Source of the DNA: a virus
Length of the DNA: 64,000 nucleotides
Virus record (IMG/VR): IMGVR_UViG_3300008952_000006
Span: 64,001-128,000 of that record
Strand: one strand, 5' to 3'
Shown: in pieces, positions 1 to 64,000 of the stretch
How positions within the stretch are numbered: the stretch's first letter is position 1
Layout: every line of letters starts with the position of its first letter
Position numbers and translations under genes: made by a program
Notes under the pieces: model-generated
What the model saw: the letters and a program-made list of their open reading frames with translations, nothing else
Told to the model about the DNA's origin: nothing
The model's database searches: none

Positions 1-514
1 GTCCGCCTCCCAAAGCCGCTCCGCTGACGCGTCCCGCCGCGCCCGACAGATAGGTCATGTACGCGTAGCCTAAGTCTCTTCGCGCTTTCCTGTAGGCCCT
101 CGGGCTAATCCTTCGAAATTTACGTAGAGCTTTTAAGCCATGGTAAGAAGCCAGAAACTCCTCTATAAGCCTCGGGGCCTCACCGGCAGCCTGCAGCCCT
201 GCGGACTGTAGAGCAACCGCCCCCGGTGCCCTTGATTTCCCCACCCCTTTAGCGGCCCCATAAGCTCGGAGCGTGCTCGCCCCGGTCCCATACATTGGGC
301 CCTTACCATACAAGTGCATCCTAAGTTTTCGAACTCCGGGCGAGGAGCCCATCAACGTCTTAGCGTGACCGTATTCGTGAGCCAGGATAGAAGCAGGCGA
401 CTGAGAAGCCACAGCCCTGGTGGTCCTCTCAAGTGAGTGCCCCAGGGCTTGAATTAGTTTTGACTTAGCCGCTTCTTTAGATAGCTCGCCATGGGAGCGA
501 ATCGGCAATGGCAT
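1..514 (-). CDS. YugP/Zn_peptidase_2-like zinc metallopeptidase, 3'-partial (runs off window edge; not in ORF track)
   Basis: Hand translation from ATG at 514: MPLPIRSHGELSKEAAK...ILAHEYGHAK...PRLIEEFLASYHGLKAL...ARRDLGYAYMTYL; HExxH, downstream E-x-x-A-S and TY motifs match the YugP pattern; no stop before position 1. Confidence 0.7.
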   Translation of the reverse strand, partial: MPLPIRSHGELSKEAAKSKLIQALGHSLERTTRAVASQSPASILAHEYGHAKTLMGSSPGVRKLRMHLYGKGPMYGTGASTLRAYGAAKGVGKSRAPGAVALQSAGLQAAGEAPRLIEEFLASYHGLKALRKFRRISPRAYRKARRDLGYAYMTYLSGAAGRVSGAALGGG

Positions 515-526
515 CTCAGGCCTCTC

Positions 527-664
527 TTAATTCCCCTTGAGTTTATCCAAGGCTTGGCTTGCTTTGCCGCTAAGGTAAGCCCAAGTTCTACCGGCCACAT
601 GTAAAGTACCGGCGAAATAGGCAATTGGTGTACAGATAGCTGCTGTCCAGAGAATGGTGTCCAT
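527..664 (-). CDS. Small 45-aa membrane-associated protein (not in ORF track)
   Basis: MDTILWTAAICTPIAYFAGTLHVAGRTWAYLSGKASQALDKLKGN; AGGAG RBS upstream; fills the gap between neighbours. Confidence 0.55.
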   Translation of the reverse strand: MDTILWTAAICTPIAYFAGTLHVAGRTWAYLSGKASQALDKLKGN

Positions 665-672
665 AGGTGCTC

Positions 673-1032
673 CTATTGATTTAGTGGATTGAATTTCTTA
701 ATGATCGACGTAGTTTGTCGATACAGAAGCACATTAAGAATTGCCCCCGACAAACCAATTGAGACGCCCCACGGCCATTCAATAAAAGCTGAACCAGCAG
801 CCGCGCCTATAATTAGTGGTAATATTCTAAACGCAAATTGCCACCAGACAGGATCTGATTCGCTTATTTCCAGATCTGCTCCGATGACTTTGCGAAAAGG
901 TATCTTAAGAACCTGTGTGACGCCGTATGAAATAACGCCACAAAGGAATAAAACAGTTATCAAAGTTGTGTACGAAGGCATAGCACTAAACATGCTAACT
1001 GCCTCCGCAGCTTCAGGAATTGTGCTATCCAT
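673..1032 (-). CDS. Small multi-pass membrane protein, holin-like
   Basis: 119 aa, about three hydrophobic segments, basic C-terminus; start overlaps the tube gene stop. Confidence 0.5.
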   Translation of the reverse strand: MDSTIPEAAEAVSMFSAMPSYTTLITVLFLCGVISYGVTQVLKIPFRKVIGADLEISESDPVWWQFAFRILPLIIGAAAGSAFIEWPWGVSIGLSGAILNVLLYRQTTSIIKKFNPLNQ

Positions 1033-1796
1033 TAGGAACCCGAGGATGTGTCTGTAGCAGAAGAAAAGCCGCCAGTCTCATCAGCGAACACACCATTCAA
1101 AAGAGAAAGTTGTGTCATCTTGATCGGCTGCATTCTCTCATATTGAATACCAACAGACTCTTGAACGATCAGACCTTGCGCGTCAACCGCGATTGAATGC
1201 TGCGGAATATAGCACTGGTCTAGATAGACAGAAGCCACTGTATTCTTCTCATTGTCCTTGAAGATCAACAGCAGGCCCATCGGCTGGCTGAACAAGTCCG
1301 AGGCAAGGTTCAAGAACATATCTCCATACCCAGGCGGAATGCGAACAGCGTGTAGACTATCTTTGTACCCGCCAGTGCCGCCTGTGAACCTAGGCATTGC
1401 TGTGGTGGGCGGGACTGTTCCTGTTAGGGAATCAATTGAGTAGGAGCCAGGGTCTGTGCCGTCAGTGGAGTAGTACGCGTACATTGCTCGCAGCAATGAA
1501 GGGCCATGGTAAACAACACGACCGAGAGACAACTGACCAACGCTTCGTCCGGTAATAAAGTAACTTCTGTCCGAACCAATTTCAAAGATCCGGCTGATAG
1601 CTTTATTCTGGGACAGGGCAATATTCTGAGTCAGGCCGATAGGGAATACCAGCATATTATCAGGGTCAGGGTCAAGGTCTGTGTAGTGCGGGGGACCCGC
1701 ACAGATTAAAATAAACTGCCCGTTAAGGAAGTTCCCTTCGCGCAGACCGCCTTGGACGTGGGATTTGTATGGCGACCAGCCTGTTAAATCGGGCAT
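1032..1796 (-). CDS. Tail tube protein
   Basis: Directly follows the sheath gene; tube-like pattern IGLTQNIALSQNK..RIFEIGS..YFITGR and C-terminal LIVQESVGIQYER. Confidence 0.7.
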   Translation of the reverse strand: MPDLTGWSPYKSHVQGGLREGNFLNGQFILICAGPPHYTDLDPDPDNMLVFPIGLTQNIALSQNKAISRIFEIGSDRSYFITGRSVGQLSLGRVVYHGPSLLRAMYAYYSTDGTDPGSYSIDSLTGTVPPTTAMPRFTGGTGGYKDSLHAVRIPPGYGDMFLNLASDLFSQPMGLLLIFKDNEKNTVASVYLDQCYIPQHSIAVDAQGLIVQESVGIQYERMQPIKMTQLSLLNGVFADETGGFSSATDTSSGS

Positions 1797-1814
1797 TTTC
1801 TAACCTCCGCTCTA

Positions 1815-4800
1815 TTAGATGACGATTGTGATCTTTATTCTATTTGCAGGATAGTAAGGAACAAGCGAGACAGTTGCCAAGATCTCGTCCGGACTATCCG
1901 AGGACTGTGATAAGGCATCCAGGGTAGCTTCCGCAACTACGGACCCTGCCACACGATTAAGTGCTGCCTGAATTGAAAGGCTAATGGTTTCCAGAAGCTG
2001 GATGGTAATATTGTTTCTACCAATATACCGTCGCACCATAGACCGAATCATTTTTGCTGTGTAGTCAACAGCTTTCAGGATTGAAAGCTCTCTAGTCTTA
2101 AGAGAGGAAACATCCGTAGTAAGCTGGTGCCTAGAGACAAGTGGGGCTCCCGGGGAATCTTGAATAACCCAGTAGATGCCCCCAGCCGCAGCCGTTGCCA
2201 TCTGGTTTTCACTAAAGATATCACTAGAACCAGAAGGTCTCGTGTAGCCAACCATAGGCAAATTAGTGAAAGGCTGTGATGGGTTCTGCTGTCCAACCAT
2301 GCCTGCAATGCCTGCACAGAGGTAGTAACCAGGAACCAAGACCTCCAAACCGTCAACCGTTGCGCCAACACTTTCTGGTTGTACCATTACCATTCGACGA
2401 TTCTGGAACCCTGATGGACCGCCAGCAATCTCTGCCAGAGTCTCACAAGCCTTCAGTTTTCCAGCCGTAGTGCTTGTATCCACTGCTGCTTGTCGGACTT
2501 TAATCGTGCACAGTTCTCCGTCAGCCTCAAAAGTTGAGAGGCTGCTCAAAGCTCCAGAGCCGACGTTGTAGTAGCTGTCGTCATTGCCGCCAGTGGCTGG
2601 GCCAAACTCACCAGGAATAAACACATCACTGGTCTCAATTGTAACCGTGTCTGCCGAGGGCGTTCCAACAATCAAATAACGGAAAGCGTCTCCTGCGCGG
2701 TCAATGTAGAGACCGTCTGAGGGGAGGTAGGACATTCCGTTCCCGCCAGCCAGAGAGCTACCGCCAGCGTTTAGCAATCCATTAATGGCCATAGGGATGT
2801 TAAAGGCCGCAGCTGCCGCTTCATCAGCAATGGTAAGCTCAAACTTTCCTCCACCGATGTCAGTAATCATAAAGTCAGCGGAGCCCACCAAGGTAGATGC
2901 CTCCTCAGTCGGAAGCGTTGGACAACAAAGAACCATGCGCTCTTTCTTACCTGCGGGCTCAGACATGGAGCTAACATGGAGATTAAACTTCTTAAACACT
3001 TCCATGTCATGCGTCATTGGGGCCAGGGAGTACACTTCGTGCAACTCGAGGAAATCAAGGGCTGTGGAGTAAGCCTCCAAAGTTCCTTGAGGGGCGTCAG
3101 CAGATACGTCACCCACACCAAGACCAGCCACAGAGATATTAGTGGTGTTCAGGAATGCTTGAAACAAGCCCATCGCCAAGGGGTTGTCAGGGTCGATTGG
3201 GCCGACCAAGTCAATAACCTCTTGGATCCCAGAGAACACCAGAAGTCCCGGGTTCGCGGTATCTGCCGACACGTCTTTTCGTAGCGCTTTAATCTGCGCG
3301 TAGACAGGGGCGGTAGAGTTCGCAATAGCAATCCCTGCGGAGTTTCTGTTCACGTTAGGCTTGATTGAGTAGACCTGCATTAAGTCGCTAAATGCCGCCT
3401 CGGGCTCTGGGCGGATGTTCCCACCCGCGTCATCCCCAGCGCCAGCAATCAAGTTTTCTGCTTGTACATACCAGTCTGTTAGGGATGTTCCCCCGGTAAC
3501 CGCAAATTCGGAAATAACCAACTGCGCCCCAGGAAAGGTTAGAGCGTCTAAAGACCACCCTTCAATCCCGACCACGCGACCTTGCACGGAGCCATTGTTC
3601 CAAACAGTGTCACCGGTCATAACTTGGTTGCTACGGCCATGAAAAACACGACTAGTGTACGTGTCAGGGGATGGACCATAAATAGATGGCCAGACCTTGG
3701 TGTACGTAATTACCATGGGGCTTATCGTGGTTGTCGCAAACGTGGTCGCAAAAGCCCCTGTCGGAACGCCCGAAAGAGAATCCCCTGCGGTGCAGATGCC
3801 CACAGTCCCAGTAGAGTAATCAACAAGGCAGTCGTCAATCCCGCGATTTAACATCGCTCCCAGAGTAGAGCCACCCAGGAAGTACTCAGTCAATGTCCCA
3901 ATAGTGGTTGGTGCGGCCAACGGTACAGGGCATGCCTGAGCGAGTGTTGATGTGCAGCCAGTTACGCGTAGGGAGTTATTAGCACCTTGGTCGTCAATAG
4001 TGATTGAGCAAGGCTCCTCGGAAGCCGTAATACTTAGCGCGGGCAGCCCCATAGCATCTTCCAGATCTTGGTCTGTGCCTCCTGCGTTATTTGCAACAAG
4101 GAGAGATGAATTAGTGGTTGCCAAGCCAGTAGTGAGATCTAGCCTGGAGAAACAAAGCGCACCATCTGCCTCATAAGAGATAACGAGGAAAGCGAGAGCC
4201 CCCGCCTGAATCTGGCTGTTAATCTCTGCTGCTAGGTCTGCCAGGAGCAAGAAGGGTCCGCCGCCGTTACCTGTAGCAAGGTCAAGTGTCAGCGTTTGTG
4301 AGAGGGCCCCCTCAACGGTAATAACCAGAGCGCCACCGTCACTCCAGGTGCCACCACCGTTCTGGGAAGCAATCTGCGCCTCCGTACAAGCAGTCCGAAT
4401 GGTCGGGATAGCTATGCCGTCAAGTGTGCAAGAGAGCGTTCCAGGAACGATACTCAATTGATTACGAGACATGGCAAGCATGTTGTACTCAGCGCCGCCC
4501 TGAATCTCGCAGTACCGTCCTTGTCCAACGCCAGCAAACGCGCCGGGGTTAGCAGCGCTTACGTTTGGAACACTTTCTGTTTCTGTTTTAGAACCAGTGA
4601 GCAGACGTTCGATAACAAGCGAATTCGATGCGCTCAAAGAAATAGTCGAGTCATGTCCGAGGGTAGAAGCTGTATTGATTTGTATTGGGTTACCAAGCTC
4701 GCCAAGAGCATTTGGAATCGTAGTAGGAGCACAAGTCCCCAAAGCGCCTAAGGCATTATCAATAGAGACTGTAACTGGAGTTCCCCCTGCCAAAGTGACC

Positions 4801-6281
4801 TCGATTGGAGCGCCGCCATCGATAGAAATATTGAGAATTTCACCACCGATACCAAGCTGCGTAGCTGTTGAGGCACCAACCTCAGTTGCTCCGCATACCC
4901 AGGCTTGCCGTTCATCGCCACTGGGCGCGCCGGGGTCACCATTAAGTGTGAAGTCAACGGGGTCCGTGCCGCCCGTGAGGTTGAATACAGCAGCTCCCGC
5001 AGCCCATGGGGCCGGGGAATCACCGGGAGCAAATCCTCGACAAGGAGATGCGGCATCTGCGGGATCAAACTGAAGATTGATGGATACTTCTCCATTAATA
5101 GAGGAGATCAGTGCGGGATCCGAAAGGGCAGTCTCTAGCTCAGCAAAAGTTGTTGCGTCAGTCATTTGGATCGTAAGAACGTTGGGAGCCCACGAGGCCA
5201 TAGTGGCTCCGTTAGCAAAAACAACAGTAATAAGATTGCCCGCGAAACCAATGTGGGGGCCGATGTCTGCAGGGTTGCCTGTAGCAGCGTAGGTGGCCAA
5301 ACCATTTGCTGTAACCGTAAGGCTATTAGATCCACCAACATCAGGCCAAGCAACTACAGAGGGGTTCACACCCGTGTATTGCGCGCTAGATGTGTGCGCT
5401 AGAGGGATTACTGCACTCGCGTCAGAACCAAGATTGCAGAGCCTGTTGGTCTTTCCAGCGCCCGTTGAGCGAGCCCAGAGAACACTGCTACCGGCACTGA
5501 CAGCGGGCATGTGTCCGTTAGACACGGGAGCCCCCAACCCAGTGAGGGTGATATTTTTAGTGAACTTGTTCCAGCCACAAGCACTATCGGTGGAAAGCTC
5601 ATAGAGGCTGTTCGCAAAGAATCTATAAAGAGTAATATCTGCACCAGCCCAGACACAATCATCAGCATCTGCCATGGGAGAAGGCAGGCTAGTGTAAGGG
5701 ATATCATAAGCAATATTAGTGTAGTTCGTCTGACCAGCGATATTGAGTCCTTCAAGAGCATTCATTTGGACAATGTCGTCACCCCCTGCGCCGTGGGCGG
5801 AGTTACCCGGAACAGCGTTGGTGGTGAGCACAATGCTTGCGGTAGGACCTTTATTAGTGGTTCTAATGATAAGGCGGCTCGGTTGTGCCACCCCATCCAC
5901 CACACCAGGACTAATTTCAGCAATAGCGCCAGTAAGGCCTGCATTAAGTGTGTTAACAATCAGCGCAAAACTCATATCAAAATCACCACCAACAGCGGCG
6001 GGCATAGTGATAGTTTGCGGATTGCCATTAATCGTGAGGGTAAACTCACGACCACGCAGGGCAAGGGGCTCTGTCAGATCCGCCGTGCTAACAGCACGGG
6101 CAGCTATCGAGACAGAAGCCTGGGGGTTAAGTGCGCCGTCATCATCAATCGGGTTAACGATCTGGAAACAAGCGCCCACGATACAAGGCACCAAGGCTGG
6201 TGTTAAAACGGTTGGCGATTCTGTAACAATTTCCTGGGAAATCTCTACGCCGGGACGTGGAAGCGTTGCCATATTTGTCAC
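1815..6281 (-). CDS. Contractile tail sheath protein with very large internal insertion
   Basis: N-terminal PRPGVEISQE; C-terminal sheath core (PGYYLCAGIAG, PSQPFTN, RHQLTT, RELS, PYYPANRIKITI); position before tube gene. Confidence 0.85.
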   Translation of the reverse strand: MTNMATLPRPGVEISQEIVTESPTVLTPALVPCIVGACFQIVNPIDDDGALNPQASVSIAARAVSTADLTEPLALRGREFTLTINGNPQTITMPAAVGGDFDMSFALIVNTLNAGLTGAIAEISPGVVDGVAQPSRLIIRTTNKGPTASIVLTTNAVPGNSAHGAGGDDIVQMNALEGLNIAGQTNYTNIAYDIPYTSLPSPMADADDCVWAGADITLYRFFANSLYELSTDSACGWNKFTKNITLTGLGAPVSNGHMPAVSAGSSVLWARSTGAGKTNRLCNLGSDASAVIPLAHTSSAQYTGVNPSVVAWPDVGGSNSLTVTANGLATYAATGNPADIGPHIGFAGNLITVVFANGATMASWAPNVLTIQMTDATTFAELETALSDPALISSINGEVSINLQFDPADAASPCRGFAPGDSPAPWAAGAAVFNLTGGTDPVDFTLNGDPGAPSGDERQAWVCGATEVGASTATQLGIGGEILNISIDGGAPIEVTLAGGTPVTVSIDNALGALGTCAPTTIPNALGELGNPIQINTASTLGHDSTISLSASNSLVIERLLTGSKTETESVPNVSAANPGAFAGVGQGRYCEIQGGAEYNMLAMSRNQLSIVPGTLSCTLDGIAIPTIRTACTEAQIASQNGGGTWSDGGALVITVEGALSQTLTLDLATGNGGGPFLLLADLAAEINSQIQAGALAFLVISYEADGALCFSRLDLTTGLATTNSSLLVANNAGGTDQDLEDAMGLPALSITASEEPCSITIDDQGANNSLRVTGCTSTLAQACPVPLAAPTTIGTLTEYFLGGSTLGAMLNRGIDDCLVDYSTGTVGICTAGDSLSGVPTGAFATTFATTTISPMVITYTKVWPSIYGPSPDTYTSRVFHGRSNQVMTGDTVWNNGSVQGRVVGIEGWSLDALTFPGAQLVISEFAVTGGTSLTDWYVQAENLIAGAGDDAGGNIRPEPEAAFSDLMQVYSIKPNVNRNSAGIAIANSTAPVYAQIKALRKDVSADTANPGLLVFSGIQEVIDLVGPIDPDNPLAMGLFQAFLNTTNISVAGLGVGDVSADAPQGTLEAYSTALDFLELHEVYSLAPMTHDMEVFKKFNLHVSSMSEPAGKKERMVLCCPTLPTEEASTLVGSADFMITDIGGGKFELTIADEAAAAAFNIPMAINGLLNAGGSSLAGGNGMSYLPSDGLYIDRAGDAFRYLIVGTPSADTVTIETSDVFIPGEFGPATGGNDDSYYNVGSGALSSLSTFEADGELCTIKVRQAAVDTSTTAGKLKACETLAEIAGGPSGFQNRRMVMVQPESVGATVDGLEVLVPGYYLCAGIAGMVGQQNPSQPFTNLPMVGYTRPSGSSDIFSENQMATAAAGGIYWVIQDSPGAPLVSRHQLTTDVSSLKTRELSILKAVDYTAKMIRSMVRRYIGRNNITIQLLETISLSIQAALNRVAGSVVAEATLDALSQSSDSPDEILATVSLVPYYPANRIKITIVI

Positions 6282-6294
6282 TCCTGTGGGGTCT

Positions 6295-6930
6295 CTATTC
6301 CAAACCCATATGTAGATTAACAGCTCTCATTAGCGAGTAGAAGTCCTTCTCGTCTGCGGTTACCACATCCTGTATGTAGAACGGGATAATTACTTGCACC
6401 ATCTTCCACTCAGGGGAAGATGAACCAGGGACAAGAGCGCCCTGCTGGCTTTCTTGTGTGATGGTTATATTATTACTTATCGCGTGCATTTTTCCTAGCC
6501 GCATAATAGAACTTTTGAACACCGGGATCATCCGAAAGATAAAATACGCGATATTCTGTGCTTCAAGGCCCTCTCTCGCTATTATACTCAATGTCATAGA
6601 TGTACCGATAATATCGGTATAGGTAGTTCTAGGTGATGCCAGATCGTGTTGGATGGACTGCCCCATGGACGTTCCGGCCCATGTAGCTGCGCCTCTAGCG
6701 GTAGCAACGATAGGACGAATGTTCGTCTTTTCAACTTTATCTGGGTTTTGGTCAGTAATAATAATTTCCGTTTCATCCATGCTAGAATCCCAACGATAAT
6801 AACCGCTAGGCCTAGTCCGGAACAACCCCTGTAACCAAATAAGCCAAGCTCGTGTCGCAAGATGCAAACAGTCATCTGGAACACTGAATGGGCTTGGGTC
6901 TGGTAGTAGGGATGGTACGGCGGATGTCAT
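6295..6930 (-). CDS. Putative tail completion/terminator protein
   Basis: 211 aa between neck genes and sheath; assignment mainly from gene order. Confidence 0.45.
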   Translation of the reverse strand: MTSAVPSLLPDPSPFSVPDDCLHLATRAWLIWLQGLFRTRPSGYYRWDSSMDETEIIITDQNPDKVEKTNIRPIVATARGAATWAGTSMGQSIQHDLASPRTTYTDIIGTSMTLSIIAREGLEAQNIAYFIFRMIPVFKSSIMRLGKMHAISNNITITQESQQGALVPGSSSPEWKMVQVIIPFYIQDVVTADEKDFYSLMRAVNLHMGLE

Positions 6931-7847
6931 AATTGCTCTTGCCCTATTAATTGGGGGGCCCCGCTAAAAACATTATCAAGCACATTTGTTAATTTTGCGC
7001 TCTCGAGCGTTTGAGGGTTGGTGTAATTTCGCTCTGGTGAGGCGACCAAGTTCTTGATTTCCTCTTCTGATAAATTAAGCGGTATACGATATTCAATATC
7101 CCCTGTAGGGATTCTGTGCAAAGCAACTTGTTGTCTAATAAGCGCGCGTGATTTTTTTATCTTAGAAATCGTTGAAGCAACGCGCCATCGTACGTTTTCT
7201 GCCTCAATAATTAAATCACCCTCAGAGACCTCGGGATAATTACCAAGTAATAGTGTCGTGTTTTCGCTCTGCACGTCACCAAAATTAGCATGGATAGTTT
7301 GTTCGTTGGGGGAGATAAGCATACCGTGCGTCTGAACAGGGGCGTGGTATCCACCAACCCAGCTAGTATCATGGCAAGTCGGGCAACCAGATCTCATCTT
7401 TCGTTGGGAGACCTCATCCCAGCATACGCCGCAGCGCTGCCCAGACTGGCGTCTTGGGAATACCCAAAGTTTCCTACCAGAGAATTCTTTTAACCTTAGG
7501 TTATTAAGCCTAGCCATTTCCAATGCGGCCAAGTCTGGTAGGGCGGCCAGTTTGACACCGCCGACCTTAGGCCAGATCTCTTGCTCGGAAGACCCACGCT
7601 TCTGAACCCTGATCCGATAGTATATTTTGTTGTAATAATTGAAGTACCCCGTAACCGTTGTATCTCGGACGTGGTACTGATCAACCATTGGGACAGTTAA
7701 GTCAAAGTAAGGCCCAAACTCGTTATCAGATTTCTCCAAAACGAATTCGTAATCGAGCGCGCTCTCAAAGCTTGGTTCTAGATCCCAATAGACATCTAGG
7801 TATCCCAAGTCAAAGCTTCTCACCCGTATGTTTGTAACCTTAATCAA
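6927..7847 (-). CDS. Putative neck/head-closure protein with Fn3-like N-terminus and Cys4 zinc finger
   Basis: N-terminal LDVYW..FVLEKS..YYRIRV; CGVCWD..GCPTCHDT; position downstream of capsid genes. Confidence 0.5.
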   Translation of the reverse strand: MIKVTNIRVRSFDLGYLDVYWDLEPSFESALDYEFVLEKSDNEFGPYFDLTVPMVDQYHVRDTTVTGYFNYYNKIYYRIRVQKRGSSEQEIWPKVGGVKLAALPDLAALEMARLNNLRLKEFSGRKLWVFPRRQSGQRCGVCWDEVSQRKMRSGCPTCHDTSWVGGYHAPVQTHGMLISPNEQTIHANFGDVQSENTTLLLGNYPEVSEGDLIIEAENVRWRVASTISKIKKSRALIRQQVALHRIPTGDIEYRIPLNLSEEEIKNLVASPERNYTNPQTLESAKLTNVLDNVFSGAPQLIGQEQL

Positions 7848-7850
7848 TTC

Positions 7851-9071
7851 TTAAACCATCCTCACGGGCATGGGTTGTGGCTGCTTCGATTTTTTATTAG
7901 CTCTAATTAATCCAAATGCGCCAAGACCGGCTGCGCCTCCACCAAGCATCAACATTTGGTTATGCTTCTTGGCTGCCGCTTTTGATGCCTGGGCCGCACG
8001 TATCGCACCAACGCCGCCTACACCGAGACCCATGAGGTGCTCTGGGTTAGTAAGCCCTAGCCCTTCAAGCCCTTTGTAGATGCTGGAGGGGGATATTTTC
8101 CCGTCTGGGTCACGAATCGCTCTACCAATATCGCCCATAAGTACCGGAACACCGGACACGGCGCTGCCGCCCTTCCTGCCAGCAACCCCGGCCATGTATT
8201 GATCCTGGTGGCCTTTAAGTTTTTTGGTCCACTCCGCAAGCTCAGTGGCGTCTGTGGGTTTTGGGGTCTTCATTTTCGCGAGCGCGTGCTCATAAGCCCT
8301 TTTATTGACAGCGTTCCATTCGGCTCCCTTGGCTGTATTTGATATCTGGGTTTTAAGCTTTTTCCCACTCTCAGCAAGGGTGCGGCCCGTCTCCCGCAAA
8401 TAGGCTCCCGACCCTGGCGCGACAGCCTCTGCAACGCCTGCGACACCCCTGCCCGTAGCTCTCGCCGCCCCGCCTACTCCGCCCTTTGTGAGATTCCAGG
8501 CTTGTCGGAAATAGCTGGGTGTTGCGGGGGTAGCATCCATCATGCCCTTGGTGTACGAGCTTGCGTCGTCTATCCCAGAGCCGACAAACTTTGCTGCCTC
8601 ATCAACAGCACCTTTAGCTTTTGGTGCAGCGTGTCTGCCAAGCCAAGTAAACGGCTTCATGGCAGTTTTCTCCATGCGGAGAGCCTCTATTAGAGCAGCT
8701 TTTTTATCTTCAGGGCTTGCTGTCTTTACTTTTGGAAGTTTCTTATTTTTAGGGATCTTGATCTTTGGGAGGGCGTCTTTCTTAGCCGTTGTGACTGGCA
8801 CCTTCTTTACTTGTAACTTTTTAAGCTTAGCAAGCTGGCCTACGCCACCTTTTGCGCCACCTTTGGGCTTAATGTCAGGCTGTGGCAACGGCTTCAGGGA
8901 AACAGACTTTCCTTGCTGTTGCGAGATGAGTTCTTTTGTTTTATCACGAGCAACTTGCCGTACCTTTAGCTTGGCCCCGGCGGTCTTCAGTCCAGTAAAG
9001 AATTCAGCAGCCGCTTGGTGTTTTTCAGCGGAGTCTGTTTCTTTTTTTGCTAATGCCTCAAAAGGGTCCAT
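7851..9071 (-). CDS. Basic Lys/Gly/Ala-rich virion protein with C-terminal hydrophobic segments (putative internal/ejection protein)
   Basis: Start reassigned to ATG 9071 (MDPFEAL; AGGAG RBS, removes overlap); KTAG, KTAS, EKTAM motifs; C-terminal GGGAAGLGAFGLI. Confidence 0.6.
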   Translation of the reverse strand: MDPFEALAKKETDSAEKHQAAAEFFTGLKTAGAKLKVRQVARDKTKELISQQQGKSVSLKPLPQPDIKPKGGAKGGVGQLAKLKKLQVKKVPVTTAKKDALPKIKIPKNKKLPKVKTASPEDKKAALIEALRMEKTAMKPFTWLGRHAAPKAKGAVDEAAKFVGSGIDDASSYTKGMMDATPATPSYFRQAWNLTKGGVGGAARATGRGVAGVAEAVAPGSGAYLRETGRTLAESGKKLKTQISNTAKGAEWNAVNKRAYEHALAKMKTPKPTDATELAEWTKKLKGHQDQYMAGVAGRKGGSAVSGVPVLMGDIGRAIRDPDGKISPSSIYKGLEGLGLTNPEHLMGLGVGGVGAIRAAQASKAAAKKHNQMLMLGGGAAGLGAFGLIRANKKSKQPQPMPVRMV

Positions 9072-9081
9072 TTGAAAACTC

Positions 9082-9486
9082 CTATGCCCGCCCTGTGGAT
9101 GTTCTTTGTACATGGCCAAACAGGACAAAGGAAATATTTACAACTAAGCTCCCGCCGCCACCAGCGGTCACAGTAAGCTCTAAATCGCGCCCAAGCGGAA
9201 CACCCAGGTCAATAATATTTGTTACACCCTTGGCTGGCTTAAGCGCTCCCGGCATTTGGCCTTCCCACCTAGCTAGAGGCGCTGGCCCCACCGCTGCTCC
9301 AGCGGTCGTGGCCCCAGGGACCGAGCCTTTTAAAATGTACGAGGTCGGGGTAGTGTTTGCGTGATCAGGAAGCGTCAAGCCTAATTTTATGTACTTACCA
9401 CTACCTGGAATAACAAAAGTTTCAGATTGCCCAGCAGCGACGTCTACTTCGATTGTTCCATAAATTGGGTCTCTAGCTTGTGCCAT
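9082..9486 (-). CDS. Hypothetical virion protein, beta-rich
   Basis: 134 aa, AGGAG RBS, co-oriented in the structural operon. Confidence 0.6.
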   Translation of the reverse strand: MAQARDPIYGTIEVDVAAGQSETFVIPGSGKYIKLGLTLPDHANTTPTSYILKGSVPGATTAGAAVGPAPLARWEGQMPGALKPAKGVTNIIDLGVPLGRDLELTVTAGGGGSLVVNISFVLFGHVQRTSTGRA

Positions 9487-9495
9487 ACTTGTCTC

Positions 9496-10038
9496 CTACG
9501 CGTCCAAGTCTGAAAAGTAACCGTTAATAAACGCGTACTCAGAGGGGACTGCTGAACCATTTAATGCGTTCCCAAGATTGATCGCTTGCTTCAAACGAAA
9601 CTTCTTCTGCTCGTAATTCTGGGTGAACAGGTTCATCCAATTCATAAGTTGCGGTGCTTTATCGGACACACTCACCTGGATGCCCTGCCCGTCAGAATAA
9701 GACATGTGGTTCCGCGTCTGTAACAGCCCTACAGAAGTAAGGATGTGTATTATCGAACCGTTTATTAGTAGTGATACTGACGGAAAGCTTTCCAAGGTGA
9801 ACTGTCCCAGCAAAGGCGGAGTCATATTGAAGTCGTCTATACACTCCATTATCGCAAATGCGATCTCCCTGTCGGAGGTCTCTCGGCCAGCAATCAGTCT
9901 ATTAAGTTCTGGGTAGTCGCGGAGCTTGGCGCGAATCAACGCAATGAGGTTGACTAGTTTTTTTGGCAGCGCCTTAGAAACGGATACCGCTGGACCCACC
10001 GCATTGCTATTCGGATTTTGGGGGTCGTTCGGCATCAC
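9496..10038 (-). CDS. Putative head-tail adaptor (neck 1)
   Basis: 180 aa helical pattern (IRAKLRDYPELN..DDFN..PP..YSDG..SVS..K); position after the capsid gene. Confidence 0.5.
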   Translation of the reverse strand: MMPNDPQNPNSNAVGPAVSVSKALPKKLVNLIALIRAKLRDYPELNRLIAGRETSDREIAFAIMECIDDFNMTPPLLGQFTLESFPSVSLLINGSIIHILTSVGLLQTRNHMSYSDGQGIQVSVSDKAPQLMNWMNLFTQNYEQKKFRLKQAINLGNALNGSAVPSEYAFINGYFSDLDA

Positions 10039-10457
10039 TATTCTCCACGGGCTTCTTTGATCTGCTTAATCAAAACCGTCTTTGTCTCGCTCCCGCTCAG
10101 GGGCAACTTTAAGCTTTTGGCAAGAGAGACCAGTTGGGCTTTTCTTAGTGAGTTTATATTAGTCGGAGCCTGCCCACCAACCCATGCTTCATCGACATCA
10201 GGCGTTGATTTGTCGTCCGCAATAAATTCCCCGTCCTCAGTTCTTGCTCGAGTAGGCTTCTTTTTTGGCACGGGGCCCTTAGCGTCCTTACGGGCTTTTC
10301 GTGCTGCGGCAGCATCTCTCTCATGTAAAGACAGCAGCCCTCGATCAACAAGCGGCTTAAGCTGCGCAAGTAGGTCGTCGGATACTTCCACCGTGTCCCC
10401 TACTTTTACGTAGTCCCCACCAATACGGAGGGGATATTTTTCGCAGCGGATAAACAT
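10038..10457 (-). CDS. Small protein with C-terminal Rho-N/HeH-like nucleic-acid-binding motif
   Basis: INSLRKAQLVSLAKSLKLPLSGSETKTVLIKQI; also RARTEDGEFIADDKSTPDVDEAW, a motif I recognise from other phage proteins. Confidence 0.6.
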   Translation of the reverse strand: MFIRCEKYPLRIGGDYVKVGDTVEVSDDLLAQLKPLVDRGLLSLHERDAAAARKARKDAKGPVPKKKPTRARTEDGEFIADDKSTPDVDEAWVGGQAPTNINSLRKAQLVSLAKSLKLPLSGSETKTVLIKQIKEARGE

Positions 10458-10945
10458 TAGTTGCTATCCCCTGGCTTGCTTTTTTTATCTTTCTTGGACG
10501 CCTTCTTTTTAGCAGGTTCCTTTTTAGGGGCCTCCGCCTTAGAAGCAGTCTTTGAAATAACCGCACCCTTACCAGACTCTTTTGCGCTCACCGGTGACGC
10601 CTCGGGAGTACTCGCTTTTTTATCAGTGGAGTCCTCTTTTGTTGGTAAAGATGCGGGCGGCTTAGGAGAAGAGGCCTTCTTGGGAGACGGGGTCTCTACC
10701 TGCGCGGGTGCTCCACCAATCGCCAGCAATTCGATAACGCCATGAGCAGCGTACTTGTCAATTAAATCTTTGTTGGCTTTATATGCGGCATCACCGATGG
10801 TGATCTTGCCACCAGTCTTAATGCGCCACGTGCCAATCGCAATACGGCCAACTGCGGAAGCTTTTCTCACCACAGGGTCTTTCTTATAGGCCGCCTTAGC
10901 TGGACCTTTCCGGCTATCTAATACATTTGTAATTTGATAAGGCAT
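10457..10945 (-). CDS. Head-associated protein with Lys/Ala/Ser/Pro-rich histone-like tail
   Basis: Start reassigned to ATG 10945 (MPYQITNV; CAGGAG RBS, removes overlap with capsid gene). Confidence 0.6.
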   Translation of the reverse strand: MPYQITNVLDSRKGPAKAAYKKDPVVRKASAVGRIAIGTWRIKTGGKITIGDAAYKANKDLIDKYAAHGVIELLAIGGAPAQVETPSPKKASSPKPPASLPTKEDSTDKKASTPEASPVSAKESGKGAVISKTASKAEAPKKEPAKKKASKKDKKSKPGDSN

Positions 10946-10957
10946 TACTTTCTCCTG

Positions 10958-10999
10958 AACAATAAAGAGGCACCCCCCAGGAAGCCTGGGGGGATACCT
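10958..10999 (-). terminator. Rho-independent terminator after major capsid gene
   Basis: Minus-strand hairpin CCCCCCAGG-CTT-CCTGGGGGG, extended by AGGTA/TGCCT, followed by CTTTATTGTT. Confidence 0.7.
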
Positions 11000-11012
11000 A
11001 AAATAACACGAC

Positions 11013-12233
11013 TTAGAACTGCGTAACCTGCGGGAAGGTCTGGCCTTCATCCACAAGGTGGTTACGAGCGCCGAGATCTTCCTCAGCGACAGGCAATCGG
11101 TCACGCTGCGTAGCTGCGTTGTTAGCGGGGGTAGTAAGCGGGTCAACAGAACCAGCATACAGCTCCAACTTACGAACACCGGCAACATTACCAATGTACA
11201 TGCCAATGTCTTCCCAAGCCTCAAACGAGATTCGGTTACGCTCTTTGTCAGCGTAGAACTTCGTCTTGTTGAGGAGCAAGAAGCCACCCAGATATTCAGG
11301 CGCTGTGAACGCATAAATATTACCTGGACGGAGGATGTCAGTTTTCAAAGTACGAACAAACTTACGGCCAATGACCGTGCTGTGCTTGTACCCGTCAACC
11401 ACATTCTCAGCAATGATCTTGTCGCCAAGGTCATTGTGCAACCACGCATTGATATCCTCGAAGTCAGTGTCGGTCAGCAGAAACTGATCGCACCGCATAC
11501 GAGAACCGCGAGTACCTGCGCCAACAGCGCTGCTACCCGTGAACGTTTGGAACAACGCAATCAGGTCCGCTTTGTCAACCGGTACAATTACCGCCTCATC
11601 GCAACCTGCGGCAGCGCCACCAACTGTCGATGGGAACAACGCAGCAGCTTTCACCTTGCCTACTTGAGCGGTAATGGTACCACCACCAGCGGGGTCAAGG
11701 TTAAACGCCGTGAACGCATCAGCGTCAGCATAGGTAGCACCGAACACAAGGCCCTGCGCATCCTGCTGCAATGACTGACAAGCCGACTCGACATGGGTCA
11801 AGAAGACACGGTCTTCAATCTCCTGAATGTCGTTGACGATATTACGCTTAATAATCTGCGTGATTGGCATCACATAGGCCATAAGCTCTTGTTCAGTTTG
11901 TTCAAAACGCTGCGAGCCAACCGTATGGAATGGTACTTCAAAGCGCGGGCCAGTGTAGTATCGAACCGTGGGTTGACCACGGAAAGACATACTCATAGCA
12001 CGGCTTGTTGGTTCCACTTCAACGATCTTAACAAGCGTATCGTGGTTTACACTGACCTGAAGGTCAGATCGGCTTACCGACTTCGGGGGGAGTACTTTGC
12101 GAGCAAAGCTTTCCTCACGCAGACGGTCTCGGATGTAATCGCCACCCAGGGCAGCAATTTTTTCTTTTCCAGCCTCGGTATCGAGCTTACTTACGAAAAG
12201 CTCGTTGAGGACGTCACTAGGTACACTAGACAT
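11013..12233 (-). CDS. Major capsid protein (HK97 fold expected)
   Basis: 406 aa; follows protease, scaffold-like and decoration-like genes; strong RBS (AAGGAGG); terminator downstream; YIRDRLREESFARKVLPP N-terminal pattern. Confidence 0.8.
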   Translation of the reverse strand: MSSVPSDVLNELFVSKLDTEAGKEKIAALGGDYIRDRLREESFARKVLPPKSVSRSDLQVSVNHDTLVKIVEVEPTSRAMSMSFRGQPTVRYYTGPRFEVPFHTVGSQRFEQTEQELMAYVMPITQIIKRNIVNDIQEIEDRVFLTHVESACQSLQQDAQGLVFGATYADADAFTAFNLDPAGGGTITAQVGKVKAAALFPSTVGGAAAGCDEAVIVPVDKADLIALFQTFTGSSAVGAGTRGSRMRCDQFLLTDTDFEDINAWLHNDLGDKIIAENVVDGYKHSTVIGRKFVRTLKTDILRPGNIYAFTAPEYLGGFLLLNKTKFYADKERNRISFEAWEDIGMYIGNVAGVRKLELYAGSVDPLTTPANNAATQRDRLPVAEEDLGARNHLVDEGQTFPQVTQF

Positions 12234-12247
12234 AATATCCTCCTTCC

Positions 12248-12832
12248 TTAGCTAAGTTGACCGACGAATCGGGGTTTTTCGTACAAATGTACTTTGATTG
12301 GACGATCATCGGCGGGAGCCAAAGCCCCATTTCCGTTATGACCAACGACATATCCAACAGACCAACCATGCAGCATATCAGCTACGGCAGGGCCAGTCGC
12401 CTTCATAGACGCCAAGACAAGACGCCCAGTTGCGCCAGCAACGGCTGTTGTCGATTGAATGACACTCACTGAAGACCCGATAGGGAACTCAGCTGCAATT
12501 GTACCAGCCGTAGCTTCGTACAGAGCGCAATCAACCTCAATTTCACCGTGTGCTAACGTGGCGACACGAGTGTCCCCAAGTGCTTGACGATCCGAACGTA
12601 ATGCTGATCCCCACACCATTGCCAAACTAGAGGCATTGGCGTCGAGGGCCGTAACATTGGCTAGGACCGCGTCATGATAGATGAGGGCCTGAGGGTCCCC
12701 ATCCTGCGGAACAAATTCACCATCTTCAGGCGCTGCAGTCATTCCACTACAATCTACGTCGCGAGTTTGCACTTTTAATGTAGACGAAGTTGGGCTGACG
12801 TTACGCCTTCGGACTGCGCTAAATGTTGCCAT
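12248..12832 (-). CDS. Putative capsid decoration/cement protein
   Basis: 194 aa beta-rich protein just upstream of capsid gene; AAGGAAG RBS-like sequence. Confidence 0.5.
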   Translation of the reverse strand: MATFSAVRRRNVSPTSSTLKVQTRDVDCSGMTAAPEDGEFVPQDGDPQALIYHDAVLANVTALDANASSLAMVWGSALRSDRQALGDTRVATLAHGEIEVDCALYEATAGTIAAEFPIGSSVSVIQSTTAVAGATGRLVLASMKATGPAVADMLHGWSVGYVVGHNGNGALAPADDRPIKVHLYEKPRFVGQLS

Positions 12833-12857
12833 TTTAACTCTCCTTAGTTGTTAACGT

Positions 12858-13205
12858 TTATTCACTTCCGAGAAGAAAATTCTCGAAAGCACTAGCTGCA
12901 TCAGCTTCAGGCACATCTGAAATTGACGCGAAAGACAGATCAGGTGGGGATAGGGCCAACGCCTCTTTAACAATCCGCAAGTCCTTTTTAGAAGCCAGCA
13001 ATGCAGCTACCTTCTGCTTAAAAGGAACAGAATTATCAGAGAAACCTCGAGCATCCATCATAGATACAACCTCTTCCGCCTCATCTCGTTTTTGGTACTC
13101 TTGCAGAGCACTTGCCAACTTTTGATTTTCCTCCACCAATTTACGCAGAGTCTGCGGAACTTGGCTGAGGACTTCTTGAGCTGAGTTTTTGTCGATTGAA
13201 CTCAT
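12858..13205 (-). CDS. Scaffold-like coiled-coil head protein
   Basis: LRKLVEENQKLASALQEY coiled coil; C-terminal FENFLL; KLAS, KVAA, KEAL motifs. Confidence 0.55.
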   Translation of the reverse strand: MSSIDKNSAQEVLSQVPQTLRKLVEENQKLASALQEYQKRDEAEEVVSMMDARGFSDNSVPFKQKVAALLASKKDLRIVKEALALSPPDLSFASISDVPEADAASAFENFLLGSE

Positions 13206-13207
13206 GA

Positions 13208-14026
13208 TTATGCCTCCTTACCAATCTGGGCCATCAACTTTCTTTTCAGATTGTCAGTGGCCTGTTTACGAGCCATGGGCCCTTCGCTACCGTGAACCTC
13301 GCCGGTCTCCGCACCTTGTAGGGTACTCTCGCCAAATTGCTCATCAGAGCTGAGTGCTGCATTCAACACATCAGCAAGGCTTTGGCCAGCACTAGCTGCC
13401 TTCACCGCCGCCTCACCATCAGCTTCATTTGAAGCTGGCTCTTCTGGTTCGTCGGGTGCAGTTTTCCCGACGTTAAAGATGTCCTCTTCAGACACAGGGT
13501 CTTCGGAGGTACTGCTGTAAAAAGTGTCAGACTCAGATTTGTCTGCCTCATCCGAATCACTTTCGTCGGACTTCAGATTTCTGAGCTTACCTAAAACGTT
13601 TTGGAACATTTCTTCTTTGGCCTCATCGGCCTTACTTTCCTGTTCCTTCTCTTCTTCTACGACTTCCTGCTTGGCAGAAATTCGTGACCGTAGACCCTCC
13701 CGTAACCGACTAGAAACGTCCGCAAGATTAACTACGTTATCTTCCGCAACTGTTTGTGGCTCTTCTTTGGGTGCGTCTGAGGTGAACCTCCCTGTTACGG
13801 GGTCCCTCCCAACGGCTTCTTTGCTAAGTTCTTGGTCAGCGCTTGTGTCAGCAGGGGCTGAAACAGCGTCTAAATTATCGATAATAAAATCTACCGCCGA
13901 GGCTAACTTTTCTACGTATACCGGATCTGTCAAACCAACACTGTTTTCGTTAGGTTTTTCAGATTCGACTACAGCAGAAGAACCGGCCCCAGCAAGCTTA
14001 TCTATTAGATTATTTAATGAAGACAT
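13208..14026 (-). CDS. Acidic scaffold/core protein
   Basis: Very acidic, low complexity; KLAG, EKLAS, KEAV, KTAP, KAAS motifs; AGGAGG RBS. Confidence 0.6.
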   Translation of the reverse strand: MSSLNNLIDKLAGAGSSAVVESEKPNENSVGLTDPVYVEKLASAVDFIIDNLDAVSAPADTSADQELSKEAVGRDPVTGRFTSDAPKEEPQTVAEDNVVNLADVSSRLREGLRSRISAKQEVVEEEKEQESKADEAKEEMFQNVLGKLRNLKSDESDSDEADKSESDTFYSSTSEDPVSEEDIFNVGKTAPDEPEEPASNEADGEAAVKAASAGQSLADVLNAALSSDEQFGESTLQGAETGEVHGSEGPMARKQATDNLKRKLMAQIGKEA

Positions 14027-14050
14027 TTAGTGGTTCCTCCTGTTAAGAGC

Positions 14051-14075
14051 GGCCCCACCCACAACGGGCGGGACC
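14051..14075 (-). other. Intergenic GC-rich hairpin
   Basis: GGTCCCGCCC-GTTGT-GGGTGGGGCC, 10 bp including two G-U pairs; no U tract, so more likely an mRNA stabiliser or processing site than a terminator. Confidence 0.45.
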
Positions 14076-14080
14076 TCCCA

Positions 14081-14263
14081 TTAAACCTGTTTGCCGGTCT
14101 CGCTCTTCACCTTCTTCATAATACTAGCAGCTAGCAATGTGAACAAGGCAGCCTCTGCTGGTTTCTCTTTTAAAAGAGACCAGCTTTTGGACAAAGTTTC
14201 TTTTCCTACTTTATTAGCAGAGTGAAACTTCGCTTTTAGAGCTTTGACTGCAGCAGGCTTCAT
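14081..14263 (-). CDS. Small basic protein with a hydrophobic segment
   Basis: 60 aa; fits between neighbours in the same orientation. Confidence 0.55.
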   Translation of the reverse strand: MKPAAVKALKAKFHSANKVGKETLSKSWSLLKEKPAEAALFTLLAASIMKKVKSETGKQV

Positions 14264-14273
14264 TCATGCACTC

Positions 14274-14903
14274 TTACTGCTGTAGATGCTGCGCAATAGC
14301 GTCAACGTCATAACCAGCTTCGGCAAGCATTTCGCCAGCGCGCTCAGTTACAGCGTTATCTAGTTGCTCATCATCAATAGCAGCGGAAGATTGCTTAACA
14401 GTTCCTGTGTCGAGGAAAGTCAGAATCTCTTGGGCGCGCTCCATAGAAGCTTGCTCAAAAGCCTGTGCAAACTCAGGATCGACTTCTTGGGTTGCCGCAG
14501 GCGCTTCTTCTTCGCTTGCAGTCTTCAAGAATCGATCACTGGGGCGACCAGAGGCGGTTTTTTCAGTACCACCCTGCTGAATCGAAGTGAGTTCGTCGTA
14601 GAAAGCGTGTGCCATCGTTCGGCCAAGAAAGTCAGCTTCTGCAAGCTTAACTTGGCTTTCATCTTCTTCACCTGCTTCAGGAGCAGCGTCAGCAGCAGCG
14701 GCAGTCTTTTCAACTTCTCCACCCATAGCTTCTTGCAAGATTTCAAGAATGTCATCATCATTAAACTCATTAAGATCAATACCTTCTGCGGCTGCGACCT
14801 TCTCGAGTTCTTCCAACAGTGCGGCCTCAGCAGTTTTTTCAACACCAGAATTGGTGTCAATGTTTCCCTGGGTACCATATGCTTGTGCTAGCAGTTCGTT
14901 CAT
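14274..14903 (-). CDS. Acidic scaffold/core protein
   Basis: Start reassigned to ATG 14903 (MNELLAQ; AAGGAG RBS); six K-x-A motifs (EKTAE, EKVAA, EKTAA, VKLAE, EKTAS, LKTAS). Confidence 0.65.
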   Translation of the reverse strand: MNELLAQAYGTQGNIDTNSGVEKTAEAALLEELEKVAAAEGIDLNEFNDDDILEILQEAMGGEVEKTAAAADAAPEAGEEDESQVKLAEADFLGRTMAHAFYDELTSIQQGGTEKTASGRPSDRFLKTASEEEAPAATQEVDPEFAQAFEQASMERAQEILTFLDTGTVKQSSAAIDDEQLDNAVTERAGEMLAEAGYDVDAIAQHLQQ

Positions 14904-14985
14904 TTTAATTCTCCTTAAGAATTTTCGGTTTTGACTGCGTCCCAGCATCGTCTCTGATAAAAAATTTCATCTAGATACCCCTGGA

Positions 14986-16674
14986 CTAAGAAAACTTGAC
15001 CGCAAGATTGTTCAACGACTTGTCAAACATACCCGAACTTTTAAAGCCCATACCCAAACGGGTAAGACCTACAAAGACCGATGTGGCCAAGATTGGATGC
15101 CTCTCGATAAACCTATCAAGCGGACCAGTTTTCTGGTGAGTACGCCGTCTTTTGCCTCTTACGTGCGCACCGTAAAGATAAGCCATGGGCAAAACACCAA
15201 CCAACGCTAAAGGCAGCTTAGCTGTTTTTGTTAGTTGAGAACCCATCATAAACTCATCTTCCAGACCTGGGCCGTTAATGGCCGAGAGTAATCCTATATC
15301 ATCACTTGTAATATGAGCAACAATGGAACCTATTTTGTCCATCAATTGCTCACGATAACCATTGTATCCTGCTGCAATACCTTTAAGAAGGATCTTTTCG
15401 TCAGGACTAATATCAATATTGCTCACTTGCCCCTCTTTGTGCAGGCTAAGCATACCCGGAGATAGCTGGCTTGTGGAAGGTGGGGAAGTTCTAATAATCA
15501 TTATACGCCTTGTAATAACAGGGCCAAACATACTACGTTTTGGTATAATGTCCATAAGCATATCTTTAATTGGGCACGAGAACTGGCTACGATTCCCAAT
15601 CTGGATACTTCTGTCTACATCTCCGGACGGCGCAAACGTATGATTTGCCGCAGACAGCCTGTCGGCCAAAGGCTTCTTACCAATCCTTATGAGGATAATC
15701 CTCTGAAACTCTTTTGGCTTGAGAACTATCCCTGCTGACGCGGAGGTTGTCAGCGCTTTCTCAATGGGGCTTTTTGCCATCCTATCCAAAATATTACTAG
15801 AAATATCAGGCTCATGGCGTTCTATGTGGGGCATAACTCGTGCAGAGAGCGCTGGTACCTCTTTAAGAATAGTTGATATTTTACTCCGCGCAGCCATCTT
15901 CTCCTTCAGAACTTGTACCGCGTACCCGTCTCGGATGCCTGCGTCTTCTGCTGCAGCTGCGGAGGAGGTGCCGTAGATGGAAGCCACTTTTGCCATCGCA
16001 TAGCTAGTGCGGTCAGCACCAATAACAACAAAGCTAAGGTCGAAAAACTTAGGCTTTGGGTTGTAGACAAAGACTTTGCGGCCATCCGGGAATGTTTTGC
16101 CCATCATGGTCTTTGTATGAGCGCAGTAGTCCGCCCGGGTCTTGGACTTATGGCCACAGATAGAGCAGATATCATATTTAACGCGACAACCCATACTAAC
16201 TGCAGGGTTTTCGCCAGCGTCTAATTTTCGCACAAGGTCCCCGTGGCCTTCAGCCTCAGCCTTGGCTCTGTCAATCATCAAGATTAACTCAACCCGGTGC
16301 ATCACAGGATTATAAATAGTATGGACCACTTTGCCGACAGAGCGCTCTATGTCTTTGTTTTTGTGGTGTCGGTATATACCCGCGTCGGTAAATGTTTTGT
16401 GCCCAGAATTACAGGTAGGGTCTGTGGGGTTTAGCTCCTTCTCCTCAAAATAATCACCGTTAATATTACTGCCATAATACTCACCGGCCCCTAGAGCGTT
16501 TACTAGAACGTACAGATGGCCGTCACTGGGTTTAATATCATCGATGTATGAAGAAATTTGGGGATGTAGGCTGCTGCAAAAAGCCGTCTTAACAAATCCA
16601 ATTGACGGATTAATGGCCTGTACAAAGATGTTTCCATCTTCATCGGAGCCTGGGAATGTAAGTAACTTAAGCAT
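14986..16674 (-). CDS. Prohead maturation protease (HK97/assemblin-like) with zinc-finger insert and long C-terminal extension
   Basis: NINGDYF, YRHHKNKD..GKV (His), VSMGC (Ser), CSICG..YC.H, DLSFV..GAD; lies upstream of scaffold and capsid genes. Confidence 0.75.
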   Translation of the reverse strand: MLKLLTFPGSDEDGNIFVQAINPSIGFVKTAFCSSLHPQISSYIDDIKPSDGHLYVLVNALGAGEYYGSNINGDYFEEKELNPTDPTCNSGHKTFTDAGIYRHHKNKDIERSVGKVVHTIYNPVMHRVELILMIDRAKAEAEGHGDLVRKLDAGENPAVSMGCRVKYDICSICGHKSKTRADYCAHTKTMMGKTFPDGRKVFVYNPKPKFFDLSFVVIGADRTSYAMAKVASIYGTSSAAAAEDAGIRDGYAVQVLKEKMAARSKISTILKEVPALSARVMPHIERHEPDISSNILDRMAKSPIEKALTTSASAGIVLKPKEFQRIILIRIGKKPLADRLSAANHTFAPSGDVDRSIQIGNRSQFSCPIKDMLMDIIPKRSMFGPVITRRIMIIRTSPPSTSQLSPGMLSLHKEGQVSNIDISPDEKILLKGIAAGYNGYREQLMDKIGSIVAHITSDDIGLLSAINGPGLEDEFMMGSQLTKTAKLPLALVGVLPMAYLYGAHVRGKRRRTHQKTGPLDRFIERHPILATSVFVGLTRLGMGFKSSGMFDKSLNNLAVKFS

Positions 16675-16704
16675 ATTTGTCGCGACCTTCTACCTTTGTA
16701 TATA

Positions 16705-17325
16705 TTACCTGCTTTGGTTCCTGCGTTGAAGGATATTAACAAGTCTTTTTTCACTACGCGTGAGTTTATCACCTTTTCGTATCCTACCGGCAAGTGCGCG
16801 GGCCCAAATAGGCCTAGTCAGCGCAGTCCCTAAAGCCCCAGTGGCTCCCTCTGTCAGAGCCCCTGTTGGGCCGCCAGTCAATAGACCGATTGCTGCACGA
16901 CCCAGGGCATGAGTACTTGGGCTTATGTATGCCTCCGAAAGGCTGCCCACCCCGCCGGTACCTTTCTTCGGGGCGCTGCCCCTTATTAGCTTGGACATCT
17001 CCTGCCCCACAAAGCCACCACGACCAGACTTTAACTTATTAACAAGCCCCCGCGCATATATCTCACGTTCAGGGTAGGCGATAATCCCCGCCAAGGCTCC
17101 TGAGAGCCCTGCAGTTGTCGCTATTTGCTTGTTAGTCGCACCCTTCCCTAAAGTATTCTTAACCCCTAACCTAGTAAAAAACCGCTTCGAGGCCTCCGTT
17201 CCCAGGGCCTTCCTGATAGCCAACATCACTAAGGCAGTGGAGCCCGCACCAGACACGAACTTGCCAACAGGATTGGTGGCCATCCTGGACAGGGGGAAGC
17301 TGCTTTCGGCTTTCGGCTCGGGCAT
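16705..17325 (-). CDS. Basic Gly/Ala-rich protein with hydrophobic segments (putative internal/ejection protein)
   Basis: Glycine-zipper-like segments (GLSGALAGII, GGPTGALTEGATGALG). Confidence 0.55.
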   Translation of the reverse strand: MPEPKAESSFPLSRMATNPVGKFVSGAGSTALVMLAIRKALGTEASKRFFTRLGVKNTLGKGATNKQIATTAGLSGALAGIIAYPEREIYARGLVNKLKSGRGGFVGQEMSKLIRGSAPKKGTGGVGSLSEAYISPSTHALGRAAIGLLTGGPTGALTEGATGALGTALTRPIWARALAGRIRKGDKLTRSEKRLVNILQRRNQSR

Positions 17326-17328
17326 AGG

Positions 17329-18240
17329 TTAACCCGCGTAGCTTAGAAGCTCGGCACCAGTGCCCGCAAAAGCACCTCGAAGAAGGCTGTCCTTCCTCTT
17401 TGAGTCACTCAAGTGCTTCGAGACCTCTGTAAGAGTTTTTATATCGATTGGTTGGATGCCCTCATCTTTGAACTGTAAGGATCTTTTTAGGAAGGAGCCC
17501 GCTACAAGAGGATCACTAGCCATTACTGGGTTAAACTTATAGAGGGTTCTAAAAATCTTGGAAACATCCCCTGGACGCTCTTTTTTTAGACCAGGATTCT
17601 CGTCCATCATCTTGTTAAAGTATTTCTTCTTCTTCAGAGGCTCCGCTATTAGCTCTTGCATCCCCTCTACGCCTTTGATCCCTCCAGCGAGAGCGGCACC
17701 GCCAGCACCAAACATTAAGGCTTTTCTGCCAACGGTATCTTTACCTATCAGCTCTTGGATAAGAGTTTTCTTGGGGGCTCGCTTTGCCATCGCCGCAGTG
17801 GCGAGTGCCCCTCCGCCAAGCAAAACACCTTTACCCAAAGCACTTCGGATGCTTTTAGCAACATCATCAGCATTAACAGCCTTGCCCCCCACATCTTTGA
17901 AATAGTTCAATATCTTTTTCAGATTGTCACTCTTGGGTGCTGATGCGGGCGGTGGCGTCTTGGGACTGGGTGAGCCCTTGGGAGACGCGCCCATATCTTT
18001 GTCGGCGTTGGGAAACATCCCCTTGATAGCTTTATCAAGGCGCGGGTCATTCTCTAAGCTCTTAAACTTATATTTTGACTTTGGGGGCGTGCTTGCCGAG
18101 TAGCTTGGCTTTCGTGATTTCCGCCGAGTACCAACATTATAAGATTCGACACTCCCTGCATCGATCTTCTTGCCCGTGCCACCAGCGTACGTATAAGCGG
18201 CTAATTTAGTTAGTAATCGTATTCTTCGTTCTAAATCCAT
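17329..18240 (-). CDS. Basic virion protein with hydrophobic Gly-rich segments
   Basis: Start reassigned to ATG 18240 (MDLERR; removes overlap); N-terminal TKLAAY; GVLLGGGALATAA and FGAGGAALAGG segments. Confidence 0.6.
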   Translation of the reverse strand: MDLERRIRLLTKLAAYTYAGGTGKKIDAGSVESYNVGTRRKSRKPSYSASTPPKSKYKFKSLENDPRLDKAIKGMFPNADKDMGASPKGSPSPKTPPPASAPKSDNLKKILNYFKDVGGKAVNADDVAKSIRSALGKGVLLGGGALATAAMAKRAPKKTLIQELIGKDTVGRKALMFGAGGAALAGGIKGVEGMQELIAEPLKKKKYFNKMMDENPGLKKERPGDVSKIFRTLYKFNPVMASDPLVAGSFLKRSLQFKDEGIQPIDIKTLTEVSKHLSDSKRKDSLLRGAFAGTGAELLSYAG

Positions 18241-18242
18241 GT

Positions 18243-18782
18243 TTAACCCCATGCCCTTCTCTGGAAGGGATTTTCTACATCCGGTGAGCGCCACTGGCGA
18301 ATAGTCTCTGGTGAAATATCTGTATTAGGGCGCGGGGCTACGCTAGCCGCCACCTGCCTCATGTCAGGATTTTTCGCTAAGTAGTAAGCTAGAAGGGCAC
18401 CGCCACCAGTCAAGATTGGGTGGTTCCGAGCAAATCCCACCACACCCCCGGGCACGAACTTCCGCTTGTAATACTGTGGAAGGGTATGCCCTTCCATGGT
18501 GGCCTTATATGCCTTACCGGGCTTCATCCCAGCTTTAATCTCCGCATACTCCCCCCGGGTAATAGGATCTAAGCCCCGTTGGCCAGGAACCTCTTTTAAC
18601 CGCTTCCCGTACATGGGGTGCATGGGGTTCCACTGTTTAGGGCCAAACATGAGCCCGCCAACCCCACCGGAAACAAGATCACCAGGGACCCTGGCTACAC
18701 GTGCCATCGGGCCATAAATTATGTCCCCAAGGCTTGCGGCAAGCTTTGCTTTTGCGGCTCTTTTTTCAAGGGGGGTCATCAT
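18243..18782 (-). CDS. Basic virion protein with hydrophobic segment
   Basis: N-terminal EKRAA and KLAAS; HPILTGGGALLAYYL. Confidence 0.6.
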   Translation of the reverse strand: MMTPLEKRAAKAKLAASLGDIIYGPMARVARVPGDLVSGGVGGLMFGPKQWNPMHPMYGKRLKEVPGQRGLDPITRGEYAEIKAGMKPGKAYKATMEGHTLPQYYKRKFVPGGVVGFARNHPILTGGGALLAYYLAKNPDMRQVAASVAPRPNTDISPETIRQWRSPDVENPFQRRAWG

Positions 18783-18784
18783 GA

Positions 18785-19978
18785 TTAAACGACTCCTGGT
18801 CCTTGGGGCCCCTGGGGTCCGGGAGATCCCGGGGGCGCTGCGGCAGGTGGGCCCGCCATGCCCGGGCCAACAGGTGCGGGTGCGCCTGCAGGGGGTTGCG
18901 CGCCTTGCGGCGGCATCGCTCCCTCAGGCCCGGGCGGTGGCGGCGGTTGGGGAGCGCCAAATAATTGGGCTGCTGAAGATGACATATCGGGGCCTTTCAG
19001 GATAGCCAAAAGCTCCTGCATGCCCATCTGTGTTCTGACAACAGCCGCCTGTGCCATTTGAAGTTTCCCCGAGACGCTCTCAAGCTCTTGGGTTAGACCC
19101 GTAACTGGGTTTGACATCAGCATGCCCATCCCAAGCTTCTTAAGCTCCTCACCGTGCCCAAATTCAACTAAGCTTCCAACATGCTCACCAATAACGTTTA
19201 GTAGCCCTTCGGAAGCACCGCCAGCCTCAATTGCATAACCAATAATACCTGCGCTATTCCCGGCCCGAGAAGCCTCTTTGCACAGGTCCTTAAGAGCTGC
19301 CAGCTTGATGCAGAAGTGGTCGCCAAGAACTTCTTTTTCAGATTCAGCGTTTTTGTTCTCTGCGTGTAGGTCCAAAAATTCACGTGCGGCGTCCCTGGTG
19401 CCGGGGTTAACGTGAGGCTCGATACCAGCCTTCTTTTCTAGCGAGGCCCCGTAAGTGTTGAGGAATCCCTGAACCTGCTCTGGCGTGTAGTCTGGGTATG
19501 CCTGCTTTACGGCGTCCCTGGCTGCCACCCCCTGCTTAATAAGCGTGCGCACGGCGCTGACATTAGCGGTTTTTTCCATACCTGATCCAGTAAACACGTC
19601 CTCCAAATCAATGGCCTCTTGGCCAGCGATATACCGAAAGTGGCTAGGCACAGCAGGCCTGTTCACAGAGGCCGTCTTCTCTTTTGTGGGGGACAGGCTT
19701 TGAGCCACTGCTGTGGCCTCCGCCATGGGGAAAGTGATATTTTTATCGAAGCCAAGCTTAAACATGGTCGAAAAAGTATCATTATTTGCATACTCGGAGA
19801 CACGTTTAATCTGCTCGAGATTCAACCCAGACTCTTTGGCAAACTCTAGAATGGTGTCATTCAGCGGAGTCTTGTTCTGAACATACCGTACAGCAGCCTG
19901 CTTCCCCATGTGCCTAAGCTCCGAAGAAGAGAGACCAGCGTCTTCCTTGGTTAACAAATACTTTTCTAGTTCGTTCAT
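18785..19978 (-). CDS. Head core/scaffold-like protein with Pro/Gly-rich tail
   Basis: EKTAS, EKTAN, EKKAG, KLAA, KEAS motifs; start overlaps terminase stop (TAATG). Confidence 0.65.
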   Translation of the reverse strand: MNELEKYLLTKEDAGLSSSELRHMGKQAAVRYVQNKTPLNDTILEFAKESGLNLEQIKRVSEYANNDTFSTMFKLGFDKNITFPMAEATAVAQSLSPTKEKTASVNRPAVPSHFRYIAGQEAIDLEDVFTGSGMEKTANVSAVRTLIKQGVAARDAVKQAYPDYTPEQVQGFLNTYGASLEKKAGIEPHVNPGTRDAAREFLDLHAENKNAESEKEVLGDHFCIKLAALKDLCKEASRAGNSAGIIGYAIEAGGASEGLLNVIGEHVGSLVEFGHGEELKKLGMGMLMSNPVTGLTQELESVSGKLQMAQAAVVRTQMGMQELLAILKGPDMSSSAAQLFGAPQPPPPPGPEGAMPPQGAQPPAGAPAPVGPGMAGPPAAAPPGSPGPQGPQGPGVV

Positions 19979-21615
19979 TAGTATCTCCGCTTCTTATTAT
20001 CTTCTTTGTCCCCTATAGGACTGATAATATCAGGTCTTGGGTGCTGCATCATAGAGGCCAAAAAACAATACGTTAGCGAATGAAGGGTATCATCCGTGGT
20101 ACCAGGGGTCCTCTGAACAACTGTGGTTCTCCTAGATTCATTATACTCCGTAAATACAGATAACATATCACTACCAAAGGGTTGTTCAATCTCTTCCCAT
20201 TTCGGAAAAGCAAATTCATTTTTTCGATTGAGTGCGTTAATAATCGCCATTAATGCCTCTGTTCGGTTCACCATGAATCTACTAAGGCTCTTATCAAAAT
20301 AGAGCTTTTTAGTGTTTACGTACTGATACCGCGCGATCCTTCGGATGCCAAATGTTCTAATTAGCTTATCATTTCTGTCAAACCCACCACCGTAGTCTAC
20401 ACCAACTACTGCTATATTAAAACGATCAATATAACCACTAATAACGCGCATTAAATTCTCAGGCTCGGCCTCCTCGCCCTCAAAGCGCTTCATAAGCAGG
20501 ATATTAAAGCGGTCCTTAATATAGCAACCTATAGTCATTACCGTGTAGGAATTCTCAGCGGTTCCCCAATCTATCCCCATAAACATTTTACTGCGTCCCC
20601 TGAACTTATCGGCGTCTGCCATGCTCCGGTCGGTGCAGTTCGCTATTAGGGTGTCTCTAGTCAGAGGCTTGCTACCAGAGTCAAATGGGAGCCCGAGCAC
20701 CTCGTTGTAAAACTGGGCTCTGCTGTAGCGTTTCTTCTTATCTAAAATTTCGTGCCAATTCACCCAAGGCGTAATCACCTGAGGAATTCTATACCCCTCG
20801 AAGGGCTCCTTGATTGGTGGGTTCTCCAGCCAGTGGGGGGACCTCATAGAGGCCCACTGGGCCTTCTCGTGGCTAGGGTTTATCTGCTTGTTGCACTTGT
20901 CACACATCAAGAAGTCGGGACCAATATTATCGATCCCTATCTTATTCCAAGCGTTACACCCGTCGCAAGGGATTACCCACTCGTTCTGGGTAGAGAACTG
21001 ACTCCAGTAGTAACTTATTGTATTATCGACGCTTTTGGGGGTTCCTGAATATCGCAGGATCTTGAGGGGGGAGTGTGCTAGAGCCTCTTCGATTACGGGG
21101 ATAACTTCCGTTAGAATGTCTTGGATCTCATCAAGAAGCAACATATCAGCCGAGATGCCACGGACACGATCAGCATGCAGGAAAGCATAGCGCATAGTTA
21201 GATCAGACCCAGTTATGAACTTCTTATACAGAACGTTATTCTTGGTGTTCTCTCCCCTGGAGAACACCTGTAGGTGGGGAGACATCTCGATAGGGGTAGC
21301 GATACGGTCTCTTGAAAACGTCTCAGTCTGCTGCTGGGTGGGGCTTACAAACAGCGCGCGAAAATGGCGTCGGAGCAGTGTATATGTAAGAATAATATTC
21401 CCGAGTGTGGTACTCTTCTCTACCTGCCGCCCACAGAGCAACAAAACTCTACGAGCGGGGGTATCATATATAGGGAGAAGGTATTCACGCCCTTTGAAGG
21501 AAAACTTATTGAGATCACCCCCTGTAGCAATATTCATAAAAGAACCCACAAACTCGGTAGGAAACATCTCCAGCGATTGCTGTATGGTTTCCTCTGTCTC
21601 GTGAACTCGAATCAT
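19978..21615 (-). CDS. terL: Terminase large subunit (lambda gpA-like)
   Basis: Walker A GRQVEKST, Walker B LLLDE, coupling motif GTP, CxxC..CxxC finger, nuclease MGIDWG, GVDYGGG and C-terminal DDTLH. Confidence 0.9.
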   Translation of the reverse strand: MIRVHETEETIQQSLEMFPTEFVGSFMNIATGGDLNKFSFKGREYLLPIYDTPARRVLLLCGRQVEKSTTLGNIILTYTLLRRHFRALFVSPTQQQTETFSRDRIATPIEMSPHLQVFSRGENTKNNVLYKKFITGSDLTMRYAFLHADRVRGISADMLLLDEIQDILTEVIPVIEEALAHSPLKILRYSGTPKSVDNTISYYWSQFSTQNEWVIPCDGCNAWNKIGIDNIGPDFLMCDKCNKQINPSHEKAQWASMRSPHWLENPPIKEPFEGYRIPQVITPWVNWHEILDKKKRYSRAQFYNEVLGLPFDSGSKPLTRDTLIANCTDRSMADADKFRGRSKMFMGIDWGTAENSYTVMTIGCYIKDRFNILLMKRFEGEEAEPENLMRVISGYIDRFNIAVVGVDYGGGFDRNDKLIRTFGIRRIARYQYVNTKKLYFDKSLSRFMVNRTEALMAIINALNRKNEFAFPKWEEIEQPFGSDMLSVFTEYNESRRTTVVQRTPGTTDDTLHSLTYCFLASMMQHPRPDIISPIGDKEDNKKRRY

Positions 21616-21844
21616 GAATGAAGAATCCCTTAAAAGAATTGTTGCGTCTCTTTCCAGAGCGATTGGTAATGACCTATTGGCCTATGAGAAAAAGGAAGAC
21701 TCTTGGGAGTTATCCATATGGTCACCCATTCTACCGAGTGAAAAGAAACTTCTCAACGACTTCATTAGAAGCTCCTTGGGGCCACGGGTCAAGGTAAGGA
21801 TTAACTCGAAAAGAGGAAAAATAGTAATATCTAAAAAGAAGTAG
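21614..21844 (+). CDS. Small hypothetical protein antisense to the structural operon
   Basis: 76 aa; exactly fills the gap between terminase start and the next stop; no clear RBS. Confidence 0.45.
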   Translation: MNEESLKRIVASLSRAIGNDLLAYEKKEDSWELSIWSPILPSEKKLLNDFIRSSLGPRVKVRINSKRGKIVISKKK

Positions 21845-21845
21845 G

Positions 21846-22115
21846 TCATTTCTCGCCCCCTACATCCGAAAAATCATTGCAGACAAAGTCAGATCTAACC
21901 GGAGACTGGGCGTACCTTGAGCACCAACCGTCACCCTTCCAAGACCTACCAGCAGTGTAGGTAAAGTTCTCACAGCTTCCACAGGACGCATAATCCTTAG
22001 ACACTCTGAGGTTGGGTGGGTTGGCCTGGGCTAGCTTTTGCCGAATTCCTTCCAAAGAATCTGGAGAAAAGGCCAGGAGACTTCTTTTGGGTTGTGGGTT
22101 TTTTGGCGTAGACAT
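21846..22115 (-). CDS. Small Cys4 metal-binding protein (HiPIP-like spacing)
   Basis: From ATG 22115: CGSCENF..GWCSRY..V..VCNDF; QKLAQA motif; overlaps the helicase 3' end. Confidence 0.5.
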   Translation of the reverse strand: MSTPKNPQPKRSLLAFSPDSLEGIRQKLAQANPPNLRVSKDYASCGSCENFTYTAGRSWKGDGWCSRYAQSPVRSDFVCNDFSDVGGEK

Positions 22116-23772
22116 AGCGGGTCTTCCCTTGCGAATCTGTATATTTGTACAGGTGCTTTTTGTTCTTATAAGCCTTATAAAATTGCTTTTGCTGCGTAAA
22201 CTTTCCTCGCGCAACACTATCCATCCATTGGTCAGTTGTTCTGGGGGTTGTCTTGCCAAACATTCTTCCAATGACACCCGGCTTTGCGCTTTCCGGCGCA
22301 ACGCTCTGATACCTCCGGACATTGACAACACGCTCTTCTTCGGGGCGATGCTTCTGACCACCCAGCCTTCTAGCGCGGCCCTCGGCCTGCAAGACTCGCT
22401 GAGGGTTGAAGTGGCCGTCAAGAGAGTAAAACGCAGTGGAGTTTCTAAGGTCCAAGCCTTCAGCGCCCGCCCCACTCAGCACGATAACTCGCTTCTTACC
22501 CTCTTTGTAGTCTTTGACCCCAGCCTGTCTCGAAACGCCGGTAACCTTATCACCACCAACGGTGGTGCCCTTGCCCACAAATACTGCGTGAGAGATACCT
22601 AGGTCTTTTAGGCCAGCAGAGATAACGTCTATGCCGCCGCGCACAAGGTTTGAATAGAGGACCACTTTATTATCTGGCGCTTCTGCCAAATGCTGTTTAG
22701 TGTCCTGCAGTAACTTGCTAACTTTGGGGGTTCTCTTTGCGGACTGCGCAAGCGTTATATCGCTCCGCCCAGCCTCAAGAGAGTTCGAGAGTTGACGCGC
22801 CTGGGATATCTGCGCGAAGAGCATCTTGGCGTCTTTTACAGTTATATTAGGGTCTTTCTTCGTGATGTACTTTTTTATGGGGCCCAGTTTATCTAGAGAC
22901 AATTGGTACAGCCTGTACTGCTCCTTAGACATAGGGACTTCAACAACCTTGGTTTCCTTCCGAGGCATTGACTTGCCTTTCAGGCTCTTAGTCTCTACGT
23001 AGTCTATTTTTGTGCCTGTCCGCTCCCGTAACTCTGCGACATTCCGCATGCCGACAACTTTCTTCTTCGAATCGTTAAACCCCTTAGTAAACCCAATTGT
23101 CTCGGTGTACCTCCGCTTAAACTGCTTAGGGGTCATATCCCGAGTCCCCTCGGACAGGGTAAGCAACGTGGCTAACTCAGAAGGTCTATTATTAATCATA
23201 GACGCGGTGAGGCCCATAAAATTAGTAGCTAATTGCCGTGCCGCCTGGAGCGCCTTGTAGGTGCTCGCGCTCTCATTACGTGTCTTGTGAAACTCATCCG
23301 CAATGATGGTGTCTGCGCCCGTTCTCTTCATAAAGCCAATAGGGTCACGGCGAAACATCGCGTAGCTTACAATTGTATAGTCCTTGTCGGACTCCTCCCC
23401 GGGGCGGATGTACCCAGACTTTTTTGACTTCTCTGAGGAAGACCCAATTGCCTGCCATGTACTATTAGTGAACTTCTCAACACCGTTTGTTGCGAAGTTG
23501 TCTCGAAGGCCCGAGGGAACAATGACAATAGCCTTTCTGGCCTTGCCCTCATGCTTCATTTTCTCAAAGCCGTAGATGCTGGTGACAGTCTTCCCTGTGC
23601 CCATCTCATGGGCGAGGATCATCTTGCCCTTATTAGCGAAAAGCCTATCAATGGCCGCCGCCTGATGTTCATAGGGCTTAAACCACTCTTTCAAGGAAGG
23701 AATCCCTGTCCCGTGGGCAGGTTTATCCACTTTCTCAGCAGCCTTCTTTATTAAGTAGTCACCTAAGGGCAC
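21997..23772 (-). CDS. SNF2-family SF2 helicase/ATPase
   Basis: PYEHQ, LAHEMGTGKT, DEFH, LTAS..N, GAEGLDL, FNP..QAEGRARRLG. Confidence 0.9.
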   Translation of the reverse strand: MPLGDYLIKKAAEKVDKPAHGTGIPSLKEWFKPYEHQAAAIDRLFANKGKMILAHEMGTGKTVTSIYGFEKMKHEGKARKAIVIVPSGLRDNFATNGVEKFTNSTWQAIGSSSEKSKKSGYIRPGEESDKDYTIVSYAMFRRDPIGFMKRTGADTIIADEFHKTRNESASTYKALQAARQLATNFMGLTASMINNRPSELATLLTLSEGTRDMTPKQFKRRYTETIGFTKGFNDSKKKVVGMRNVAELRERTGTKIDYVETKSLKGKSMPRKETKVVEVPMSKEQYRLYQLSLDKLGPIKKYITKKDPNITVKDAKMLFAQISQARQLSNSLEAGRSDITLAQSAKRTPKVSKLLQDTKQHLAEAPDNKVVLYSNLVRGGIDVISAGLKDLGISHAVFVGKGTTVGGDKVTGVSRQAGVKDYKEGKKRVIVLSGAGAEGLDLRNSTAFYSLDGHFNPQRVLQAEGRARRLGGQKHRPEEERVVNVRRYQSVAPESAKPGVIGRMFGKTTPRTTDQWMDSVARGKFTQQKQFYKAYKNKKHLYKYTDSQGKTRYVYAKKPTTQKKSPGLFSRFFGRNSAKASPGQPTQPQSV

Positions 23773-23833
23773 GTGATAACCTCAACTTCTACGGCTTGTA
23801 GACTTACGCCACGCATGGTTTTCTTCCATCATA

Positions 23834-25729
23834 TTATCGCCTCGTTGCCAATGCTGCACCAGCCCCCGCAAGCATTGGAACTGCTGCGGCCTCCGAAAAG
23901 GTTAATCTAGCAGGGGTAACCCCTCGGTTTAGTAACTGCTGCCCCTTACCAGACATTGCTCCCCTGCCCATCTCCGCAACCCGCCTCGCGGCCCCGCCAA
24001 CTGTGCGAGAAAAGTCTCTAGAGGCGGGGGAAATTCCGTAATCCATACCCAGCTCTAGCGCTGTTGTTGCGCGAGATTTCCGCATCCCCGGCAAGAACGC
24101 CTCACGGACACCCTGCCCAGCAGACTCCAAAGCTTTATCCTGTATTGTTTTCGATTTGGTCCCCAGCCCCTTAAGGGCATTAACTCCTAAGTGAGCGCCA
24201 CCAAAACCAGCTAAACCTGCCGCAACATGGGCGGGTATGGTAGCACCGCCGCTAAGAAGCGCTGACGCGCCTAGTGCGCCGAGGCCCGCACCGCCCACAA
24301 TTAGATCGGGCAAGGCCGAGTTTTTCTTAGGGTCCTGAGCTAACGTTTTAGGGAGACCGCGTACTGCGCGCCCTTCCTGAGACAATGCGCCTCTGCCGCT
24401 GTGAAGCATTGCTTGGTAAGCCTTTTGAATGCTTGCGCCACCCGGAACGCGGCCCATAACCATTCCGGTTGCGAAGGGAGACTTGCCGCCTTTACCTATA
24501 GCTTTATCAATAGCTTCCGGTAATTGGTTCCAGACAGGGGTGGGTTCCCCACGCTTGCTTGTTTTCATTACGGGAGTGATACCTTTCTTGAAAATCTCCA
24601 AGGCTTGCTCTCTGTAGCCAGGGGGCACTCCGCGTAGAAGCTTGCCAAATTCGATCCCCATCTGCCTATTGTACTTCAATGACGGGAGAGCCACTCCTAG
24701 GGCAACGCCGGATCGTAACCCCGGATTTGTCCGACCTGCCAAACCCTCGCGGATGCCGATAGCCAACTGGTCTACCTTATGGCGCTGCATCCACTCCTGG
24801 GTTTTAGGCCCCCCGGGCATGCGTCGGAGCAAAGCCCCAGGTTTTCCGTAGCCCATCATCGCCTTTTCAGCGCCATGGAAAATAGGGAGAGCCGCAACGC
24901 CCACCGCAAGATGGTGCGCCGCTGCACCAGCCAACCCCATGCTGAGGGGGCCAATGGCTTCTTTCGTTATAGAGCTATTCTTTTCCATGGCCTTTAGGGC
25001 ACCATCGACTGCGGCAGACAAGACAAGCCCGCCGAGAAGCCCGCCAGCCGCGCCACCACCAGCCGCTGACGTAGCCTTCCTAAACACCTGATTGAGTCCT
25101 TTTCGGCCACCTGGGCCCATGCCGCCCACGGCCACGCTTTCCGCGCCCCGTGCTAACGCGCCCATTGCAGCACCAGACAACGCAGGCAACATGTACTTTT
25201 TATATGTAGAGGTTGTGCCGTCTTTTTTCTTTTTTCTTCCCGCAGCGATGCTTAACCCCATAGCAAGTGCGGCGGGGGTTTTATAACTAATTCGTGTAGC
25301 GCCAAGACGTAAACCGTGTCGAGCCGCAGCGGACCCAGTGACGCCCTTACTTTTAGCCCTGGCAGCCCTGTACCCTTCTACAAATCCTTTTTGCCCCTGA
25401 TAGATAGCTGCGGTCGAGCCTAAAAGAGCTAGGCCTTTCATCTGGGTGGATTTGTCTTTGGAAGAGACATTTTTCAATCCCTGAAGAAAGATGGGGGCTG
25501 TAAGAATGCCGATACCAGCGCCGATAGCGCGCCCAGAGCCTCGACCCTTAAACCCTTGTTGCAGCAAACTTTTTGTGGTCTTTTTAGACCCGAGAAGTTT
25601 GGATTCTACGGTGTGTTCGATGGTCCCCTTGGGGAGATCACCAATAATAGCCTTGGCCCCAAAAGCCGGTGCTGCCAGAGCTACCGATTTCAAGTAACCG
25701 TGTCCGGTGTCTTTTTTATTGCTGCCCAT
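23834..25729 (-). CDS. Long basic Gly/Ala-rich protein with multiple hydrophobic segments (ejection or tape-measure-like)
   Basis: 631 aa; many GxxxG segments separated by Lys/Arg clusters; central TKEAIG motif. Confidence 0.55.
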   Translation of the reverse strand: MGSNKKDTGHGYLKSVALAAPAFGAKAIIGDLPKGTIEHTVESKLLGSKKTTKSLLQQGFKGRGSGRAIGAGIGILTAPIFLQGLKNVSSKDKSTQMKGLALLGSTAAIYQGQKGFVEGYRAARAKSKGVTGSAAARHGLRLGATRISYKTPAALAMGLSIAAGRKKKKDGTTSTYKKYMLPALSGAAMGALARGAESVAVGGMGPGGRKGLNQVFRKATSAAGGGAAGGLLGGLVLSAAVDGALKAMEKNSSITKEAIGPLSMGLAGAAAHHLAVGVAALPIFHGAEKAMMGYGKPGALLRRMPGGPKTQEWMQRHKVDQLAIGIREGLAGRTNPGLRSGVALGVALPSLKYNRQMGIEFGKLLRGVPPGYREQALEIFKKGITPVMKTSKRGEPTPVWNQLPEAIDKAIGKGGKSPFATGMVMGRVPGGASIQKAYQAMLHSGRGALSQEGRAVRGLPKTLAQDPKKNSALPDLIVGGAGLGALGASALLSGGATIPAHVAAGLAGFGGAHLGVNALKGLGTKSKTIQDKALESAGQGVREAFLPGMRKSRATTALELGMDYGISPASRDFSRTVGGAARRVAEMGRGAMSGKGQQLLNRGVTPARLTFSEAAAVPMLAGAGAALATRR

Positions 25730-26039
25730 TAGTCTGTACCGCCTTCGAGATTTTTTCGACCATCCGCTCTATTAGGCCCTCATTTAGGATAGATAATTCT
25801 TTGACCTCACCATACCAGCTATCAACCTCTGGTACGTACTCTACGATAACGTTGTCCTTGGGGAAAGCTGAAAAGGCGGAGGTAAGTGAGTCCCCAAAAT
25901 CTTTAGGAAACTCGGGTTCTCCCCAAAAGTGGAATTTAACGCCTGTGTCATACTTGTAGTATTCGGTCTTGACACCAGGAACGACCGTCTTGGCTAAAAC
26001 AAAAATAACAGGTTCAATTTTAAAACTGGTGTTAAACAT
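25716..26039 (-). CDS. Hypothetical protein
   Basis: 107 aa, tightly packed, co-oriented. Confidence 0.6.
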   Translation of the reverse strand: MFNTSFKIEPVIFVLAKTVVPGVKTEYYKYDTGVKFHFWGEPEFPKDFGDSLTSAFSAFPKDNVIVEYVPEVDSWYGEVKELSILNEGLIERMVEKISKAVQTNGQQ

Positions 26040-26041
26040 AC

Positions 26042-26833
26042 CTAATCCTCGCCCCTCTTCAAGCTTTCCAAGCTTGTAATATCACGCTTGCCCAGTTTAA
26101 TGGCAACACTTCTCAGTTCTTCTAGAACTTGTTGAACCTCATCCCCGGTTCTATTTAATTCTTCTGTAGCCTTAAAGATGTTTTCAGCCCACATTTTGGC
26201 TGTCATGGCCGTATCTCTATTATTGGGAGACGCAGTAGTTTCGAAAAACCGCATGGCTGACTCGTGAAACACGCTCCGGATAACGTCCTTCTGGGGCAGG
26301 TCTACACGGTACCCTGTGCGCCATAGAGCATATTCAATGCCCTGCTTATAGCATTGCTGGAGCATCTTCCCGTCTGGGTACTTATCGAGGTATGCGAACC
26401 ATTCACGCCCAGACAATAGCTCCCGATTCCAGAAGTAATGTCTATACATATCGATGGTCTTTTGGGCCACCTTTTGACCACCGATCTCCAAAATATAACT
26501 GCTAATATCCTCTAAAGAAGCATCACTCAGTATTAGGGCTTCCAGCAGGGGCCTTATTTTTGTGTCCCCAAGCAGGTCCCTTGCGCGCAGAGCGTGCCTC
26601 TGCTCCGTAGCCATGGACATGATGCGTTGGCGTCTGACCCACGCTTTTGTGGGGCTGTTTGTAATATCGAATCTGGCGGGTTTTGTTTCTCTAAGCTTTG
26701 CGTTAATCCCTCTGAGGTACTCGCTCGACGGCTCTGGCATGCGGTACATACACGCAGCCGCAGCAATTTGCCCCTGGTTCAGACCAGAGAACAAAAGCAT
26801 GTATTTTAGCCAGTACTCATTGGGTTGTTTCAT
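26042..26833 (-). CDS. Hypothetical helical protein, possibly DNA-binding
   Basis: 263 aa; HTH-like segments (LNQGQIAAA, SLEDISSY..QKTIDMYRHYFWN). Confidence 0.6.
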   Translation of the reverse strand: MKQPNEYWLKYMLLFSGLNQGQIAAAACMYRMPEPSSEYLRGINAKLRETKPARFDITNSPTKAWVRRQRIMSMATEQRHALRARDLLGDTKIRPLLEALILSDASLEDISSYILEIGGQKVAQKTIDMYRHYFWNRELLSGREWFAYLDKYPDGKMLQQCYKQGIEYALWRTGYRVDLPQKDVIRSVFHESAMRFFETTASPNNRDTAMTAKMWAENIFKATEELNRTGDEVQQVLEELRSVAIKLGKRDITSLESLKRGED

Positions 26834-26856
26834 AACTTCCTATTTATAAGTTCACC

Positions 26857-28845
26857 TTACAAAGAAACGTCTGCCCTAATCTGAAGCTTCTTTAATCCTT
26901 GCGAGGCGCGCTCAATACCCTTTAAAGCGGAAGATACCGCGCTTTCGGGAACATCAGAAAGGCCTAGGCGGATACCCACTAGCAACTCTGCGAGCTTGGA
27001 AGCCGCCTCCTCCAGAGTAGGGATCGCATCCACATACCCCTGGATGTTTTCAGGGGTAACAAAATTCAAAGAAAGGACGGAGTCCACGGTGTTCGGGTTT
27101 GTCAGGGCGGCAGCCTCTTTTACCAAGTCAATATGGATGACTTCTGCCAGCTTCACGGCCTCGCTAGAAACAGTGGGACTTTCCTCGGGAAGCCCAAAGC
27201 TGTTCTTAGCAACAAAGGAAAAGGCTCCTTGTTTGGTGGCAGCAGCCAGTTTTTTCATAGCTCCTGCCGGTGTATCCCCAAGGACCCCAAGGAACAGTAA
27301 TGCGTCTGCAGCGTTAAGCTTAGCGTTGGCGGTTTTGTCCAAGATGGCCACAGGCCGCCCACTAAAGGAGAACTCGGAGCCATCCGAACGGAGACAAACC
27401 TCCATCATTCGGTCCTGACTGGAGGCAATTTTGTCTACACCAACAGTATCGGAAGCGTAGCGGCCTCCGAAGGCAAGAGGAACGAACACAGCGCTATCGG
27501 GAAAAAGGTAGTCATTGCCCTTGATAAGAACTGGCTGGGTTACACTTGCTAATTTCAAAGCGCCACGACCGCGCAAAGGATGATCATATAGATAGGAAGT
27601 CTCCCCATCAAACTCAACCTTATTGAGGACTTTTATAGGCTCTGTGACCGCAGCGGTCTTCAGAACAAAGACGCCATCACCGAGGGGCTCCCCGCCTGAC
27701 AGCGCCGCCAGATTCAGATCTCCACAACGAACACCGGCCACTTTTTCCTGCAACGAGGCTCCGGACTCACCAACTACCAGGCAAAGGTCCATGTCGTGGC
27801 CGTCGAAAGACACAAGGTTGCTAATCACAGCGGCGCGCTGCGCCCGACCCGTTTTAGTCATAACTGAGTACACGCCATCAGCCTTAACGGTCTTTAGATT
27901 GGCTGTTTTCTCCACCGGGACAAGCTCTTTGTTCTCAGCGGAAACAAGCAACGTGTGACCATTATTGATAACGCCCTGCCGGATCTCAACAGGGATTTCT
28001 TGCCCTTCTACATTGTTTAGGAAAATCTCCTGCGAGACCCCATCGACAGAAGCCATCTTAAGCTTGTAGCCGCCACCAACCTTGGACACAACTGTTGCGT
28101 CAAAGTCATCCATTGATTTGTGTTCCTCAACAGCGTCTTCCTTTTCGCCCATTCTCTCTGCCAGCTTCACCACAGCCGCACTAAAAGCCTCATTAAGAAC
28201 AACGGCATCCTTCAAAGATTGGTCACCAGCAACCTTTTCCAGAAAAGAGGCTACCGCTTGCGTGTCAATTCCTTTGCCAAGCGCGTCTAGGACAGATGCT
28301 TGCTTCACTGTAGTATTGACCGCAGTGGCTCCGCCACCAGTCATGGCTGCTGGATCTTGGGGCCCAAAGTTCTGAGCACCCGCAGAGGTGGCTGGTGACA
28401 TTGCGGGCGCAACAACATAGGGGCTCATGTCAAACAACGCTGCGGAGACCCTCTCCTCATTTAGTGGCAGGAAACGCCCATCGGGGGAAATGAAAACATC
28501 AAACGAGTAAGCCTTCTTGTTTTCAACAATAATAGGAATCCTAAGGGCTCGTTCATCTTGCGGGGTTTCCTTTTCGGGGGAACGGATCATCTCGCCCATC
28601 CGCGCCGCACCCGCAGGAGAAGGCATATCGGGAGCCTGGGTAACCTTGAAAACCCCGTACATATACCCAAGGCTCTGGTCTTGCCCCTCAATAGACATAT
28701 TGACCTGATACTTTCCAAGATAGGAATGCTGCTTATACAGGTGTGCCAACAGCTCACTTGGATAAGTGCTAGGGTTATCGCCAAGGATGAACTTGGATGC
28801 CGTTTTCTCAAAAGTTGGCGTTCGAAGTTTTCTAATAAGATCCAT
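26857..28845 (-). CDS. Large head core protein rich in K-x-A motifs
   Basis: Start reassigned to ATG 28845 (MDLIRKL; GAGGT RBS, removes overlap); about 15 K-x-A motifs; helical C-terminal domain. Confidence 0.7.
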   Translation of the reverse strand: MDLIRKLRTPTFEKTASKFILGDNPSTYPSELLAHLYKQHSYLGKYQVNMSIEGQDQSLGYMYGVFKVTQAPDMPSPAGAARMGEMIRSPEKETPQDERALRIPIIVENKKAYSFDVFISPDGRFLPLNEERVSAALFDMSPYVVAPAMSPATSAGAQNFGPQDPAAMTGGGATAVNTTVKQASVLDALGKGIDTQAVASFLEKVAGDQSLKDAVVLNEAFSAAVVKLAERMGEKEDAVEEHKSMDDFDATVVSKVGGGYKLKMASVDGVSQEIFLNNVEGQEIPVEIRQGVINNGHTLLVSAENKELVPVEKTANLKTVKADGVYSVMTKTGRAQRAAVISNLVSFDGHDMDLCLVVGESGASLQEKVAGVRCGDLNLAALSGGEPLGDGVFVLKTAAVTEPIKVLNKVEFDGETSYLYDHPLRGRGALKLASVTQPVLIKGNDYLFPDSAVFVPLAFGGRYASDTVGVDKIASSQDRMMEVCLRSDGSEFSFSGRPVAILDKTANAKLNAADALLFLGVLGDTPAGAMKKLAAATKQGAFSFVAKNSFGLPEESPTVSSEAVKLAEVIHIDLVKEAAALTNPNTVDSVLSLNFVTPENIQGYVDAIPTLEEAASKLAELLVGIRLGLSDVPESAVSSALKGIERASQGLKKLQIRADVSL

Positions 28846-28856
28846 TTTATTACCTC

Positions 28857-29339
28857 TTAGACCCAGGGGATTGGTGGTGACCCTGGTGTAGTTTGCGTTC
28901 CGGATGCTGCCCACAATGATAATACCCCGTTTAGGACTATTGTTGAAGGCATAGTAGTAGCTGAAGGTGGCAATGTTGCCAAAATAATTAAATTTAAGGG
29001 GACCACAGGGGGTGCGTGAACAACCGGTGCGGGTGGCGTTACGTTCCCCGGGGCCGCGCACATTGTGGCGAATACGGTAAACCCCGCCGCCAAAGTTTCG
29101 TGTGATAGAATATTAACAGCGCCCCCCTGGGCGGCTTTAACAGTCGTAATAAATAGTTCCTCTCCTGCGTCTAAGCCGAGCGGGGTCCATTTAGGTATTT
29201 CACCGTTCTTAAAAAAAGCTCGAGCCACCTTTGCCCAACCGGAGACACAGTCCATATCTTCAGCCCCGGCAGCCAGTGCACCAGATACAGCAAGCTGGAT
29301 TGCCTCATCTACGTCTGCAATGGCTGTGGCGTAAGGCAT
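28857..29339 (-). CDS. Putative spike-tip/baseplate-associated protein
   Basis: Start reassigned to ATG 29339 (MPYATAI; TAATG coupling with spike gene); Pro-rich PPAP/PPIPW. Confidence 0.45.
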   Translation of the reverse strand: MPYATAIADVDEAIQLAVSGALAAGAEDMDCVSGWAKVARAFFKNGEIPKWTPLGLDAGEELFITTVKAAQGGAVNILSHETLAAGFTVFATMCAAPGNVTPPAPVVHAPPVVPLNLIILATLPPSATTMPSTIVLNGVLSLWAASGTQTTPGSPPIPWV

Positions 29340-30754
29340 TATTTCTTCACCTTTACTGTAGATGACCCAACCTTGTTCCAGGCGGGGGGCTGCGCAGGCG
29401 TTATTTGAATCATCCCGGGACTCGTCGGTCCCCAAGCAGTCAGTACCTGAAGCTGTGTTTTCATGTAGAGATCTAGGTCCGAAAATCTAACGACGCCCGT
29501 GTCAGCCGAATCACCAAGATCAATAGTTGTGGCATTAATATCCACGTGCGGAGACTTAATCTCAACGCTGTCTAGGACGTCCATTACGACTTTCTTGCAC
29601 GCCATTTCGAATTCATTACTCTTGAGAAACTCCATGTAGGCGCTTCCGTCCGCATCCTTTGCTCCCTCACCCCAGTCAAGTCGGGCTGAGCCGTGGACTG
29701 CCGCATAGAAGTCTTTCTCTATTTCGTGACGGATGCTGCCCTTTGTAAAAACAAAGTTGTCCCCATCACGGTTTAGCTGAAACGCATAGGTTACTTTGTC
29801 TTTATTATTACCGTCATCGTGATTATAAATAGTAATACTTATAACGCCCTTCTCCTCTGCGGTAATGCCCTCCTCTGGCGGACTGCCCTTGCCCTGCTTC
29901 AGATCCGCATTTGCAAATATATGCTCTGCGTCCACCTCAGTGTCTAAAGTTTCGTCCGTAAGTCTGCCTACACGCATCTCTACCGTATACTTACCTTTGG
30001 ATACATCTTCCTGCGTTAGGTCCTTAATATTATAACGCACCAATACGGGAGTTTCTTCAGCAGTTTTGAGCGCGTTCTTCTGATTCTCGTCTAAAAAATA
30101 ATTTGAGCTTGGTACGCTCCCAGTGCCTCCGGAGGGGGTTTCTCCATATGCCAGGACGGCATGACCCCATTCAATCTCTCCTACAGGGCTGTATGCCTGA
30201 TATTTTTGGAAGTAGTCCCTAACAACATTTTCGACAGGGATGTAAATTCTCTGCGCCAAACCTGTGGAGCCAATTTGCACTATCCCGCCCCTTCGGACCA
30301 CAATTTGGTTTTCGTCTGCTGTGCCGAGGTAGATGTCCCCGGGCTCTAGCGGGTGACGAAATCCGCGCCAACTGGGGTCTGTGTCCGTTTCATCAATGGT
30401 GGCGTATCTTTCCAGGCTTCCCGAACTAGAGCCCTCCAACCGCTCAGCAAGCGCCTCAGATTCAGTGGGCGCTACCGTGGTGGGGTTCAAAACAAAGCCT
30501 AAAATAAAGTGTGTCCCGTCCCCACAGGTACACACATAACAAGTAGAATCAATCTCAGGCATGAAGTGTACGCCGCCGCCATGATCTCGGTGGCAGTAAG
30601 GGGTTGCAAACGGGATAGGGCCCAATGGTCTAAGGGAGAAAACGGTTTCAAGATCCACAGTCCAATTCTCAAAGTTAACCGCAGTGACTCTAGCCAACGT
30701 TATATTTGCAGGCCCATTAGCATCGGAAACAGTCTTTGCGTACGGATCAGGCAT
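29339..30754 (-). CDS. Baseplate central spike (gpV/gp5-like)
   Basis: N-terminal OB-fold pattern (ARVTAVN..TVD..MPEIDS.C.V..FILGF); C-terminal short beta-strand repeats ending GSSTVKVKK. Confidence 0.7.
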   Translation of the reverse strand: MPDPYAKTVSDANGPANITLARVTAVNFENWTVDLETVFSLRPLGPIPFATPYCHRDHGGGVHFMPEIDSTCYVCTCGDGTHFILGFVLNPTTVAPTESEALAERLEGSSSGSLERYATIDETDTDPSWRGFRHPLEPGDIYLGTADENQIVVRRGGIVQIGSTGLAQRIYIPVENVVRDYFQKYQAYSPVGEIEWGHAVLAYGETPSGGTGSVPSSNYFLDENQKNALKTAEETPVLVRYNIKDLTQEDVSKGKYTVEMRVGRLTDETLDTEVDAEHIFANADLKQGKGSPPEEGITAEEKGVISITIYNHDDGNNKDKVTYAFQLNRDGDNFVFTKGSIRHEIEKDFYAAVHGSARLDWGEGAKDADGSAYMEFLKSNEFEMACKKVVMDVLDSVEIKSPHVDINATTIDLGDSADTGVVRFSDLDLYMKTQLQVLTAWGPTSPGMIQITPAQPPAWNKVGSSTVKVKK

Positions 30755-33700
30755 TAATACGGCCCCTTTGTAAGCTTATCCTTCTTGCCAAATTCCGCAG
30801 AGAACGCAAGTCCGGGCGCTGGGTGCAGCCCGTGGATATCAGACTCCCAGCCCTCGTTTGCCGCACGGATGAATGTTTCTTTTAACTTCCTGTACTGAAG
30901 TCTGGCAAGCCAATCTGTTGTTTGGTCAAGCGGTAGTGTTTCTACACCGCGCAACATCGGCTCAGTCTTTATTGGATTTTTCATAGCCTTGTTCAAAGAG
31001 TTCGCATGTGACAAGGAGATGTAGTCCCCACGGATAAACTTGCTGGAATCGCCGGGGTCTGTGACCTTTCCAAGGTTAGTTAAAGCTTTCGTGACCACCT
31101 CAACATTTCTCTTCTTAATGCCCTCCTTCTCGTAGACTTTATGTATCTCGTCTGCGAGGTATCTCTGGACTGTTTCGATATTTGTTTTCTCTAAAAGCTC
31201 GTGCGGGTTTATGATCCCACCAGTCAGCGACTGACCGCGCCTAACCTTTGCGCCGCTCTTAACGGAGACCTCTAGGTTGCCCGGTACGTAGACTTCCTGA
31301 TTACCAATAGTAATGTCATGTCCACCGATTGGGCTTACCTTTACAGAAGATATGGTGCCAGTTGCAGGCGAAAGAATAGCGGAATTAGCAAGCTTTTCTG
31401 GCATTTTTAATAATTGTGAAACACGATGAATCCCGCTAACTACGGAGCTTCCGCCTCCCGCAACGCCACCGGTATGGAATGCCTTCATGGATAGCTGAGT
31501 GCCCCGCTCACCGATAGAGGTCCCAGCAATAAGACCTATATTGACCCCCTTAGCAATTGGGTTGCCATTGTCCGCAATACCGTAACACTTGGAACACAGG
31601 CCCTTGGAAAGCTCACATTTTAGAGGCGACCGGACGAGGACCTTGTCAACTTTTGATGACCTAAGTCTAGAGAGCATATTAGGGGTAATAAGTGACCCAC
31701 TCGGTATTTTTAATCCAGGTGCGGACACGGGCTTCGCAAGGTACCGGTCTACAATGTCTGAGTCAGCAGCCGCCAACGCAATGCCTCTTGTTGTTTTGCA
31801 GTCATCCCCAGCTATAACGTAAGATATAGTAGTATTAGCAATTTGCTTGTTCAAAGCTCCCGGAAGCTGGACGGACTGCACCTTTTTTATCAGGCCTGCT
31901 CGAGCACCAGAAGTGGTAACCCAGTAGTCCGACGATTGGAGTCCCTCAGCATATGACCTAGATACGGGGACCGGTATTACCCGACCTTTTGCGTTCTCAA
32001 CAAGCATTGGCGAAAGCAGCATTTGTTGAAGTTGCGCCCAAGAAGGTTTTACGCCAGCACTCTCCATAGCTTTTAACTTATTGCCACTCTTATCGAGGAG
32101 TTTTTTGGCCTCCACGCTCATGGCTTTAGATGCGGCAGTGTAGAGATCAACAAGCTTGGCGTCTCCCGCCTCCCTCGAAATCATGTTCAGGCCTACCTGT
32201 TTTTGTATCACAGATTCTTGCTTACGAGCGACCGCCATATGCTTTTCTCGGATATCCCTTAGAGACTTGAAATCGTCAAGACCAAAGGAGAAACCAATAT
32301 TGTATGCGTGACCAAACCCTAACTCTTTTATCTTATCAGCAGTATCCGCAAACTCTGCTGGTGTCTTCGTCGCGATGTCATGTAGTATATTTTGTAGTAG
32401 TTTTTTATCCACAACAGCGGTTGGATCTGTCAGGTAGCGGTCTGACTGAACTTTCTTAGGTAGCTTGCTATTAAAAATAATACGGCCTGCGGTCGTTTTG
32501 GACGCTCCGACCTGGACAACATCGCTCATGCTGATGTTTCCTTCTTTTGCGTCTTTAAGGGCATCTTTCGAGTTTCGGTATGACTTTTTCACATCCTTGC
32601 CCCACTTAGTAAGCAGGTAGAGTCCAAGCTGTCCCTCCAGGGTAGGTTGGTACATTACCCGCCCTGTTGCGGGGTTAAACAAGTTCTTAGATGGCATCAT
32701 CTTGTAAGACTCGTCTACTGCCTCCTGCGAAACCGGAACAAACACAGCCATAGTATCCCCGTCAAAATCAGCATTAAACCCACCCACCACAAGAGGGTGG
32801 ATATGAATTGCTGACTCTTTATGGAGACGTGGCTTAAAAGCCATAATCCCAAACTTATGGAGGACGGGGTCTCTTTTGAAGAGAACAGGACGCTTACTGA
32901 CTGCAACATCCAGCGCTTTGTTTGCTAGGGTGGTGTTCTTCTCCACCTCTTCCCGTGCCTTCAGAGGGGAGTACCCCATCTTCACAAGCTCTTTGACCAC
33001 GAAGGGCCGGTAAATCTTCATGGCCCCTTTTCTGGGTAGGCCCATCTCATCCAGGTGTAAGTTCATGTCAGGAACGATGACAGAGCGCATACTGATGTCT
33101 TGCCGTCTATCTACGAGCCTCTGTAGAAAGAAACTCTGCTTAGGGCTGGATCTCCCTGAGAGTATATGGAGTATGCCTGGGGGAGCGGGCTGCCCGTCAA
33201 CCGTGACGCTACCCTGGGTGGCTGTTTGAACCCCCATCAAGGCCTCTGTGGCCTCGTACAAGTCACTCCGCAAACCGGCCACCGCGCTCTCTGGAAGAAC
33301 TCCTTTGGCTTCATCAAGCTTCTTGTTTAGCAGGGCGATATCTCGGTAGAGCATGTTAACGCCGTCGATGTTTAGGTCCCCGCCCTCCATTGCCGTGATC
33401 GGCCTAAACAGGGGCGGTAGTACGGGCACGTTATCTATTACGTAAGCTTCCTCAGCGCTCAGCTTGTTTTTCTGTAGCATCAAGAGGTATTTAATCTTCT
33501 TGTTTACGCGGTCCAGGTCACTGCGCCGAGCTGTCTTAATCTGCTCTTTAGCGGCGGCCAGATCCCCTTCTATATCTACAGAAGACAACCTTAGAGCAAG
33601 GGCGGACGGTCCAGACGCAGTGTCTTCTGTGGCCTCAACCAGATTGCCCTCGGAGTCGAAGCCAAGCTTGCTTGCTATAATCGCGTCATACTCCTTGCCA

Positions 33701-36700
33701 GTCAGCCCTAAGAGAGACCGAATACCTTTTTCAAACACAGGGTTTGGTAGGGACGAGGCAAGCGCTATGTGGGACCAGTTTTTCCCCCCAGGCCCACCAG
33801 TGATATCCTCATCAAAAAGACCCCCCTTTTCAGGCTTTAGATCCTTTCCTCGGATAACGCGACTGCCATCCTTTATCTCACCGCTAGACATAGCCACAAT
33901 CTGCTTGTCTGTAAGAGGTGAAACAATGAGACCGTTTCCATCCTTCTCAACGTTCAACCCAAGAGCATTCATGTACGCTAGGAACTTCTCATAGGCAAAT
34001 GACGGCTTTGGCGACGGCAATATGGCACCAGTCTGGATCGCGGTCCAAACCTCGTCTTGGGCCTTGTCTCCCTTGTATGTAAGAGCATCTCTGATATTGG
34101 CCGTTGCGCCATGAGCAAGCATAGCGTAGAGGCCAAGCTCACCAAACCTTTGGGCCCCACCAGTTTTACCGCCGCTCTTAGGCACAAGATTGGCATCGTA
34201 GTCATAGCCATAACCATGAGACCTAGCGCTTAACTTCTTGTCCACTTGGTGCATCAGCTTAAGAAAGTACTGGTGACCAACCAAAACCGTGCCAAGACTT
34301 TTCCCTGTTTCGGGGTCAAAAAGTTCACGGGTCTCCGAGAGCCCCGCACCCTTCAGAGCAGCGTCTACCGCATCACGGTAACCCAACTCACGCTCATGCT
34401 CCTTAACCTCTACCTTCTTGGGGCCTGACTTTGTCTGTATGGTCCGAGTGTGTGCTTTAACACGGATTACCTTCTTTCGGTCATCTGACTGAAAGTTCTC
34501 AACCGCGTAGGGCTCACCGTTAGCAGCGGCAACATTCCCTAAAGCAGTCTCTAAAACTTGGCCTGGGTTGATCCGGCCAGGAACCCCAGAAGGGTTTAGG
34601 GCGATCTGGAGGGCGTTCCCATCAGAATCTTTGGGCATCTCCTCATCCGGTATTACAGCCGTGATGACCCCTTTATTCCCGTGGCGGCCAGATAATTTAT
34701 CACCAATGTCTGCGGGTTCTTCTGTCTTGACATGCACCAAGACCTCTCGCCCATTGCGAACGACGTCAGTAACCTCGCCACGATAGGGTTTATCCCAAAC
34801 AACTGACTTGTTCTTATAGGGACGCACCAATGACTTGTGTATGCCACGTAGAAGTAACTGTTCCTTGGAGGGCTCAACCTTCTGCAGGACTGTTGTGATT
34901 ACGTCCCCAGGGTTGACGATCTCACCCTTCTTGATGACTCCGTCAGCATCTAGCTTGGTGGCGTTTTCCTCTGAGATCGAACCTGGGTAATGCGCACGAA
35001 ACTTCTTAAGGCCCAGAAGCATGGTTTTGTCTACATAGGCGCGTTCTTTGTGCAGGTGGACACTTGTTAATTTCTCTGACGCAGACTCACTAATAACTAT
35101 ACCATCCTCAAACACCAGCCCCTTGTATGGTAAGTAGCCCACCCGCAAGTTCGTTCCCAAGGCCAAGGTTCCATTATTAGTGAAATTAGTATCAGCAATG
35201 ATTTGGCCCTCGGAAACCCTATCGCCCTTCTTAACTAAGGAGTTGCTGGTAATAAAGGCCTTCTTGTCATTAAGGGGGAAGTTATCGTATAGCTGCACGT
35301 CATGTTTCTTCCCGTCTGCGCTTTTTATGATGACCTTCGAGGAAGATACAGAAGACACAAAGCCGGAAACAGGTGATGAGTGCGACGTAAACCGACCCAC
35401 AATCTTCTCCCAAGTAGAGTAATCCTCATGCTTGTTACCAGACACAACCTGCACCAGTGGCTGCTCTGGGTTTTTTAAAGAGATAGACTGTGAAAGATGC
35501 CGAGTGGCCATGCCTGCCCGGTTTGCTTGATCCGAGGGTAAAAAAGGAACCAGATTAGCAGTAATAGAAAACATCTGCTTGGGTGACTCTAGTACATAGT
35601 CAACTTGGTCTGCCGCGACCTTGCTGGGGTCTTCACCGCCAGCAGGAATGACCACCACGTGATCGCTCTTCGGAGTGAGCGATTTGTTGGGGCCCTTTGA
35701 GTACTGATCCGAGAAGGCCACGTTCCCTACCGACAGCTCAGATGGGGACTTCTCGACGTATTTTCCCGCGTTAACATCGAATACCCTTATCCGTGGCGTT
35801 ACGCCCTTTTTACGGACCCCAAGGGAAAGGTGCCCACTAATGCCTGACCGTTTTCCTTCCGGGGTGTGTACTGGGTCGATAAACCCTAGAAAACTTGAGT
35901 CAATAAGCTTGGCCTCTTCCGAGATTGCTGCATCGCTCTGGATCCCCCCAGTACCCATAATGGTAGTTCGTAAGAAGCCGCCCATCATATCTACGGGGTT
36001 AACTTGGGATGTTTGTTGGGATAAGGACGTTGATGTAAAGAAAGCCTTGATGGGTACGTTAAAGATGTCGGGCGTCACAATGGCCCTGACGTTATCTTTA
36101 CGGTCCAGATTGTTCATCATCTTGTACGTGATTCTTCTCTTGGAATTCTGGATACGCTCAGGGATATGATTGTCAATTGACCAAAGCTCTTTAAATTGCA
36201 GCGAGTCGCGATTATCAACTTGAGCAGTGCCTTTGTTTATATCTACTAATTTCTGAGAAGATGCTAGAAGGGCCCCGCCTGTTACCGAGCTAAAGGCTTG
36301 GCCTAGCGTAACGGCAGTCGTGTCCTCTCGCAGACCCGTGTCCTTGAGCACCTCTTGTATGACGGGGGTTGCTTCCGCATCAGTTTTTACAGGCACGTTC
36401 CTGGCTAGGGCTCTGGATAGCTTAACAAGCTCGCCTCTTTTCTTTGCAGCCACAGCGCTCGTATACAGCTCTGGGCCCCAGGAAGACCGTATCGTATCGT
36501 CATCTACGCCCAGGGCCTGCAAGACTGGGAGGAGTTGGACATTTGTTGAGCCGTAAGACATCAAAAATCTTCGTTTGGTTGGGTCAAAACCAAGCCGGAA
36601 ACCGCGCCCTTTAGTTAAGTTGAACTGGGACTCGAGGTCACCGTTTGCCTTACGTCTGGCATAAACACCGGACTTCAAGCGCCACTGGTTGTCCGCTTGA

Positions 36701-37029
36701 TATTCTGTCCCGTCTATGATGTAGCTATATCTGCGTGTGATCTTTGGGAGGTTTAGTACCTTGAGTTTTTTATTGGAACTGACGACCTTCCCTGTCGCGT
36801 TGTCAACAAGAGAAAAATCACCAAAGATACCTTGCGCCCAGGTGCGGCCTCGGAGACGCGCCTTCTTCTGGCTTGCGATGTCGTCCTCATCCACAGGGTC
36901 ACCAACGTATATTTCCTTGGCCACAAGTGTGTGCTTCTTCCCTACCAAGGGAAAGAACCGTTTAATTTCTTCTATCGTCCCGTCTTCAAGGGTTTTCATC
37001 ACCCTCTGGGGATCGAGCACATTAGACAT
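30754..37029 (-). CDS. rpoBC: Single-chain multisubunit-type DNA-directed RNA polymerase (beta and beta' fused)
   Basis: beta motifs DPVHTPEG, LVPFL..D..NRA.M, FEDG, GDKLSGRHGNKG, NPSGVPGRIN, KL.HQVDKK..AR, GAQRFGE; beta' motifs PVLPP..RP, RSVIVP, R.P.LH, NADFDGD, RSPLKC..C..CYG, SIGERGTQLSM..FHTGG; one uninterrupted frame. Confidence 0.95.
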   Translation of the reverse strand: MSNVLDPQRVMKTLEDGTIEEIKRFFPLVGKKHTLVAKEIYVGDPVDEDDIASQKKARLRGRTWAQGIFGDFSLVDNATGKVVSSNKKLKVLNLPKITRRYSYIIDGTEYQADNQWRLKSGVYARRKANGDLESQFNLTKGRGFRLGFDPTKRRFLMSYGSTNVQLLPVLQALGVDDDTIRSSWGPELYTSAVAAKKRGELVKLSRALARNVPVKTDAEATPVIQEVLKDTGLREDTTAVTLGQAFSSVTGGALLASSQKLVDINKGTAQVDNRDSLQFKELWSIDNHIPERIQNSKRRITYKMMNNLDRKDNVRAIVTPDIFNVPIKAFFTSTSLSQQTSQVNPVDMMGGFLRTTIMGTGGIQSDAAISEEAKLIDSSFLGFIDPVHTPEGKRSGISGHLSLGVRKKGVTPRIRVFDVNAGKYVEKSPSELSVGNVAFSDQYSKGPNKSLTPKSDHVVVIPAGGEDPSKVAADQVDYVLESPKQMFSITANLVPFLPSDQANRAGMATRHLSQSISLKNPEQPLVQVVSGNKHEDYSTWEKIVGRFTSHSSPVSGFVSSVSSSKVIIKSADGKKHDVQLYDNFPLNDKKAFITSNSLVKKGDRVSEGQIIADTNFTNNGTLALGTNLRVGYLPYKGLVFEDGIVISESASEKLTSVHLHKERAYVDKTMLLGLKKFRAHYPGSISEENATKLDADGVIKKGEIVNPGDVITTVLQKVEPSKEQLLLRGIHKSLVRPYKNKSVVWDKPYRGEVTDVVRNGREVLVHVKTEEPADIGDKLSGRHGNKGVITAVIPDEEMPKDSDGNALQIALNPSGVPGRINPGQVLETALGNVAAANGEPYAVENFQSDDRKKVIRVKAHTRTIQTKSGPKKVEVKEHERELGYRDAVDAALKGAGLSETRELFDPETGKSLGTVLVGHQYFLKLMHQVDKKLSARSHGYGYDYDANLVPKSGGKTGGAQRFGELGLYAMLAHGATANIRDALTYKGDKAQDEVWTAIQTGAILPSPKPSFAYEKFLAYMNALGLNVEKDGNGLIVSPLTDKQIVAMSSGEIKDGSRVIRGKDLKPEKGGLFDEDITGGPGGKNWSHIALASSLPNPVFEKGIRSLLGLTGKEYDAIIASKLGFDSEGNLVEATEDTASGPSALALRLSSVDIEGDLAAAKEQIKTARRSDLDRVNKKIKYLLMLQKNKLSAEEAYVIDNVPVLPPLFRPITAMEGGDLNIDGVNMLYRDIALLNKKLDEAKGVLPESAVAGLRSDLYEATEALMGVQTATQGSVTVDGQPAPPGILHILSGRSSPKQSFFLQRLVDRRQDISMRSVIVPDMNLHLDEMGLPRKGAMKIYRPFVVKELVKMGYSPLKAREEVEKNTTLANKALDVAVSKRPVLFKRDPVLHKFGIMAFKPRLHKESAIHIHPLVVGGFNADFDGDTMAVFVPVSQEAVDESYKMMPSKNLFNPATGRVMYQPTLEGQLGLYLLTKWGKDVKKSYRNSKDALKDAKEGNISMSDVVQVGASKTTAGRIIFNSKLPKKVQSDRYLTDPTAVVDKKLLQNILHDIATKTPAEFADTADKIKELGFGHAYNIGFSFGLDDFKSLRDIREKHMAVARKQESVIQKQVGLNMISREAGDAKLVDLYTAASKAMSVEAKKLLDKSGNKLKAMESAGVKPSWAQLQQMLLSPMLVENAKGRVIPVPVSRSYAEGLQSSDYWVTTSGARAGLIKKVQSVQLPGALNKQIANTTISYVIAGDDCKTTRGIALAAADSDIVDRYLAKPVSAPGLKIPSGSLITPNMLSRLRSSKVDKVLVRSPLKCELSKGLCSKCYGIADNGNPIAKGVNIGLIAGTSIGERGTQLSMKAFHTGGVAGGGSSVVSGIHRVSQLLKMPEKLANSAILSPATGTISSVKVSPIGGHDITIGNQEVYVPGNLEVSVKSGAKVRRGQSLTGGIINPHELLEKTNIETVQRYLADEIHKVYEKEGIKKRNVEVVTKALTNLGKVTDPGDSSKFIRGDYISLSHANSLNKAMKNPIKTEPMLRGVETLPLDQTTDWLARLQYRKLKETFIRAANEGWESDIHGLHPAPGLAFSAEFGKKDKLTKGPY

Positions 37030-37059
37030 CCGTCCCTCCGTGCTAACACGGTGCGTTAG

Positions 37060-37072
37060 TTAGGTATAAGAA
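37060..37072 (+). promoter_or_regulatory. Candidate promoter motif copy 1 (TTAGGTATAAGAA)
   Basis: Intergenic; matches copies at 41073 and 57035. Confidence 0.45.
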
Positions 37073-37113
37073 CTATGGGCAATATAGCCCTCATAAGAAA
37101 AGGAGTACTGTTG

Positions 37114-37197
37114 ATGAGAGAAGCAAGCAAAACCACGCAAGCCTCGACAACCGAGGATCTGGCAGACGCAGTCGAAAAATCCCTGAGCGGTAAGTAA
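37114..37197 (+). CDS. Putative 27-aa peptide (alternative start 37075)
   Basis: AAGGAG RBS; MREASKTTQASTTEDLADAVEKSLSGK. Confidence 0.35.
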   Translation: MREASKTTQASTTEDLADAVEKSLSGK

Positions 37198-37200
37198 AAG

Positions 37201-37416
37201 TTGAAGACTGTAAAAAAGATCCAGTGCTTTATAAAGAGTGGTTGGTGCCGAACGCCAGCCAACTGTGGCGAATGCGAGTACTTTCTGGACCATAAAATAA
37301 ACCGTTGGGTTTGCGTCAAATGTCTTAAACATAACGATGCAACCTCCAGCTTTTTCCAGAAGGGGCGGTGTGACCGCTGCGAAAAGTCATCAGCGATATT
37401 GGTTTGTGTAGGTTAA
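37201..37416 (+). CDS. Small Cys-rich zinc-finger protein antisense to the structural operon
   Basis: 71 aa, 9 Cys with three CxxC pairs; stop overlaps portal stop (TTAA). Confidence 0.55.
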   Translation: MKTVKKIQCFIKSGWCRTPANCGECEYFLDHKINRWVCVKCLKHNDATSSFFQKGRCDRCEKSSAILVCVG

Positions 37417-39380
37417 ATCTGTGCACTACCGGGTCCTGATCTAGGTGGTAACTTGTCTGGTAGTGGTTGCATGGGAGCCATGCCCCCTCCAGACAAAGCG
37501 TTATTCACCAGCATATACAAATCCGGGTTCGCGGCACGTAACTGTGCCAGAACCCGGTACCTTTCCACTTCATTCATCTTTTTTAGCTCGGAGGTCATTT
37601 TGCGAGCCTGGGCAAAAAGATCAACCATGGGGCTCTGTGTGGCCTGGACCGGACTCTGCGCTACGCCTTGGACCACGCCCCCCGCTGCCTCTTGCCCCTG
37701 CGCCTGCTCTGGAGCAGGTTGTTGTTGTTGCTCTGCCCCAGCCTGCTGCTCTGCCCCAGCCTGTTGTTGATCGGGGGAGCCGCCTTGCTGTTCTGCCCCG
37801 GGCGGAGGGCCGTACTGTTGCTGCATTTTTGCTTGGTTTTCTTGTTGCATGTTCTGGGATTGGATCTGATACCGAGTCTGGATAAGCATGGCTTCGCCCT
37901 GCGCCTCTGTTTGCTTAATCTGCTGCTCGCGTTGGGTGAGGTTAAGTCGTTGGGATTCCTTGTTTATGAGATCCTGCTCAGTGTCAAAGTTGTAGTCCCT
38001 AGATTGCAAGAAGGTTCTACGACTAATCATCCCCGCGTTAGCAAGGTTCATATCAAAAGAGGCCCGCTGAATATCATCAGCCATCTTGAAGGGCTTGAAT
38101 TTTAAACCGATCTTAGGGAGATTCAAAAACTGAGAAACGCGGTCTCGGATAAACTCAACACACCGAAGCATGTCTTGCCTATTGCCCAGGAACTCGTTTT
38201 CCAGGGCACGCAAGTTTACCGAAGCGCCCGAGTACTGGGCCTCGCCATAAAAGAAGCCCGTAGGGACACCCATCCCCGCGATGATTTGGTCGGAGTAAAC
38301 CCGTAGCTCTTGGTGCAGCAGGAGACTCCTGCCTTGACCACCAATCATTTGGTACCCGATAGGGACGGGCATAACAGGGATATGGTTATTGTCTTGCCGC
38401 CAGCGCTTTATCTGATGCTGAACTTCCTTCTGCCAGTCCGCTAAGTTGATTTGGGCATAAGGATTATTACCATCAGTCGATACCTGCGGAAACATAACCC
38501 GCATAGGGACAATATGCTCCAGGGCCACAGCTTCCTGGGCTTTTCGTAGTATCTGTAGAAAGAAGATGTCCTTTAGAACCGGAAGGATAAGGGGTGCTCC
38601 CCAACCGCTATCGGAGGGCTCACGAGAAATAGACGGCCTGCGACTGTGGAAGATCTTGGAGCTGTCTAGAAGGACAGACCTTTTCTTCCGTAAGGAGTCA
38701 ATAAAAGCTTGGGGAATCGTCTCCAACACATCAGGCTTGCCGAGGGTGATGTCGTTCTTCAATGTCCGGGGCATTTTATAGTAATAGAGGTAACGGCCAG
38801 TTATCTCATTGTATTTTATAGTAATATGCTTTGGGTTCCAGCGGATAAGGCGTATTTTAACAGCTGCCTTAACGGGCTCATCAACCACTTTCGCGGGTCC
38901 GTGGTGGTTGCATTGGGGGCAGTCAAAATGGAACTGGTAACCCTTCCACTTGTAGCCAGCTTTTTTAGCGGGCGCGCTGTGCCCGCAAGAGGTGCAGTGA
39001 AGAACTTTTGTGAACGGAAACGCCACAGAGACAAAAGAATTTCCATATGTATATCGATCAAGATTGACTTCAATCAAAAATGACCGCAGCAGAAACTGCT
39101 TCTCAAACAAGTCCTTATACGCCCCCACTAGACCAACATTATCATCTTCGTAAACCAAGTCCGTGATCGGATAAGTTGCTAATTTCTGGGTTACTGCATT
39201 TATAAGCGGATTGGTAAGCTGGTAGTAATGGCACCAGTCAAAGGTATCTTTGATGGTTTTAGGTATGTAATTTTTGGCAACGTCAAAGAACGGGCTAGGG
39301 TAAAAGGACTCCGGGCGGCCAACAGACTTTGCTCGAGAACTTGCGGAAGATAGGCCATACCTCTGTGATCCGTAATCCAT
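37413..39380 (-). CDS. Portal protein with zinc-ribbon insert and Gln-rich C-terminal extension
   Basis: YQLTNPLINAV..LATYP, YTYGNSF, IFH..R..WG.P...VL, IIAGMGVP..F; CTSC..CPQC insert. Confidence 0.8.
   Translation of the reverse strand: MDYGSQRYGLSSASSRAKSVGRPESFYPSPFFDVAKNYIPKTIKDTFDWCHYYQLTNPLINAVTQKLATYPITDLVYEDDNVGLVGAYKDLFEKQFLLRSFLIEVNLDRYTYGNSFVSVAFPFTKVLHCTSCGHSAPAKKAGYKWKGYQFHFDCPQCNHHGPAKVVDEPVKAAVKIRLIRWNPKHITIKYNEITGRYLYYYKMPRTLKNDITLGKPDVLETIPQAFIDSLRKKRSVLLDSSKIFHSRRPSISREPSDSGWGAPLILPVLKDIFFLQILRKAQEAVALEHIVPMRVMFPQVSTDGNNPYAQINLADWQKEVQHQIKRWRQDNNHIPVMPVPIGYQMIGGQGRSLLLHQELRVYSDQIIAGMGVPTGFFYGEAQYSGASVNLRALENEFLGNRQDMLRCVEFIRDRVSQFLNLPKIGLKFKPFKMADDIQRASFDMNLANAGMISRRTFLQSRDYNFDTEQDLINKESQRLNLTQREQQIKQTEAQGEAMLIQTRYQIQSQNMQQENQAKMQQQYGPPPGAEQQGGSPDQQQAGAEQQAGAEQQQQPAPEQAQGQEAAGGVVQGVAQSPVQATQSPMVDLFAQARKMTSELKKMNEVERYRVLAQLRAANPDLYMLVNNALSGGGMAPMQPLPDKLPPRSGPGSAQI
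37729..37763. repeat. 17-nt direct repeat, period 18, in portal tail
   Basis: tgctctgccccagcctg at 37729-37745 and 37747-37763, encoding QAGAEQ twice. Confidence 0.7.
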
Positions 39381-39391
39381 CTATACACCCC

Positions 39392-40063
39392 TCATGGAAG
39401 CAGCTTCTTAATTTGTACAAGAAGAGATCCAGAGGCCGCTTCTAGGAAATCTTTAACAGAGGTAGACTTCATAATTTGAACGTCGTCCTCATTTTTTCCA
39501 TTAAACATGGGCTTCCTTTTCATGTCTAATGCTCTTTTTACTTTATCTTGCTGGGAAGAATTAATAAATTCTACAAGATATGGGTTACTTGGTTCAAGCG
39601 ATCCCGGCCCGTAAGAGAGGCCGTAGTCTAGCATAACGGCAGCAACGTACTTGTAAACCTCCGAAGAAATTTCTGCATCTTCACGCAATTGGGACATTAT
39701 ATCTAGGGCTAAGGCTGCTCTATGGGGGGTAGGTCTTTGTACGATATCGAACTTGGGAGTTAATCCCACAAACCCCAGGACCACTTTTTCAAAGATCTCC
39801 CAGCGATTATACGGGGAGTCTGAGACATGGCAGGTCCTGATAGCCTGTATTTTGTTCCGGTTTACCTCAGAAATGGTTGTTCCCCAGGACCGTCCAATCT
39901 CGAGCCAGCACGTTTCCGGTTCCCAGCCAAGATATTCGGACCCAAACTCCCGAAGGAGCATTAGGTTGAGAACAAGTGGATGAGTCTCGCGATTCGTAAA
40001 AGCTTGCCTGGGAGTTTGCGGCCCCGTGCTGGCAACAAGATGTGGATTAGTAGTTATGGTCAT
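39392..40063 (-). CDS. Hypothetical protein of head module
   Basis: 223 aa, globular-looking (WEPET, WEIFEK), directly upstream of portal. Confidence 0.65.
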   Translation of the reverse strand: MTITTNPHLVASTGPQTPRQAFTNRETHPLVLNLMLLREFGSEYLGWEPETCWLEIGRSWGTTISEVNRNKIQAIRTCHVSDSPYNRWEIFEKVVLGFVGLTPKFDIVQRPTPHRAALALDIMSQLREDAEISSEVYKYVAAVMLDYGLSYGPGSLEPSNPYLVEFINSSQQDKVKRALDMKRKPMFNGKNEDDVQIMKSTSVKDFLEAASGSLLVQIKKLLP

Positions 40064-41045
40064 CTATCATCCGCGCAATCGCTTGCTTGTGTGTTACAGG
40101 CAAGCTGGAGAGCACAGATGCAGGATCTGCTGAGAATTGCTCTGAAAAGCCCTCCCCAAACGAATCTGTTAATCGCTCAGAGCCCCCATTCTGGGTCCAG
40201 TGAGCCACGGTGTCGGCTGTGTATTCGCGGCCATTGATTTCAAAAGGCTGGTCCGCAGACGCATTTTTTTCGACCGATGTCCCAAATACTGTCTGGTAAG
40301 GGTCTGGTATTACCTTATTATATAGGCCAGTAATGCCGTGGCGGATGTCAAAGTCAGCGATATCTTCGGCCAACTGGTCAACGTCTGCAGACGCGGACTT
40401 AACCAGAAGAGCCTCAAGCTCAGCAATTCCATCGGCCTCCATAACCGCTAGTTTCCTGGTATCGATACCTAAAGAAAAGTCACTCCCAAGCTCAGCGCGG
40501 GAGTAGTCTGCCATATCATCCGAAAAAAGGTCGTTAAAAACCCCGGCCTCTTTTACCTGCAGCATCAACCGTCGCTTACCCCTTGGGCTACACGCGGTGA
40601 AGGCATCTTTAACAACCTCGTACTGGTCGTTTTCGGTCACACCAAAAAGCTCTTCCAAGCTTCGGTCCTGAGCCTCTCCGCTATAGCCAAGATCTAAGGC
40701 TGCGGTTTTGCACAGAGTTTCTGGTGGAGTAAACCCAAAAGCGGTCAGAGCGGTGCTCAGTTTCTGGGCCGCCTCTTTTTGAAGCTCCTCGGGCAGGGCG
40801 TCTCCGTGAGCCGAAAAGTACATCGCGGAAGCAATAGTGTTACCAGCATCGACAATGGGTAGCTTATGGGCTTTTCCTCGCCCCGTGTCCACCACTAGAG
40901 CGTAATCCCCGTCTTTAGGGGTCGTGTTCTGGGATAGATCAGCGGCCACCTTAACAATAGGGGGAATTCCTTTTTCGGAAAACTCTTTTCGGAGGAGGAG
41001 GCCTCCATCATCGTAGTGATCTAGCACTGCTGGTAATTCTTTCAT
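40047..41045 (-). CDS. Acidic head core protein with K-x-A motifs; first gene of the structural block
   Basis: Start reassigned to ATG 41045 (MKELPAV; GGGAG RBS); KVAA, KEAA, KTAA, KEAG, KSAS, KNAS. Confidence 0.65.
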   Translation of the reverse strand: MKELPAVLDHYDDGGLLLRKEFSEKGIPPIVKVAADLSQNTTPKDGDYALVVDTGRGKAHKLPIVDAGNTIASAMYFSAHGDALPEELQKEAAQKLSTALTAFGFTPPETLCKTAALDLGYSGEAQDRSLEELFGVTENDQYEVVKDAFTACSPRGKRRLMLQVKEAGVFNDLFSDDMADYSRAELGSDFSLGIDTRKLAVMEADGIAELEALLVKSASADVDQLAEDIADFDIRHGITGLYNKVIPDPYQTVFGTSVEKNASADQPFEINGREYTADTVAHWTQNGGSERLTDSFGEGFSEQFSADPASVLSSLPVTHKQAIARMIDDHNY

Positions 41046-41072
41046 GTTCTCTCCCACAAGGGCTTGGATGTT

Positions 41073-41085
41073 TTTGGTATAAGCA
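41073..41085 (+). promoter_or_regulatory. Candidate promoter motif copy 2 (TTTGGTATAAGCA)
   Basis: In the divergent gap ahead of the replication block. Confidence 0.5.
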
Positions 41086-41126
41086 AACCGGAAGCCCCAA
41101 ATTTGTAATTCAACCCGGAGGGTCTA

Positions 41127-41426
41127 ATGGACACCAATGACAATAATAAAAGATGCACCGTTCGCGTGGAAGTACCACGTAAAAAGCCAGAACTTAAAGA
41201 TGTAATAATTGATGCAGGCATACAGGGTCTCAAAGAAGCGGCGCAGGCATTGGCGCGGAGCTTAACACATAATGATGATAACAGCCCCGCGTTTGCCTTG
41301 ACAATCGATGTTCCAAAAATACAGGCGTATTCTTCTAGTAACATACAAACCGATACCGCACTAAAAGATATACAGCAAGAAAAAGAAGATGAAAATTGCG
41401 AGGAAAATCGCGATGAAATCGAGTAG
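41127..41426 (+). CDS. Hypothetical protein
   Basis: 99 aa; GGAGG RBS; first gene of the plus-strand block. Confidence 0.6.
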   Translation: MDTNDNNKRCTVRVEVPRKKPELKDVIIDAGIQGLKEAAQALARSLTHNDDNSPAFALTIDVPKIQAYSSSNIQTDTALKDIQQEKEDENCEENRDEIE

Positions 41427-41880
41427 TACGGAGCAAGAGCCCCTAGAGGCCGCCTATCGGTTTGGGGCGGTGCTAAAACGATTACGGATCTCTGCCGGAT
41501 TTCTATCCGGCAGGGACTTCGCAAAAGCCTGTAAACTATCTAGAGAAACAGTTAGAAACTACGAAGCCGGGAGAACGCTCCCATCCAATGAGTCTCTATT
41601 ACAGATATTAAAGGCTCTCAAAGAGCCTCCGGAGTCTAACGGCGCAAAAGAGGTTATTGCCTCTCTTTATGAAGCCAGACGCAATAGAACACCGAAAGGA
41701 AAAAGGTCATACGGGGCAGCAGCAAATTATGAGCTTAGCAGATACCTGAAAAATTCAGACGTCTCGGAAGAAAAGGTCGAACTTCTTGTTGCGTTATTCG
41801 TTGAGTATATCAACCCCGATAGACAAAATGATAGTCTTATACATTTCCTACGGCAACGTATAACGAAGATATTGGAGTAA
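41389..41880 (+). CDS. XRE-family helix-turn-helix regulator
   Basis: FGAVLKRLR..SGRDFAKACKLSRETVRNYEAGRTLPS..L..I..AL. Confidence 0.8.
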   Translation: MKIARKIAMKSSSTEQEPLEAAYRFGAVLKRLRISAGFLSGRDFAKACKLSRETVRNYEAGRTLPSNESLLQILKALKEPPESNGAKEVIASLYEARRNRTPKGKRSYGAAANYELSRYLKNSDVSEEKVELLVALFVEYINPDRQNDSLIHFLRQRITKILE

Positions 41881-41882
41881 AT

Positions 41883-43286
41883 ATGCTTTATCTCCCCGAA
41901 AAAGACAGCGGAGAACTTATAATAGATGAAGCCTTCTCTTCTGCAAGTATGTGGGTACCAAACTCAGCAGTAAAAAATAAAGAGATGTTTCTGAGGGCAG
42001 CGAGAATCCGCACGGAGAACTCGAGAACAGGCGAAGTGAAAACAATCTCCCTGGCGCACAGGGAGATGTACCACCTAGTAGTGGCTAGACACCTATTCTC
42101 TGAGGAGGAATGGGAGCAGCGGCTAGGTAACTGGACGATCCCGGCGCTAGAGCTATGTTGGGAAAGCGTTGATTTTGGGTCCAAAATAACCCCGAGGGAT
42201 GCTGCGCAAAAAGAAGCCTGGGAGGCATTTGCAGCAGCAGACCACGGAGTATTAAATCTGGCCTGCGGGAAGGGCAAAACAGTTCTGGCCCTCAATAAAA
42301 TAGCAGATCGCGGAGTCCCCGCTATAGTAATTGTGAATAACGCGGGACTTATGGAGCAGTGGAAGGACCGTGCTAGTGAATTTTTGCAGCTACGTGAAGA
42401 AGACATTGGTATTGTCCAGGGCCCTAAAGCAGAGTGGGACAAGCCTCTTGTATTAGCAATGATACACTCGCTGGCAAACCACGCAAGTCGTGGGCTCGAT
42501 TTAGACATACGGACCAGATTTGGCACCGTAATCTTTGATGAGGTTCACCATCTTAGCGCAGCCAAATTCAGCCTAACCGCTGATTTATTTCTTGGTAACA
42601 GATTTGGGCTGACGGCCACGCCGCGCAGGGAGGACGGGCTCGAGGATGTTTACTACGCACATATTGGTGGAATCTTCCACTCAGACCTTGTGGGGGACTT
42701 GTCCGCAAAAATCTTCTTTGTAAAACTCGTAACAGATACACCTGTAAACGAGTCCATCCTAAGGGATAGGACCGGTGAGTTTTCCGCACCAAAAATGTAC
42801 CACTACCTTGCAATGCAGGAGGACCGTAATCGTAAGATACTAAAACTTGTAACAAACGCGCTCAGCAAAGGCAGGAAGATCCTTGCCCTGGGGCACTCTA
42901 AAGCGCACCCTGAACTGCTTAACAAGATGTTTCTAGACAATCCGCGTATGAAAAGATATACAAGCGGGGTCGTCACGGGGGCTACTGCAGGAGAGGACCG
43001 CACACGTATTATTGAAGAGTCTGACGTGACTTTCGCCACATTCCAGATCGCAAAAGAAGGCCTGGATGTTGCCGAGCTAGACACGTTAATATTCTGCACT
43101 CCTTTTAAGTCGTGGGGTGCGTTCCAACAAGGCAAAGGCCGGGTAGAACGACAGGCTAAAAATAAAAAAGAACCAATTGTTTTGGTTGTTGATGACATAT
43201 ACCTAGGCCCATCGAATAGTATGTGCCGCGCTCTTAGAAGGAAAATCGTGGGTCATGGACTATCATTTAAAACCGTCGAAGGATGA
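41883..43286 (+). CDS. SF2 DExH helicase (UvsW/A18-like)
   Basis: PRDAAQ, LACGKGKT, DEVHH, GLTAT, EGLD, QGKGRVER. Confidence 0.9.
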   Translation: MLYLPEKDSGELIIDEAFSSASMWVPNSAVKNKEMFLRAARIRTENSRTGEVKTISLAHREMYHLVVARHLFSEEEWEQRLGNWTIPALELCWESVDFGSKITPRDAAQKEAWEAFAAADHGVLNLACGKGKTVLALNKIADRGVPAIVIVNNAGLMEQWKDRASEFLQLREEDIGIVQGPKAEWDKPLVLAMIHSLANHASRGLDLDIRTRFGTVIFDEVHHLSAAKFSLTADLFLGNRFGLTATPRREDGLEDVYYAHIGGIFHSDLVGDLSAKIFFVKLVTDTPVNESILRDRTGEFSAPKMYHYLAMQEDRNRKILKLVTNALSKGRKILALGHSKAHPELLNKMFLDNPRMKRYTSGVVTGATAGEDRTRIIEESDVTFATFQIAKEGLDVAELDTLIFCTPFKSWGAFQQGKGRVERQAKNKKEPIVLVVDDIYLGPSNSMCRALRRKIVGHGLSFKTVEG

Positions 43287-43920
43287 CCTGAAATCCTTCC
43301 TATATACTTTCAGAGACTGCGCAGAATGCGGGCTCCATAAGAATAGAAAAACCCCCGTATCCGGCAGGGGCAGTGTAGACGCTTCGGTGGTTATACTCCT
43401 AGACCGAGTAAGTGCCGGGGCGGGCTATAGCGGTGATATTATGTCTGGTGGGGAGGGGAAAACACTCCAACGAGTGCTTAAGTTTGTTGCCGAGTATTAC
43501 CCAGTAATAAGGGATAACTTCCTATGGGTCACTCCCGTAACCATTTGTCCAACAAGGAGAGGCGGTAAACAGGAGATGCTCCCCGCCCCCTCAGCCAAAG
43601 AACAGGCGGCATGTTCCCCCCGCCTTTATGGGGAGATCCACCGGATACAACCAGAGATTATAGTGGCTTGTGGCGCATCTGCCTACAAAGCCCTAACCCC
43701 CGCCAGAAGCGCTGCACACGCGGACACTATTGGCAGGGTTATAGACGGGTATGTGCAGGGGAGCGTCGGAGCTTACCCAATACCTACAATGGTCACGTAC
43801 TCGATGAACCAGCTGTACCGAGACCCCACACAAACTAAGCGGGGTATTTGGAATAAGACAATTGGTCACTTTAAACAGGCGGTTAGCATCGCCACAATAT
43901 TAGCAGAAAAAAGGAGGTAG
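43255..43920 (+). CDS. Uracil-DNA glycosylase family 4/5-like Fe-S protein with degenerate catalytic motifs
   Basis: CAECGLH..R..PV.G.G, ICP, ACSP.L..EI..IQP..IVA.G..A; lacks GE(A/G)PG and HP. Confidence 0.7.
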   Translation: MDYHLKPSKDDLKSFLYTFRDCAECGLHKNRKTPVSGRGSVDASVVILLDRVSAGAGYSGDIMSGGEGKTLQRVLKFVAEYYPVIRDNFLWVTPVTICPTRRGGKQEMLPAPSAKEQAACSPRLYGEIHRIQPEIIVACGASAYKALTPARSAAHADTIGRVIDGYVQGSVGAYPIPTMVTYSMNQLYRDPTQTKRGIWNKTIGHFKQAVSIATILAEKRR

Positions 43921-43921
43921 C

Positions 43922-44353
43922 ATGGGCTACGAATCTAAATCAGAAGAAGCGCGAAAAGCAGTCAGAGACTTCGAAGTAGCTAGGGAAGACATCAAGGAGT
44001 TCTTCAGAGAGCACCCTGAGTTTATGGATAACTTCATACCAATGGTTGAGCGGTATAACAAACTTCTGACCGAAGCAAAGAACCAAGTCAGAGGTTTGGA
44101 CGGGGATGACAAAATCTCAGTAGGACCGTTCACGCGCACCGCCAGACCCAAGAGCACCACATACGATGCAACAAAGGTGAACCCTGAAGTCCTCACTATG
44201 GAGGGCGTTGTTAAGAAAATCGACGGGGCCAGGATAAACGACCTCATTGTATCTGGTAAGATATCGCATTCCGATGTCGAAGATGGGCAGTCGGTAAGCT
44301 ACGGGACGGCTAGAGTAAACGCCCCCGGATTAATTGTAATAAAAGTAGTTTAA
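43922..44353 (+). CDS. Hypothetical protein
   Basis: 143 aa; AGGAGG RBS. Confidence 0.65.
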   Translation: MGYESKSEEARKAVRDFEVAREDIKEFFREHPEFMDNFIPMVERYNKLLTEAKNQVRGLDGDDKISVGPFTRTARPKSTTYDATKVNPEVLTMEGVVKKIDGARINDLIVSGKISHSDVEDGQSVSYGTARVNAPGLIVIKVV

Positions 44354-44357
44354 CGCC

Positions 44358-44786
44358 ATGTTTGGTGGTGGACCAAAGACAGGGGAGGCTTACGCCTCCC
44401 TTCGTCTTACTACAGTTAAAGCTTGGGGATACAAGGCAAACCGACAAACTAGGAGTGAAAGAATGGAACAGCAAATACCAATTGACTCTCTATGGACAGA
44501 TGAGAGTCTACCGGAGGCATCGGTCACAGCCAGTGTGGCCACAAAAGTTTCAGACGCCGTTTATTACGGTTCTGGTGAGTGGGACAAAATACCGTTCCAC
44601 GTTGAGATCTTCTCAAGTGTTACGCTGAAATGTAGCCAAGAGGAGGGGTCGATCCGAAAGGCGCACAACTGTGCTTACGACTTGGCCTGGGAAGCGTCGA
44701 GAGAGCACATTATAAAAGCAGTTGCTGGACACATGATTGACATTAAGGAGCGTTTGTGTTCTGGATCTTTCCAGGAGGAAGACTAA
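44358..44786 (+). CDS. Hypothetical protein
   Basis: 142 aa, co-oriented and tightly packed. Confidence 0.6.
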   Translation: MFGGGPKTGEAYASLRLTTVKAWGYKANRQTRSERMEQQIPIDSLWTDESLPEASVTASVATKVSDAVYYGSGEWDKIPFHVEIFSSVTLKCSQEEGSIRKAHNCAYDLAWEASREHIIKAVAGHMIDIKERLCSGSFQEED

Positions 44787-44787
44787 G

Positions 44788-45084
44788 ATGGCAGACATAA
44801 TGAAATGCTCAATAGACTCCCTCCACGCGCATAACATTGAAATAATCAACCCGGAGACGCAGAAAGAGTTCTACGTCATTTCGGCAAAGATTGGTTATGG
44901 CGTCGGAGGGAAGGCCGTTGGCGAAGTGGTCGTGAACGGTCTTGAGATGCACAAAGAAGTACAAGAGGCCACTAAGCTTCTAATAGAGGCTATAGAGAAG
45001 GCGTTTGCGCCTACCATCGGGGTACTGTCTGACGACGAGAAGACCCTGAAAGGGGAGTTGCCTTCAGGGCTAATCAATATCTAA
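44788..45084 (+). CDS. Hypothetical protein
   Basis: Start reassigned to ATG 44788 (MADIMK; AGGAGG RBS). Confidence 0.6.
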   Translation: MADIMKCSIDSLHAHNIEIINPETQKEFYVISAKIGYGVGGKAVGEVVVNGLEMHKEVQEATKLLIEAIEKAFAPTIGVLSDDEKTLKGELPSGLINI

Positions 45085-45125
45085 ATAACAGCTAACATTT
45101 ATGCAAGAACAAGGAGGAGCACGGA

Positions 45126-46556
45126 ATGGCAAACTGGGAGCTACAGTTAATAAGTGCAATCGTCGGAGCGGAAGAGCCCGGTGATATTTTTGAGACCGCA
45201 CAAAGGGAGGGAATAAACTTCCGAATATTCGGTGGCATGGAGGCAAAGAACCTCTGGGCAACCATTGACGCGCACTATAGGAGACCGCAAAACTTCGGGC
45301 ACGTTCCAAGCGAACAAACACTGCTGGAACAATTTCCCTCTCTAGACCTGCCAGCGCCAGTAGAGAACTTTCAAGACCTATGCGAGAAGGTAAAAGATAG
45401 CCATCTCAGGAGGGAGGCCGAAAGCGCTGTGAGTAAGTATCTGGCCGATGTCGAGCCAAGCAACGGATTGACGATCATCGCACATCTGCACCGTAAAATA
45501 GGGGAGCTTCTAGAAACAAACTCTGCGGACAACGATGTATGCTTTTCTCAGGTAGCGCTACAGGAATGCGCTGCTGAGCTTCGGAGAATCGAAGATACAG
45601 ATGGTATGACTGGCTACCCGTGGCCGTGGCCTAGATTGAACATTGCAACCCAGGGCATACAGCCCGGTGACTTCATCATGGTTTGGGCCCTGCCGAAGTC
45701 CATGAAAACATGGTTTGGTTTGGTGGTAGCGGCTCATATGTTAGCTACGGGGAGGCGTGTTCTTATCTACTCAAAGGAGATGACATGGCCCGCCGTTAGA
45801 CGTCGATTGGCTTGCATCTTGGCTCGAGTAGACTACACGCGCCTAAAAGAAGGAAACCTATCAACTGCTGAAGAAACCCAGTACCTCCAAAAGCTAGAGG
45901 AGATCTGCGACCCAGAATTTCCTGGTGACGTTTGGTTTACTTCGGCTGACTGTGCGGATGGGAGTCCTGGGGGACCAGACGAGATACGGAGAAAGATCGA
46001 TATCTTCAGGCCGCATTTCGTGTTGCTTGACTCAGCCTACATGCTGGAGCTACCGGGTTCTGGGAGCAGCGCTTTGGACTGGAAGCAACTGTCGCTTGTA
46101 AATAGGCGTATTAAACAGATAGCCAAAACAACAGGTATACCAATTATGGCGATCCTCCAAGAAAATGAGAGGAGTGCGCTTAAGTATGCAAAGTCACGTG
46201 GGACGGCATCATTAGCCATGAACACGGGCGCTGTTATGGACTGCGATGTTGGTATACGTCTAGTCTATCATAAAAATCGTAGAGAGCTGTCTATCCACCT
46301 CCCTGCTGCCAGGGAGACAACCTGTGAGGGCTTCACAATTAACGCCTTGGCGGCAGAGAATTTCTCCTACGCTCACGATGGACTTCATTCCTTATCGGAT
46401 ATTTACGATGAAGAAGCTGCTGAATCCGCCAATCTGCCAGAGCAGATGAACGGTCAAGGAGAAGAGGTTCGCGCAGTCGTAAGCCCTTTAATGGTTAGCA
46501 GCAGAGAGACCCCACAGGTCCCTCGCGATGAAATTGATGATGATTTAGGGATCTAA
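45126..46556 (+). CDS. dnaB: Replicative DnaB-like helicase
   Basis: TGYPWPW..LN..T.G.QPG, variant Walker A ALPKSMKT, YSKEM, VLLDSAY, IKQIAK....PI...LQ.N; adjacent to primase. Confidence 0.85.
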   Translation: MANWELQLISAIVGAEEPGDIFETAQREGINFRIFGGMEAKNLWATIDAHYRRPQNFGHVPSEQTLLEQFPSLDLPAPVENFQDLCEKVKDSHLRREAESAVSKYLADVEPSNGLTIIAHLHRKIGELLETNSADNDVCFSQVALQECAAELRRIEDTDGMTGYPWPWPRLNIATQGIQPGDFIMVWALPKSMKTWFGLVVAAHMLATGRRVLIYSKEMTWPAVRRRLACILARVDYTRLKEGNLSTAEETQYLQKLEEICDPEFPGDVWFTSADCADGSPGGPDEIRRKIDIFRPHFVLLDSAYMLELPGSGSSALDWKQLSLVNRRIKQIAKTTGIPIMAILQENERSALKYAKSRGTASLAMNTGAVMDCDVGIRLVYHKNRRELSIHLPAARETTCEGFTINALAAENFSYAHDGLHSLSDIYDEEAAESANLPEQMNGQGEEVRAVVSPLMVSSRETPQVPRDEIDDDLGI

Positions 46557-46557
46557 A

Positions 46558-47553
46558 TTGGAGCAGAACGACTTACTGTCTGTGCTGCGACCATACATAT
46601 CCATAGCAGAGCATCAGGCTTCATCATCGTATAATGTAGCCGCTTACTGCCCCTTCCATAAAGGGGGTAGAGAATCTAAACCCTCATTTTATATCTATGT
46701 TGGTCCGCCAACGAGTGGCAAGAGGCCGGGAGCGGCCTTCTGCCACACCTGTAATGAGGGTTGGAGTTTTACGGGGCTACTTAAAAAGCTCGCAGTCCCC
46801 AACAAGATAATAGACAGCATAAGACAGCATGTTGACTATTCCGCACCGGAACCAAAAACACCACTTAAAATGGTGTTCTCGTGGGACGTATTACCGGAAG
46901 CTATTCTCGGTACGTTTTCTTACCTGCCAAAGAAGCTTATAGATGATGGGTTCACCACCGATACTCTCCTGAATTATGAGATAGGATTTGACCGTTCGCG
47001 GAAGAGAATCATATTCCCAATCCGGAATCATCACGGTGAACTCGTCGCTATCAGCGGGCGGACAATTTCTGGTCGGTGGCCGAGGTATAAGATCTATAAG
47101 AGCGAATTGGAGGAAGTTATTAACAACTATTCCTTTGATAAGAAAACTGTACTTTGGGGGTTAGAGAAATTCTACGAAACACGCATGTATACAGATACAA
47201 AGATTGACACACCTGTGGTAGTGTGTGAAGGTTTCAAGGCCGCGCTCTGGGTTGTGCAAAGTGGATACCCACACACAGTCGCACTGTTGGGCTCTTACCT
47301 GAGCAAGGAGCAGGAGATGTTGCTCTCTAGGGTTACAAACAACGTGGTGTTGTTCCTAGATAACGACGAGGCTGGCTGCAAGGCCACAGAGAAAATAGCG
47401 GATAACCAACTAGGAGGTGTCAGCATAAAGATAGCAAAATATAAGGACAACGATAAAAATAAATCGCCGGATGATTTGAATGAGCTTCAAGTAAAAGAAG
47501 CCATAACATCCGCAATAACACTAATAAACTGGAGGAGATCCTGTGAGTATTGA
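46558..47553 (+). CDS. dnaG: DnaG-type primase
   Basis: CHC2 finger (CPFH..CHTC), RIIFPI..G.LVA.SGR, TOPRIM VCEG and LFLDNDEAG. Confidence 0.9.
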   Translation: MEQNDLLSVLRPYISIAEHQASSSYNVAAYCPFHKGGRESKPSFYIYVGPPTSGKRPGAAFCHTCNEGWSFTGLLKKLAVPNKIIDSIRQHVDYSAPEPKTPLKMVFSWDVLPEAILGTFSYLPKKLIDDGFTTDTLLNYEIGFDRSRKRIIFPIRNHHGELVAISGRTISGRWPRYKIYKSELEEVINNYSFDKKTVLWGLEKFYETRMYTDTKIDTPVVVCEGFKAALWVVQSGYPHTVALLGSYLSKEQEMLLSRVTNNVVLFLDNDEAGCKATEKIADNQLGGVSIKIAKYKDNDKNKSPDDLNELQVKEAITSAITLINWRRSCEY

Positions 47554-48673
47554 TTACGAAGAGTTTAAAAAATTACAAGCATCAAAACGAAGAAACCTAA
47601 TGAGTAAAGTGGGCAAAACCGGAAAGTCATCCGGTGGCGGCCAAGGCGGTGGGAGCAAGTACGAAACCCCACCATGGAAGCTCAGGCGAGAATATTTCAA
47701 GCCATCGATAGAGCAACCGACCAAGATTAGGATTATCCCTCAAAGCAATGGTGAGATTTGGTACCCATTTATGAGTAAGTGGGTTTCAACGGCCAAGGGA
47801 AAGCGACAAATTATCTCAAACGCCTGGAACGGGGAACGAGATATGCCCTGCGTTCTCTACTACTACGCCCTTGAGGAATCTAAAGCGGACTTTCTCGCGT
47901 CGGAGCAAGTGGCAACAACCGTGTTGGTCTTAGAGGATTTTTACAAAGTTCCCAAGGTGTCAGCCAAGGGTACCGAGTATCACCTTTTCGAGCGCAGCCT
48001 CGGGGTTGATAAACATGGTCGTAGCTTGGACCACGTGTCAAGACAAGACCAGGAAAAAGTATTCGGTCGAAAGCTGCACTGGTCCATGTGGCCTACGCAG
48101 CAAAGAAACCTGATGACCACCCTCCAAGGGCTCACTGAGAAGTGTGCTCATTGTGGTGAAGGTGAGATTAGCGTCTACGCGTACCAATGTACGGACTGTG
48201 GCGAAATGATCGCCAATCATAAGGAAGAGCCAATCGACCGGAACTCCGAGCAAGTACTACAGAATGAGTCTGTGGCCTGCCCGGGTTGTGACACTCGTAT
48301 GATCGCTAAGCAAATATATGAGTGTGTTAAGCAGGACGGTTACAAAGGTAACTGGGTGCATGGTTGCGACAACCCCTTGAAGGTGTCGCTGAATGAGCCC
48401 TTAGACCTTGTAATACGTGCTGTGCCCGCCGGTAAGTCAACCGCCATAGAGGTGCTCAGTTTCGCACCGGCTGACATGCAAGCCACCGAGTCACTGCCTA
48501 ACTTCTTGACGGCTCCATTCGAATTCGATCAATTTTTCGGAAAGATGGACCTAGAAGAACAAGCAACTTCGATGGGTGTAGAGATGCCATTTGGCGCAGG
48601 GGATCAGCAGATCATTGATGACTTCTTCACGGCTAGTCCGAACGACGAAGACGAAGATAGCATCCCCTTTTAG
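47543..48673 (+). CDS. ssb: Single-stranded DNA-binding protein (gp32-like) with zinc-ribbon insert
   Basis: F.P...TKIRIIP start of OB fold; three CxxC pairs; acidic tail ending DEDEDSIPF; between primase and polymerase. Confidence 0.65.
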   Translation: MSIDYEEFKKLQASKRRNLMSKVGKTGKSSGGGQGGGSKYETPPWKLRREYFKPSIEQPTKIRIIPQSNGEIWYPFMSKWVSTAKGKRQIISNAWNGERDMPCVLYYYALEESKADFLASEQVATTVLVLEDFYKVPKVSAKGTEYHLFERSLGVDKHGRSLDHVSRQDQEKVFGRKLHWSMWPTQQRNLMTTLQGLTEKCAHCGEGEISVYAYQCTDCGEMIANHKEEPIDRNSEQVLQNESVACPGCDTRMIAKQIYECVKQDGYKGNWVHGCDNPLKVSLNEPLDLVIRAVPAGKSTAIEVLSFAPADMQATESLPNFLTAPFEFDQFFGKMDLEEQATSMGVEMPFGAGDQQIIDDFFTASPNDEDEDSIPF

Positions 48674-48686
48674 ATAGCTTGAACCC

Positions 48687-48822
48687 TTAGGTGAGGGGGA
48701 AGCGCCAGTCTCCGGTCCCAGGATTTCCTGCGAGGTATGCGAGCCTCGACTTTTACTGGGAAAGGTAAAAATTAACTCTATCTAGTCAGCAGAGTTGATG
48801 GGCAGGCGCTCCCCCCACCTAA
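48687..48822 (+). ncRNA. Candidate structured RNA/cis element, multi-hairpin junction closed by an 18-bp stem
   Basis: 48687-48706 pairs with 48805-48822; four inner hairpins; lies between ssb and polA. Confidence 0.55.
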
Positions 48823-48840
48823 TTTATTACAAAAGGAGAG

Positions 48841-50733
48841 ATGATGGGAATGTTTACAGCGCTCCCTGTGCCAGTTTGTGTAAGAACACCAGAGCAGGCA
48901 CAGGTAGTATTAGAGGAGTATAAAGATACAAGCATCTTAGCATTCGATACAGAGACAACTGGTCTCGACAGGCCAAGGGACAGAGCAGTTGTTCTGGCCC
49001 TTAGCGACGGAAAAACAAGATATGCAATCTACGCGGAAGTTATACCCTACTTCAAAGAATTCTTAGAGAACCCAGAATTAAAATTAATCGCGCACAACGC
49101 TAACTATGACTGCTGGATGCTGTTAAACGTTGGCATAGACGTTAATAGATACTCGTTACGAACACATTACCGTGTTCTCGATACTATGGTCATGCACGCG
49201 CTAGTGGACGACACTAAGTCACACAAGCTAAAGTCCCTCGCAAAAGAGTACCTAGGCATTGACATGGTCTCCTTCAAGAGCGTGTTCGGCTCACAGATGC
49301 GTAAACGGACACTGCACGACCTGCTGCTTGATCCTGAAAATGAGGATATTGTGACCAACTACGCATCACTAGATGCTTACGCCACATTCAAACTATTCCT
49401 TGCGCTTAGAGAAGAATTAAAGGAGATGGAGACAGGCCTGGAAGAATACCCAACCCTCTGGGAATACTTCTACAAAACCGAAGTCCCCTTCACCAGAATA
49501 CTCTGGGAGATGGAGCGTAATGGGGTGCGGATAGACGAGGAGGCCCTCCTTGAGCAAGCCCCCCTTATAGAGAGTGAACTTCTCGGCATACAGAAATGGT
49601 TCGGTCGGACCATGAATAAACTATACGTTAATCTCAACTCTGGTAAGGAGATGGGTGCATTTTTCTTCACCCAGCTGGGCTACAAGCCCGTGTCTTATAC
49701 GGAGAAGGGAAGCCCCCAGCTAAATGCACCAACCCTTGAGCGCTGGGCTAGGGGTGGTTGTGAGTACTCGGAGAAGCTCTTGCGTTATCGTGACCAAGAC
49801 AAGAAGCTATCCACGTATATAACCAACCTCCTTAAACGCATCCACGTAGATAAGCGTATCCACGCCACCTTCAATCAAACGGGGGCGCGAACCGGAAGGC
49901 TGAGTTCATCGGAGCCAAACCTGCAGAATCAGCCCCCCTACATACGGGGAGCATACATTGCAGAGGGGCGGTCACGCCTACTGGCTAGGGACTTTGCACA
50001 ATTGGAGATGCGCATCCTAGCGCATTTCTCAGGAGACTCGTCGTTAATCACAGCGATTAAAAGCGGACAAGATGTCCACTCAAGTACCGCATCAAAAATG
50101 TTCAAGGTTCCGTATGAGGATATTATGGAGGCTAGAAGAAAAGACGATGCGGATGAACCAGTAAGCCCCTACGAGAAAAAGCTCCTTACCCATCGGAAAG
50201 GTGCCAAAGCCATTAACTTTGGCTTGATGTATGGGCAGGGCTCTGGGAGGCTGTCGGCTACACTTGGGTGTTCTTTAGACGAAGCCAAGCTTCTAATAAA
50301 GCAGTACTTCGCAGCATTCCCTAAAATCACAAAGTACTTCCGTCAAGCTATCAAGGAAGCAACCGCAGACGGCTACTGCGCCACGATATTGGGTCGGCGC
50401 AGACAAGTGCCGGGGCTCAGGTCAAATATTAGTAGTGATAGAGGAGACGCTGAACGGAAGGTGAAGAACTCGCCTATTCAGGGCAGTGCTGCGGATATTA
50501 CTAAGATGGCCATGATCCGACTTTGGGAAGACCCGCTTGTCGAGGCATCTGGGGCCAAGATGGCCATCCAGGTTCACGATGAAATCGTTTTCGAGGTGCC
50601 TGAAGAGTTTGTGGACGACGAAGAATTTAATACGCGCATTGAGGAATTGATGGCGCACCCCTTCTCTTTTGAGTTGGCGGTTCCGCTAGAGACGTCAGGG
50701 AAGTACGGGAGCAACTGGGCGGAGTGTAAGTAA
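48841..50733 (+). CDS. polA: Family A DNA polymerase with 3'-5' exonuclease, no 5'-3' exonuclease domain
   Basis: Exo DTETTG, HNANYD, YASLDA; TGRLSSSEPNLQN, DFAQLEMR, KAINFGLMYG, IQGSAAD, QVHDE. Confidence 0.95.
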   Translation: MMGMFTALPVPVCVRTPEQAQVVLEEYKDTSILAFDTETTGLDRPRDRAVVLALSDGKTRYAIYAEVIPYFKEFLENPELKLIAHNANYDCWMLLNVGIDVNRYSLRTHYRVLDTMVMHALVDDTKSHKLKSLAKEYLGIDMVSFKSVFGSQMRKRTLHDLLLDPENEDIVTNYASLDAYATFKLFLALREELKEMETGLEEYPTLWEYFYKTEVPFTRILWEMERNGVRIDEEALLEQAPLIESELLGIQKWFGRTMNKLYVNLNSGKEMGAFFFTQLGYKPVSYTEKGSPQLNAPTLERWARGGCEYSEKLLRYRDQDKKLSTYITNLLKRIHVDKRIHATFNQTGARTGRLSSSEPNLQNQPPYIRGAYIAEGRSRLLARDFAQLEMRILAHFSGDSSLITAIKSGQDVHSSTASKMFKVPYEDIMEARRKDDADEPVSPYEKKLLTHRKGAKAINFGLMYGQGSGRLSATLGCSLDEAKLLIKQYFAAFPKITKYFRQAIKEATADGYCATILGRRRQVPGLRSNISSDRGDAERKVKNSPIQGSAADITKMAMIRLWEDPLVEASGAKMAIQVHDEIVFEVPEEFVDDEEFNTRIEELMAHPFSFELAVPLETSGKYGSNWAECK

Positions 50734-50804
50734 TAAAAGGAATGCCTTTACCCAGAAAGCGCTGACCTTTATAAAAAGCGGACACACTAATAAAGGGGAG
50801 CCAT

Positions 50805-50981
50805 ATGGAGGACACAGAAGAAGCGATGCCAGATAGTTGCTACAGGGAATTAGACGAGAACGAAGAAAAGGAGTTCAGGAAATGGGCCAGGGACAACTAT
50901 ATTTCAGGAGACCCAGTAAAAGCCGTTTGGCACCCAGTGGTGCGAAACGAGTGCTCTATTATAGATAATGAATCGACGTAA
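50805..50981 (+). CDS. Small 58-aa phage protein (not in ORF track)
   Basis: GGGGAG RBS; EFRKWARDNY..WHPVV..EC, a pattern I recognise from other phage small proteins. Confidence 0.6.
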   Translation: MEDTEEAMPDSCYRELDENEEKEFRKWARDNYISGDPVKAVWHPVVRNECSIIDNEST

Positions 50982-51234
50982 ACCATGGTTTTTCTACGTA
51001 GTAGAATGCTCTGATCAGTCTCTCTATGCCGGTATTACTACTAATATAGAGAGACGGGTCAGCGAGCATAACAAGAGTCCGCGCGGGGCCAAGTATACAA
51101 GAAGCCGCAGACCTGTCCACCTAGTGATGTCCAGAAAATTCCCAAGTAAATCGGGAGCCCTAAAACATGAATACAAATTCAAGCGGCTTACTAAAAAAGG
51201 TAAATTGGCCGAAATTCGGAGACAGCATGGATGA
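50968..51234 (+). CDS. GIY-YIG nuclease (YhbQ/UPF0213-like)
   Basis: FYVVECSD.SLYAGITTNIERR..EHN..GAKYTR.RRPV.LV..ALK.E..FK. Confidence 0.9.
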   Translation: MNRRKPWFFYVVECSDQSLYAGITTNIERRVSEHNKSPRGAKYTRSRRPVHLVMSRKFPSKSGALKHEYKFKRLTKKGKLAEIRRQHG

Positions 51235-51955
51235 TAACCAAAGAAAAATTACCAACCTAGGGTTGGTGACCCTAACCAACCTAATTATGCAAAAGGTTGT
51301 AGACAACCTTGTAGGCCCTGTGGAGTTTAAAGAGGGGTTCGACGGAAACTTTGCCATTGAGCTACGCGACATGGAAAAGGCAGCATATGGTTGGACTCCT
51401 TTTGTGGCGGCAGCCCCACTGAACACAGGAAACCTGGGAATAGATACGAAAGAGGTCTGGGTAAACTGCTGCTATCAAGTCTACGCGTACTACCGAGAAT
51501 TCGAGGGTATGCCATTCTCCATACTCAATCTTAGCCTCAAAACAAATGACAGAGCCCCTGTAAGAGATTGGCGAGACCTACAAAGAATCAAGAATGAATT
51601 ATGTGGAACACTTTGTGAGGCGGTAGAGATGTATCCTGCCGAGTACAGGCTGGTGGACACGTCCAACCAATACCATTTGTGGGTCCTGCCCCCAGGCAGG
51701 ATATTCCCGTTTGGTTACAATGGGGGAAGGGTCGTAACAAGTGACGCACCAACCAAGGAACGTCTAGAAAAACACATGAAGAAGAATTACAAATTTGGTG
51801 AGGACGAGAAAGCCGTACAGCGGCCCTTCGAAAAGCACCATACGGCAGACGACTGCCCACCAATCGGCCCACTCTGGGCAGCCAAAGGATATTCATTCAA
51901 CGAGGAAGCCGAACGGATTCTTCTGAATGGTAAAGAAGTAAAGGAGTTACGATGA
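51227..51955 (+). CDS. Conserved phage protein of unknown function
   Basis: Start reassigned to ATG 51227; DWRDLQRIKNEL.G..EAVE.YP....LVD..N.YHLW motif. Confidence 0.7.
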   Translation: MDDNQRKITNLGLVTLTNLIMQKVVDNLVGPVEFKEGFDGNFAIELRDMEKAAYGWTPFVAAAPLNTGNLGIDTKEVWVNCCYQVYAYYREFEGMPFSILNLSLKTNDRAPVRDWRDLQRIKNELCGTLCEAVEMYPAEYRLVDTSNQYHLWVLPPGRIFPFGYNGGRVVTSDAPTKERLEKHMKKNYKFGEDEKAVQRPFEKHHTADDCPPIGPLWAAKGYSFNEEAERILLNGKEVKELR

Positions 51956-52224
51956 AGGTAAAATACGCAGTCCCACAGCGCCTGGTAAGCGATCTGATCG
52001 CTTCTGGCCTCGCAAGCGGGGAAGAAGACGCAATGACTAAAGTCGCCTCTGGTGAGGGCCTGGACGCCCTCTGGGCAGACAAAAATAAAAAATTAATAGA
52101 ACTCGAAATAGCATTCCAGTCAAACGGCGGACGGGGTGTTGACCTTGCGGAAGAGATCGACCTGCTGCGTGGAAGCATTGAGGAGATAGACGAGCTTATT
52201 AAAACTCGAGACGGGGAGAAGTAA
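51952..52224 (+). CDS. Hypothetical protein
   Basis: 90 aa; AAGGAG RBS; ATGA overlap. Confidence 0.6.
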   Translation: MKVKYAVPQRLVSDLIASGLASGEEDAMTKVASGEGLDALWADKNKKLIELEIAFQSNGGRGVDLAEEIDLLRGSIEEIDELIKTRDGEK

Positions 52225-53282
52225 TGACCAAGAAAGACAACTTGGCTGGTCTGATCAAGGGTATCCAGAAAGACCTTGGAGGGGCAGCAAGAATTACCCG
52301 CCTCTCCGAGGTGGTCGCGCCATTCCAGACCAGACTGCCTACAGGTATTCTGAGTTTAGACTTGGCGCTTAGAGGTGGGTTCCCTGCGGGGTCCATGCAC
52401 CAATTATTTGGGCCAGATGGGGCGGGCAAAGACTATTTGTCCAATCTACTCATGGCGCAGACCCAAAGAACATACGGCGAAAAGACTAATATCGCCTGGA
52501 TGTCCTTTGGCTACAAACCCGACATCCCCTTCATGGAGATGTGTGGGATCGACACCGAAGTCGGCAACCTAATGTTTATTGACGTTGGAAATGAAGAAGC
52601 GCTTGACCAACCAGCCGAGTCGCTCCTTACAGCCATGTTGAACCTTATTAGGTCTAATAAATTCCAGTTAATGATTATTAACGAGCTTGGTTCAGGAGAA
52701 ACTAAGGACAACGTAAAGAAAGGACTCCATGAAGACGCAAAGATTGCTACATGGGCGTCTCTTATGGCTACCTTCTGCCAAAAGTTTTATAGTGCTATGC
52801 GGAATACGGATGAAGAAACAGGTCCAAACAAGACCTGTGTTATCATGATAAATCCCGTAAGGGCCAATATAGACGCTAGGTCGGCAAAGTACTTCCCCTA
52901 TTCACAAGGTGGTGGCTACGCGCTCAAGCATGCAAAGGCAGTTGACCTACATCTAAGAATTGGTAGCTCAATAAAATCTGGTGGTAAAAAGGTGGGAAAA
53001 GAAATCAAATGGAAGATAAGCAAGGGCAAACATGGAATCTCTGAAGGCGCGGAGGGCGGCTATAGCTTCATCTTCAACCAAGGAGTTGACTTAACAGAGG
53101 ACCTCGCAAATACCGCCAAAGCCATGGGGCTCATCAGAAGCTCAGGCCCTGTGTATTATATATTAGACTACGAAGATAAGGTTAAGGGCGGATTGGCCGG
53201 TGTCGTAGACATCCTAAGAAAATCCCCCGCGCTCTGCGAAGAAGTTCGCGCAGCTGTATTAGAGAAAGCAAAGAATGGCTAA
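52224..53282 (+). CDS. recA: RecA-like recombinase with variant Walker motifs
   Basis: PTGILSLDLAL.GGFP.G, GPDGAGKD, MIN..R..I, GG.ALKH. Confidence 0.85.
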   Translation: MTKKDNLAGLIKGIQKDLGGAARITRLSEVVAPFQTRLPTGILSLDLALRGGFPAGSMHQLFGPDGAGKDYLSNLLMAQTQRTYGEKTNIAWMSFGYKPDIPFMEMCGIDTEVGNLMFIDVGNEEALDQPAESLLTAMLNLIRSNKFQLMIINELGSGETKDNVKKGLHEDAKIATWASLMATFCQKFYSAMRNTDEETGPNKTCVIMINPVRANIDARSAKYFPYSQGGGYALKHAKAVDLHLRIGSSIKSGGKKVGKEIKWKISKGKHGISEGAEGGYSFIFNQGVDLTEDLANTAKAMGLIRSSGPVYYILDYEDKVKGGLAGVVDILRKSPALCEEVRAAVLEKAKNG

Positions 53283-54036
53283 AGTCTACGTAAAGATTGG
53301 ACCCAAGGTCGTTGAACACGCGGTTGACGGACTCCCGTTTCTCCCAGGGCTTTGTATGCACAAAGTCCCGTATAGCGGGAAGTCCAGCAGCGTATACAAC
53401 ATAACGCACACACAAAGCGGCCTTGCGGTCCTATCTAAAGTAGATGAAGCCAACTTAGAGCTTATCAGAATGATCCTAGGGCGGATGCTGTGGGACAAAA
53501 CAACAGACATTATCTTTGATGAAAGTAAGTACTACAGTCTAGTCAAAGAAGCGGAGGCCGTATTGTCCAATCATAAAGAAAGCGAGAAGCAGGAAAAGAG
53601 AATCGCTAAGGATATAAAGGGAAAACGACAGCCCGCCTCTGGATCAAGATGGGGCAGCAAGAGGGACGTTATTACACCAGATCTGTTGATCGAGGCTAAA
53701 ACAACAAAATCCTCCAGACAGAGTGTGTCGATAAAAGACCTCCATTTCCTAACGAGGCAGGCATACCAACAAGGTAAAGTCCCTGCGTATATTATAGAGT
53801 TTGCGAGAAGGTGGGAGGTTGTCCTTGTGCCTGTACAAGAACTTGCAGAAAGTACCCTGGAAGAATTTGAAGAAACCAGGAACCTAGACTATAAAAAGAG
53901 GAAGTCGTTTTCCGTTAGCACGGGATTGGCTGACTGGGTTTCATCCGAAAATTGCGCCCTGATTGAGACATCGGAAACAACCTATGCACTAATAAGCTAT
54001 TGCTCCTTTCTGGAAATAGCTAAGAGGGGAATATGA
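53275..54036 (+). CDS. PD-(D/E)XK Holliday-junction-resolvase-like nuclease with extra N-terminal domain
   Basis: S.KQEKRIAK...G.RQPASGS....K.DV....LLIEAKTT. Confidence 0.7.
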   Translation: MAKVYVKIGPKVVEHAVDGLPFLPGLCMHKVPYSGKSSSVYNITHTQSGLAVLSKVDEANLELIRMILGRMLWDKTTDIIFDESKYYSLVKEAEAVLSNHKESEKQEKRIAKDIKGKRQPASGSRWGSKRDVITPDLLIEAKTTKSSRQSVSIKDLHFLTRQAYQQGKVPAYIIEFARRWEVVLVPVQELAESTLEEFEETRNLDYKKRKSFSVSTGLADWVSSENCALIETSETTYALISYCSFLEIAKRGI

Positions 54037-54734
54037 AGAGAGATAAAACAAGCATGCCCCTTCGGTGTTTCCGCGAGGAGCAACCTAAGAACGACAGGAA
54101 CTTCAACATTGCTCGAGAGTTTGAGTACTTGCTGGAGAAGGAGAACGCTAAGCCGTGGACACGGAAAATAGGGCATTACCACCCATCCTCAATACGGGGG
54201 TGTAAACGGGCAATGTATTACGATAGGATTGGGGCTGATCCCAAACCTAGAATACACGCAGATCTACGTATGCTGTTTGACATGGGCCACGCTCTCCATG
54301 GCATGGTTCAGGAATACCTAGCACAAATAGAAGGCTTCGAGCCAGAAGTAGCGATTGAGTTCGAACCGCTAAACTTGTACGGCCACTGTGACGGTGTGTT
54401 TAGAGCACAGGACTGGGTCTTGGAAATTAAGACTGTGGGTGAGTCAGTTTACAGAACACTGGTTCAACCTAAAATTGATCACATCTGGCAAATTCATTGC
54501 TATATGTTTGCTCTAGACATCCCAAGAACACAGCTGCTCTATGTTAACAGAGCAACCGGAGCAACCCGCTTATTCAAGGTTACTTTTTCAAATGACATAT
54601 GGGACCAGATAGTAAGTATTATTAATTATGTAGAGGGATTTGTTAAAAAAGAGACACCTCCCCCGCAAGAGATAAGCAAGTGGACCTGCCGATCCTGCAA
54701 GTTTTATCATATATGCGAACCAAGTTTTGACTAA
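54033..54734 (+). CDS. Cas4-like PD-(D/E)XK exonuclease with Fe-S cysteines
   Basis: HPSS..GCKR, GH.LH, GHCDG, LEIKT, QIHCYM, C-terminal CRSC..YHIC. Confidence 0.85.
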   Translation: MKRDKTSMPLRCFREEQPKNDRNFNIAREFEYLLEKENAKPWTRKIGHYHPSSIRGCKRAMYYDRIGADPKPRIHADLRMLFDMGHALHGMVQEYLAQIEGFEPEVAIEFEPLNLYGHCDGVFRAQDWVLEIKTVGESVYRTLVQPKIDHIWQIHCYMFALDIPRTQLLYVNRATGATRLFKVTFSNDIWDQIVSIINYVEGFVKKETPPPQEISKWTCRSCKFYHICEPSFD

Positions 54735-54743
54735 GGAAGAATA

Positions 54744-55307
54744 ATGACACAGGAAAAGAAAGATCTTTTTCTGGCACTTCGGGACACCTTGGAGGAAGAC
54801 CTCAAAAGAACAGGCTTTAATCCTGACACCAATCCTCCAGGACGTGAACCCAGGATTAGGGGTTCCGTCGCCGCCCTAAAGGCACCAGAATTAAAGGAAA
54901 TGTACGACGAGTTCTTAGCATTTTACGACTACATCACAGACCAGATAGTTACAGACATAGGCTTTGAAGTAGTCAGCAAAGCAAGGCTTGAGCATGTGCA
55001 GGCATCGGTGACCCTCAAGGCTCACGCAGACTCCTCACTTAAAAATGCCGAACAGCGGAAAGCATTTGTATATAACGACCCGGCCTATCTTGGAGCAAAG
55101 AGAGACTACACCTACTTCAAGGGGAAGCTCGCCATGCAACAAGAAAGAAGGGATAAGTATAAACGGGCTATGGACCGCATCGGACGAGAGTTGTGGCTTA
55201 GAACACAGGATGATAATCCGCAGGAATTCTTTAAGCCAAATAAACGAATTAAACTACCGGAGCCAGCTTACCAATCAACCTATAAGCGTATTAAAGATGA
55301 AGGGTAG
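54744..55307 (+). CDS. Helical protein, possibly UvsY-like recombination mediator
   Basis: Coiled-coil pattern with KNAEQRKAFV..DP.Y; inside the recombination cluster. Confidence 0.45.
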   Translation: MTQEKKDLFLALRDTLEEDLKRTGFNPDTNPPGREPRIRGSVAALKAPELKEMYDEFLAFYDYITDQIVTDIGFEVVSKARLEHVQASVTLKAHADSSLKNAEQRKAFVYNDPAYLGAKRDYTYFKGKLAMQQERRDKYKRAMDRIGRELWLRTQDDNPQEFFKPNKRIKLPEPAYQSTYKRIKDEG

Positions 55308-55731
55308 CTGTGTGTTCGAAGCAAAAATAACAGTGCTGCCGCCGTCTGTTAATAAAATGTACGTCTATACAAAGTGGGGCCCCCGACCATCGTCGGCAAT
55401 GAAAAAGTTCAAAGCAAAGGCAATGGCAGAGCTGGTAAAACAGGTGCCGTTCGACTCAGAGCCCTTAGATAAAAACTTACCCTACAGACTTAGCTTGGAG
55501 TTCTACCTGCCAGCCCTTATAAACAAAGGCTGGCCGGGTAAGGCAAAAACTAGATACAAAAGAAGAGATGTTTCAAATCTTGTCAAGGTAGTTGAGGATG
55601 TTCTTGCCCAATGCCTGGGCGTAGATGATTCATGCTTCCTCGAAGAGGAGCTGAAGAAGCTTGATGGCGGGATTCATGGGTTTGTGGGGATCAAAATCAA
55701 GGTATACGAGCTAATCCAAGAGGATACATAA
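55297..55731 (+). CDS. rusA: RusA-like Holliday junction resolvase
   Basis: Start reassigned to ATG 55297; LPPSVN.MY, RRDVSNLVKVVEDVL, GVDDS. Confidence 0.8.
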   Translation: MKGSCVFEAKITVLPPSVNKMYVYTKWGPRPSSAMKKFKAKAMAELVKQVPFDSEPLDKNLPYRLSLEFYLPALINKGWPGKAKTRYKRRDVSNLVKVVEDVLAQCLGVDDSCFLEEELKKLDGGIHGFVGIKIKVYELIQEDT

Positions 55732-55732
55732 A

Positions 55733-56020
55733 ATGACCAATAATAAATTAACCCCCCTAGAGCTTCAGCATATAGTCTGGACAGAGCATGGAAGGCGGAT
55801 CGCTATCCATCCAAACCCAGAGCAAATACAGGCCCTTTTACCGTATAAGGTAGACGAAGCTAAAGAGAACCAGTTTAACCATATGCGTGATGAAATCATG
55901 CTTTACATAAAGGAACACGAGAATATGTTGTCTTTACCTTGCAATGGTGATTGTTATCAACACACAGACGGTGTAGTGGTGTTTTGCCACCAACAACTTA
56001 TGGAGGATCAGTCAGAATGA
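55733..56020 (+). CDS. Hypothetical protein with Cys/His cluster
   Basis: 95 aa; GAGG RBS; LPCNGDCYQH..V.FCH. Confidence 0.6.
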   Translation: MTNNKLTPLELQHIVWTEHGRRIAIHPNPEQIQALLPYKVDEAKENQFNHMRDEIMLYIKEHENMLSLPCNGDCYQHTDGVVVFCHQQLMEDQSE

Positions 56021-56928
56021 CCGCAGCAACAAAAGTGAAAGTAAAAAAGAAAATGTTTGAGAACCTGGATAGGGCAGAGATTAGAAATCTAGCCATTTTC
56101 GGGATGAAGCTATCCCCGCACCAAGCCTATCACCTAGACTCTAAGCAATTAGTTACCTGGGTGCATGACCGCGCTCTCGAAGTACCGGCAGAAGAAGTCA
56201 CTGGAGACCGTGGCGTAGACACGAGGTCGTTCTTAGACGCAGACCTGGAAGCGGTAATCGCTCGACAACGAGAAGAGCGAGAAACTTTTAGGGAAGGCGT
56301 TCTGGATTACATCTCTAGACTACGAGAGTTTGTCAGGGGTGAATCCGAGAAGGAGCCCGGGTGGCCGCCGATTAAAGATGGCACAGAAGAGGTTGTTGTT
56401 AAAGACGCAACCCCGCCAAAGGAAAAAGAGCCCGTAAAGCGACGACGTGGACGACCTCGCAAGACAGAGACCGTCAACAACAAGACGCCGCAAAAGGCTG
56501 CCCCGAAAGCTAAGGTGACCCCTAAAGTTGCCCCTGCTCCTGCGGCTACGGCGAAGCCAAAGAAGAAGATCAAGAAAACAAAGTTCGGTACAAAGGCGGA
56601 GCCAACGGTTGTCGCGCAAGTAAGTGAATCGAACCAAACAGAAGTATTAGAGGCTATTAAAGTTCTCGAGACCCAAGTAACAGAAATCACACAAACCATT
56701 AAAGACATCAGTGCCTTTACCGATGGTTTGGCTAGTGGAATTAAAGACGGGTTTGAGAGAATGAACGAGCAAGTAACTGCTATTCGTGCGGAACAAACGG
56801 CAGCACATAACCTCCTGGGTAATGCGCTCTTGTTCTTGATGAATTCTGCTATATTCGAGCAAGGTGAGGAAAAGGCTGATCTGGCCGCGATACCTGAGCC
56901 GAGCGTCTATTTAGATATAGAAGAATAA
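56017..56928 (+). CDS. AT-hook/histone-H1-like DNA-binding protein with C-terminal coiled coil
   Basis: Start reassigned to ATG 56017 (GGAGG RBS, ATGA overlap); KRRRGRPRK; Lys/Ala/Pro-rich linker. Confidence 0.65.
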   Translation: MTAATKVKVKKKMFENLDRAEIRNLAIFGMKLSPHQAYHLDSKQLVTWVHDRALEVPAEEVTGDRGVDTRSFLDADLEAVIARQREERETFREGVLDYISRLREFVRGESEKEPGWPPIKDGTEEVVVKDATPPKEKEPVKRRRGRPRKTETVNNKTPQKAAPKAKVTPKVAPAPAATAKPKKKIKKTKFGTKAEPTVVAQVSESNQTEVLEAIKVLETQVTEITQTIKDISAFTDGLASGIKDGFERMNEQVTAIRAEQTAAHNLLGNALLFLMNSAIFEQGEEKADLAAIPEPSVYLDIEE

Positions 56929-56958
56929 CTGCCCGTACCCTCCTTCGGGCCAGCAGGT

Positions 56959-57004
56959 GACCCCTTGTATGCGTATTACTACGCATATAGGGGGTCTTTT
57001 TTTA
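56959..57004 (+). terminator. Rho-independent terminator ending the replication block
   Basis: GACCCCTTGTATGCGTA-TTAC-TACGCATATAGGGGGTC followed by TTTTTTT. Confidence 0.85.
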
Positions 57005-57034
57005 CCCCCAAAAAGTGCAAAAATAGACCCCTTT

Positions 57035-57047
57035 TTAGGGATAAGAA
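57035..57047 (+). promoter_or_regulatory. Candidate promoter motif copy 3 (TTAGGGATAAGAA)
   Basis: Between a terminator and the next plus-strand gene, where a promoter is required. Confidence 0.55.
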
Positions 57048-57116
57048 TGATGAAGGAAGGGTTGTGTATCTCTCCCCCTTCACCTTTTCTCACAGATACA
57101 CAGGGAGAAACTAAAA

Positions 57117-57332
57117 ATGGCTATTTCAATTTTCAAAAAGCAGACCAAAAAACCAAACCAGATTGAACAATTCGGGAAGGCAGTGGGGGGCCAAGTAGCG
57201 GTGATGATCGCCGCTAGCGCGGTATTGACACTGATCGATACAGGGGTGTCCTTCGCTAGCCAAAAGGTAAACGACCTTAGGGCGAAGCGAGCGGCGGCTA
57301 AGGCCGAAGAGGCTGCTCCGACTGCTGCGTAA
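57117..57332 (+). CDS. Small single-pass membrane protein in its own transcription unit
   Basis: 71 aa; AGGGAG RBS; one hydrophobic helix; terminators on both sides. Confidence 0.7.
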   Translation: MAISIFKKQTKKPNQIEQFGKAVGGQVAVMIAASAVLTLIDTGVSFASQKVNDLRAKRAAAKAEEAAPTAA

Positions 57333-57348
57333 GCAGCAAGTCGAGAAA

Positions 57349-57381
57349 GTAGGGGACGCGAAAGCGTACCCCTATTTTTTT
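57349..57381 (+). terminator. Rho-independent terminator, probably bidirectional
   Basis: TAGGGGACGC-GAAA-GCGTACCCCTA then TTTTTTT; between convergent genes. Confidence 0.8.
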
Positions 57382-60300
57382 AGCTAAGGTTGAGCCAATG
57401 ACTGGTTGGGCCAACTACCGGAAAGGCAGTCTCGTTGTGGTAACCAGTTCCAGTTCCAGCGCCGCCAGTGATAGCATCTATATAACCACCACCTACTTCG
57501 GAAGAGATAGCCTCATTTAACAAGCCCATAGCGGCGACATACCTTTCAGGACTGTCTGGGACTCCGGCCCAACCTGCACCGTTGAAAACGGTAAGCTGAG
57601 TCCAGTGGCTTCCGCCACCGAAGAAAAGAGGCTTGCCCCCTAGCTCACCAATCAAAGTCAGACCGCTATACCCTTCTGGTTGGCTAAACGCCCACGAAAG
57701 AGCTATCCCCGGTGGGCTCCAAGATACACCAAAGTCCTGTCCGCCGCGAGAGAGGTCTTCGCTATAATTCCCTGGAAGGTCGTGCTTCGTGTAGAAACCG
57801 TGCACCTCGCCAGCGGGGCCTGTCCACGACTCATCACCGTCTGTAGCGTACATGGAGTAGTTATTTCCAGTAAAGACGGCACCACCACCGCTGACCTTGG
57901 GCCTCGCGAGGCCTCCCTTAAATTGGTTAGCCGAGACAACAGCGTAAGCCCCACGAGCAGTAAAGGGCTGAATAATCCCCCCCTGATCCGTGCCCTGCTT
58001 ACCAATTGCAGCGCCAGTGTACGAAATATTACTTGTATAAATTATTCCGGTAGTAAACGCCCTAAACCACGTGATACCCCTGTAGAGGCCGCTTAAGTCA
58101 GCCAATTGGTCATAGTCTTCTAACCGGCCCTCATACCATTTATTGGCATAAACCATGTTCCCTGTGACGATTGGATTCTGGATGTCGGGATACTCCTCAG
58201 TTGAGTGATCCCAGAACGTACTCACAAGAGTATTGTTCGCTAGACGAAGGCTATCAATGTCTAAGGGTAGTAGATTTCCGTCTTCATGATGGGCGTTGTT
58301 GTAGAAGATGCTCCCACTCCAACCCTCCATCCATACGCCCTTCATAAGGCCCAGGTTCTCACCCCAGACACCTACGTTCTCGAAGTTTGCCGATAACTGC
58401 CCATCGTCGCCCGCCCGCTCAGGGAAGTAACCCCACTCAAACGGATCAACAAAGGGTCTCTGATCGGGCTGGTAGGGGATTGTAGAGTTATTCCCCGCTG
58501 CCCCGTTAGCCAAAGGCAACTGGTTGACGTTATAAGTAAACTTCTGATCGTACCCAGCACTGTCGTCAGGATCATACGCCCGTTCCCAAATAAGCTTATT
58601 GCCCTCGATAATGGCCCCAGTCATAAGTCCGAATAGTTCCATGTGGCCACCGTAGCCAAAGGTAAACCCGTGCCCACCATTCCAGTGCTCTCGACCATTC
58701 GCCATATCGTTATTTGTAATTCTTAAGCCTTGACAATCTTGCGCAACAATAAGGCGAACACCTTGGTTGCCATCAATTGTTGATTGGTGCGCCCTATTTA
58801 GGGCAATCATCGGTCCCCAGTGCTCCAACGGACTGTCGGTACTACTCGTGCTGTAGTTCTCCATCGCATTAGCAGCGACTCCGCTGTATGGGTCAACTAT
58901 CGCGTACGAATTCTTATTAGCGAACTGGTTGTTTTTTATCTGTGTGTGGGACCCTCCTGCTATCGCATTGGAGGTCAAGCCGATCCAGCCCGAAAAATCA
59001 ATGCGTCTGGTTACGCCAATCTTCCAGTGGTAGAGACCGTTACCGCTCATATCCGCACTGGTATTGGAACGTCCTGTGGGGCCGCCAAGCAGTTCATCAT
59101 ATACGGTTGCGTTATGGAAAATGCCGCCGACAGCTGTGTTGCCCGTGATGTCAAACATCCAACCAGCAGTCTTAATGACAGATCCTTGCATGTTATTACC
59201 GCTAATGGTGCAATTGTTGGGGCCGCCTATCAAGGGCTCACCCACGCCACCGTCAGGGCCGACCTCGTCATCTTTCTTGCCAAACCCTACCTGGATCCCA
59301 CCCTCTTCATTATTTATGGCTGCACCTACGTGGTTATCGCTTATGATGCAGTGCATCGGAGTGCCGCCAAAACGGATACGGCCCCCAGAATAAAGACCGT
59401 AACGACCGACAAACTGTGAGTTCCATGTACCAGCATTTGGGATCAGGGTGTGCGTTAGATCATTACCAGACACGGTCACGTTATGGTACATGGAGTACCC
59501 GCCGTGTGGGTCTATGTCAGACCCAACCATGATGTTTCCACCATTGGTCCGATTATTGGTGATACGCACATTGTTCAAGCCTTGGAAGGCTCCGCCGTAC
59601 CCATTGTAGTCTAAAATAATCGAACCACCCATCTTGGTAACGGGCAACATGAAATCATCAAACCACTTGTCATCCTTTTGGTGGAGCGCTGTATTGAGAG
59701 GATTAGCGGCAAAATTGTTATCACTAATAGTGTGTCCTGTAGAGTCTAAACCCTCACCGCTAAAGATAATATCTAGGCCGTTAAAATTATTCCCTTGGGT
59801 TACCCCGTCTATCGACTCGCATTGACCGGCAACAGCAGAGCCGGTACCCCCACCATCCGTAGTGAAAAAACGATACATGTAGTCGGGCCAAGCGCCCCAA
59901 ATATTATTTGTGACCCGGACGCGGGTGTTTGTTGTAGTTGGCGCATTACCCTGAGTTCCGATGAGCGGCTTGCAGGCAAAGACATTCCCATCAATGTTTA
60001 CATCGTGTAGGTCATACCCATGAACAGAATAGTCCGTGAACCGAAACCCATTCGGATAATGTTTTGCAGGGGCGGGGGTTGCGCCGCTGTTCTGCCGCTC
60101 AACGGCATCCTCTGTGTTGCCAGAAACTACTGACGCTGCAGCGTGGAACAACCTCAAGAAGCTATGACCTGCCACACAAGACGTTGAGTTGTCGGTAATT
60201 ATAATATTGTTACCTACGTCATCATCTAAAAAGTACATTGGGGCCCCGAAATGGTTCGGAGAAAGTATCCTACCAGCGCCCCAACAATCAATGACATGAT

Positions 60301-63300
60301 GAGGATACTCTTCCGAAGACGGGTTGGCTTGGTTCCAGTTTGGTCCATGATCTACACGGACAAACTTATTGCCTTTGATAAGAGTGTCTGCGCCAACAGT
60401 CTGAATGGCAGGCGCAGCACCATACCGGGTGATTAGGGCCATAGTGTCCTGCGGCTCCCACACATCTTTGTATGGTGCCGATTGTTCAATACGATCAACA
60501 GCCCACTCCTTAAACACACAGTCTGTAATGGTTATCCCGCCCCACTGCCTGCCTATGTTAATGGGTGCCCAGTCGCTGATAGAGTGCCAAATAATCCCCT
60601 GGCGGTACTGTTTAGTAAAAGTAGAGTTGGCAATAGTGCCAAAGCTAGGTTGGAGGCCATCCACACCTGCTGGCATCACGCCGCCAAAATAGGCGGGGAG
60701 GTTTGCGGGGAAGCCGTTTACCCAGCACTCCCTTGTGTACCACCAGTCTTGGTGGCGGGCGCAAACCCCTGTGAGGAACCCCTGCACCATGCAGTTATCA
60801 ACTTTAAAGTTAGCGCAGCCTGTCAAATGGATGGCATTAGAGAACTTATACTCGATACTATAATCAGGAGAGCCATCCAAATTGTCGCGAGACGATGCAA
60901 AACAGTCCTCAATAACCACATTAGTGTGGTACCCCGGCGAAGTGAGTCCAGAGCCATCTAGCCGGTCTGCAGAGACAGACTCTATCGTAACAAACGTATT
61001 TGATATATGGGTAGCAGAACAATCACGGATGGTGAGATTATCAAAATTAGGATAATCAACGTGGAAGAGAAAACCAGAACCGCCTGTTAAATGGACATTC
61101 TCAATCAAGATGTTTCTGCTAGAGTTAGAACGGAAGATGGTCTCTGGAAATGTATTCTCTGCCGCGTACCAAAAAGCCAAGCCAGGACGGTCGCCATCCT
61201 CTAAGGGCCCACCTGCTATGTAGTCCTCTGGTGTAGCCGTTCTATTGATAAATAGGTTACACCCAGGCATGTTTGCATACCACGTAGTTGGATCACCATA
61301 ATCGTAAGCAATATCCCTGTTTATTGCGATATTTTGTGCCGCAGTGAGGTTGCTGCCAAGCCACGTAAAAGAGAGGTCGCGAAAAACCAACCCACTCTTA
61401 CCGTTGAGATCGATAAGGTTTTGCTCCGGTGACCCCGAAGCGTCCGACCAGCCAGAGCCCCCACCTTCCCCAGTGCCAATGTCGGGATTTCCCCACATAA
61501 CTATAGGGTACTGGTTCGTATCGTCAGGTCTCGGGGCTTGGGCCCGCCCAATGACCGTAAGACCGTTTGCGGGAACCCTGAAGGGGTACGAGAGCCCTCT
61601 CTTTGCGGCGTCGGCCATCGTAAACCCTGCGACCCAATCACTGGGCCACTCGAACGTGTGGCTAATAACCTCAATGGTCCAGTAGCGCTGCAGGATCTCC
61701 ACATCATTTTTAATCACGCTGTCTCTTAGGGTTTCCCAAACCCCTATAGCGGCGAAGGCTTCGCCAAGGGTCTCGAAGTGCACAATCTGATTTGGGTAGT
61801 CTCCTGCAGCGGTTTGGCCAGCAGGAAAGGGATGGTAGTCGCCAGTTCTCCCGACGTAAATATTACCACGAGTGTCCTCTCTCGAAATCCGCTGACGGCA
61901 ATCAATGACGGTCTCAATCGTTGTCGCCGCAGCGTTGTAAACAACCTGACAGACAGGGACGGTCCATGGGTTATCCCAAATGTTCCATCCAGCGGGAACA
62001 GCGCCCAGGGCGGCGACGTCCATAAGGCGGTATCTCCCTACGTAGTCTCCTGTGCCGTCGTTATTATCAAAATGGAAGAACAAAATGTAAGTACCAGATG
62101 CGACCAATTCGTTACCAAGGCTTAGTCTTGTCTCTGGTTGGTAGATCTTTGCGCCGCCCTTAACAAACCACGCCTCACCAATATCTATATCATCTGTGCC
62201 CTGAGCAACTCCGCCGCCATAAGTGGTGCCGAAGCGGTCTTGGTCTTTCTCGGACCAGGAGATATGAGCGCCGTGCAGAATCCCGTTTGAGAGCGCACCA
62301 AAGTTGCTTGCTGCCTGACCGGTGCCGCTGTAATCTGTCCCCGTGTTGATGGGGTCACCGGGAATGTAAGAGCCTAACTTGAGTGCCTCAAGGGCCTCCA
62401 TTAAGGCAGGCTGCCTATCGACGGAGCTATTAAATGTATTTAGTTCCTTGGGCATTCCTCGGTAATCAAACGCCCGAGCATTGGCGTAATTTGTATTGAA
62501 CCCGTAGCTATAACCATTAGGCGCTTTGGCGGAGTCCACCCATTTTTGGTGGTCGTCATAGCCAGTGAGGGGAATACCACAGTGGTCCCCAACCATCTGA
62601 AAGTCGGACTTCCAGGACCACGCGTTTGTATTCTCATCGAAGAAAGTGAGGGGCTTCTGCTCTGTCGCAGGCACGGCATTGATGCGCTGATCGTAAGATG
62701 ACCGCCCCCATTCCAAGCTGATCCGGGTCAGCATGTATGCGCCCGTGGCCCGGTCAAAACCATCAATCAGGCGAATAGATCTCTCAGGAACAGCGTCTGA
62801 ATGAAACTGGAAAAGTTTCTGGTCCCCTGTAATGTCTTCCTGAAAAAACACAGTGATTGGGCGTTCGTTGTCTGTGTAGCCAATCTCGTTTCCTGTGCCC
62901 TCTGCGCCGCGCTGATATTGATTAGCCGCGTAATCATTATGATAAACAGCGTTTAAACCATCTGTTGGCGTGAAGGTATTGGTCTTACCCTCGCTCAAGT
63001 TTCCGCTTAGGATGAGCGCCACCTTGTACTCGTTAACCCCCGCATTTAAGGAAACGGTTGATAGGTAGCCATTGGCGTTAAGGTTTCCTAGGGTTTCGTC
63101 AACAATTAACTGGTTGTCATCAATAAAGGTCCGATCCCTATTTGCGCCAGATAACTCAGGTAGGACATGACTAAGAACAACGTAATTACCGCTTACGCTA
63201 ACAATTAGTCCCATCGCGTCCGCGTTCGACCCAGGCCCTGTCTTTTCAAGGAATATCTGCTGACCTATCGAAAGGCCCTCGCCGCCAAATTGGTTGTCAC

Positions 63301-64000
63301 AGGCATCCTCAAAAGATACACCTGTTGCAGTTGTTTCCTCCATTTCAAGGTAATAAATGTCGTTCCCTAGGATCATCTTTGTAGCGTTGAAACCAGCAGC
63401 GTACTGCGAATCCCACCCAAGTGGTGTATACCCGCCACCGCCCCTTGGGACCCACTGGTCGTACCCACCCCTAACATGGCGAGCAAAGTCCGTAATCGCC
63501 CGCATGTCTGCGTAGTTGATAACCATTTCGGCTGCTGGGTCTTCGTAACTGCCTCTGCTGGCAGACGCGCCGCTGCCTCGAAGCTGCTCCCCCACTGTTG
63601 TAAGGGTGCTGCAGTAAGCATAGTAATCCCCTTTTACGGGTTGGTTGCCGTCTTCAAACACCAAGGTGGGGCTAAGAAGGAACCCGAGCGGGTTACAGGG
63701 TCTTGCGATACCCTGCTGCTTACCCTGCCAGAAGTGTAGGGGGGCGCTTGGGGCAATGACGTTGAGGACCTCCGCGTAGCCAAACCCGCCATTATCGCAC
63801 CATAAGTTTGTTCCAATAGGCAGACTCCAGTTAGAATCCGCGTCTGCTTCTGGGTCGGGCAGTCCGACATTTCCATAAATTCTTCTACCACTACTCTGGT
63901 AACCGGTACTTGCGGTCTTTTGCCCGCTAAAGTCTTCGCTGGCACCAGCCACGGATAAGTATAAATCGCCGGGGGTTACGCCCCCGATGTGTTCTGGAAG
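57380..64000 (-). CDS. Giant tail fibre/tailspike with parallel beta-helix repeats, 5'-partial
   Basis: Frame is open from 64000 to the GTG at 63952, so the start is outside the window; many I(T/S)(D/G/N)N repeats; HFETLGEAFAAI resembles the start of pectin-lyase-like domains. Confidence 0.75.
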   Translation of the reverse strand, partial: LPEHIGGVTPGDLYLSVAGASEDFSGQKTASTGYQSSGRRIYGNVGLPDPEADADSNWSLPIGTNLWCDNGGFGYAEVLNVIAPSAPLHFWQGKQQGIARPCNPLGFLLSPTLVFEDGNQPVKGDYYAYCSTLTTVGEQLRGSGASASRGSYEDPAAEMVINYADMRAITDFARHVRGGYDQWVPRGGGGYTPLGWDSQYAAGFNATKMILGNDIYYLEMEETTATGVSFEDACDNQFGGEGLSIGQQIFLEKTGPGSNADAMGLIVSVSGNYVVLSHVLPELSGANRDRTFIDDNQLIVDETLGNLNANGYLSTVSLNAGVNEYKVALILSGNLSEGKTNTFTPTDGLNAVYHNDYAANQYQRGAEGTGNEIGYTDNERPITVFFQEDITGDQKLFQFHSDAVPERSIRLIDGFDRATGAYMLTRISLEWGRSSYDQRINAVPATEQKPLTFFDENTNAWSWKSDFQMVGDHCGIPLTGYDDHQKWVDSAKAPNGYSYGFNTNYANARAFDYRGMPKELNTFNSSVDRQPALMEALEALKLGSYIPGDPINTGTDYSGTGQAASNFGALSNGILHGAHISWSEKDQDRFGTTYGGGVAQGTDDIDIGEAWFVKGGAKIYQPETRLSLGNELVASGTYILFFHFDNNDGTGDYVGRYRLMDVAALGAVPAGWNIWDNPWTVPVCQVVYNAAATTIETVIDCRQRISREDTRGNIYVGRTGDYHPFPAGQTAAGDYPNQIVHFETLGEAFAAIGVWETLRDSVIKNDVEILQRYWTIEVISHTFEWPSDWVAGFTMADAAKRGLSYPFRVPANGLTVIGRAQAPRPDDTNQYPIVMWGNPDIGTGEGGGSGWSDASGSPEQNLIDLNGKSGLVFRDLSFTWLGSNLTAAQNIAINRDIAYDYGDPTTWYANMPGCNLFINRTATPEDYIAGGPLEDGDRPGLAFWYAAENTFPETIFRSNSSRNILIENVHLTGGSGFLFHVDYPNFDNLTIRDCSATHISNTFVTIESVSADRLDGSGLTSPGYHTNVVIEDCFASSRDNLDGSPDYSIEYKFSNAIHLTGCANFKVDNCMVQGFLTGVCARHQDWWYTRECWVNGFPANLPAYFGGVMPAGVDGLQPSFGTIANSTFTKQYRQGIIWHSISDWAPINIGRQWGGITITDCVFKEWAVDRIEQSAPYKDVWEPQDTMALITRYGAAPAIQTVGADTLIKGNKFVRVDHGPNWNQANPSSEEYPHHVIDCWGAGRILSPNHFGAPMYFLDDDVGNNIIITDNSTSCVAGHSFLRLFHAAASVVSGNTEDAVERQNSGATPAPAKHYPNGFRFTDYSVHGYDLHDVNIDGNVFACKPLIGTQGNAPTTTNTRVRVTNNIWGAWPDYMYRFFTTDGGGTGSAVAGQCESIDGVTQGNNFNGLDIIFSGEGLDSTGHTISDNNFAANPLNTALHQKDDKWFDDFMLPVTKMGGSIILDYNGYGGAFQGLNNVRITNNRTNGGNIMVGSDIDPHGGYSMYHNVTVSGNDLTHTLIPNAGTWNSQFVGRYGLYSGGRIRFGGTPMHCIISDNHVGAAINNEEGGIQVGFGKKDDEVGPDGGVGEPLIGGPNNCTISGNNMQGSVIKTAGWMFDITGNTAVGGIFHNATVYDELLGGPTGRSNTSADMSGNGLYHWKIGVTRRIDFSGWIGLTSNAIAGGSHTQIKNNQFANKNSYAIVDPYSGVAANAMENYSTSSTDSPLEHWGPMIALNRAHQSTIDGNQGVRLIVAQDCQGLRITNNDMANGREHWNGGHGFTFGYGGHMELFGLMTGAIIEGNKLIWERAYDPDDSAGYDQKFTYNVNQLPLANGAAGNNSTIPYQPDQRPFVDPFEWGYFPERAGDDGQLSANFENVGVWGENLGLMKGVWMEGWSGSIFYNNAHHEDGNLLPLDIDSLRLANNTLVSTFWDHSTEEYPDIQNPIVTGNMVYANKWYEGRLEDYDQLADLSGLYRGITWFRAFTTGIIYTSNISYTGAAIGKQGTDQGGIIQPFTARGAYAVVSANQFKGGLARPKVSGGGAVFTGNNYSMYATDGDESWTGPAGEVHGFYTKHDLPGNYSEDLSRGGQDFGVSWSPPGIALSWAFSQPEGYSGLTLIGELGGKPLFFGGGSHWTQLTVFNGAGWAGVPDSPERYVAAMGLLNEAISSEVGGGYIDAITGGAGTGTGYHNETAFPVVGPTSHWLNLS

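What the first reader, a model, noticed from the sequence alone, without database searches (positions are those of the whole stretch)
7851..41045. Pervasive K-x-A-(S/A/E) motif: candidate prohead-protease cleavage and capsid-loading code
Seen: K-[T/V/L/E/Q/I]-A, often as EKTAS, VKLAE or EKVAA, occurs about 15 times in the 26857-28845 protein, 6 times in 14274-14903, and repeatedly in 40047-41045, 18785-19978, 13208-14026, 12858-13205 and 7851-9071. It occurs once near the capsid N-terminus (EKIAA), brackets the protease catalytic domain (VKTAF, AKVAS), and sits in the first ~16 residues of the SNF2 helicase (IKKAA), the peptidase (SKEAA) and two basic proteins (EKRAA, TKLAA). By eye it is not enriched in tail or replication proteins. 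Known: T4 gp21 and phiKZ gp175 process many head proteins at short motifs ending in Glu; herpesvirus assemblin, same fold clan as HK97-type proteases, cleaves after Ala at A|S bonds. Inference: this phage matures its head by cutting after K-x-A, shredding acidic core proteins and freeing cargo from short leaders, so the motif could predict virion content from sequence alone.
Basis: partly seen in the sequence, partly recalled or inferred. Interest (0 to 1): 0.85.

Follow-up and report, generated by a model that had tools for sequence, protein, structure and literature searches.

The report
K-x-A head-protease code in marine phages
A complete 173-kb uncultured marine phage and its relatives, including two cultured groups, mark their head proteins with a conserved Lys-x-Ala motif that is most likely the cutting site of their own T4-type head-maturation protease; the mechanism is known, but the recognition code is not among those I know or found in the papers searched, and cleavage itself has not been shown.

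Summary
**Observation: confirmed.** In six head-module proteins K-x-A occurs 50 times against 14.7 expected (z about 10.5). K-x-A-[SAGEN] occurs 39 times against 5.9. Reversed, re-spaced and substituted patterns (A-x-K, K-A, K-x-x-A, R-x-A, K-x-S) are not enriched. Of 1600 residue-pair patterns scanned blind, K-x-A gives the strongest localised signal in this genome. It also ranks first in five related metagenomic head modules and in Salmonella phage Arash, and second in Vibrio phage D69.

**Conservation.** The K and A are about twice as conserved as other K and A residues in the same proteins, while x varies. Codons at the sites are synonymous at background frequencies.

**Protease.** The motif flanks the catalytic domain of the protease, whose model matches T4 gp21. 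K29/A31 are invariant in 70 homologues and K229/A231 are about 95% conserved in 150. It also sits at residue 25-27 of the capsid protein (114/115 homologues).

**Leaders and avoidance.** The motif lies in the first 35 residues of 24 of 71 virion-arm proteins against 2 of 110 others. It is depleted in the bodies of the remaining virion proteins.

**Reading.** A prohead-protease recognition and cleavage code with T4-like N-terminal leaders, confidence about 0.68. No cleavage data exist. The virion RNA polymerase lacks the motif, so it does not predict all cargo.

**Earlier scan notes.** The scan had noted K-x-A leaders elsewhere in this genome, and only L/I-x-E codes on other DNA.

The parts
14986..16674 (-). 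Prohead protease, 562 aa. The catalytic domain is about residues 32-228, followed by a C-terminal half of about 330 residues.
   Evidence: PHROG head maturation protease, E 1e-11. No Pfam family. The AF2 model (pLDDT 87) matches T4 gp21 5jbl at probability 1.00, TM 0.67 by target. H104, S160, C170, C173 and C184 are invariant in 70 homologues. The family has 3540 cluster representatives.
16579..16590 (-). KTAF, residues 29-32: K-x-A site on the N-terminal flank of the protease domain.
   Evidence: K29 and A31 are invariant in 70 homologues. In 150 representatives K is found in 107 and A in 105, with 24-26 gapped. Also present in Arash, Vibrio D69, phage G and mycobacteriophage Alice.
15979..15990 (-). 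KVAS, residues 229-232: K-x-A-S site at the C-terminal end of the catalytic domain.
   Evidence: K in 129/136, A in 123/130 and S in 81/130 of aligned homologues; alignment decays immediately after. Lies in the only low-confidence segment of the model, 220-233.
15217..15228 (-). KTAK, residues 483-486: third K-x-A in the protease C-terminal tail, just before a hydrophobic segment.
   Evidence: Arash (IVKSAG at 470) and D69 (VEKSAE at 448) have a site at a similar place.
11013..12233 (-). Major capsid protein, 406 aa, with EKIAA at residues 24-28 (K-I-A-A at 12150-12161).
   Evidence: PHROG major head protein, weak. Homologous to the annotated major capsid protein of Arash. K in 114/115 and A in 112/115 homologues. 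VKEAG in Arash and TKEAG in D69 at residue 27.
14274..14903 (-). Acidic 209-aa protein between protease and capsid genes, with 6 K-x-A sites (EKTAE, EKVAA, EKTAA, VKLAE, EKTAS, LKTAS). Scaffold-like candidate substrate.
   Evidence: 6 against 1.2 expected. K23-T24-A25, K35/A37 and K66/A68 are among the few invariant columns in 7 homologues down to 33% identity.
13208..14026 (-). Acidic 272-aa protein with 7 K-x-A sites.
   Evidence: 7 against 2.3. YVEKLASAV and KAASA are invariant islands in an alignment with 55% mean column identity and many indels.
12858..13205 (-). 115-aa helical protein with 3 K-x-A sites.
   Evidence: 3 against 1.2; K-[TVLEQI]-A 3 against 0.5.
18785..19978 (-). 397-aa protein with 8 K-x-A sites (EKTAS, EKTAN and others) and a Pro/Gly-rich tail. 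Homologue of Arash gp220.
   Evidence: 8 against 3.1. Arash gp220 has 10 against 3.0. Homologues in L003, L006, L008, L012 and L013 are also enriched.
26857..28845 (-). 662-aa protein with 17 K-x-A sites, the first (EKTAS, 28795-28806) in a disordered N-terminus.
   Evidence: 17 against 4.9. Across 67 homologues, site K/A conservation is 0.67 against 0.34/0.35 for other K/A. The 24%-identity homologue has 20 sites against 2.8 expected. The AF2 model has pLDDT 81.6 and no PDB fold match.
40047..41045 (-). Acidic 332-aa protein upstream of the portal gene, with 9 K-x-A sites.
   Evidence: 9 against 2.0, p<0.001 by shuffles; Poisson p 2.6e-4 in the genome scan.
21997..23772 (-). SNF2-family helicase with an N-terminal extension of about 30 residues carrying LIKKAAE (23737-23748).
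   Evidence: Pfam SNF2-rel_dom 1.7e-21. L-x-K-x-A-E is kept in 8 of 9 relatives; the extension is absent from Arash gp217. The Arash helicase is a virion protein by MS.
18243..18782 (-). Basic 179-aa protein with the leader MMTPLEKRAAK (18753-18764).
   Evidence: An N-terminal K-x-A is present near the start in all 7 family members, while the following region is variable.
17329..18240 (-). Basic 303-aa protein with the leader ...LLTKLAAY (18196-18207).
   Evidence: (L/M/A)(T/N/E)KLA is kept in 5 of 9 family members.
2..514 (-). N-terminal part of a 331-aa protein with the leader ...ELSKEAAK (467-478). Resembles a zinc peptidase only weakly.
   Evidence: Pfam Zn_peptidase_2, E 0.0011, below the curated cut-off; site.
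7851..9071 (-). Basic 406-aa protein with three KTA sites (LKTAG, VKTAS, EKTAM). Marginal member.
   Evidence: KTA 3 against 0.5, but generic K-x-A 10 against 8.2.

Best explanation
**What it is.** K-x-A is the substrate recognition motif of this phage's prohead protease. The fuller form is (L/V)-(E/V)-K-(T/L/V/E/Q)-A-(S/A/G/E/N). The protease is a serine protease of the T4 gp21 / herpes assemblin fold.

**Proposed mechanism (inferred by analogy with T4, phiKZ/SPN3US and herpesviruses).**
1. The protease is built into the procapsid as a zymogen through its long C-terminal half.
2. It frees its catalytic domain by cutting at the K-x-A sites on both flanks (29-31 and 229-231).
3. It trims about 27 residues from the capsid protein.
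4. It removes short N-terminal leaders from about a third of the virion-arm proteins. These include an SNF2 helicase, a weakly zinc-peptidase-like protein and families of small basic proteins.
5. It cuts the acidic scaffold-like proteins encoded beside it at many sites.

The leaders probably double as capsid-loading tags, like the T4 capsid targeting sequence.

**What is shown.** The motif is real, directional and residue-specific. It is conserved at protein level and confined to virion genes. It is conserved across a large phage clade and is present at the protease's own domain boundaries.

**What is inferred.** That it is cut at all; that the bond is after Ala (P1 Ala, P3 Lys, small P1'); and that the leaders direct packaging.
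For: 1. **Specificity.** 50 against 14.7 for K-x-A and 39 against 5.9 for K-x-A-[SAGEN]. Nine control patterns are flat. K-x-A is the top pattern of 1600 in a blind scan.
2. **Clade-wide.** K-x-A also ranks first in blind scans of the head modules of L003, L006, L008 (protease 35% identical), L012, L013 and Salmonella phage Arash. It ranks second in Vibrio phage D69.
3. **Short-linear-motif conservation.** In 67 homologues of the 662-aa protein, site K/A are conserved at 0.67 against 0.34/0.35 for other K/A (p 5e-4 and 1e-4). The middle residue varies, and site number is kept through turnover: 20 against 2.8 expected at 24% identity. In nine other families the figures are 0.75 against 0.58, p 9e-6. 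In the acidic proteins the motifs are the invariant islands.
4. **Enzyme.** The fold match to T4 gp21 has probability 1.00. H104 and S160 are invariant. K-x-A on both flanks of the catalytic domain is invariant or about 95% conserved in 70-150 family representatives. It is present even in phage G gp19 and mycobacteriophage Alice gp90. The C-terminal site lies in the disordered linker of the model.
5. **Capsid protein.** The N-terminal site is kept in 112-114 of 115 homologues and in Arash and D69.
6. **Leaders.** K-x-A-[SAGEN] lies within the first 35 residues in 24/71 virion-arm proteins (6.4 expected) against 2/110 others (5.5 expected), Fisher 1.7e-9. This was replicated in the distant relative G001: 15/53 against 9/165, p 2.5e-5.
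7. **Avoidance.** The bodies of the other 57 virion-arm proteins are depleted in K-x-A-[SAGEN] (37 against 54.1, P 0.009). A-x-K is not depleted, and non-virion genes are not.
8. **Precedent.** SPN3US gp245 removes N-terminal propeptides, self-cleaves, cuts some propeptides at several sites and prefers Ser at P1' (PMC10052503).
Against: - No mature N-terminus, peptide map or cleavage assay exists for any phage with this motif. The Arash study used a standard tryptic search and reports no processing.
- Motif-rich Arash proteins gp220, gp223 and gp225 are still detected in virions. Wholesale degradation and expulsion is therefore not supported, although retained fragments would also be detected.
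- The 662-aa protein is predicted to be well folded, and 5 of its 17 sites are in mid-helix.
- The 27 residues ahead of the capsid site are themselves well conserved, so they could be a permanent part of the protein.
- The RNA polymerase, a major virion protein in Arash, carries no motif.
- The avoidance signal is modest and was tested post hoc.
- Some leader-bearing proteins are paralogues (five or six start MNALEKYAAKK), which inflates the leader count.
Confidence: 0.68

Rival explanations
1. K-x-A is a docking motif that is not cut. On this reading it is a short linear motif by which head-internal and scaffold-like proteins bind a common partner during procapsid assembly, such as the capsid shell interior, the portal, or the non-catalytic half of the protease. 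Multiple copies would give avidity.
For: The evidence for confinement to virion genes, motif-level conservation and N-terminal placement fits a binding motif as well as a cleavage motif. Motif-rich homologues are still found in Arash virions. Several sites lie inside predicted helices and strands of a folded protein.
Against: A pure docking motif does not explain why both boundaries of the protease catalytic domain carry it almost invariantly across a family of thousands of members, including phages without the multi-site proteins. It also does not explain why other virion proteins avoid it. In T4 the targeting leader and the cleavage site coincide, so this rival may be complementary rather than exclusive.
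Confidence: 0.15
2. K-x-A marks lysines for a post-translational modification. One candidate is conjugation by the phage's own ubiquitin-like E1/E2 cascade, by analogy with the SUMO consensus hydrophobic-K-x-E (recalled from my own knowledge). Another is some other lysine-directed enzyme.
For: The motif has the same shape as the SUMO consensus, with Lys as the best conserved residue and a hydrophobic or acidic residue before it. The E1 is present in three marine relatives that also have the motif.
Against: Vibrio phage D69 has a very stereotyped motif (10 sites in one acidic protein, plus the capsid and protease sites) but no detectable E1. Arash gives only a marginal hit, E 0.002. The flanking sites of the protease are conserved in phage G and mycobacteriophage Alice; I did not check those two genomes for the cascade. 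Ala is as invariant as Lys, which a lysine-acceptor site would not obviously need.
Confidence: 0.05
3. The motif is a by-product of composition, internal duplication or secondary-structure preference in Lys/Ala/Glu-rich helical proteins, and has no function of its own.
For: The enriched proteins are rich in A, E and K and largely helical. Some sites sit at the ends of helices and strands.
Against: Global and 25-residue block shuffles never reach the observed count. The reversed and shifted patterns are flat or depleted, and R cannot replace K nor S/G replace A. The motif recurs in unrelated proteins and is kept at 24-35% identity with turnover of positions.
Confidence: 0.03

Closest known systems
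Phage T4 prohead protease gp21 with its (L/I)-x-E sites and the capsid targeting sequence of internal proteins IPI-III and Alt
   Same: Same protease fold (Foldseek to 5jbl, probability 1.00). The protease gene lies in the head module. Short N-terminal leaders ending in the protease motif sit on unrelated head proteins. Scaffold-core proteins carry many sites. A short N-terminal piece of the capsid protein lies before a site. From my own knowledge, gp21 is a zymogen trimmed at both ends.
   Different: The motif is K-x-A followed by a small residue, not hydrophobic-x-Glu. There is no sequence-level match to the Pfam T4-type family. The enzyme is 562 aa with a Cys-rich insert beside the catalytic Ser and a C-terminal half of about 330 residues. 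Cleavage is not shown here.
phiKZ gp175 / SPN3US gp245 prohead proteases ((A/S/G)-x-E motif) of jumbo phages with virion RNA polymerases
   Same: Large heads hold many internal and ejected proteins, including a multisubunit-type RNA polymerase. N-terminal propeptides are removed from a subset of head proteins. The protease self-cleaves. Some propeptides have multiple sites. Ser is preferred at P1' (PMC10052503).
   Different: The P1 residue differs (Glu there, probably Ala here). In this clade the RNA polymerase is a single fused beta-beta' chain (split into beta and beta' genes in Arash) and carries no leader. The capsid and protease proteins gave no significant match to phiKZ-like phages in the phage collection.
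Herpesvirus assemblin (pUL26 family), release (R) and maturation (M) sites (V/L)-x-A|S
   Same: Same fold clan; weak Foldseek matches follow T4 gp21. Ala followed by Ser. A site sits exactly at the C-terminal end of the catalytic domain, ahead of a long non-catalytic part, as at the R site. The resemblance to the herpes sites is from my own knowledge of those sites, not a test.
   Different: Here the conserved upstream residue is Lys two positions before Ala, and the residue between is variable or hydrophobic. In herpesviruses the position three before the cut is hydrophobic. The third catalytic residue was not examined.
Salmonella phage Arash (OQ632216) and Vibrio phages D69/D181/D148: cultured relatives
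   Same: Protease about 40% identical over the catalytic domain, and capsid protein 38% over the N-terminal part. Same K-x-A sites on the protease flanks and capsid N-terminus, and the same multi-site acidic proteins. Arash virions contain the RNA polymerase and the helicase (PMC10585845).
   Different: The Arash helicase lacks the N-terminal leader. Its homologue of the 662-aa protein, gp218, has only 5 sites. The protease is annotated only as 'structural protein', and the paper does not describe the motif.

Membership tests
Prohead serine proteases of the T4 gp21 / herpes assemblin fold | Assemblin-type fold of the catalytic domain | tested here: met
   The AF2 model (pLDDT 87, pTM 0.81) matches T4 gp21 5jbl chains A-C at E 1.6e-4 to 3.7e-4, probability 1.00, TM 0.67 by target. 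Herpes proteases follow weakly.
Prohead serine proteases of the T4 gp21 / herpes assemblin fold | Conserved catalytic Ser and His | tested here: inconclusive
   H104 and S160 (VSMG) are invariant in 70 homologues. I did not superpose them on the gp21 active site, and the third residue was not identified.
Prohead serine proteases of the T4 gp21 / herpes assemblin fold | Sequence membership of a curated family (Pfam S77, S78 or S80 type models) | tested here: not met
   No Pfam family at E up to 0.01. Only PHROG 18299 'head maturation protease' at 1e-11. No PDB sequence relative.
Prohead serine proteases of the T4 gp21 / herpes assemblin fold | Gene lies in the head-assembly module next to scaffold and capsid genes | tested here: met
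   Order on the minus strand: portal, RNA polymerase, helicase, terminase, protease, acidic proteins, capsid protein.
Prohead serine proteases of the T4 gp21 / herpes assemblin fold | Proteolytic activity on head proteins, and self-processing | not testable with these tools
   Only the conserved flanking motifs are seen.
T4-type capsid targeting sequence / propeptide system | A short N-terminal leader ending in the protease motif, shared by otherwise unrelated head proteins | tested here: met
   24/71 virion-arm proteins against 2/110 others, Fisher 1.7e-9. Replicated in G001, p 2.5e-5. Leaders are conserved in homologues.
T4-type capsid targeting sequence / propeptide system | The motif is hydrophobic-x-Glu | tested here: not met
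   The logo is (L/V)-(E/V)-K-x-A-(S/A). L-x-E is only mildly over-represented genome-wide, at 1.27-fold.
T4-type capsid targeting sequence / propeptide system | The leader is removed in the mature virion and is sufficient for packaging | not testable with these tools
   No N-terminal data are given in the Arash virion study.
Herpes assemblin R/M-site code | Ala at P1, Ser at P1', and a site at the end of the catalytic domain | tested here: inconclusive
   The pattern fits: A231 about 95% and S232 62% conserved, with the domain alignment ending there. The scissile bond is unknown.
SUMO-like hydrophobic-K-x-E conjugation consensus (rival) | Co-occurrence of the motif with an E1/E2 cascade | tested here: not met
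   The ThiF E1 was found in G001-G003. It is marginal in Arash and absent from Vibrio phage D69, which has the motif.

The most novel reading that the evidence does not exclude
A large protease family with no Pfam model (3540 cluster representatives) uses a Lys-x-Ala recognition code that I did not find described. In the roughly 180-kb marine, Vibrio and Salmonella phage clade that packages its own RNA polymerase, the code can be read directly from sequence. On that reading it defines the set of proteins that are loaded into and trimmed in the head (helicase, peptidase-like protein, families of small basic proteins) and the scaffold proteins that are cut up, while the remaining virion proteins have evolved to avoid it.
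Probability: 0.55. Interest if true: 0.7.

Novelty: new variant of a known kind. Interest (0 to 1): 0.62.

Why it matters
Proteolytic head maturation, and protease-linked leaders that load proteins into capsids, are understood in only a few models: T4 (L/I-x-E), phiKZ/SPN3US ((A/S/G)-x-E), HK97 and the herpesviruses.

If K-x-A is the code of this protease family, it would add a new specificity to the assemblin-fold clan. That specificity is close in form to the herpesvirus Ala|Ser sites. It would also allow a sequence-only first list of head-internal, probably ejected proteins for a widespread clade of marine phages of about 180 kb, and for cultured Salmonella and Vibrio phages.

The claim is directly testable, because Arash and the Vibrio phages are in culture.

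It is not a new kind of system, and the motif is not a complete predictor of cargo.

Tried and rejected
- **Complex prediction.** Protease domain (32-228) against the acidic 14274-14903 protein (1-140): no answer (score 0.12, mark 0.32). This is not evidence either way.
- **Fold search of the 662-aa model against the PDB**: nothing below E 0.001, so its fold remains unassigned.
- **Pfam and PHROG** on the motif-rich proteins: no informative family.
- **PDB sequence search** with the capsid protein and the protease profile: nothing. No solved mature capsid of a relative could be used to read the N-terminus.
- **Arash supplements**: only a feature table, with no peptide lists. The coverage figures in its Table 2 cannot map termini, and no ProteomeXchange identifier was found.
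- **Phage G literature.** The multi-omics preprint gives no cleavage sites. The 2020 structure paper, PMC7316594, is not held.
- **DNA-level explanation** (a nucleotide motif): rejected, because codons at the sites are synonymous at background frequencies.
- **Genome-wide enrichment:** K-x-A is not among the top globally enriched pairs. The signal is localised to particular proteins, which is why per-protein statistics were used.
- **Megablast of 10 kb against cultured phages:** no match.
- **46558-47553 (+ strand):** this replication-arm protein has 5 K-x-A against 1.6, but none is followed by S/A/G/E/N, and it was treated as chance.
- **Not attempted:** testing whether the leader predicts the MS-detected proteins of Arash. 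The annotation table could not be passed to a script without retyping it.

Full report
**Setting.** The window is bases 64001-128000 of a complete 173,034-bp viral record with direct terminal repeats. The minus-strand block 2-41045 is a virion operon. Going down the strand it encodes:
- an acidic protein (40047-41045);
- the portal (37413-39380; homologous to the annotated portal gp204 of Arash);
- a single-chain beta-beta' RNA polymerase (30754-37029; Pfam Rpb2 and Rpb1 domains);
- a 662-aa protein (26857-28845);
- an SNF2 helicase (21997-23772);
- the large terminase (19978-21615);
- several small proteins;
- the protease (14986-16674);
- three acidic or helical proteins;
- the capsid protein (11013-12233);
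- tail genes.

No cultured phage is close at DNA level. At protein level the nearest cultured relatives are Salmonella phage Arash and Vibrio phages D69, D181 and D148, with the protease about 40% identical over its catalytic domain. Bacillus phage G and the Bixzunavirus mycobacteriophages follow at about 30%.

They show 3- to 17-fold excess in 26857-28845, 40047-41045, 14274-14903, 18785-19978 and 13208-14026, and weaker excess in 12858-13205. The 7851-9071 protein is enriched only for KTA.
- Pooled over six proteins, K-x-A is 50 against 14.7 expected and K-x-A-[SAGEN] is 39 against 5.9.
- Shuffling within 25-residue blocks gives the same expectation, so local composition is not the cause.
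- The signal is directional and residue-specific. A-x-K, K-x-x-A, A-x-x-K, R-x-A, K-x-S, K-x-G and E-x-A sit at expectation. K-A and A-K are depleted.
- To guard against cherry-picking I scored all 1600 residue pairs at gaps 0-3 for localised enrichment over every ORF of the genome. K-x-A came first, with twice the score of the runner-up.
- Genome-wide K-x-A is not over-represented. It is concentrated in a few proteins.
- Lys and Ala codons at the sites follow background synonymous usage, so selection acts on the protein.
- The logo from 49 sites is (L/V)-(E/V)-K-(T/L/E/Q/V)-A-(S/A/E/G)-(A/V).

**Is it conserved?**
- The same blind scan ranks K-x-A first in the head modules of five metagenomic relatives, including L008 whose protease is only 35% identical, and in Arash. 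It ranks second in Vibrio phage D69. It is not found in L009 (31%) or around the phage G protease.
- In 67 homologues of the 662-aa protein (24-100% identity), the K and A of the sites are conserved at 0.67 against 0.34 and 0.35 for the other K and A residues of the same protein (p 5e-4 and 1e-4). The middle residue drifts among T, V, L, I and M.
- Weakly aligned sites are often replaced by a nearby K-x-A. The most distant homologue has 20 copies against 2.8 expected.
- Nine further families give 0.75 against 0.58 (p 9e-6).
- In the fast-evolving acidic proteins the motifs are the invariant islands between variable, indel-rich stretches: EKTA, EKVA, YVEKLASAV, KAASA.

This is the signature of a short linear motif under selection for presence and number, not of a structural core.

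**The enzyme.**
- The 14986-16674 protein matches no Pfam model. It hits a PHROG head-maturation protease.
- Its first 270 residues recruit 3540 cluster representatives from the 50% library.
- An AlphaFold model built on 70 of them (pLDDT 87) matches the T4 prohead protease gp21, with herpesvirus proteases next.
- His104 and Ser160 are invariant, as are three cysteines of an insert beside the serine.
- The motif brackets the domain. K29 and A31 are invariant in the 70-sequence alignment. K229 and A231 are about 95% conserved in 150 representatives, followed by Ser in 62%. After that the alignment collapses.
- The 220-233 segment is the only low-confidence part of the model.
- Equivalent flanking sites are present in Arash, D69, phage G gp19 and mycobacteriophage Alice gp90.

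A protease carrying its own substrate motif at both ends of its catalytic domain is what is known for T4 gp21 and, at the C-terminal end, for herpes assemblin. That comparison rests on established knowledge of those families, not on a test here.

**Other substrates suggested by position.**
- The capsid protein has E-K-(I/L/V)-A at residues 24-27 in 112-114 of 115 homologues, and K-E-A at residue 27-29 in Arash and D69.
- After refining start codons across the whole genome, K-x-A-[SAGEN] lies within the first 35 residues of 24 of 71 virion-arm proteins (6.4 expected from shuffles). Among other proteins the count is 2 of 110 (5.5 expected), Fisher 1.7e-9.
- Five or six of the 24 are paralogues that start MNALEKYAAKK, so the number of independent cases is nearer 19.
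- The test replicates in the distant relative G001, where virion genes were defined by homology and position: 15/53 against 9/165, p 2.5e-5.
- Individual leaders are conserved in homologues. L-x-K-x-A-E is found on the helicase in 8 of 9 relatives, and an N-terminal K-x-A (LEKxA in five) on the 18243-18782 family in 7 of 7 members.
- The bodies of the 57 virion-arm proteins that are not multi-site carriers are depleted in K-x-A-[SAGEN] (37 against 54.1, P 0.009). The reversed pattern is not depleted, and non-virion genes are not. The extreme case is the Gly/Ala/Lys-rich 23834-25729 protein, with 1 against 7.3. Avoidance is what one expects if an unwanted copy is harmful, as for a protease site. 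The effect is modest and was examined after the fact.

**What argues against, or limits, the reading.**
- Nobody has mapped mature termini in any of these phages. The Arash virion proteomics used tryptic searches, its supplement holds no peptides, and its coverage figures are unusable for this purpose.
- The motif-rich Arash proteins gp220, gp223 and gp225, the 662-aa homologue gp218 and the protease itself are all detected in virions. If they are cut, fragments stay in the head, so 'shredding' is too strong.
- The 662-aa protein is predicted to be well folded (pLDDT 81.6). By the DSSP string, 11 or 12 of its 17 sites lie in loops, disordered segments or within a residue of the end of a helix or strand, but five are in mid-helix.
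- The RNA polymerase has no leader and no enrichment, although it is the most abundant virion protein of Arash. Packaging does not require the motif.

**Rivals.**
- A docking motif that is never cut fits much of the evidence. It does not fit the protease-flank conservation or the avoidance signal, and it may simply be the other half of one mechanism, as in T4.
The motif has the shape of the SUMO consensus, so I tested whether motif and E1 travel together. They do not: the E1 is absent from Vibrio phage D69 and marginal in Arash, and both have the motif.
- A compositional artefact is excluded by the controls.

**Comparison and verdict.**
- The system works like the T4 and phiKZ/SPN3US head-maturation systems: a protease of the same fold, self-processing, N-terminal propeptides, multi-site scaffold proteins and packaged enzymes.
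- In the form of its site it resembles the herpesvirus Ala|Ser sites.
- It differs in the recognition code (Lys at the third position before the presumed cut, Ala at the first) and in protease architecture (Cys-rich insert, long C-terminal half). The protease also belongs to a large family with no curated Pfam model.
- I found no description of this code in the papers searched.
- Among the follow-up reports my look-ups returned for other genomes, most describe T4-type L/I-x-E leaders and none a K-x-A code. K-x-A leaders had been noted only in other windows of this same genome.

I file it as a new variant of a known kind of system. Confidence that K-x-A is the protease's recognition motif is about 0.68. 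Confidence that the cut is directly after Ala is lower.

Noticed in passing
window 30754-37029 (-): A single 2091-aa frame carries both beta (Rpb2 domains 3, 6, 7) and beta' (Rpb1 domains 1, 2, 3, 5) of a multisubunit RNA polymerase, inside the virion operon. In Arash the homologous regions are two genes (gp206, gp216), and gp206 is the most abundant virion protein by MS.
   Followed up: partly
window 16105-16200 (-), protease residues about 159-190: Directly after the invariant VSMG serine the protease has an insert with three invariant cysteines (C170, C173, C184), which looks like a zinc-binding knuckle. T4 gp21, 164-166 residues in the 5jbl chains, is much shorter. The family has 3540 cluster representatives and no Pfam model.
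   Followed up: partly
protease homologues P0074, P0090, P0094, P0101, P0106, P0125 and others: Many family members are 860-1330 aa and match the catalytic domain in two stretches separated by hundreds of residues, or start it at about residue 440. Inserted elements (possibly inteins) or N-terminal fusions are likely. Mycobacteriophage Alice gp90 is a 1511-aa protein with the protease domain at its N-terminus.
   Followed up: no
window 26857-28845 (-): The 662-aa protein gives a confident multi-domain model (pLDDT 81.6, 370 residues at 90 or above) with no match in the PDB at E below 0.001. It has 67 homologues, none named by its source beyond 'hypothetical protein'.
   Followed up: partly
window 23834-25729 (-): This 631-aa Gly/Ala/Lys-rich protein, with glycine-zipper-like stretches, contains only 1 K-x-A where 7.3-7.6 are expected. 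It is the strongest avoidance in the genome.
   Followed up: partly
G000 54439-55101 (L018 3440-4102), outside the window: The ThiF-type E1 of the phage's ubiquitin-like operon is conserved in three marine relatives (39-78% identity). It was not found in Vibrio phage D69 and is marginal in Arash.
   Followed up: partly
G000 20-583, 1775-2557, 2568-2978, 8054-8518, 172386-172928 (outside the window): Five or six otherwise different basic proteins start with nearly the same leader, MNALEKYAAKK, which contains K-Y-A-A at residues 6-9.
   Followed up: partly
window 46558-47553 (+): This replication-arm protein has 5 K-x-A against 1.6 expected, but none is followed by S/A/G/E/N. Probably chance.
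   Followed up: no

What the first reader, a model, noticed from the sequence alone, without database searches (positions are those of the whole stretch)
30754..37029. Single-chain, minimised beta-beta' RNA polymerase inside the virion operon
Seen: all core beta and beta' motifs, including NADFDGD, in one 2091-aa frame. The beta' N-terminal Cys4 zinc finger is absent (GEI..KPEKGGLFDEDITG runs straight to WSHI) while the second zinc site remains. No alpha, omega or sigma gene is seen. The stop overlaps the spike gene start (TAATG). Known: E. coli beta plus beta' total about 2750 aa; phiKZ-type phage enzymes are split into several chains; tailed phages with deep-branching beta/beta' genes have been reported from metagenomes, so the lineage may be known though poorly characterised. 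Inference: a late-made, virion-packaged enzyme for host-independent early transcription.
Basis: partly seen in the sequence, partly recalled or inferred. Interest (0 to 1): 0.8.

Follow-up and report, generated by a model that had tools for sequence, protein, structure and literature searches.

The report
Single-chain phage RNA polymerase with own sigma
A complete 173-kb uncultured marine phage encodes both large subunits of a bacterial-type RNA polymerase as one 2091-residue protein, placed among its virion genes and paired with its own sigma factor, so it probably carries its own transcription machine into the host, as a distantly related cultured phage appears to do.

Summary
Window 30754-37029 (-) is one 2091-aa ORF with a complete beta module (res 1-1031) joined directly to a complete beta' module. 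NADFDGD and the second zinc site are invariant in the close family. The beta' N-terminal Cys4 zinc domain is deleted in all 19 phage sequences compared. The stop overlaps the next gene (TAATG), which looks spike-like.

The whole genome shows no alpha, omega or second polymerase. It does encode a sigma70-family factor, 59 kb outside the window, so "no sigma" is true only of the window.

Trees place the enzyme outside 27 bacteria from 14 phyla, and the best bacterial identity is 27-31%. It is not a recent transfer.

More than 120 metagenomic clusters share the single-chain layout. The nearest cultured relatives are Salmonella phage Arash and Vibrio phage D69 (about 30% identity). They have the enzyme in two chains in the same portal-to-capsid synteny. 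Arash virion proteomics detects both chains, the sigma and the neighbouring SNF2 ATPase.

Packaging and early transcription are therefore plausible, but remain inferred for this phage. I found no paper describing the fused layout. It is not the published mReC set. This scan has already reported the family on other genomes.

The parts
30754..37029 (-). Single-chain beta-beta' RNA polymerase, 2091 aa (P0001)
   Evidence: ORF and translation; Pfam Rpb2 then Rpb1 domains; bacterial beta' in PDB at E about 1e-110; only one copy in the 173-kb genome
33937..37029 (-). Beta module, residues 1-1031
   Evidence: AlphaFold model (pLDDT 71.5, pTM 0.59) matches whole bacterial beta chains at TM about 0.6, E 3e-60. 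The beta C-terminus maps to res 1031 in the alignment
30754..33936 (-). Beta' module, residues 1032-2091, joined to beta without a linker
   Evidence: The junction alignment shows the bacterial beta C-terminal tail and beta' N-terminal residues trimmed. The model matches bacterial beta' over about 1000-1100 columns at E 1e-57; global TM is low because the domains are placed loosely
33769..33798 (-). Site of the deleted beta' Cys4 zinc-binding domain (res 1078-1087, GGPGGKNWSH)
   Evidence: 32 alignment columns (Bacillus beta' 58-89) are absent in all 19 phage rows; HMMER alignment to Streptomyces beta' 17-53
32755..32775 (-). Catalytic NADFDGD, residues 1419-1425
   Evidence: A1420-D1425 are invariant in 16 family members; aligned with the bacterial NADFDGD
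31585..31800 (-). Second zinc site: C1744, C1805, C1812, C1815
   Evidence: Invariant in alignment A1; aligned with the bacterial Cys4. Lost in the distant fused lineage L018
35953..36042 (-). Equivalent of the rifampicin-pocket cluster I (res 330-359), strongly diverged
   Evidence: Bacteria of four phyla keep SQFMDQxNPLSExTHKRRxSALG; the query reads SQQTSQVNPVDMMGGFLRTTIMG. That these positions govern rifampicin binding is textbook knowledge, not tested here
37413..39380 (-). Portal protein gene, two genes upstream
   Evidence: 34% identity (E 2e-94) to Arash gp204, annotated portal; also matches D69_0259
37060..37332 (-). 90-aa ORF between portal and polymerase, function unknown
   Evidence: A small ORF sits in the same position in Arash (gp205, 92 aa) and D69 (97 aa), but without detectable similarity. 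Atlas search gave nothing
29339..30754 (-). Downstream gene, 471 aa, probable baseplate central spike
   Evidence: No Pfam or PHROG hit. ESM Atlas neighbours are Phage_base_V / VgrG clusters (cosine 0.95, 197 of 256 features; structural rows also Phage_base_V). This is a lead, not proof
21997..23772 (-). SNF2-family ATPase, homologue of Arash gp217
   Evidence: Pfam SNF2-rel_dom 1.7e-21 and Helicase_C; 27% identity to Arash gp217, which is abundant in Arash particles; weak match to vaccinia NPH-I
19978..21615 (-). Terminase large subunit
   Evidence: phrog_675 at 2e-71; Pfam GpA_ATPase
14986..16674 (-). Prohead protease-like protein, homologue of Arash gp222
   Evidence: phrog_18299 head maturation protease at 1e-11; 41% identity to Arash and D69
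11013..12233 (-). Major capsid protein
   Evidence: 38% identity to Arash gp226, annotated MCP; weak phrog_2522; no PF07068
1815..6281 (-). Tail sheath (1488 aa), the last virion-arm gene I identified at this end of the window
   Evidence: phrog_2839 and phrog_279, tail sheath, at 1e-8

Best explanation
The gene encodes a working, bacterial-type RNA polymerase core made as one chain. A full beta module is fused head-to-tail to a full beta' module that lacks the N-terminal zinc domain. It has no alpha or omega partner.

It most likely works as a holoenzyme with the phage's own sigma70-family factor (genome 160264-161187, outside the window). That factor has regions 2, 3 and 4, and so should read two-part promoters. 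The enzyme probably also works with the SNF2 ATPase encoded downstream.

The gene sits in the virion arm between the portal and a spike-like gene. By analogy with phage Arash, the polymerase, sigma and SNF2 protein are made with the structural proteins, packed into the capsid and delivered with the DNA. This would let phage transcription start without the host polymerase.

Because it is the only polymerase gene found in the genome, newly made enzyme probably also transcribes later genes.

Shown: identity, completeness, conservation, gene order, sigma co-occurrence and deep phylogenetic position. Inferred: sigma binding, packaging, timing and independence from the host enzyme.
For: Enzyme identity and integrity:
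- Pfam and PDB matches.
- Catalytic and zinc-2 residues are invariant across 16 members that are 44-81% identical to the query.
- More than 120 clusters of 2040-2120-aa homologues lie on 130-199-kb contigs.
- Both modules fold like whole bacterial beta and beta'.

No other polymerase or partner subunit:
- Only one copy in the genome.
- No alpha or omega found.

Sigma factor:
- Pfam Sigma70_r3 scores 28.9 bits, above the cut-off; r2 is weak; TIGR02937 gives E 5.7e-6.
- 32% identity to Arash gp10.
- Among 50,697 phage records, homologues occur only in the four phages that also carry this polymerase.
- In metagenomes the sigma sits on contigs of the same lengths as at least 14 polymerase-bearing contigs, which I take to be the same contigs, at parallel identity levels.
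- Complex prediction of beta' 1040-1420 with sigma 79-307 gave weak support only: score 0.32, best of 3 controls 0.00. That mark was reached by 58 of 80 solved complexes and 2 of 110 mismatched pairs, but at 0.60 or under by only 7 of those 80 and by both mismatches. Runs agree in at least 43% of contacts; partner pLDDT is at least 64. This is a textbook pair, so the pass may reflect likeness to solved holoenzymes.

Virion context:
- Synteny portal - small ORF - polymerase ... SNF2 ... protease ... capsid is shared with Arash and D69.
- The downstream gene is spike-like.
- The replication genes lie on the opposite strand.

Packaging in a relative:
- In Arash particles, gp206 has 3516 spectra (the most of any protein), gp216 1210, gp217 SNF2 1148 and sigma gp10 467 (PMC10585845).
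- My arithmetic with gene lengths gives about 2.0-2.4 spectra per residue for all four, against 1.5 for the portal.

Leader motif:
- An N-terminal [FLMIVK]xKxA motif marks 30 of 72 virion-arm ORFs against 10 of 123 others (p = 6e-8). It is present on the sigma and the SNF2 protein.
- In the sigma family its K and A are invariant.
Against: - There are no expression or proteomic data for this phage or any member of the single-chain clade.
- The Arash preparation yielded 116 proteins, including ribonucleotide reductases and RNA ligases, and its authors themselves allow carry-over of abundant infection-phase proteins.
- Arash is only about 30% identical to the query.
- The polymerase itself carries no N-terminal KxA leader.
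- With a single polymerase gene, a purely intracellular role cannot be excluded.
- Sigma binding has only weak computational support.
- The candidate promoter GCAAA-N15-16-GTATAAG (6 sites against 0.27 expected) cannot be assigned to the phage rather than the host holoenzyme.
- That motif was absent from the relatives' polymerase-flanking loci.
Confidence: 0.6

Rival explanations
1. Non-virion enzyme. The polymerase is synthesised during infection and transcribes middle and late phage genes inside the cell. The host polymerase does the early work, and the polymerase's detection in Arash particles is contamination.
For: The Arash particle proteome lists 116 proteins including ribonucleotide reductases, and the authors raise carry-over themselves. 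The polymerase lacks the N-terminal KxA leader seen on many virion-arm proteins. Only one polymerase gene exists, whereas phiKZ-type phages use a separate non-virion enzyme for later genes.
Against: The position between portal and spike-like genes is conserved in Arash and D69. In Arash the polymerase chains, sigma and SNF2 give similar length-normalised counts, above the portal. Sigma70-like promoter matches in the virion arm are at chance level, 18 against 16.4.
Confidence: 0.22
2. The phage sigma redirects the host polymerase, as T4 gp55 or SPO1 gp28 do. The single-chain enzyme would then recognise promoters without sigma, as the phiKZ and AR9 non-virion enzymes do.
For: Many phages without their own polymerase encode sigma factors (PMC7824862). 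The complex prediction gave only weak support. The loss of the zinc domain could alter how a sigma factor docks (my inference from textbook knowledge of holoenzyme structures, not tested here).
Against: This sigma family co-occurs strictly with this polymerase family in the phage database and, by matching contig lengths, on long metagenomic contigs. None of the universal bacterial segments found missing from the phage enzymes lies in the clamp-helix stretch. The sigma is in Arash particles together with the polymerase.
Confidence: 0.12
3. The gene is a recent capture of host rpoB-rpoC genes, or bacterial contamination of the contig.
For: Homology to bacterial beta and beta' is clear.
Against: The best identity to any of the bacterial genomes scanned is 27-31%. 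All 19 phage sequences form one side of a branch with 100% support and a length of 1.5-2.4 changes per site. That branch attaches at or next to the CPR lineages, not inside any phylum, under both LG+G4 and LG+C20 models. The contig is a complete phage genome with terminal repeats.
Confidence: 0.01

Closest known systems
RNA polymerase of Salmonella phage Arash (gp206 + gp216, sigma gp10, SNF2 gp217; OQ632216, PMC10585845) and Vibrio phages D69, D148, D181
   Same: Homologous over the whole length (about 30% identity). Same portal - small ORF - polymerase - SNF2 - protease - capsid order. Same deletion of the beta' zinc domain. The second zinc site is retained. The sigma is homologous. Similar genome size (181-188 kb against 173 kb).
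   Different: In those phages the enzyme is two chains, cut near query residue 1500, with 0.6 to 4.7 kb of other genes inserted. Here it is one chain. Their active site reads AADYDGD. Arash also has a second sigma-like gene (gp196) with no homologue here. In the tree the two-chain forms sit among single-chain lineages, so the split looks derived.
mReC, multisubunit-RNAP-encoding Caudovirales (Weinheimer and Aylward 2020, PMC7481178)
   Same: Uncultured tailed phages whose bacterial-like beta/beta' polymerase branches outside cellular lineages.
   Different: The mReC entries I read have separate beta (about 920-1560 aa) and beta' (about 900-1370 aa) genes, and some contigs hold two sets. Their capsid is T4-type (PF07068) and their terminase PF03237. 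Here the capsid has no PF07068 match and the terminase is GpA-type. No 2086-2091-aa protein appears in their tables as stored. No joint tree was built.
phiKZ / AR9 jumbo-phage virion and non-virion RNA polymerases
   Same: Phage-encoded multisubunit-type polymerase without alpha or omega. A virion form starts infection. A Swi2/Snf2 ATPase is linked to the polymerase genes (PMC7824862).
   Different: In those phages beta and beta' are each split into two or three proteins, there are two paralogous enzymes, and no sigma factor is encoded. Here there is one chain, one enzyme and a sigma, and the sequence is much closer to the bacterial enzymes.
Natural cellular rpoB-rpoC fusions
   Same: The beta C-terminus is joined to the beta' N-terminus in one reading frame. 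A 2281-aa example was seen here in a Candidatus Paceibacterota genome (L054:172-7017). Helicobacter and Wolbachia fusions are known to me from the literature and were not checked here.
   Different: The Paceibacterota fusion groups with the other bacterial enzymes in the trees. From general knowledge, cellular enzymes also have alpha and omega partners and keep the zinc domain; I did not check this for L054. The phage fusion trims both termini and belongs to a separate deep lineage.
crAss-like phage gp66 and Thermus phage P23-45 tape-measure-fused virion polymerases
   Same: Single-polypeptide two-barrel polymerases delivered with the virion for early transcription (PMC7481178; PMC10770324 abstract).
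   Different: Those enzymes are so diverged that homology to beta and beta' is hard to see (for the crAss enzyme), and no sigma factor is reported for them in what I read. This one aligns to bacterial beta and beta' end to end.

Membership tests
Bacterial-type multisubunit RNAP core (beta/beta') | Two catalytic double-psi barrels: beta' NADFDGD and the beta GDKxxxRHGNKG lysine motif | tested here: met
   NADFDGD at 1419-1425. In beta, D777, K778, R782, K786 and G787 are invariant.
Bacterial-type multisubunit RNAP core (beta/beta') | Full set of beta and beta' domains, in order | tested here: met
   Pfam Rpb2_3 and Rpb2_6 score above cut-off and Rpb2_7 below it. Rpb1_2 and Rpb1_5 score above cut-off, Rpb1_1 gives 39.6 against 39.7, and Rpb1_3 is below. 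Models match whole beta (TM about 0.6) and beta' chains.
Bacterial-type multisubunit RNAP core (beta/beta') | Beta' N-terminal Cys4 zinc-binding domain | tested here: not met
   A 32-column deletion in all 19 phage rows.
Bacterial-type multisubunit RNAP core (beta/beta') | Alpha dimer and omega partner subunits encoded | tested here: not met
   PF01000, PF01193 and PF01192 give no match at E up to 1-10 in six frames of the complete genome. The controls rang in 14 of 14 genomes. Use of host alpha or omega cannot be excluded.
Bacterial-type multisubunit RNAP core (beta/beta') | Branches within Bacteria | tested here: not met
   The enzyme falls outside 27 bacteria of 14 phyla with 100% SH-aLRT under two models. 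The branch is long and there is no archaeal outgroup.
Arash/D69-type phage RNAP system | Full-length homology and shared synteny with portal, SNF2, protease and capsid genes | tested here: met
Arash/D69-type phage RNAP system | Dedicated gp10-type sigma factor | tested here: met
   g182 is 32% identical to gp10 (E 5e-23), and D69 carries a homologue.
Arash/D69-type phage RNAP system | Two chains: beta plus beta'N, and a separate beta'C | tested here: not met
   One uninterrupted ORF here and in more than 120 clusters.
Arash/D69-type phage RNAP system | Presence in virions | not testable with these tools
   Known only for Arash, by mass spectrometry.
mReC (PMC7481178) | Separate beta and beta' genes; T4-type capsid PF07068; terminase PF03237 | tested here: not met
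   The gene here is fused. There is no PF07068 match, and the terminase matches GpA_ATPase, with PF03237 only at E 0.06.
mReC (PMC7481178) | RNAP clusters with the mReC clade in a joint tree | not tested
phiKZ/AR9-type jumbo-phage RNAPs | Beta and beta' split into several chains; two paralogous enzymes; no sigma | tested here: not met
   One chain, one copy, and a sigma is present; the definition is from PMC7824862.
Sigma70 family (for the partner g182, outside the window) | Regions 2, 3 and 4 | tested here: inconclusive
   Region 3 scores above the Pfam cut-off (28.9 against 25.3). Region 2 scores 16.4 bits, below cut-off. TIGR02937 positions 37-165 match at E 5.7e-6, below cut-off. By eye, the alignment shows a region 2-like block and a C-terminal helix-turn-helix.

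The most novel reading that the evidence does not exclude
A large, undescribed clade of about 170-190-kb marine phages packs a self-contained, portable bacterial-type transcription machine into the capsid. The machine is a single-chain beta-beta' core that assembles without alpha or omega, a dedicated sigma carrying a capsid-targeting or processing leader, and an SNF2 ATPase. It represents a lineage that separated from the bacterial enzyme at or before the radiation of bacterial phyla. That would make it the simplest known natural bacterial-type holoenzyme (two polypeptides) and a new route to host-independent early transcription.
Probability: 0.4. Interest if true: 0.8.

Novelty: new variant of a known kind. 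Interest (0 to 1): 0.62.

Why it matters
If the one-chain core plus its sigma is active, it is a two-polypeptide version of the bacterial holoenzyme. Such an enzyme could answer several questions. What are alpha, omega and the beta' zinc domain actually needed for? How does a polymerase of about 230 kDa get packed into, and expelled from, a capsid? Can a bacterial-type enzyme work as a compact orthogonal transcription system? Its diverged rifampicin pocket predicts drug-insensitive phage transcription. Its position outside sampled bacterial diversity bears on the debate about the age of phage polymerases. The family is abundant in marine metagenomes, yet it appears to be undescribed as a fused enzyme.

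Tried and rejected
- PHROG and Pfam scans of the genes between the polymerase and the SNF2 gene (29339-30754, 26857-29061, 26042-26833, 25716-26039, 23834-25729), of the three upstream genes, and of eight large genes elsewhere gave no hits.
- The four giant ORFs (1202-2560 aa) gave only weak Baseplate_J and PKD hints and no polymerase signal.
- Arash gp196 and D69_0246, which are second sigma-like proteins, have no BLAST homologue in this genome.
- The PF00940 (T7-type polymerase) search was uninformative because its control rang nowhere.
- The Atlas search of the 90-aa ORF gave nothing above 0.8.
- The strict promoter motif was not found in ten relatives' polymerase-flanking loci.
- By eye I saw no shared late-promoter motif upstream of the virion-arm genes.
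- The sigma70-type promoter and terminator scan around the gene was at chance level.
- Complex prediction of sigma with the beta' clamp gave weak support only (0.32 against 0.00), which is not decisive.
- I first suspected the gene belonged to the published mReC set and rejected that after reading their tables.
- A 2025 paper on large aquatic phages turned out to concern phages without any polymerase.
- One search was a mistyped reference and a rejected search term.
Full report
**Where the window lies.** The window is bases 64001-128000 of a 173,034-bp IMG/VR virus record with 119-bp direct terminal repeats, that is, a complete phage genome. I called 195 ORFs. Long minus-strand arms carry the virion genes. 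In the window, the plus-strand block at 41.4-57 kb carries replication genes: helicases, a DnaB-like helicase, primase, a family A DNA polymerase, a UvsX-like recombinase, a resolvase and a Cas4-like nuclease.

**The observation.**
- The ORF at 30754-37029 (-) is real. It has an ATG behind a GGAGG site and encodes 2091 aa.
- Pfam places Rpb2 domains 3, 6 and 7 at residues 340-997 and Rpb1 domains 1, 2, 3 and 5 at 1154-1883.
- The best solved relatives are bacterial beta' chains at E about 1e-110.
- I aligned 19 phage sequences with the concatenated beta and beta' of 27 bacteria. The bacterial beta C-terminus and beta' N-terminus both map to query residue 1031. The fusion is therefore direct, with both termini trimmed and no linker.
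- The beta' zinc-binding domain (Bacillus beta' 58-89, WECHCGKY...CDRCGVEV) is a clean 32-column gap in every phage row. The query reads GGLFDEDITGGPGGKNWSHI across it.
- NADFDGD and the four cysteines of the second zinc site (C1744, C1805, C1812, C1815) are invariant in 16 family members that are 44-81% identical to the query.
- The stop overlaps the next start as TAATG.
- Apart from the zinc domain, only short universal bacterial segments are missing.
- AlphaFold models support a complete enzyme. The beta module (pLDDT 71.5) matches whole small bacterial beta chains at TM about 0.6. The beta' module (pLDDT 66.5) matches bacterial beta' over about 1000-1100 columns at E 1e-57. Its global TM is low because an isolated beta' does not hold its domain arrangement.

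**Partner subunits.**
- Six-frame searches of the complete genome find no alpha (PF01000, PF01193) and no omega (PF01192). Each control rang in 14 of 14 genomes.
- There is no second copy of the polymerase.
- It passes the Pfam cut-off for Sigma70_r3, has a weak r2 match, and matches TIGR02937 at E 5.7e-6.
- It is 32% identical to Arash gp10.
- In 50,697 phage records its homologues occur only in Arash and Vibrio phages D69, D148 and D181. These are exactly the cultured phages that carry this polymerase.
- In metagenomes it sits on contigs of the same lengths as the polymerase-bearing ones, for at least 14 contigs of 78-189 kb, with parallel identity levels. I take these to be the same contigs.
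- A complex prediction of sigma 79-307 with beta' 1040-1420 gave weak support only: score 0.32, best control 0.00. That mark was reached by 58 of 80 solved complexes and 2 of 110 mismatched pairs, but at 0.60 or under by only 7 of the 80 and by both mismatches. Runs agreed in at least 43% of contacts and partner pLDDT was at least 64. The pair resembles solved holoenzymes, so the pass may be memory.

**Context.**
- The gene order in the minus-strand arm runs: two unknown genes, the portal (34% identity to Arash gp204), a 90-aa ORF, the polymerase, and a 471-aa protein whose Atlas neighbours are Phage_base_V / VgrG spike families.
- After four further unknown genes come an SNF2 ATPase (Arash gp217 homologue), the terminase, a protease-like protein, the capsid protein and the tail sheath.
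- The same portal - small ORF - polymerase ... SNF2 ... protease ... capsid order holds in Arash and D69.
- The claim 'inside the virion operon' is therefore confirmed as gene order.
- I found no terminator or promoter signal that sets the gene apart from its neighbours.

**Relatives and phylogeny.**
- More than 120 clusters (at 90% identity) of 2040-2120-aa single-chain homologues, 42-81% identical to the query, occur in Tara, JGI, ENA and Logan assemblies on contigs of 130-199 kb.
- A lineage only 32% identical (L018, L019) is also single-chain.
- A scan of one genome per bacterial species gave no hit above 31% identity.
- Maximum-likelihood trees put all phage sequences on one side of a branch with 100% support. 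The models were LG+G4 (46 rows, 1995 columns) and LG+C20 PMSF (32 rows, 1962 columns). The branch is 1.5-2.4 changes per site long. It joins the bacterial tree at or next to the CPR lineages, not inside Pseudomonadota or any other phylum.
- Recent transfer is refuted.
- Caveats are long branches, odd amino-acid composition and the lack of an archaeal outgroup.
- The two-chain Arash and D69 enzymes branch between single-chain lineages, so their split near residue 1500 looks secondary.

**How it probably works.**
- Arash virion mass spectrometry found gp206 (beta plus beta'N) to be the most-detected protein, with 3516 spectra. It also found gp216 (1210), SNF2 gp217 (1148) and sigma gp10 (467) (PMC10585845).
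- Dividing by lengths (my arithmetic) gives 2.0-2.4 spectra per residue for all four, against 1.5 for the portal. This fits a packaged complex.
- The preparation also held 116 proteins including ribonucleotide reductases, so this is suggestive only.
- In the present genome an N-terminal [FLMIVK]xKxA motif marks 30 of 72 virion-arm ORFs against 10 of 123 others (p = 6e-8). The marked proteins include the capsid protein, the protease-like protein, the sigma (FLKYA) and the SNF2 protein.
- In the sigma family the motif's K and A are invariant, and it precedes a variable acidic spacer.
- This motif may be a targeting or cleavage signal. The polymerase itself lacks it at the N-terminus and has only one such motif in 2091 residues (5.2 expected).
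- A two-part motif GCAAA-N15-16-GTATAAG occurs six times against 0.27 expected, always upstream of plus-strand genes. It fits a sigma with regions 2 and 4, but I cannot assign it to the phage rather than the host holoenzyme.
- The segment equivalent to the rifampicin pocket is strongly diverged while bacteria of four phyla keep it. Drug insensitivity is an inference.

**Comparison with the literature.**
- The published mReC phages have separate beta and beta' genes, a T4-type capsid and a PF03237 terminase. This phage has none of these, and no protein of about 2090 aa appears in their stored tables.
- phiKZ-type enzymes are multiply split, duplicated and sigma-less, though also linked to an SNF2 protein.
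- The Arash paper annotates ordinary beta and beta' subunits and does not discuss the architecture.
- Six full-text searches found no description of the fused enzyme.
- Earlier reports of this scan describe the same family on other genomes. This finding is therefore not new to the scan.

Noticed in passing
homologues P0031-P0121 of the window gene; sites in query residues 392, 637, 711, 780, 820, 977-1019, 1429-1456, 1850-1853, 1896: 26 of the 120 listed homologues are 2416-3258 aa long because of 150-490-aa insertions at about 10 or more different conserved sites. Most begin with Cys and carry intein or LAGLIDADG Pfam domains. The site after GDKL in the beta catalytic motif is used in 11 of the 26. 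The polymerase is an intein hotspot.
   Followed up: partly
L054:172-7017 (Candidatus Paceibacterota MAG, DATJQA010000074.1): A CPR bacterium has rpoB and rpoC fused into one 2281-aa ORF. It groups with other CPR bacteria in the tree, so it is an independent cellular fusion.
   Followed up: partly
whole genome; in the window for example 11013-12233, 14986-16674 and 21997-23772 (N-termini): An N-terminal [FLMIVK]xKxA motif occurs in 30 of 72 virion-arm ORFs against 10 of 123 others (p = 6e-8). The marked ORFs include the capsid protein, the protease-like protein, the SNF2 protein and the sigma. It is a candidate prohead-protease or capsid-targeting signal.
   Followed up: partly
window 55136-55163 and 55822-55849; genome 17022, 23035, 30347, 46282; looser copy at window 41077: A promoter-like two-part motif GCAAA-N15-16-GTATAAG occurs 6 times against 0.27 expected. 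All copies are on the plus strand, and those whose context I checked lie in intergenic DNA upstream of plus-strand genes.
   Followed up: partly
L018:9749-16180 and L019 (IMG/VR contigs): A distant single-chain lineage (32% identity) has lost the cysteines of the second zinc site too, and its active site reads NADNDGD.
   Followed up: no
window 57380-64000, continuing to genome 146767: A run of giant minus-strand ORFs (2560, 1202, 2161 and 2311 aa) has only weak PKD and Baseplate_J hints. They are probably baseplate or fibre proteins.
   Followed up: partly
window 21997-23772: The polymerase-linked SNF2 ATPase weakly matches vaccinia NPH-I (E 3e-5), the SNF2 partner of the poxvirus virion polymerase. 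It did not match RapA.
   Followed up: no
L004 (Arash 134702-139329) and L002 (D69 147872-148509): The two chains of the split enzymes are separated by inserted genes: 4.7 kb, partly on the opposite strand, in Arash, and 0.6 kb in D69. D148 and D181 have a homing endonuclease annotated within the matched polymerase region.
   Followed up: no
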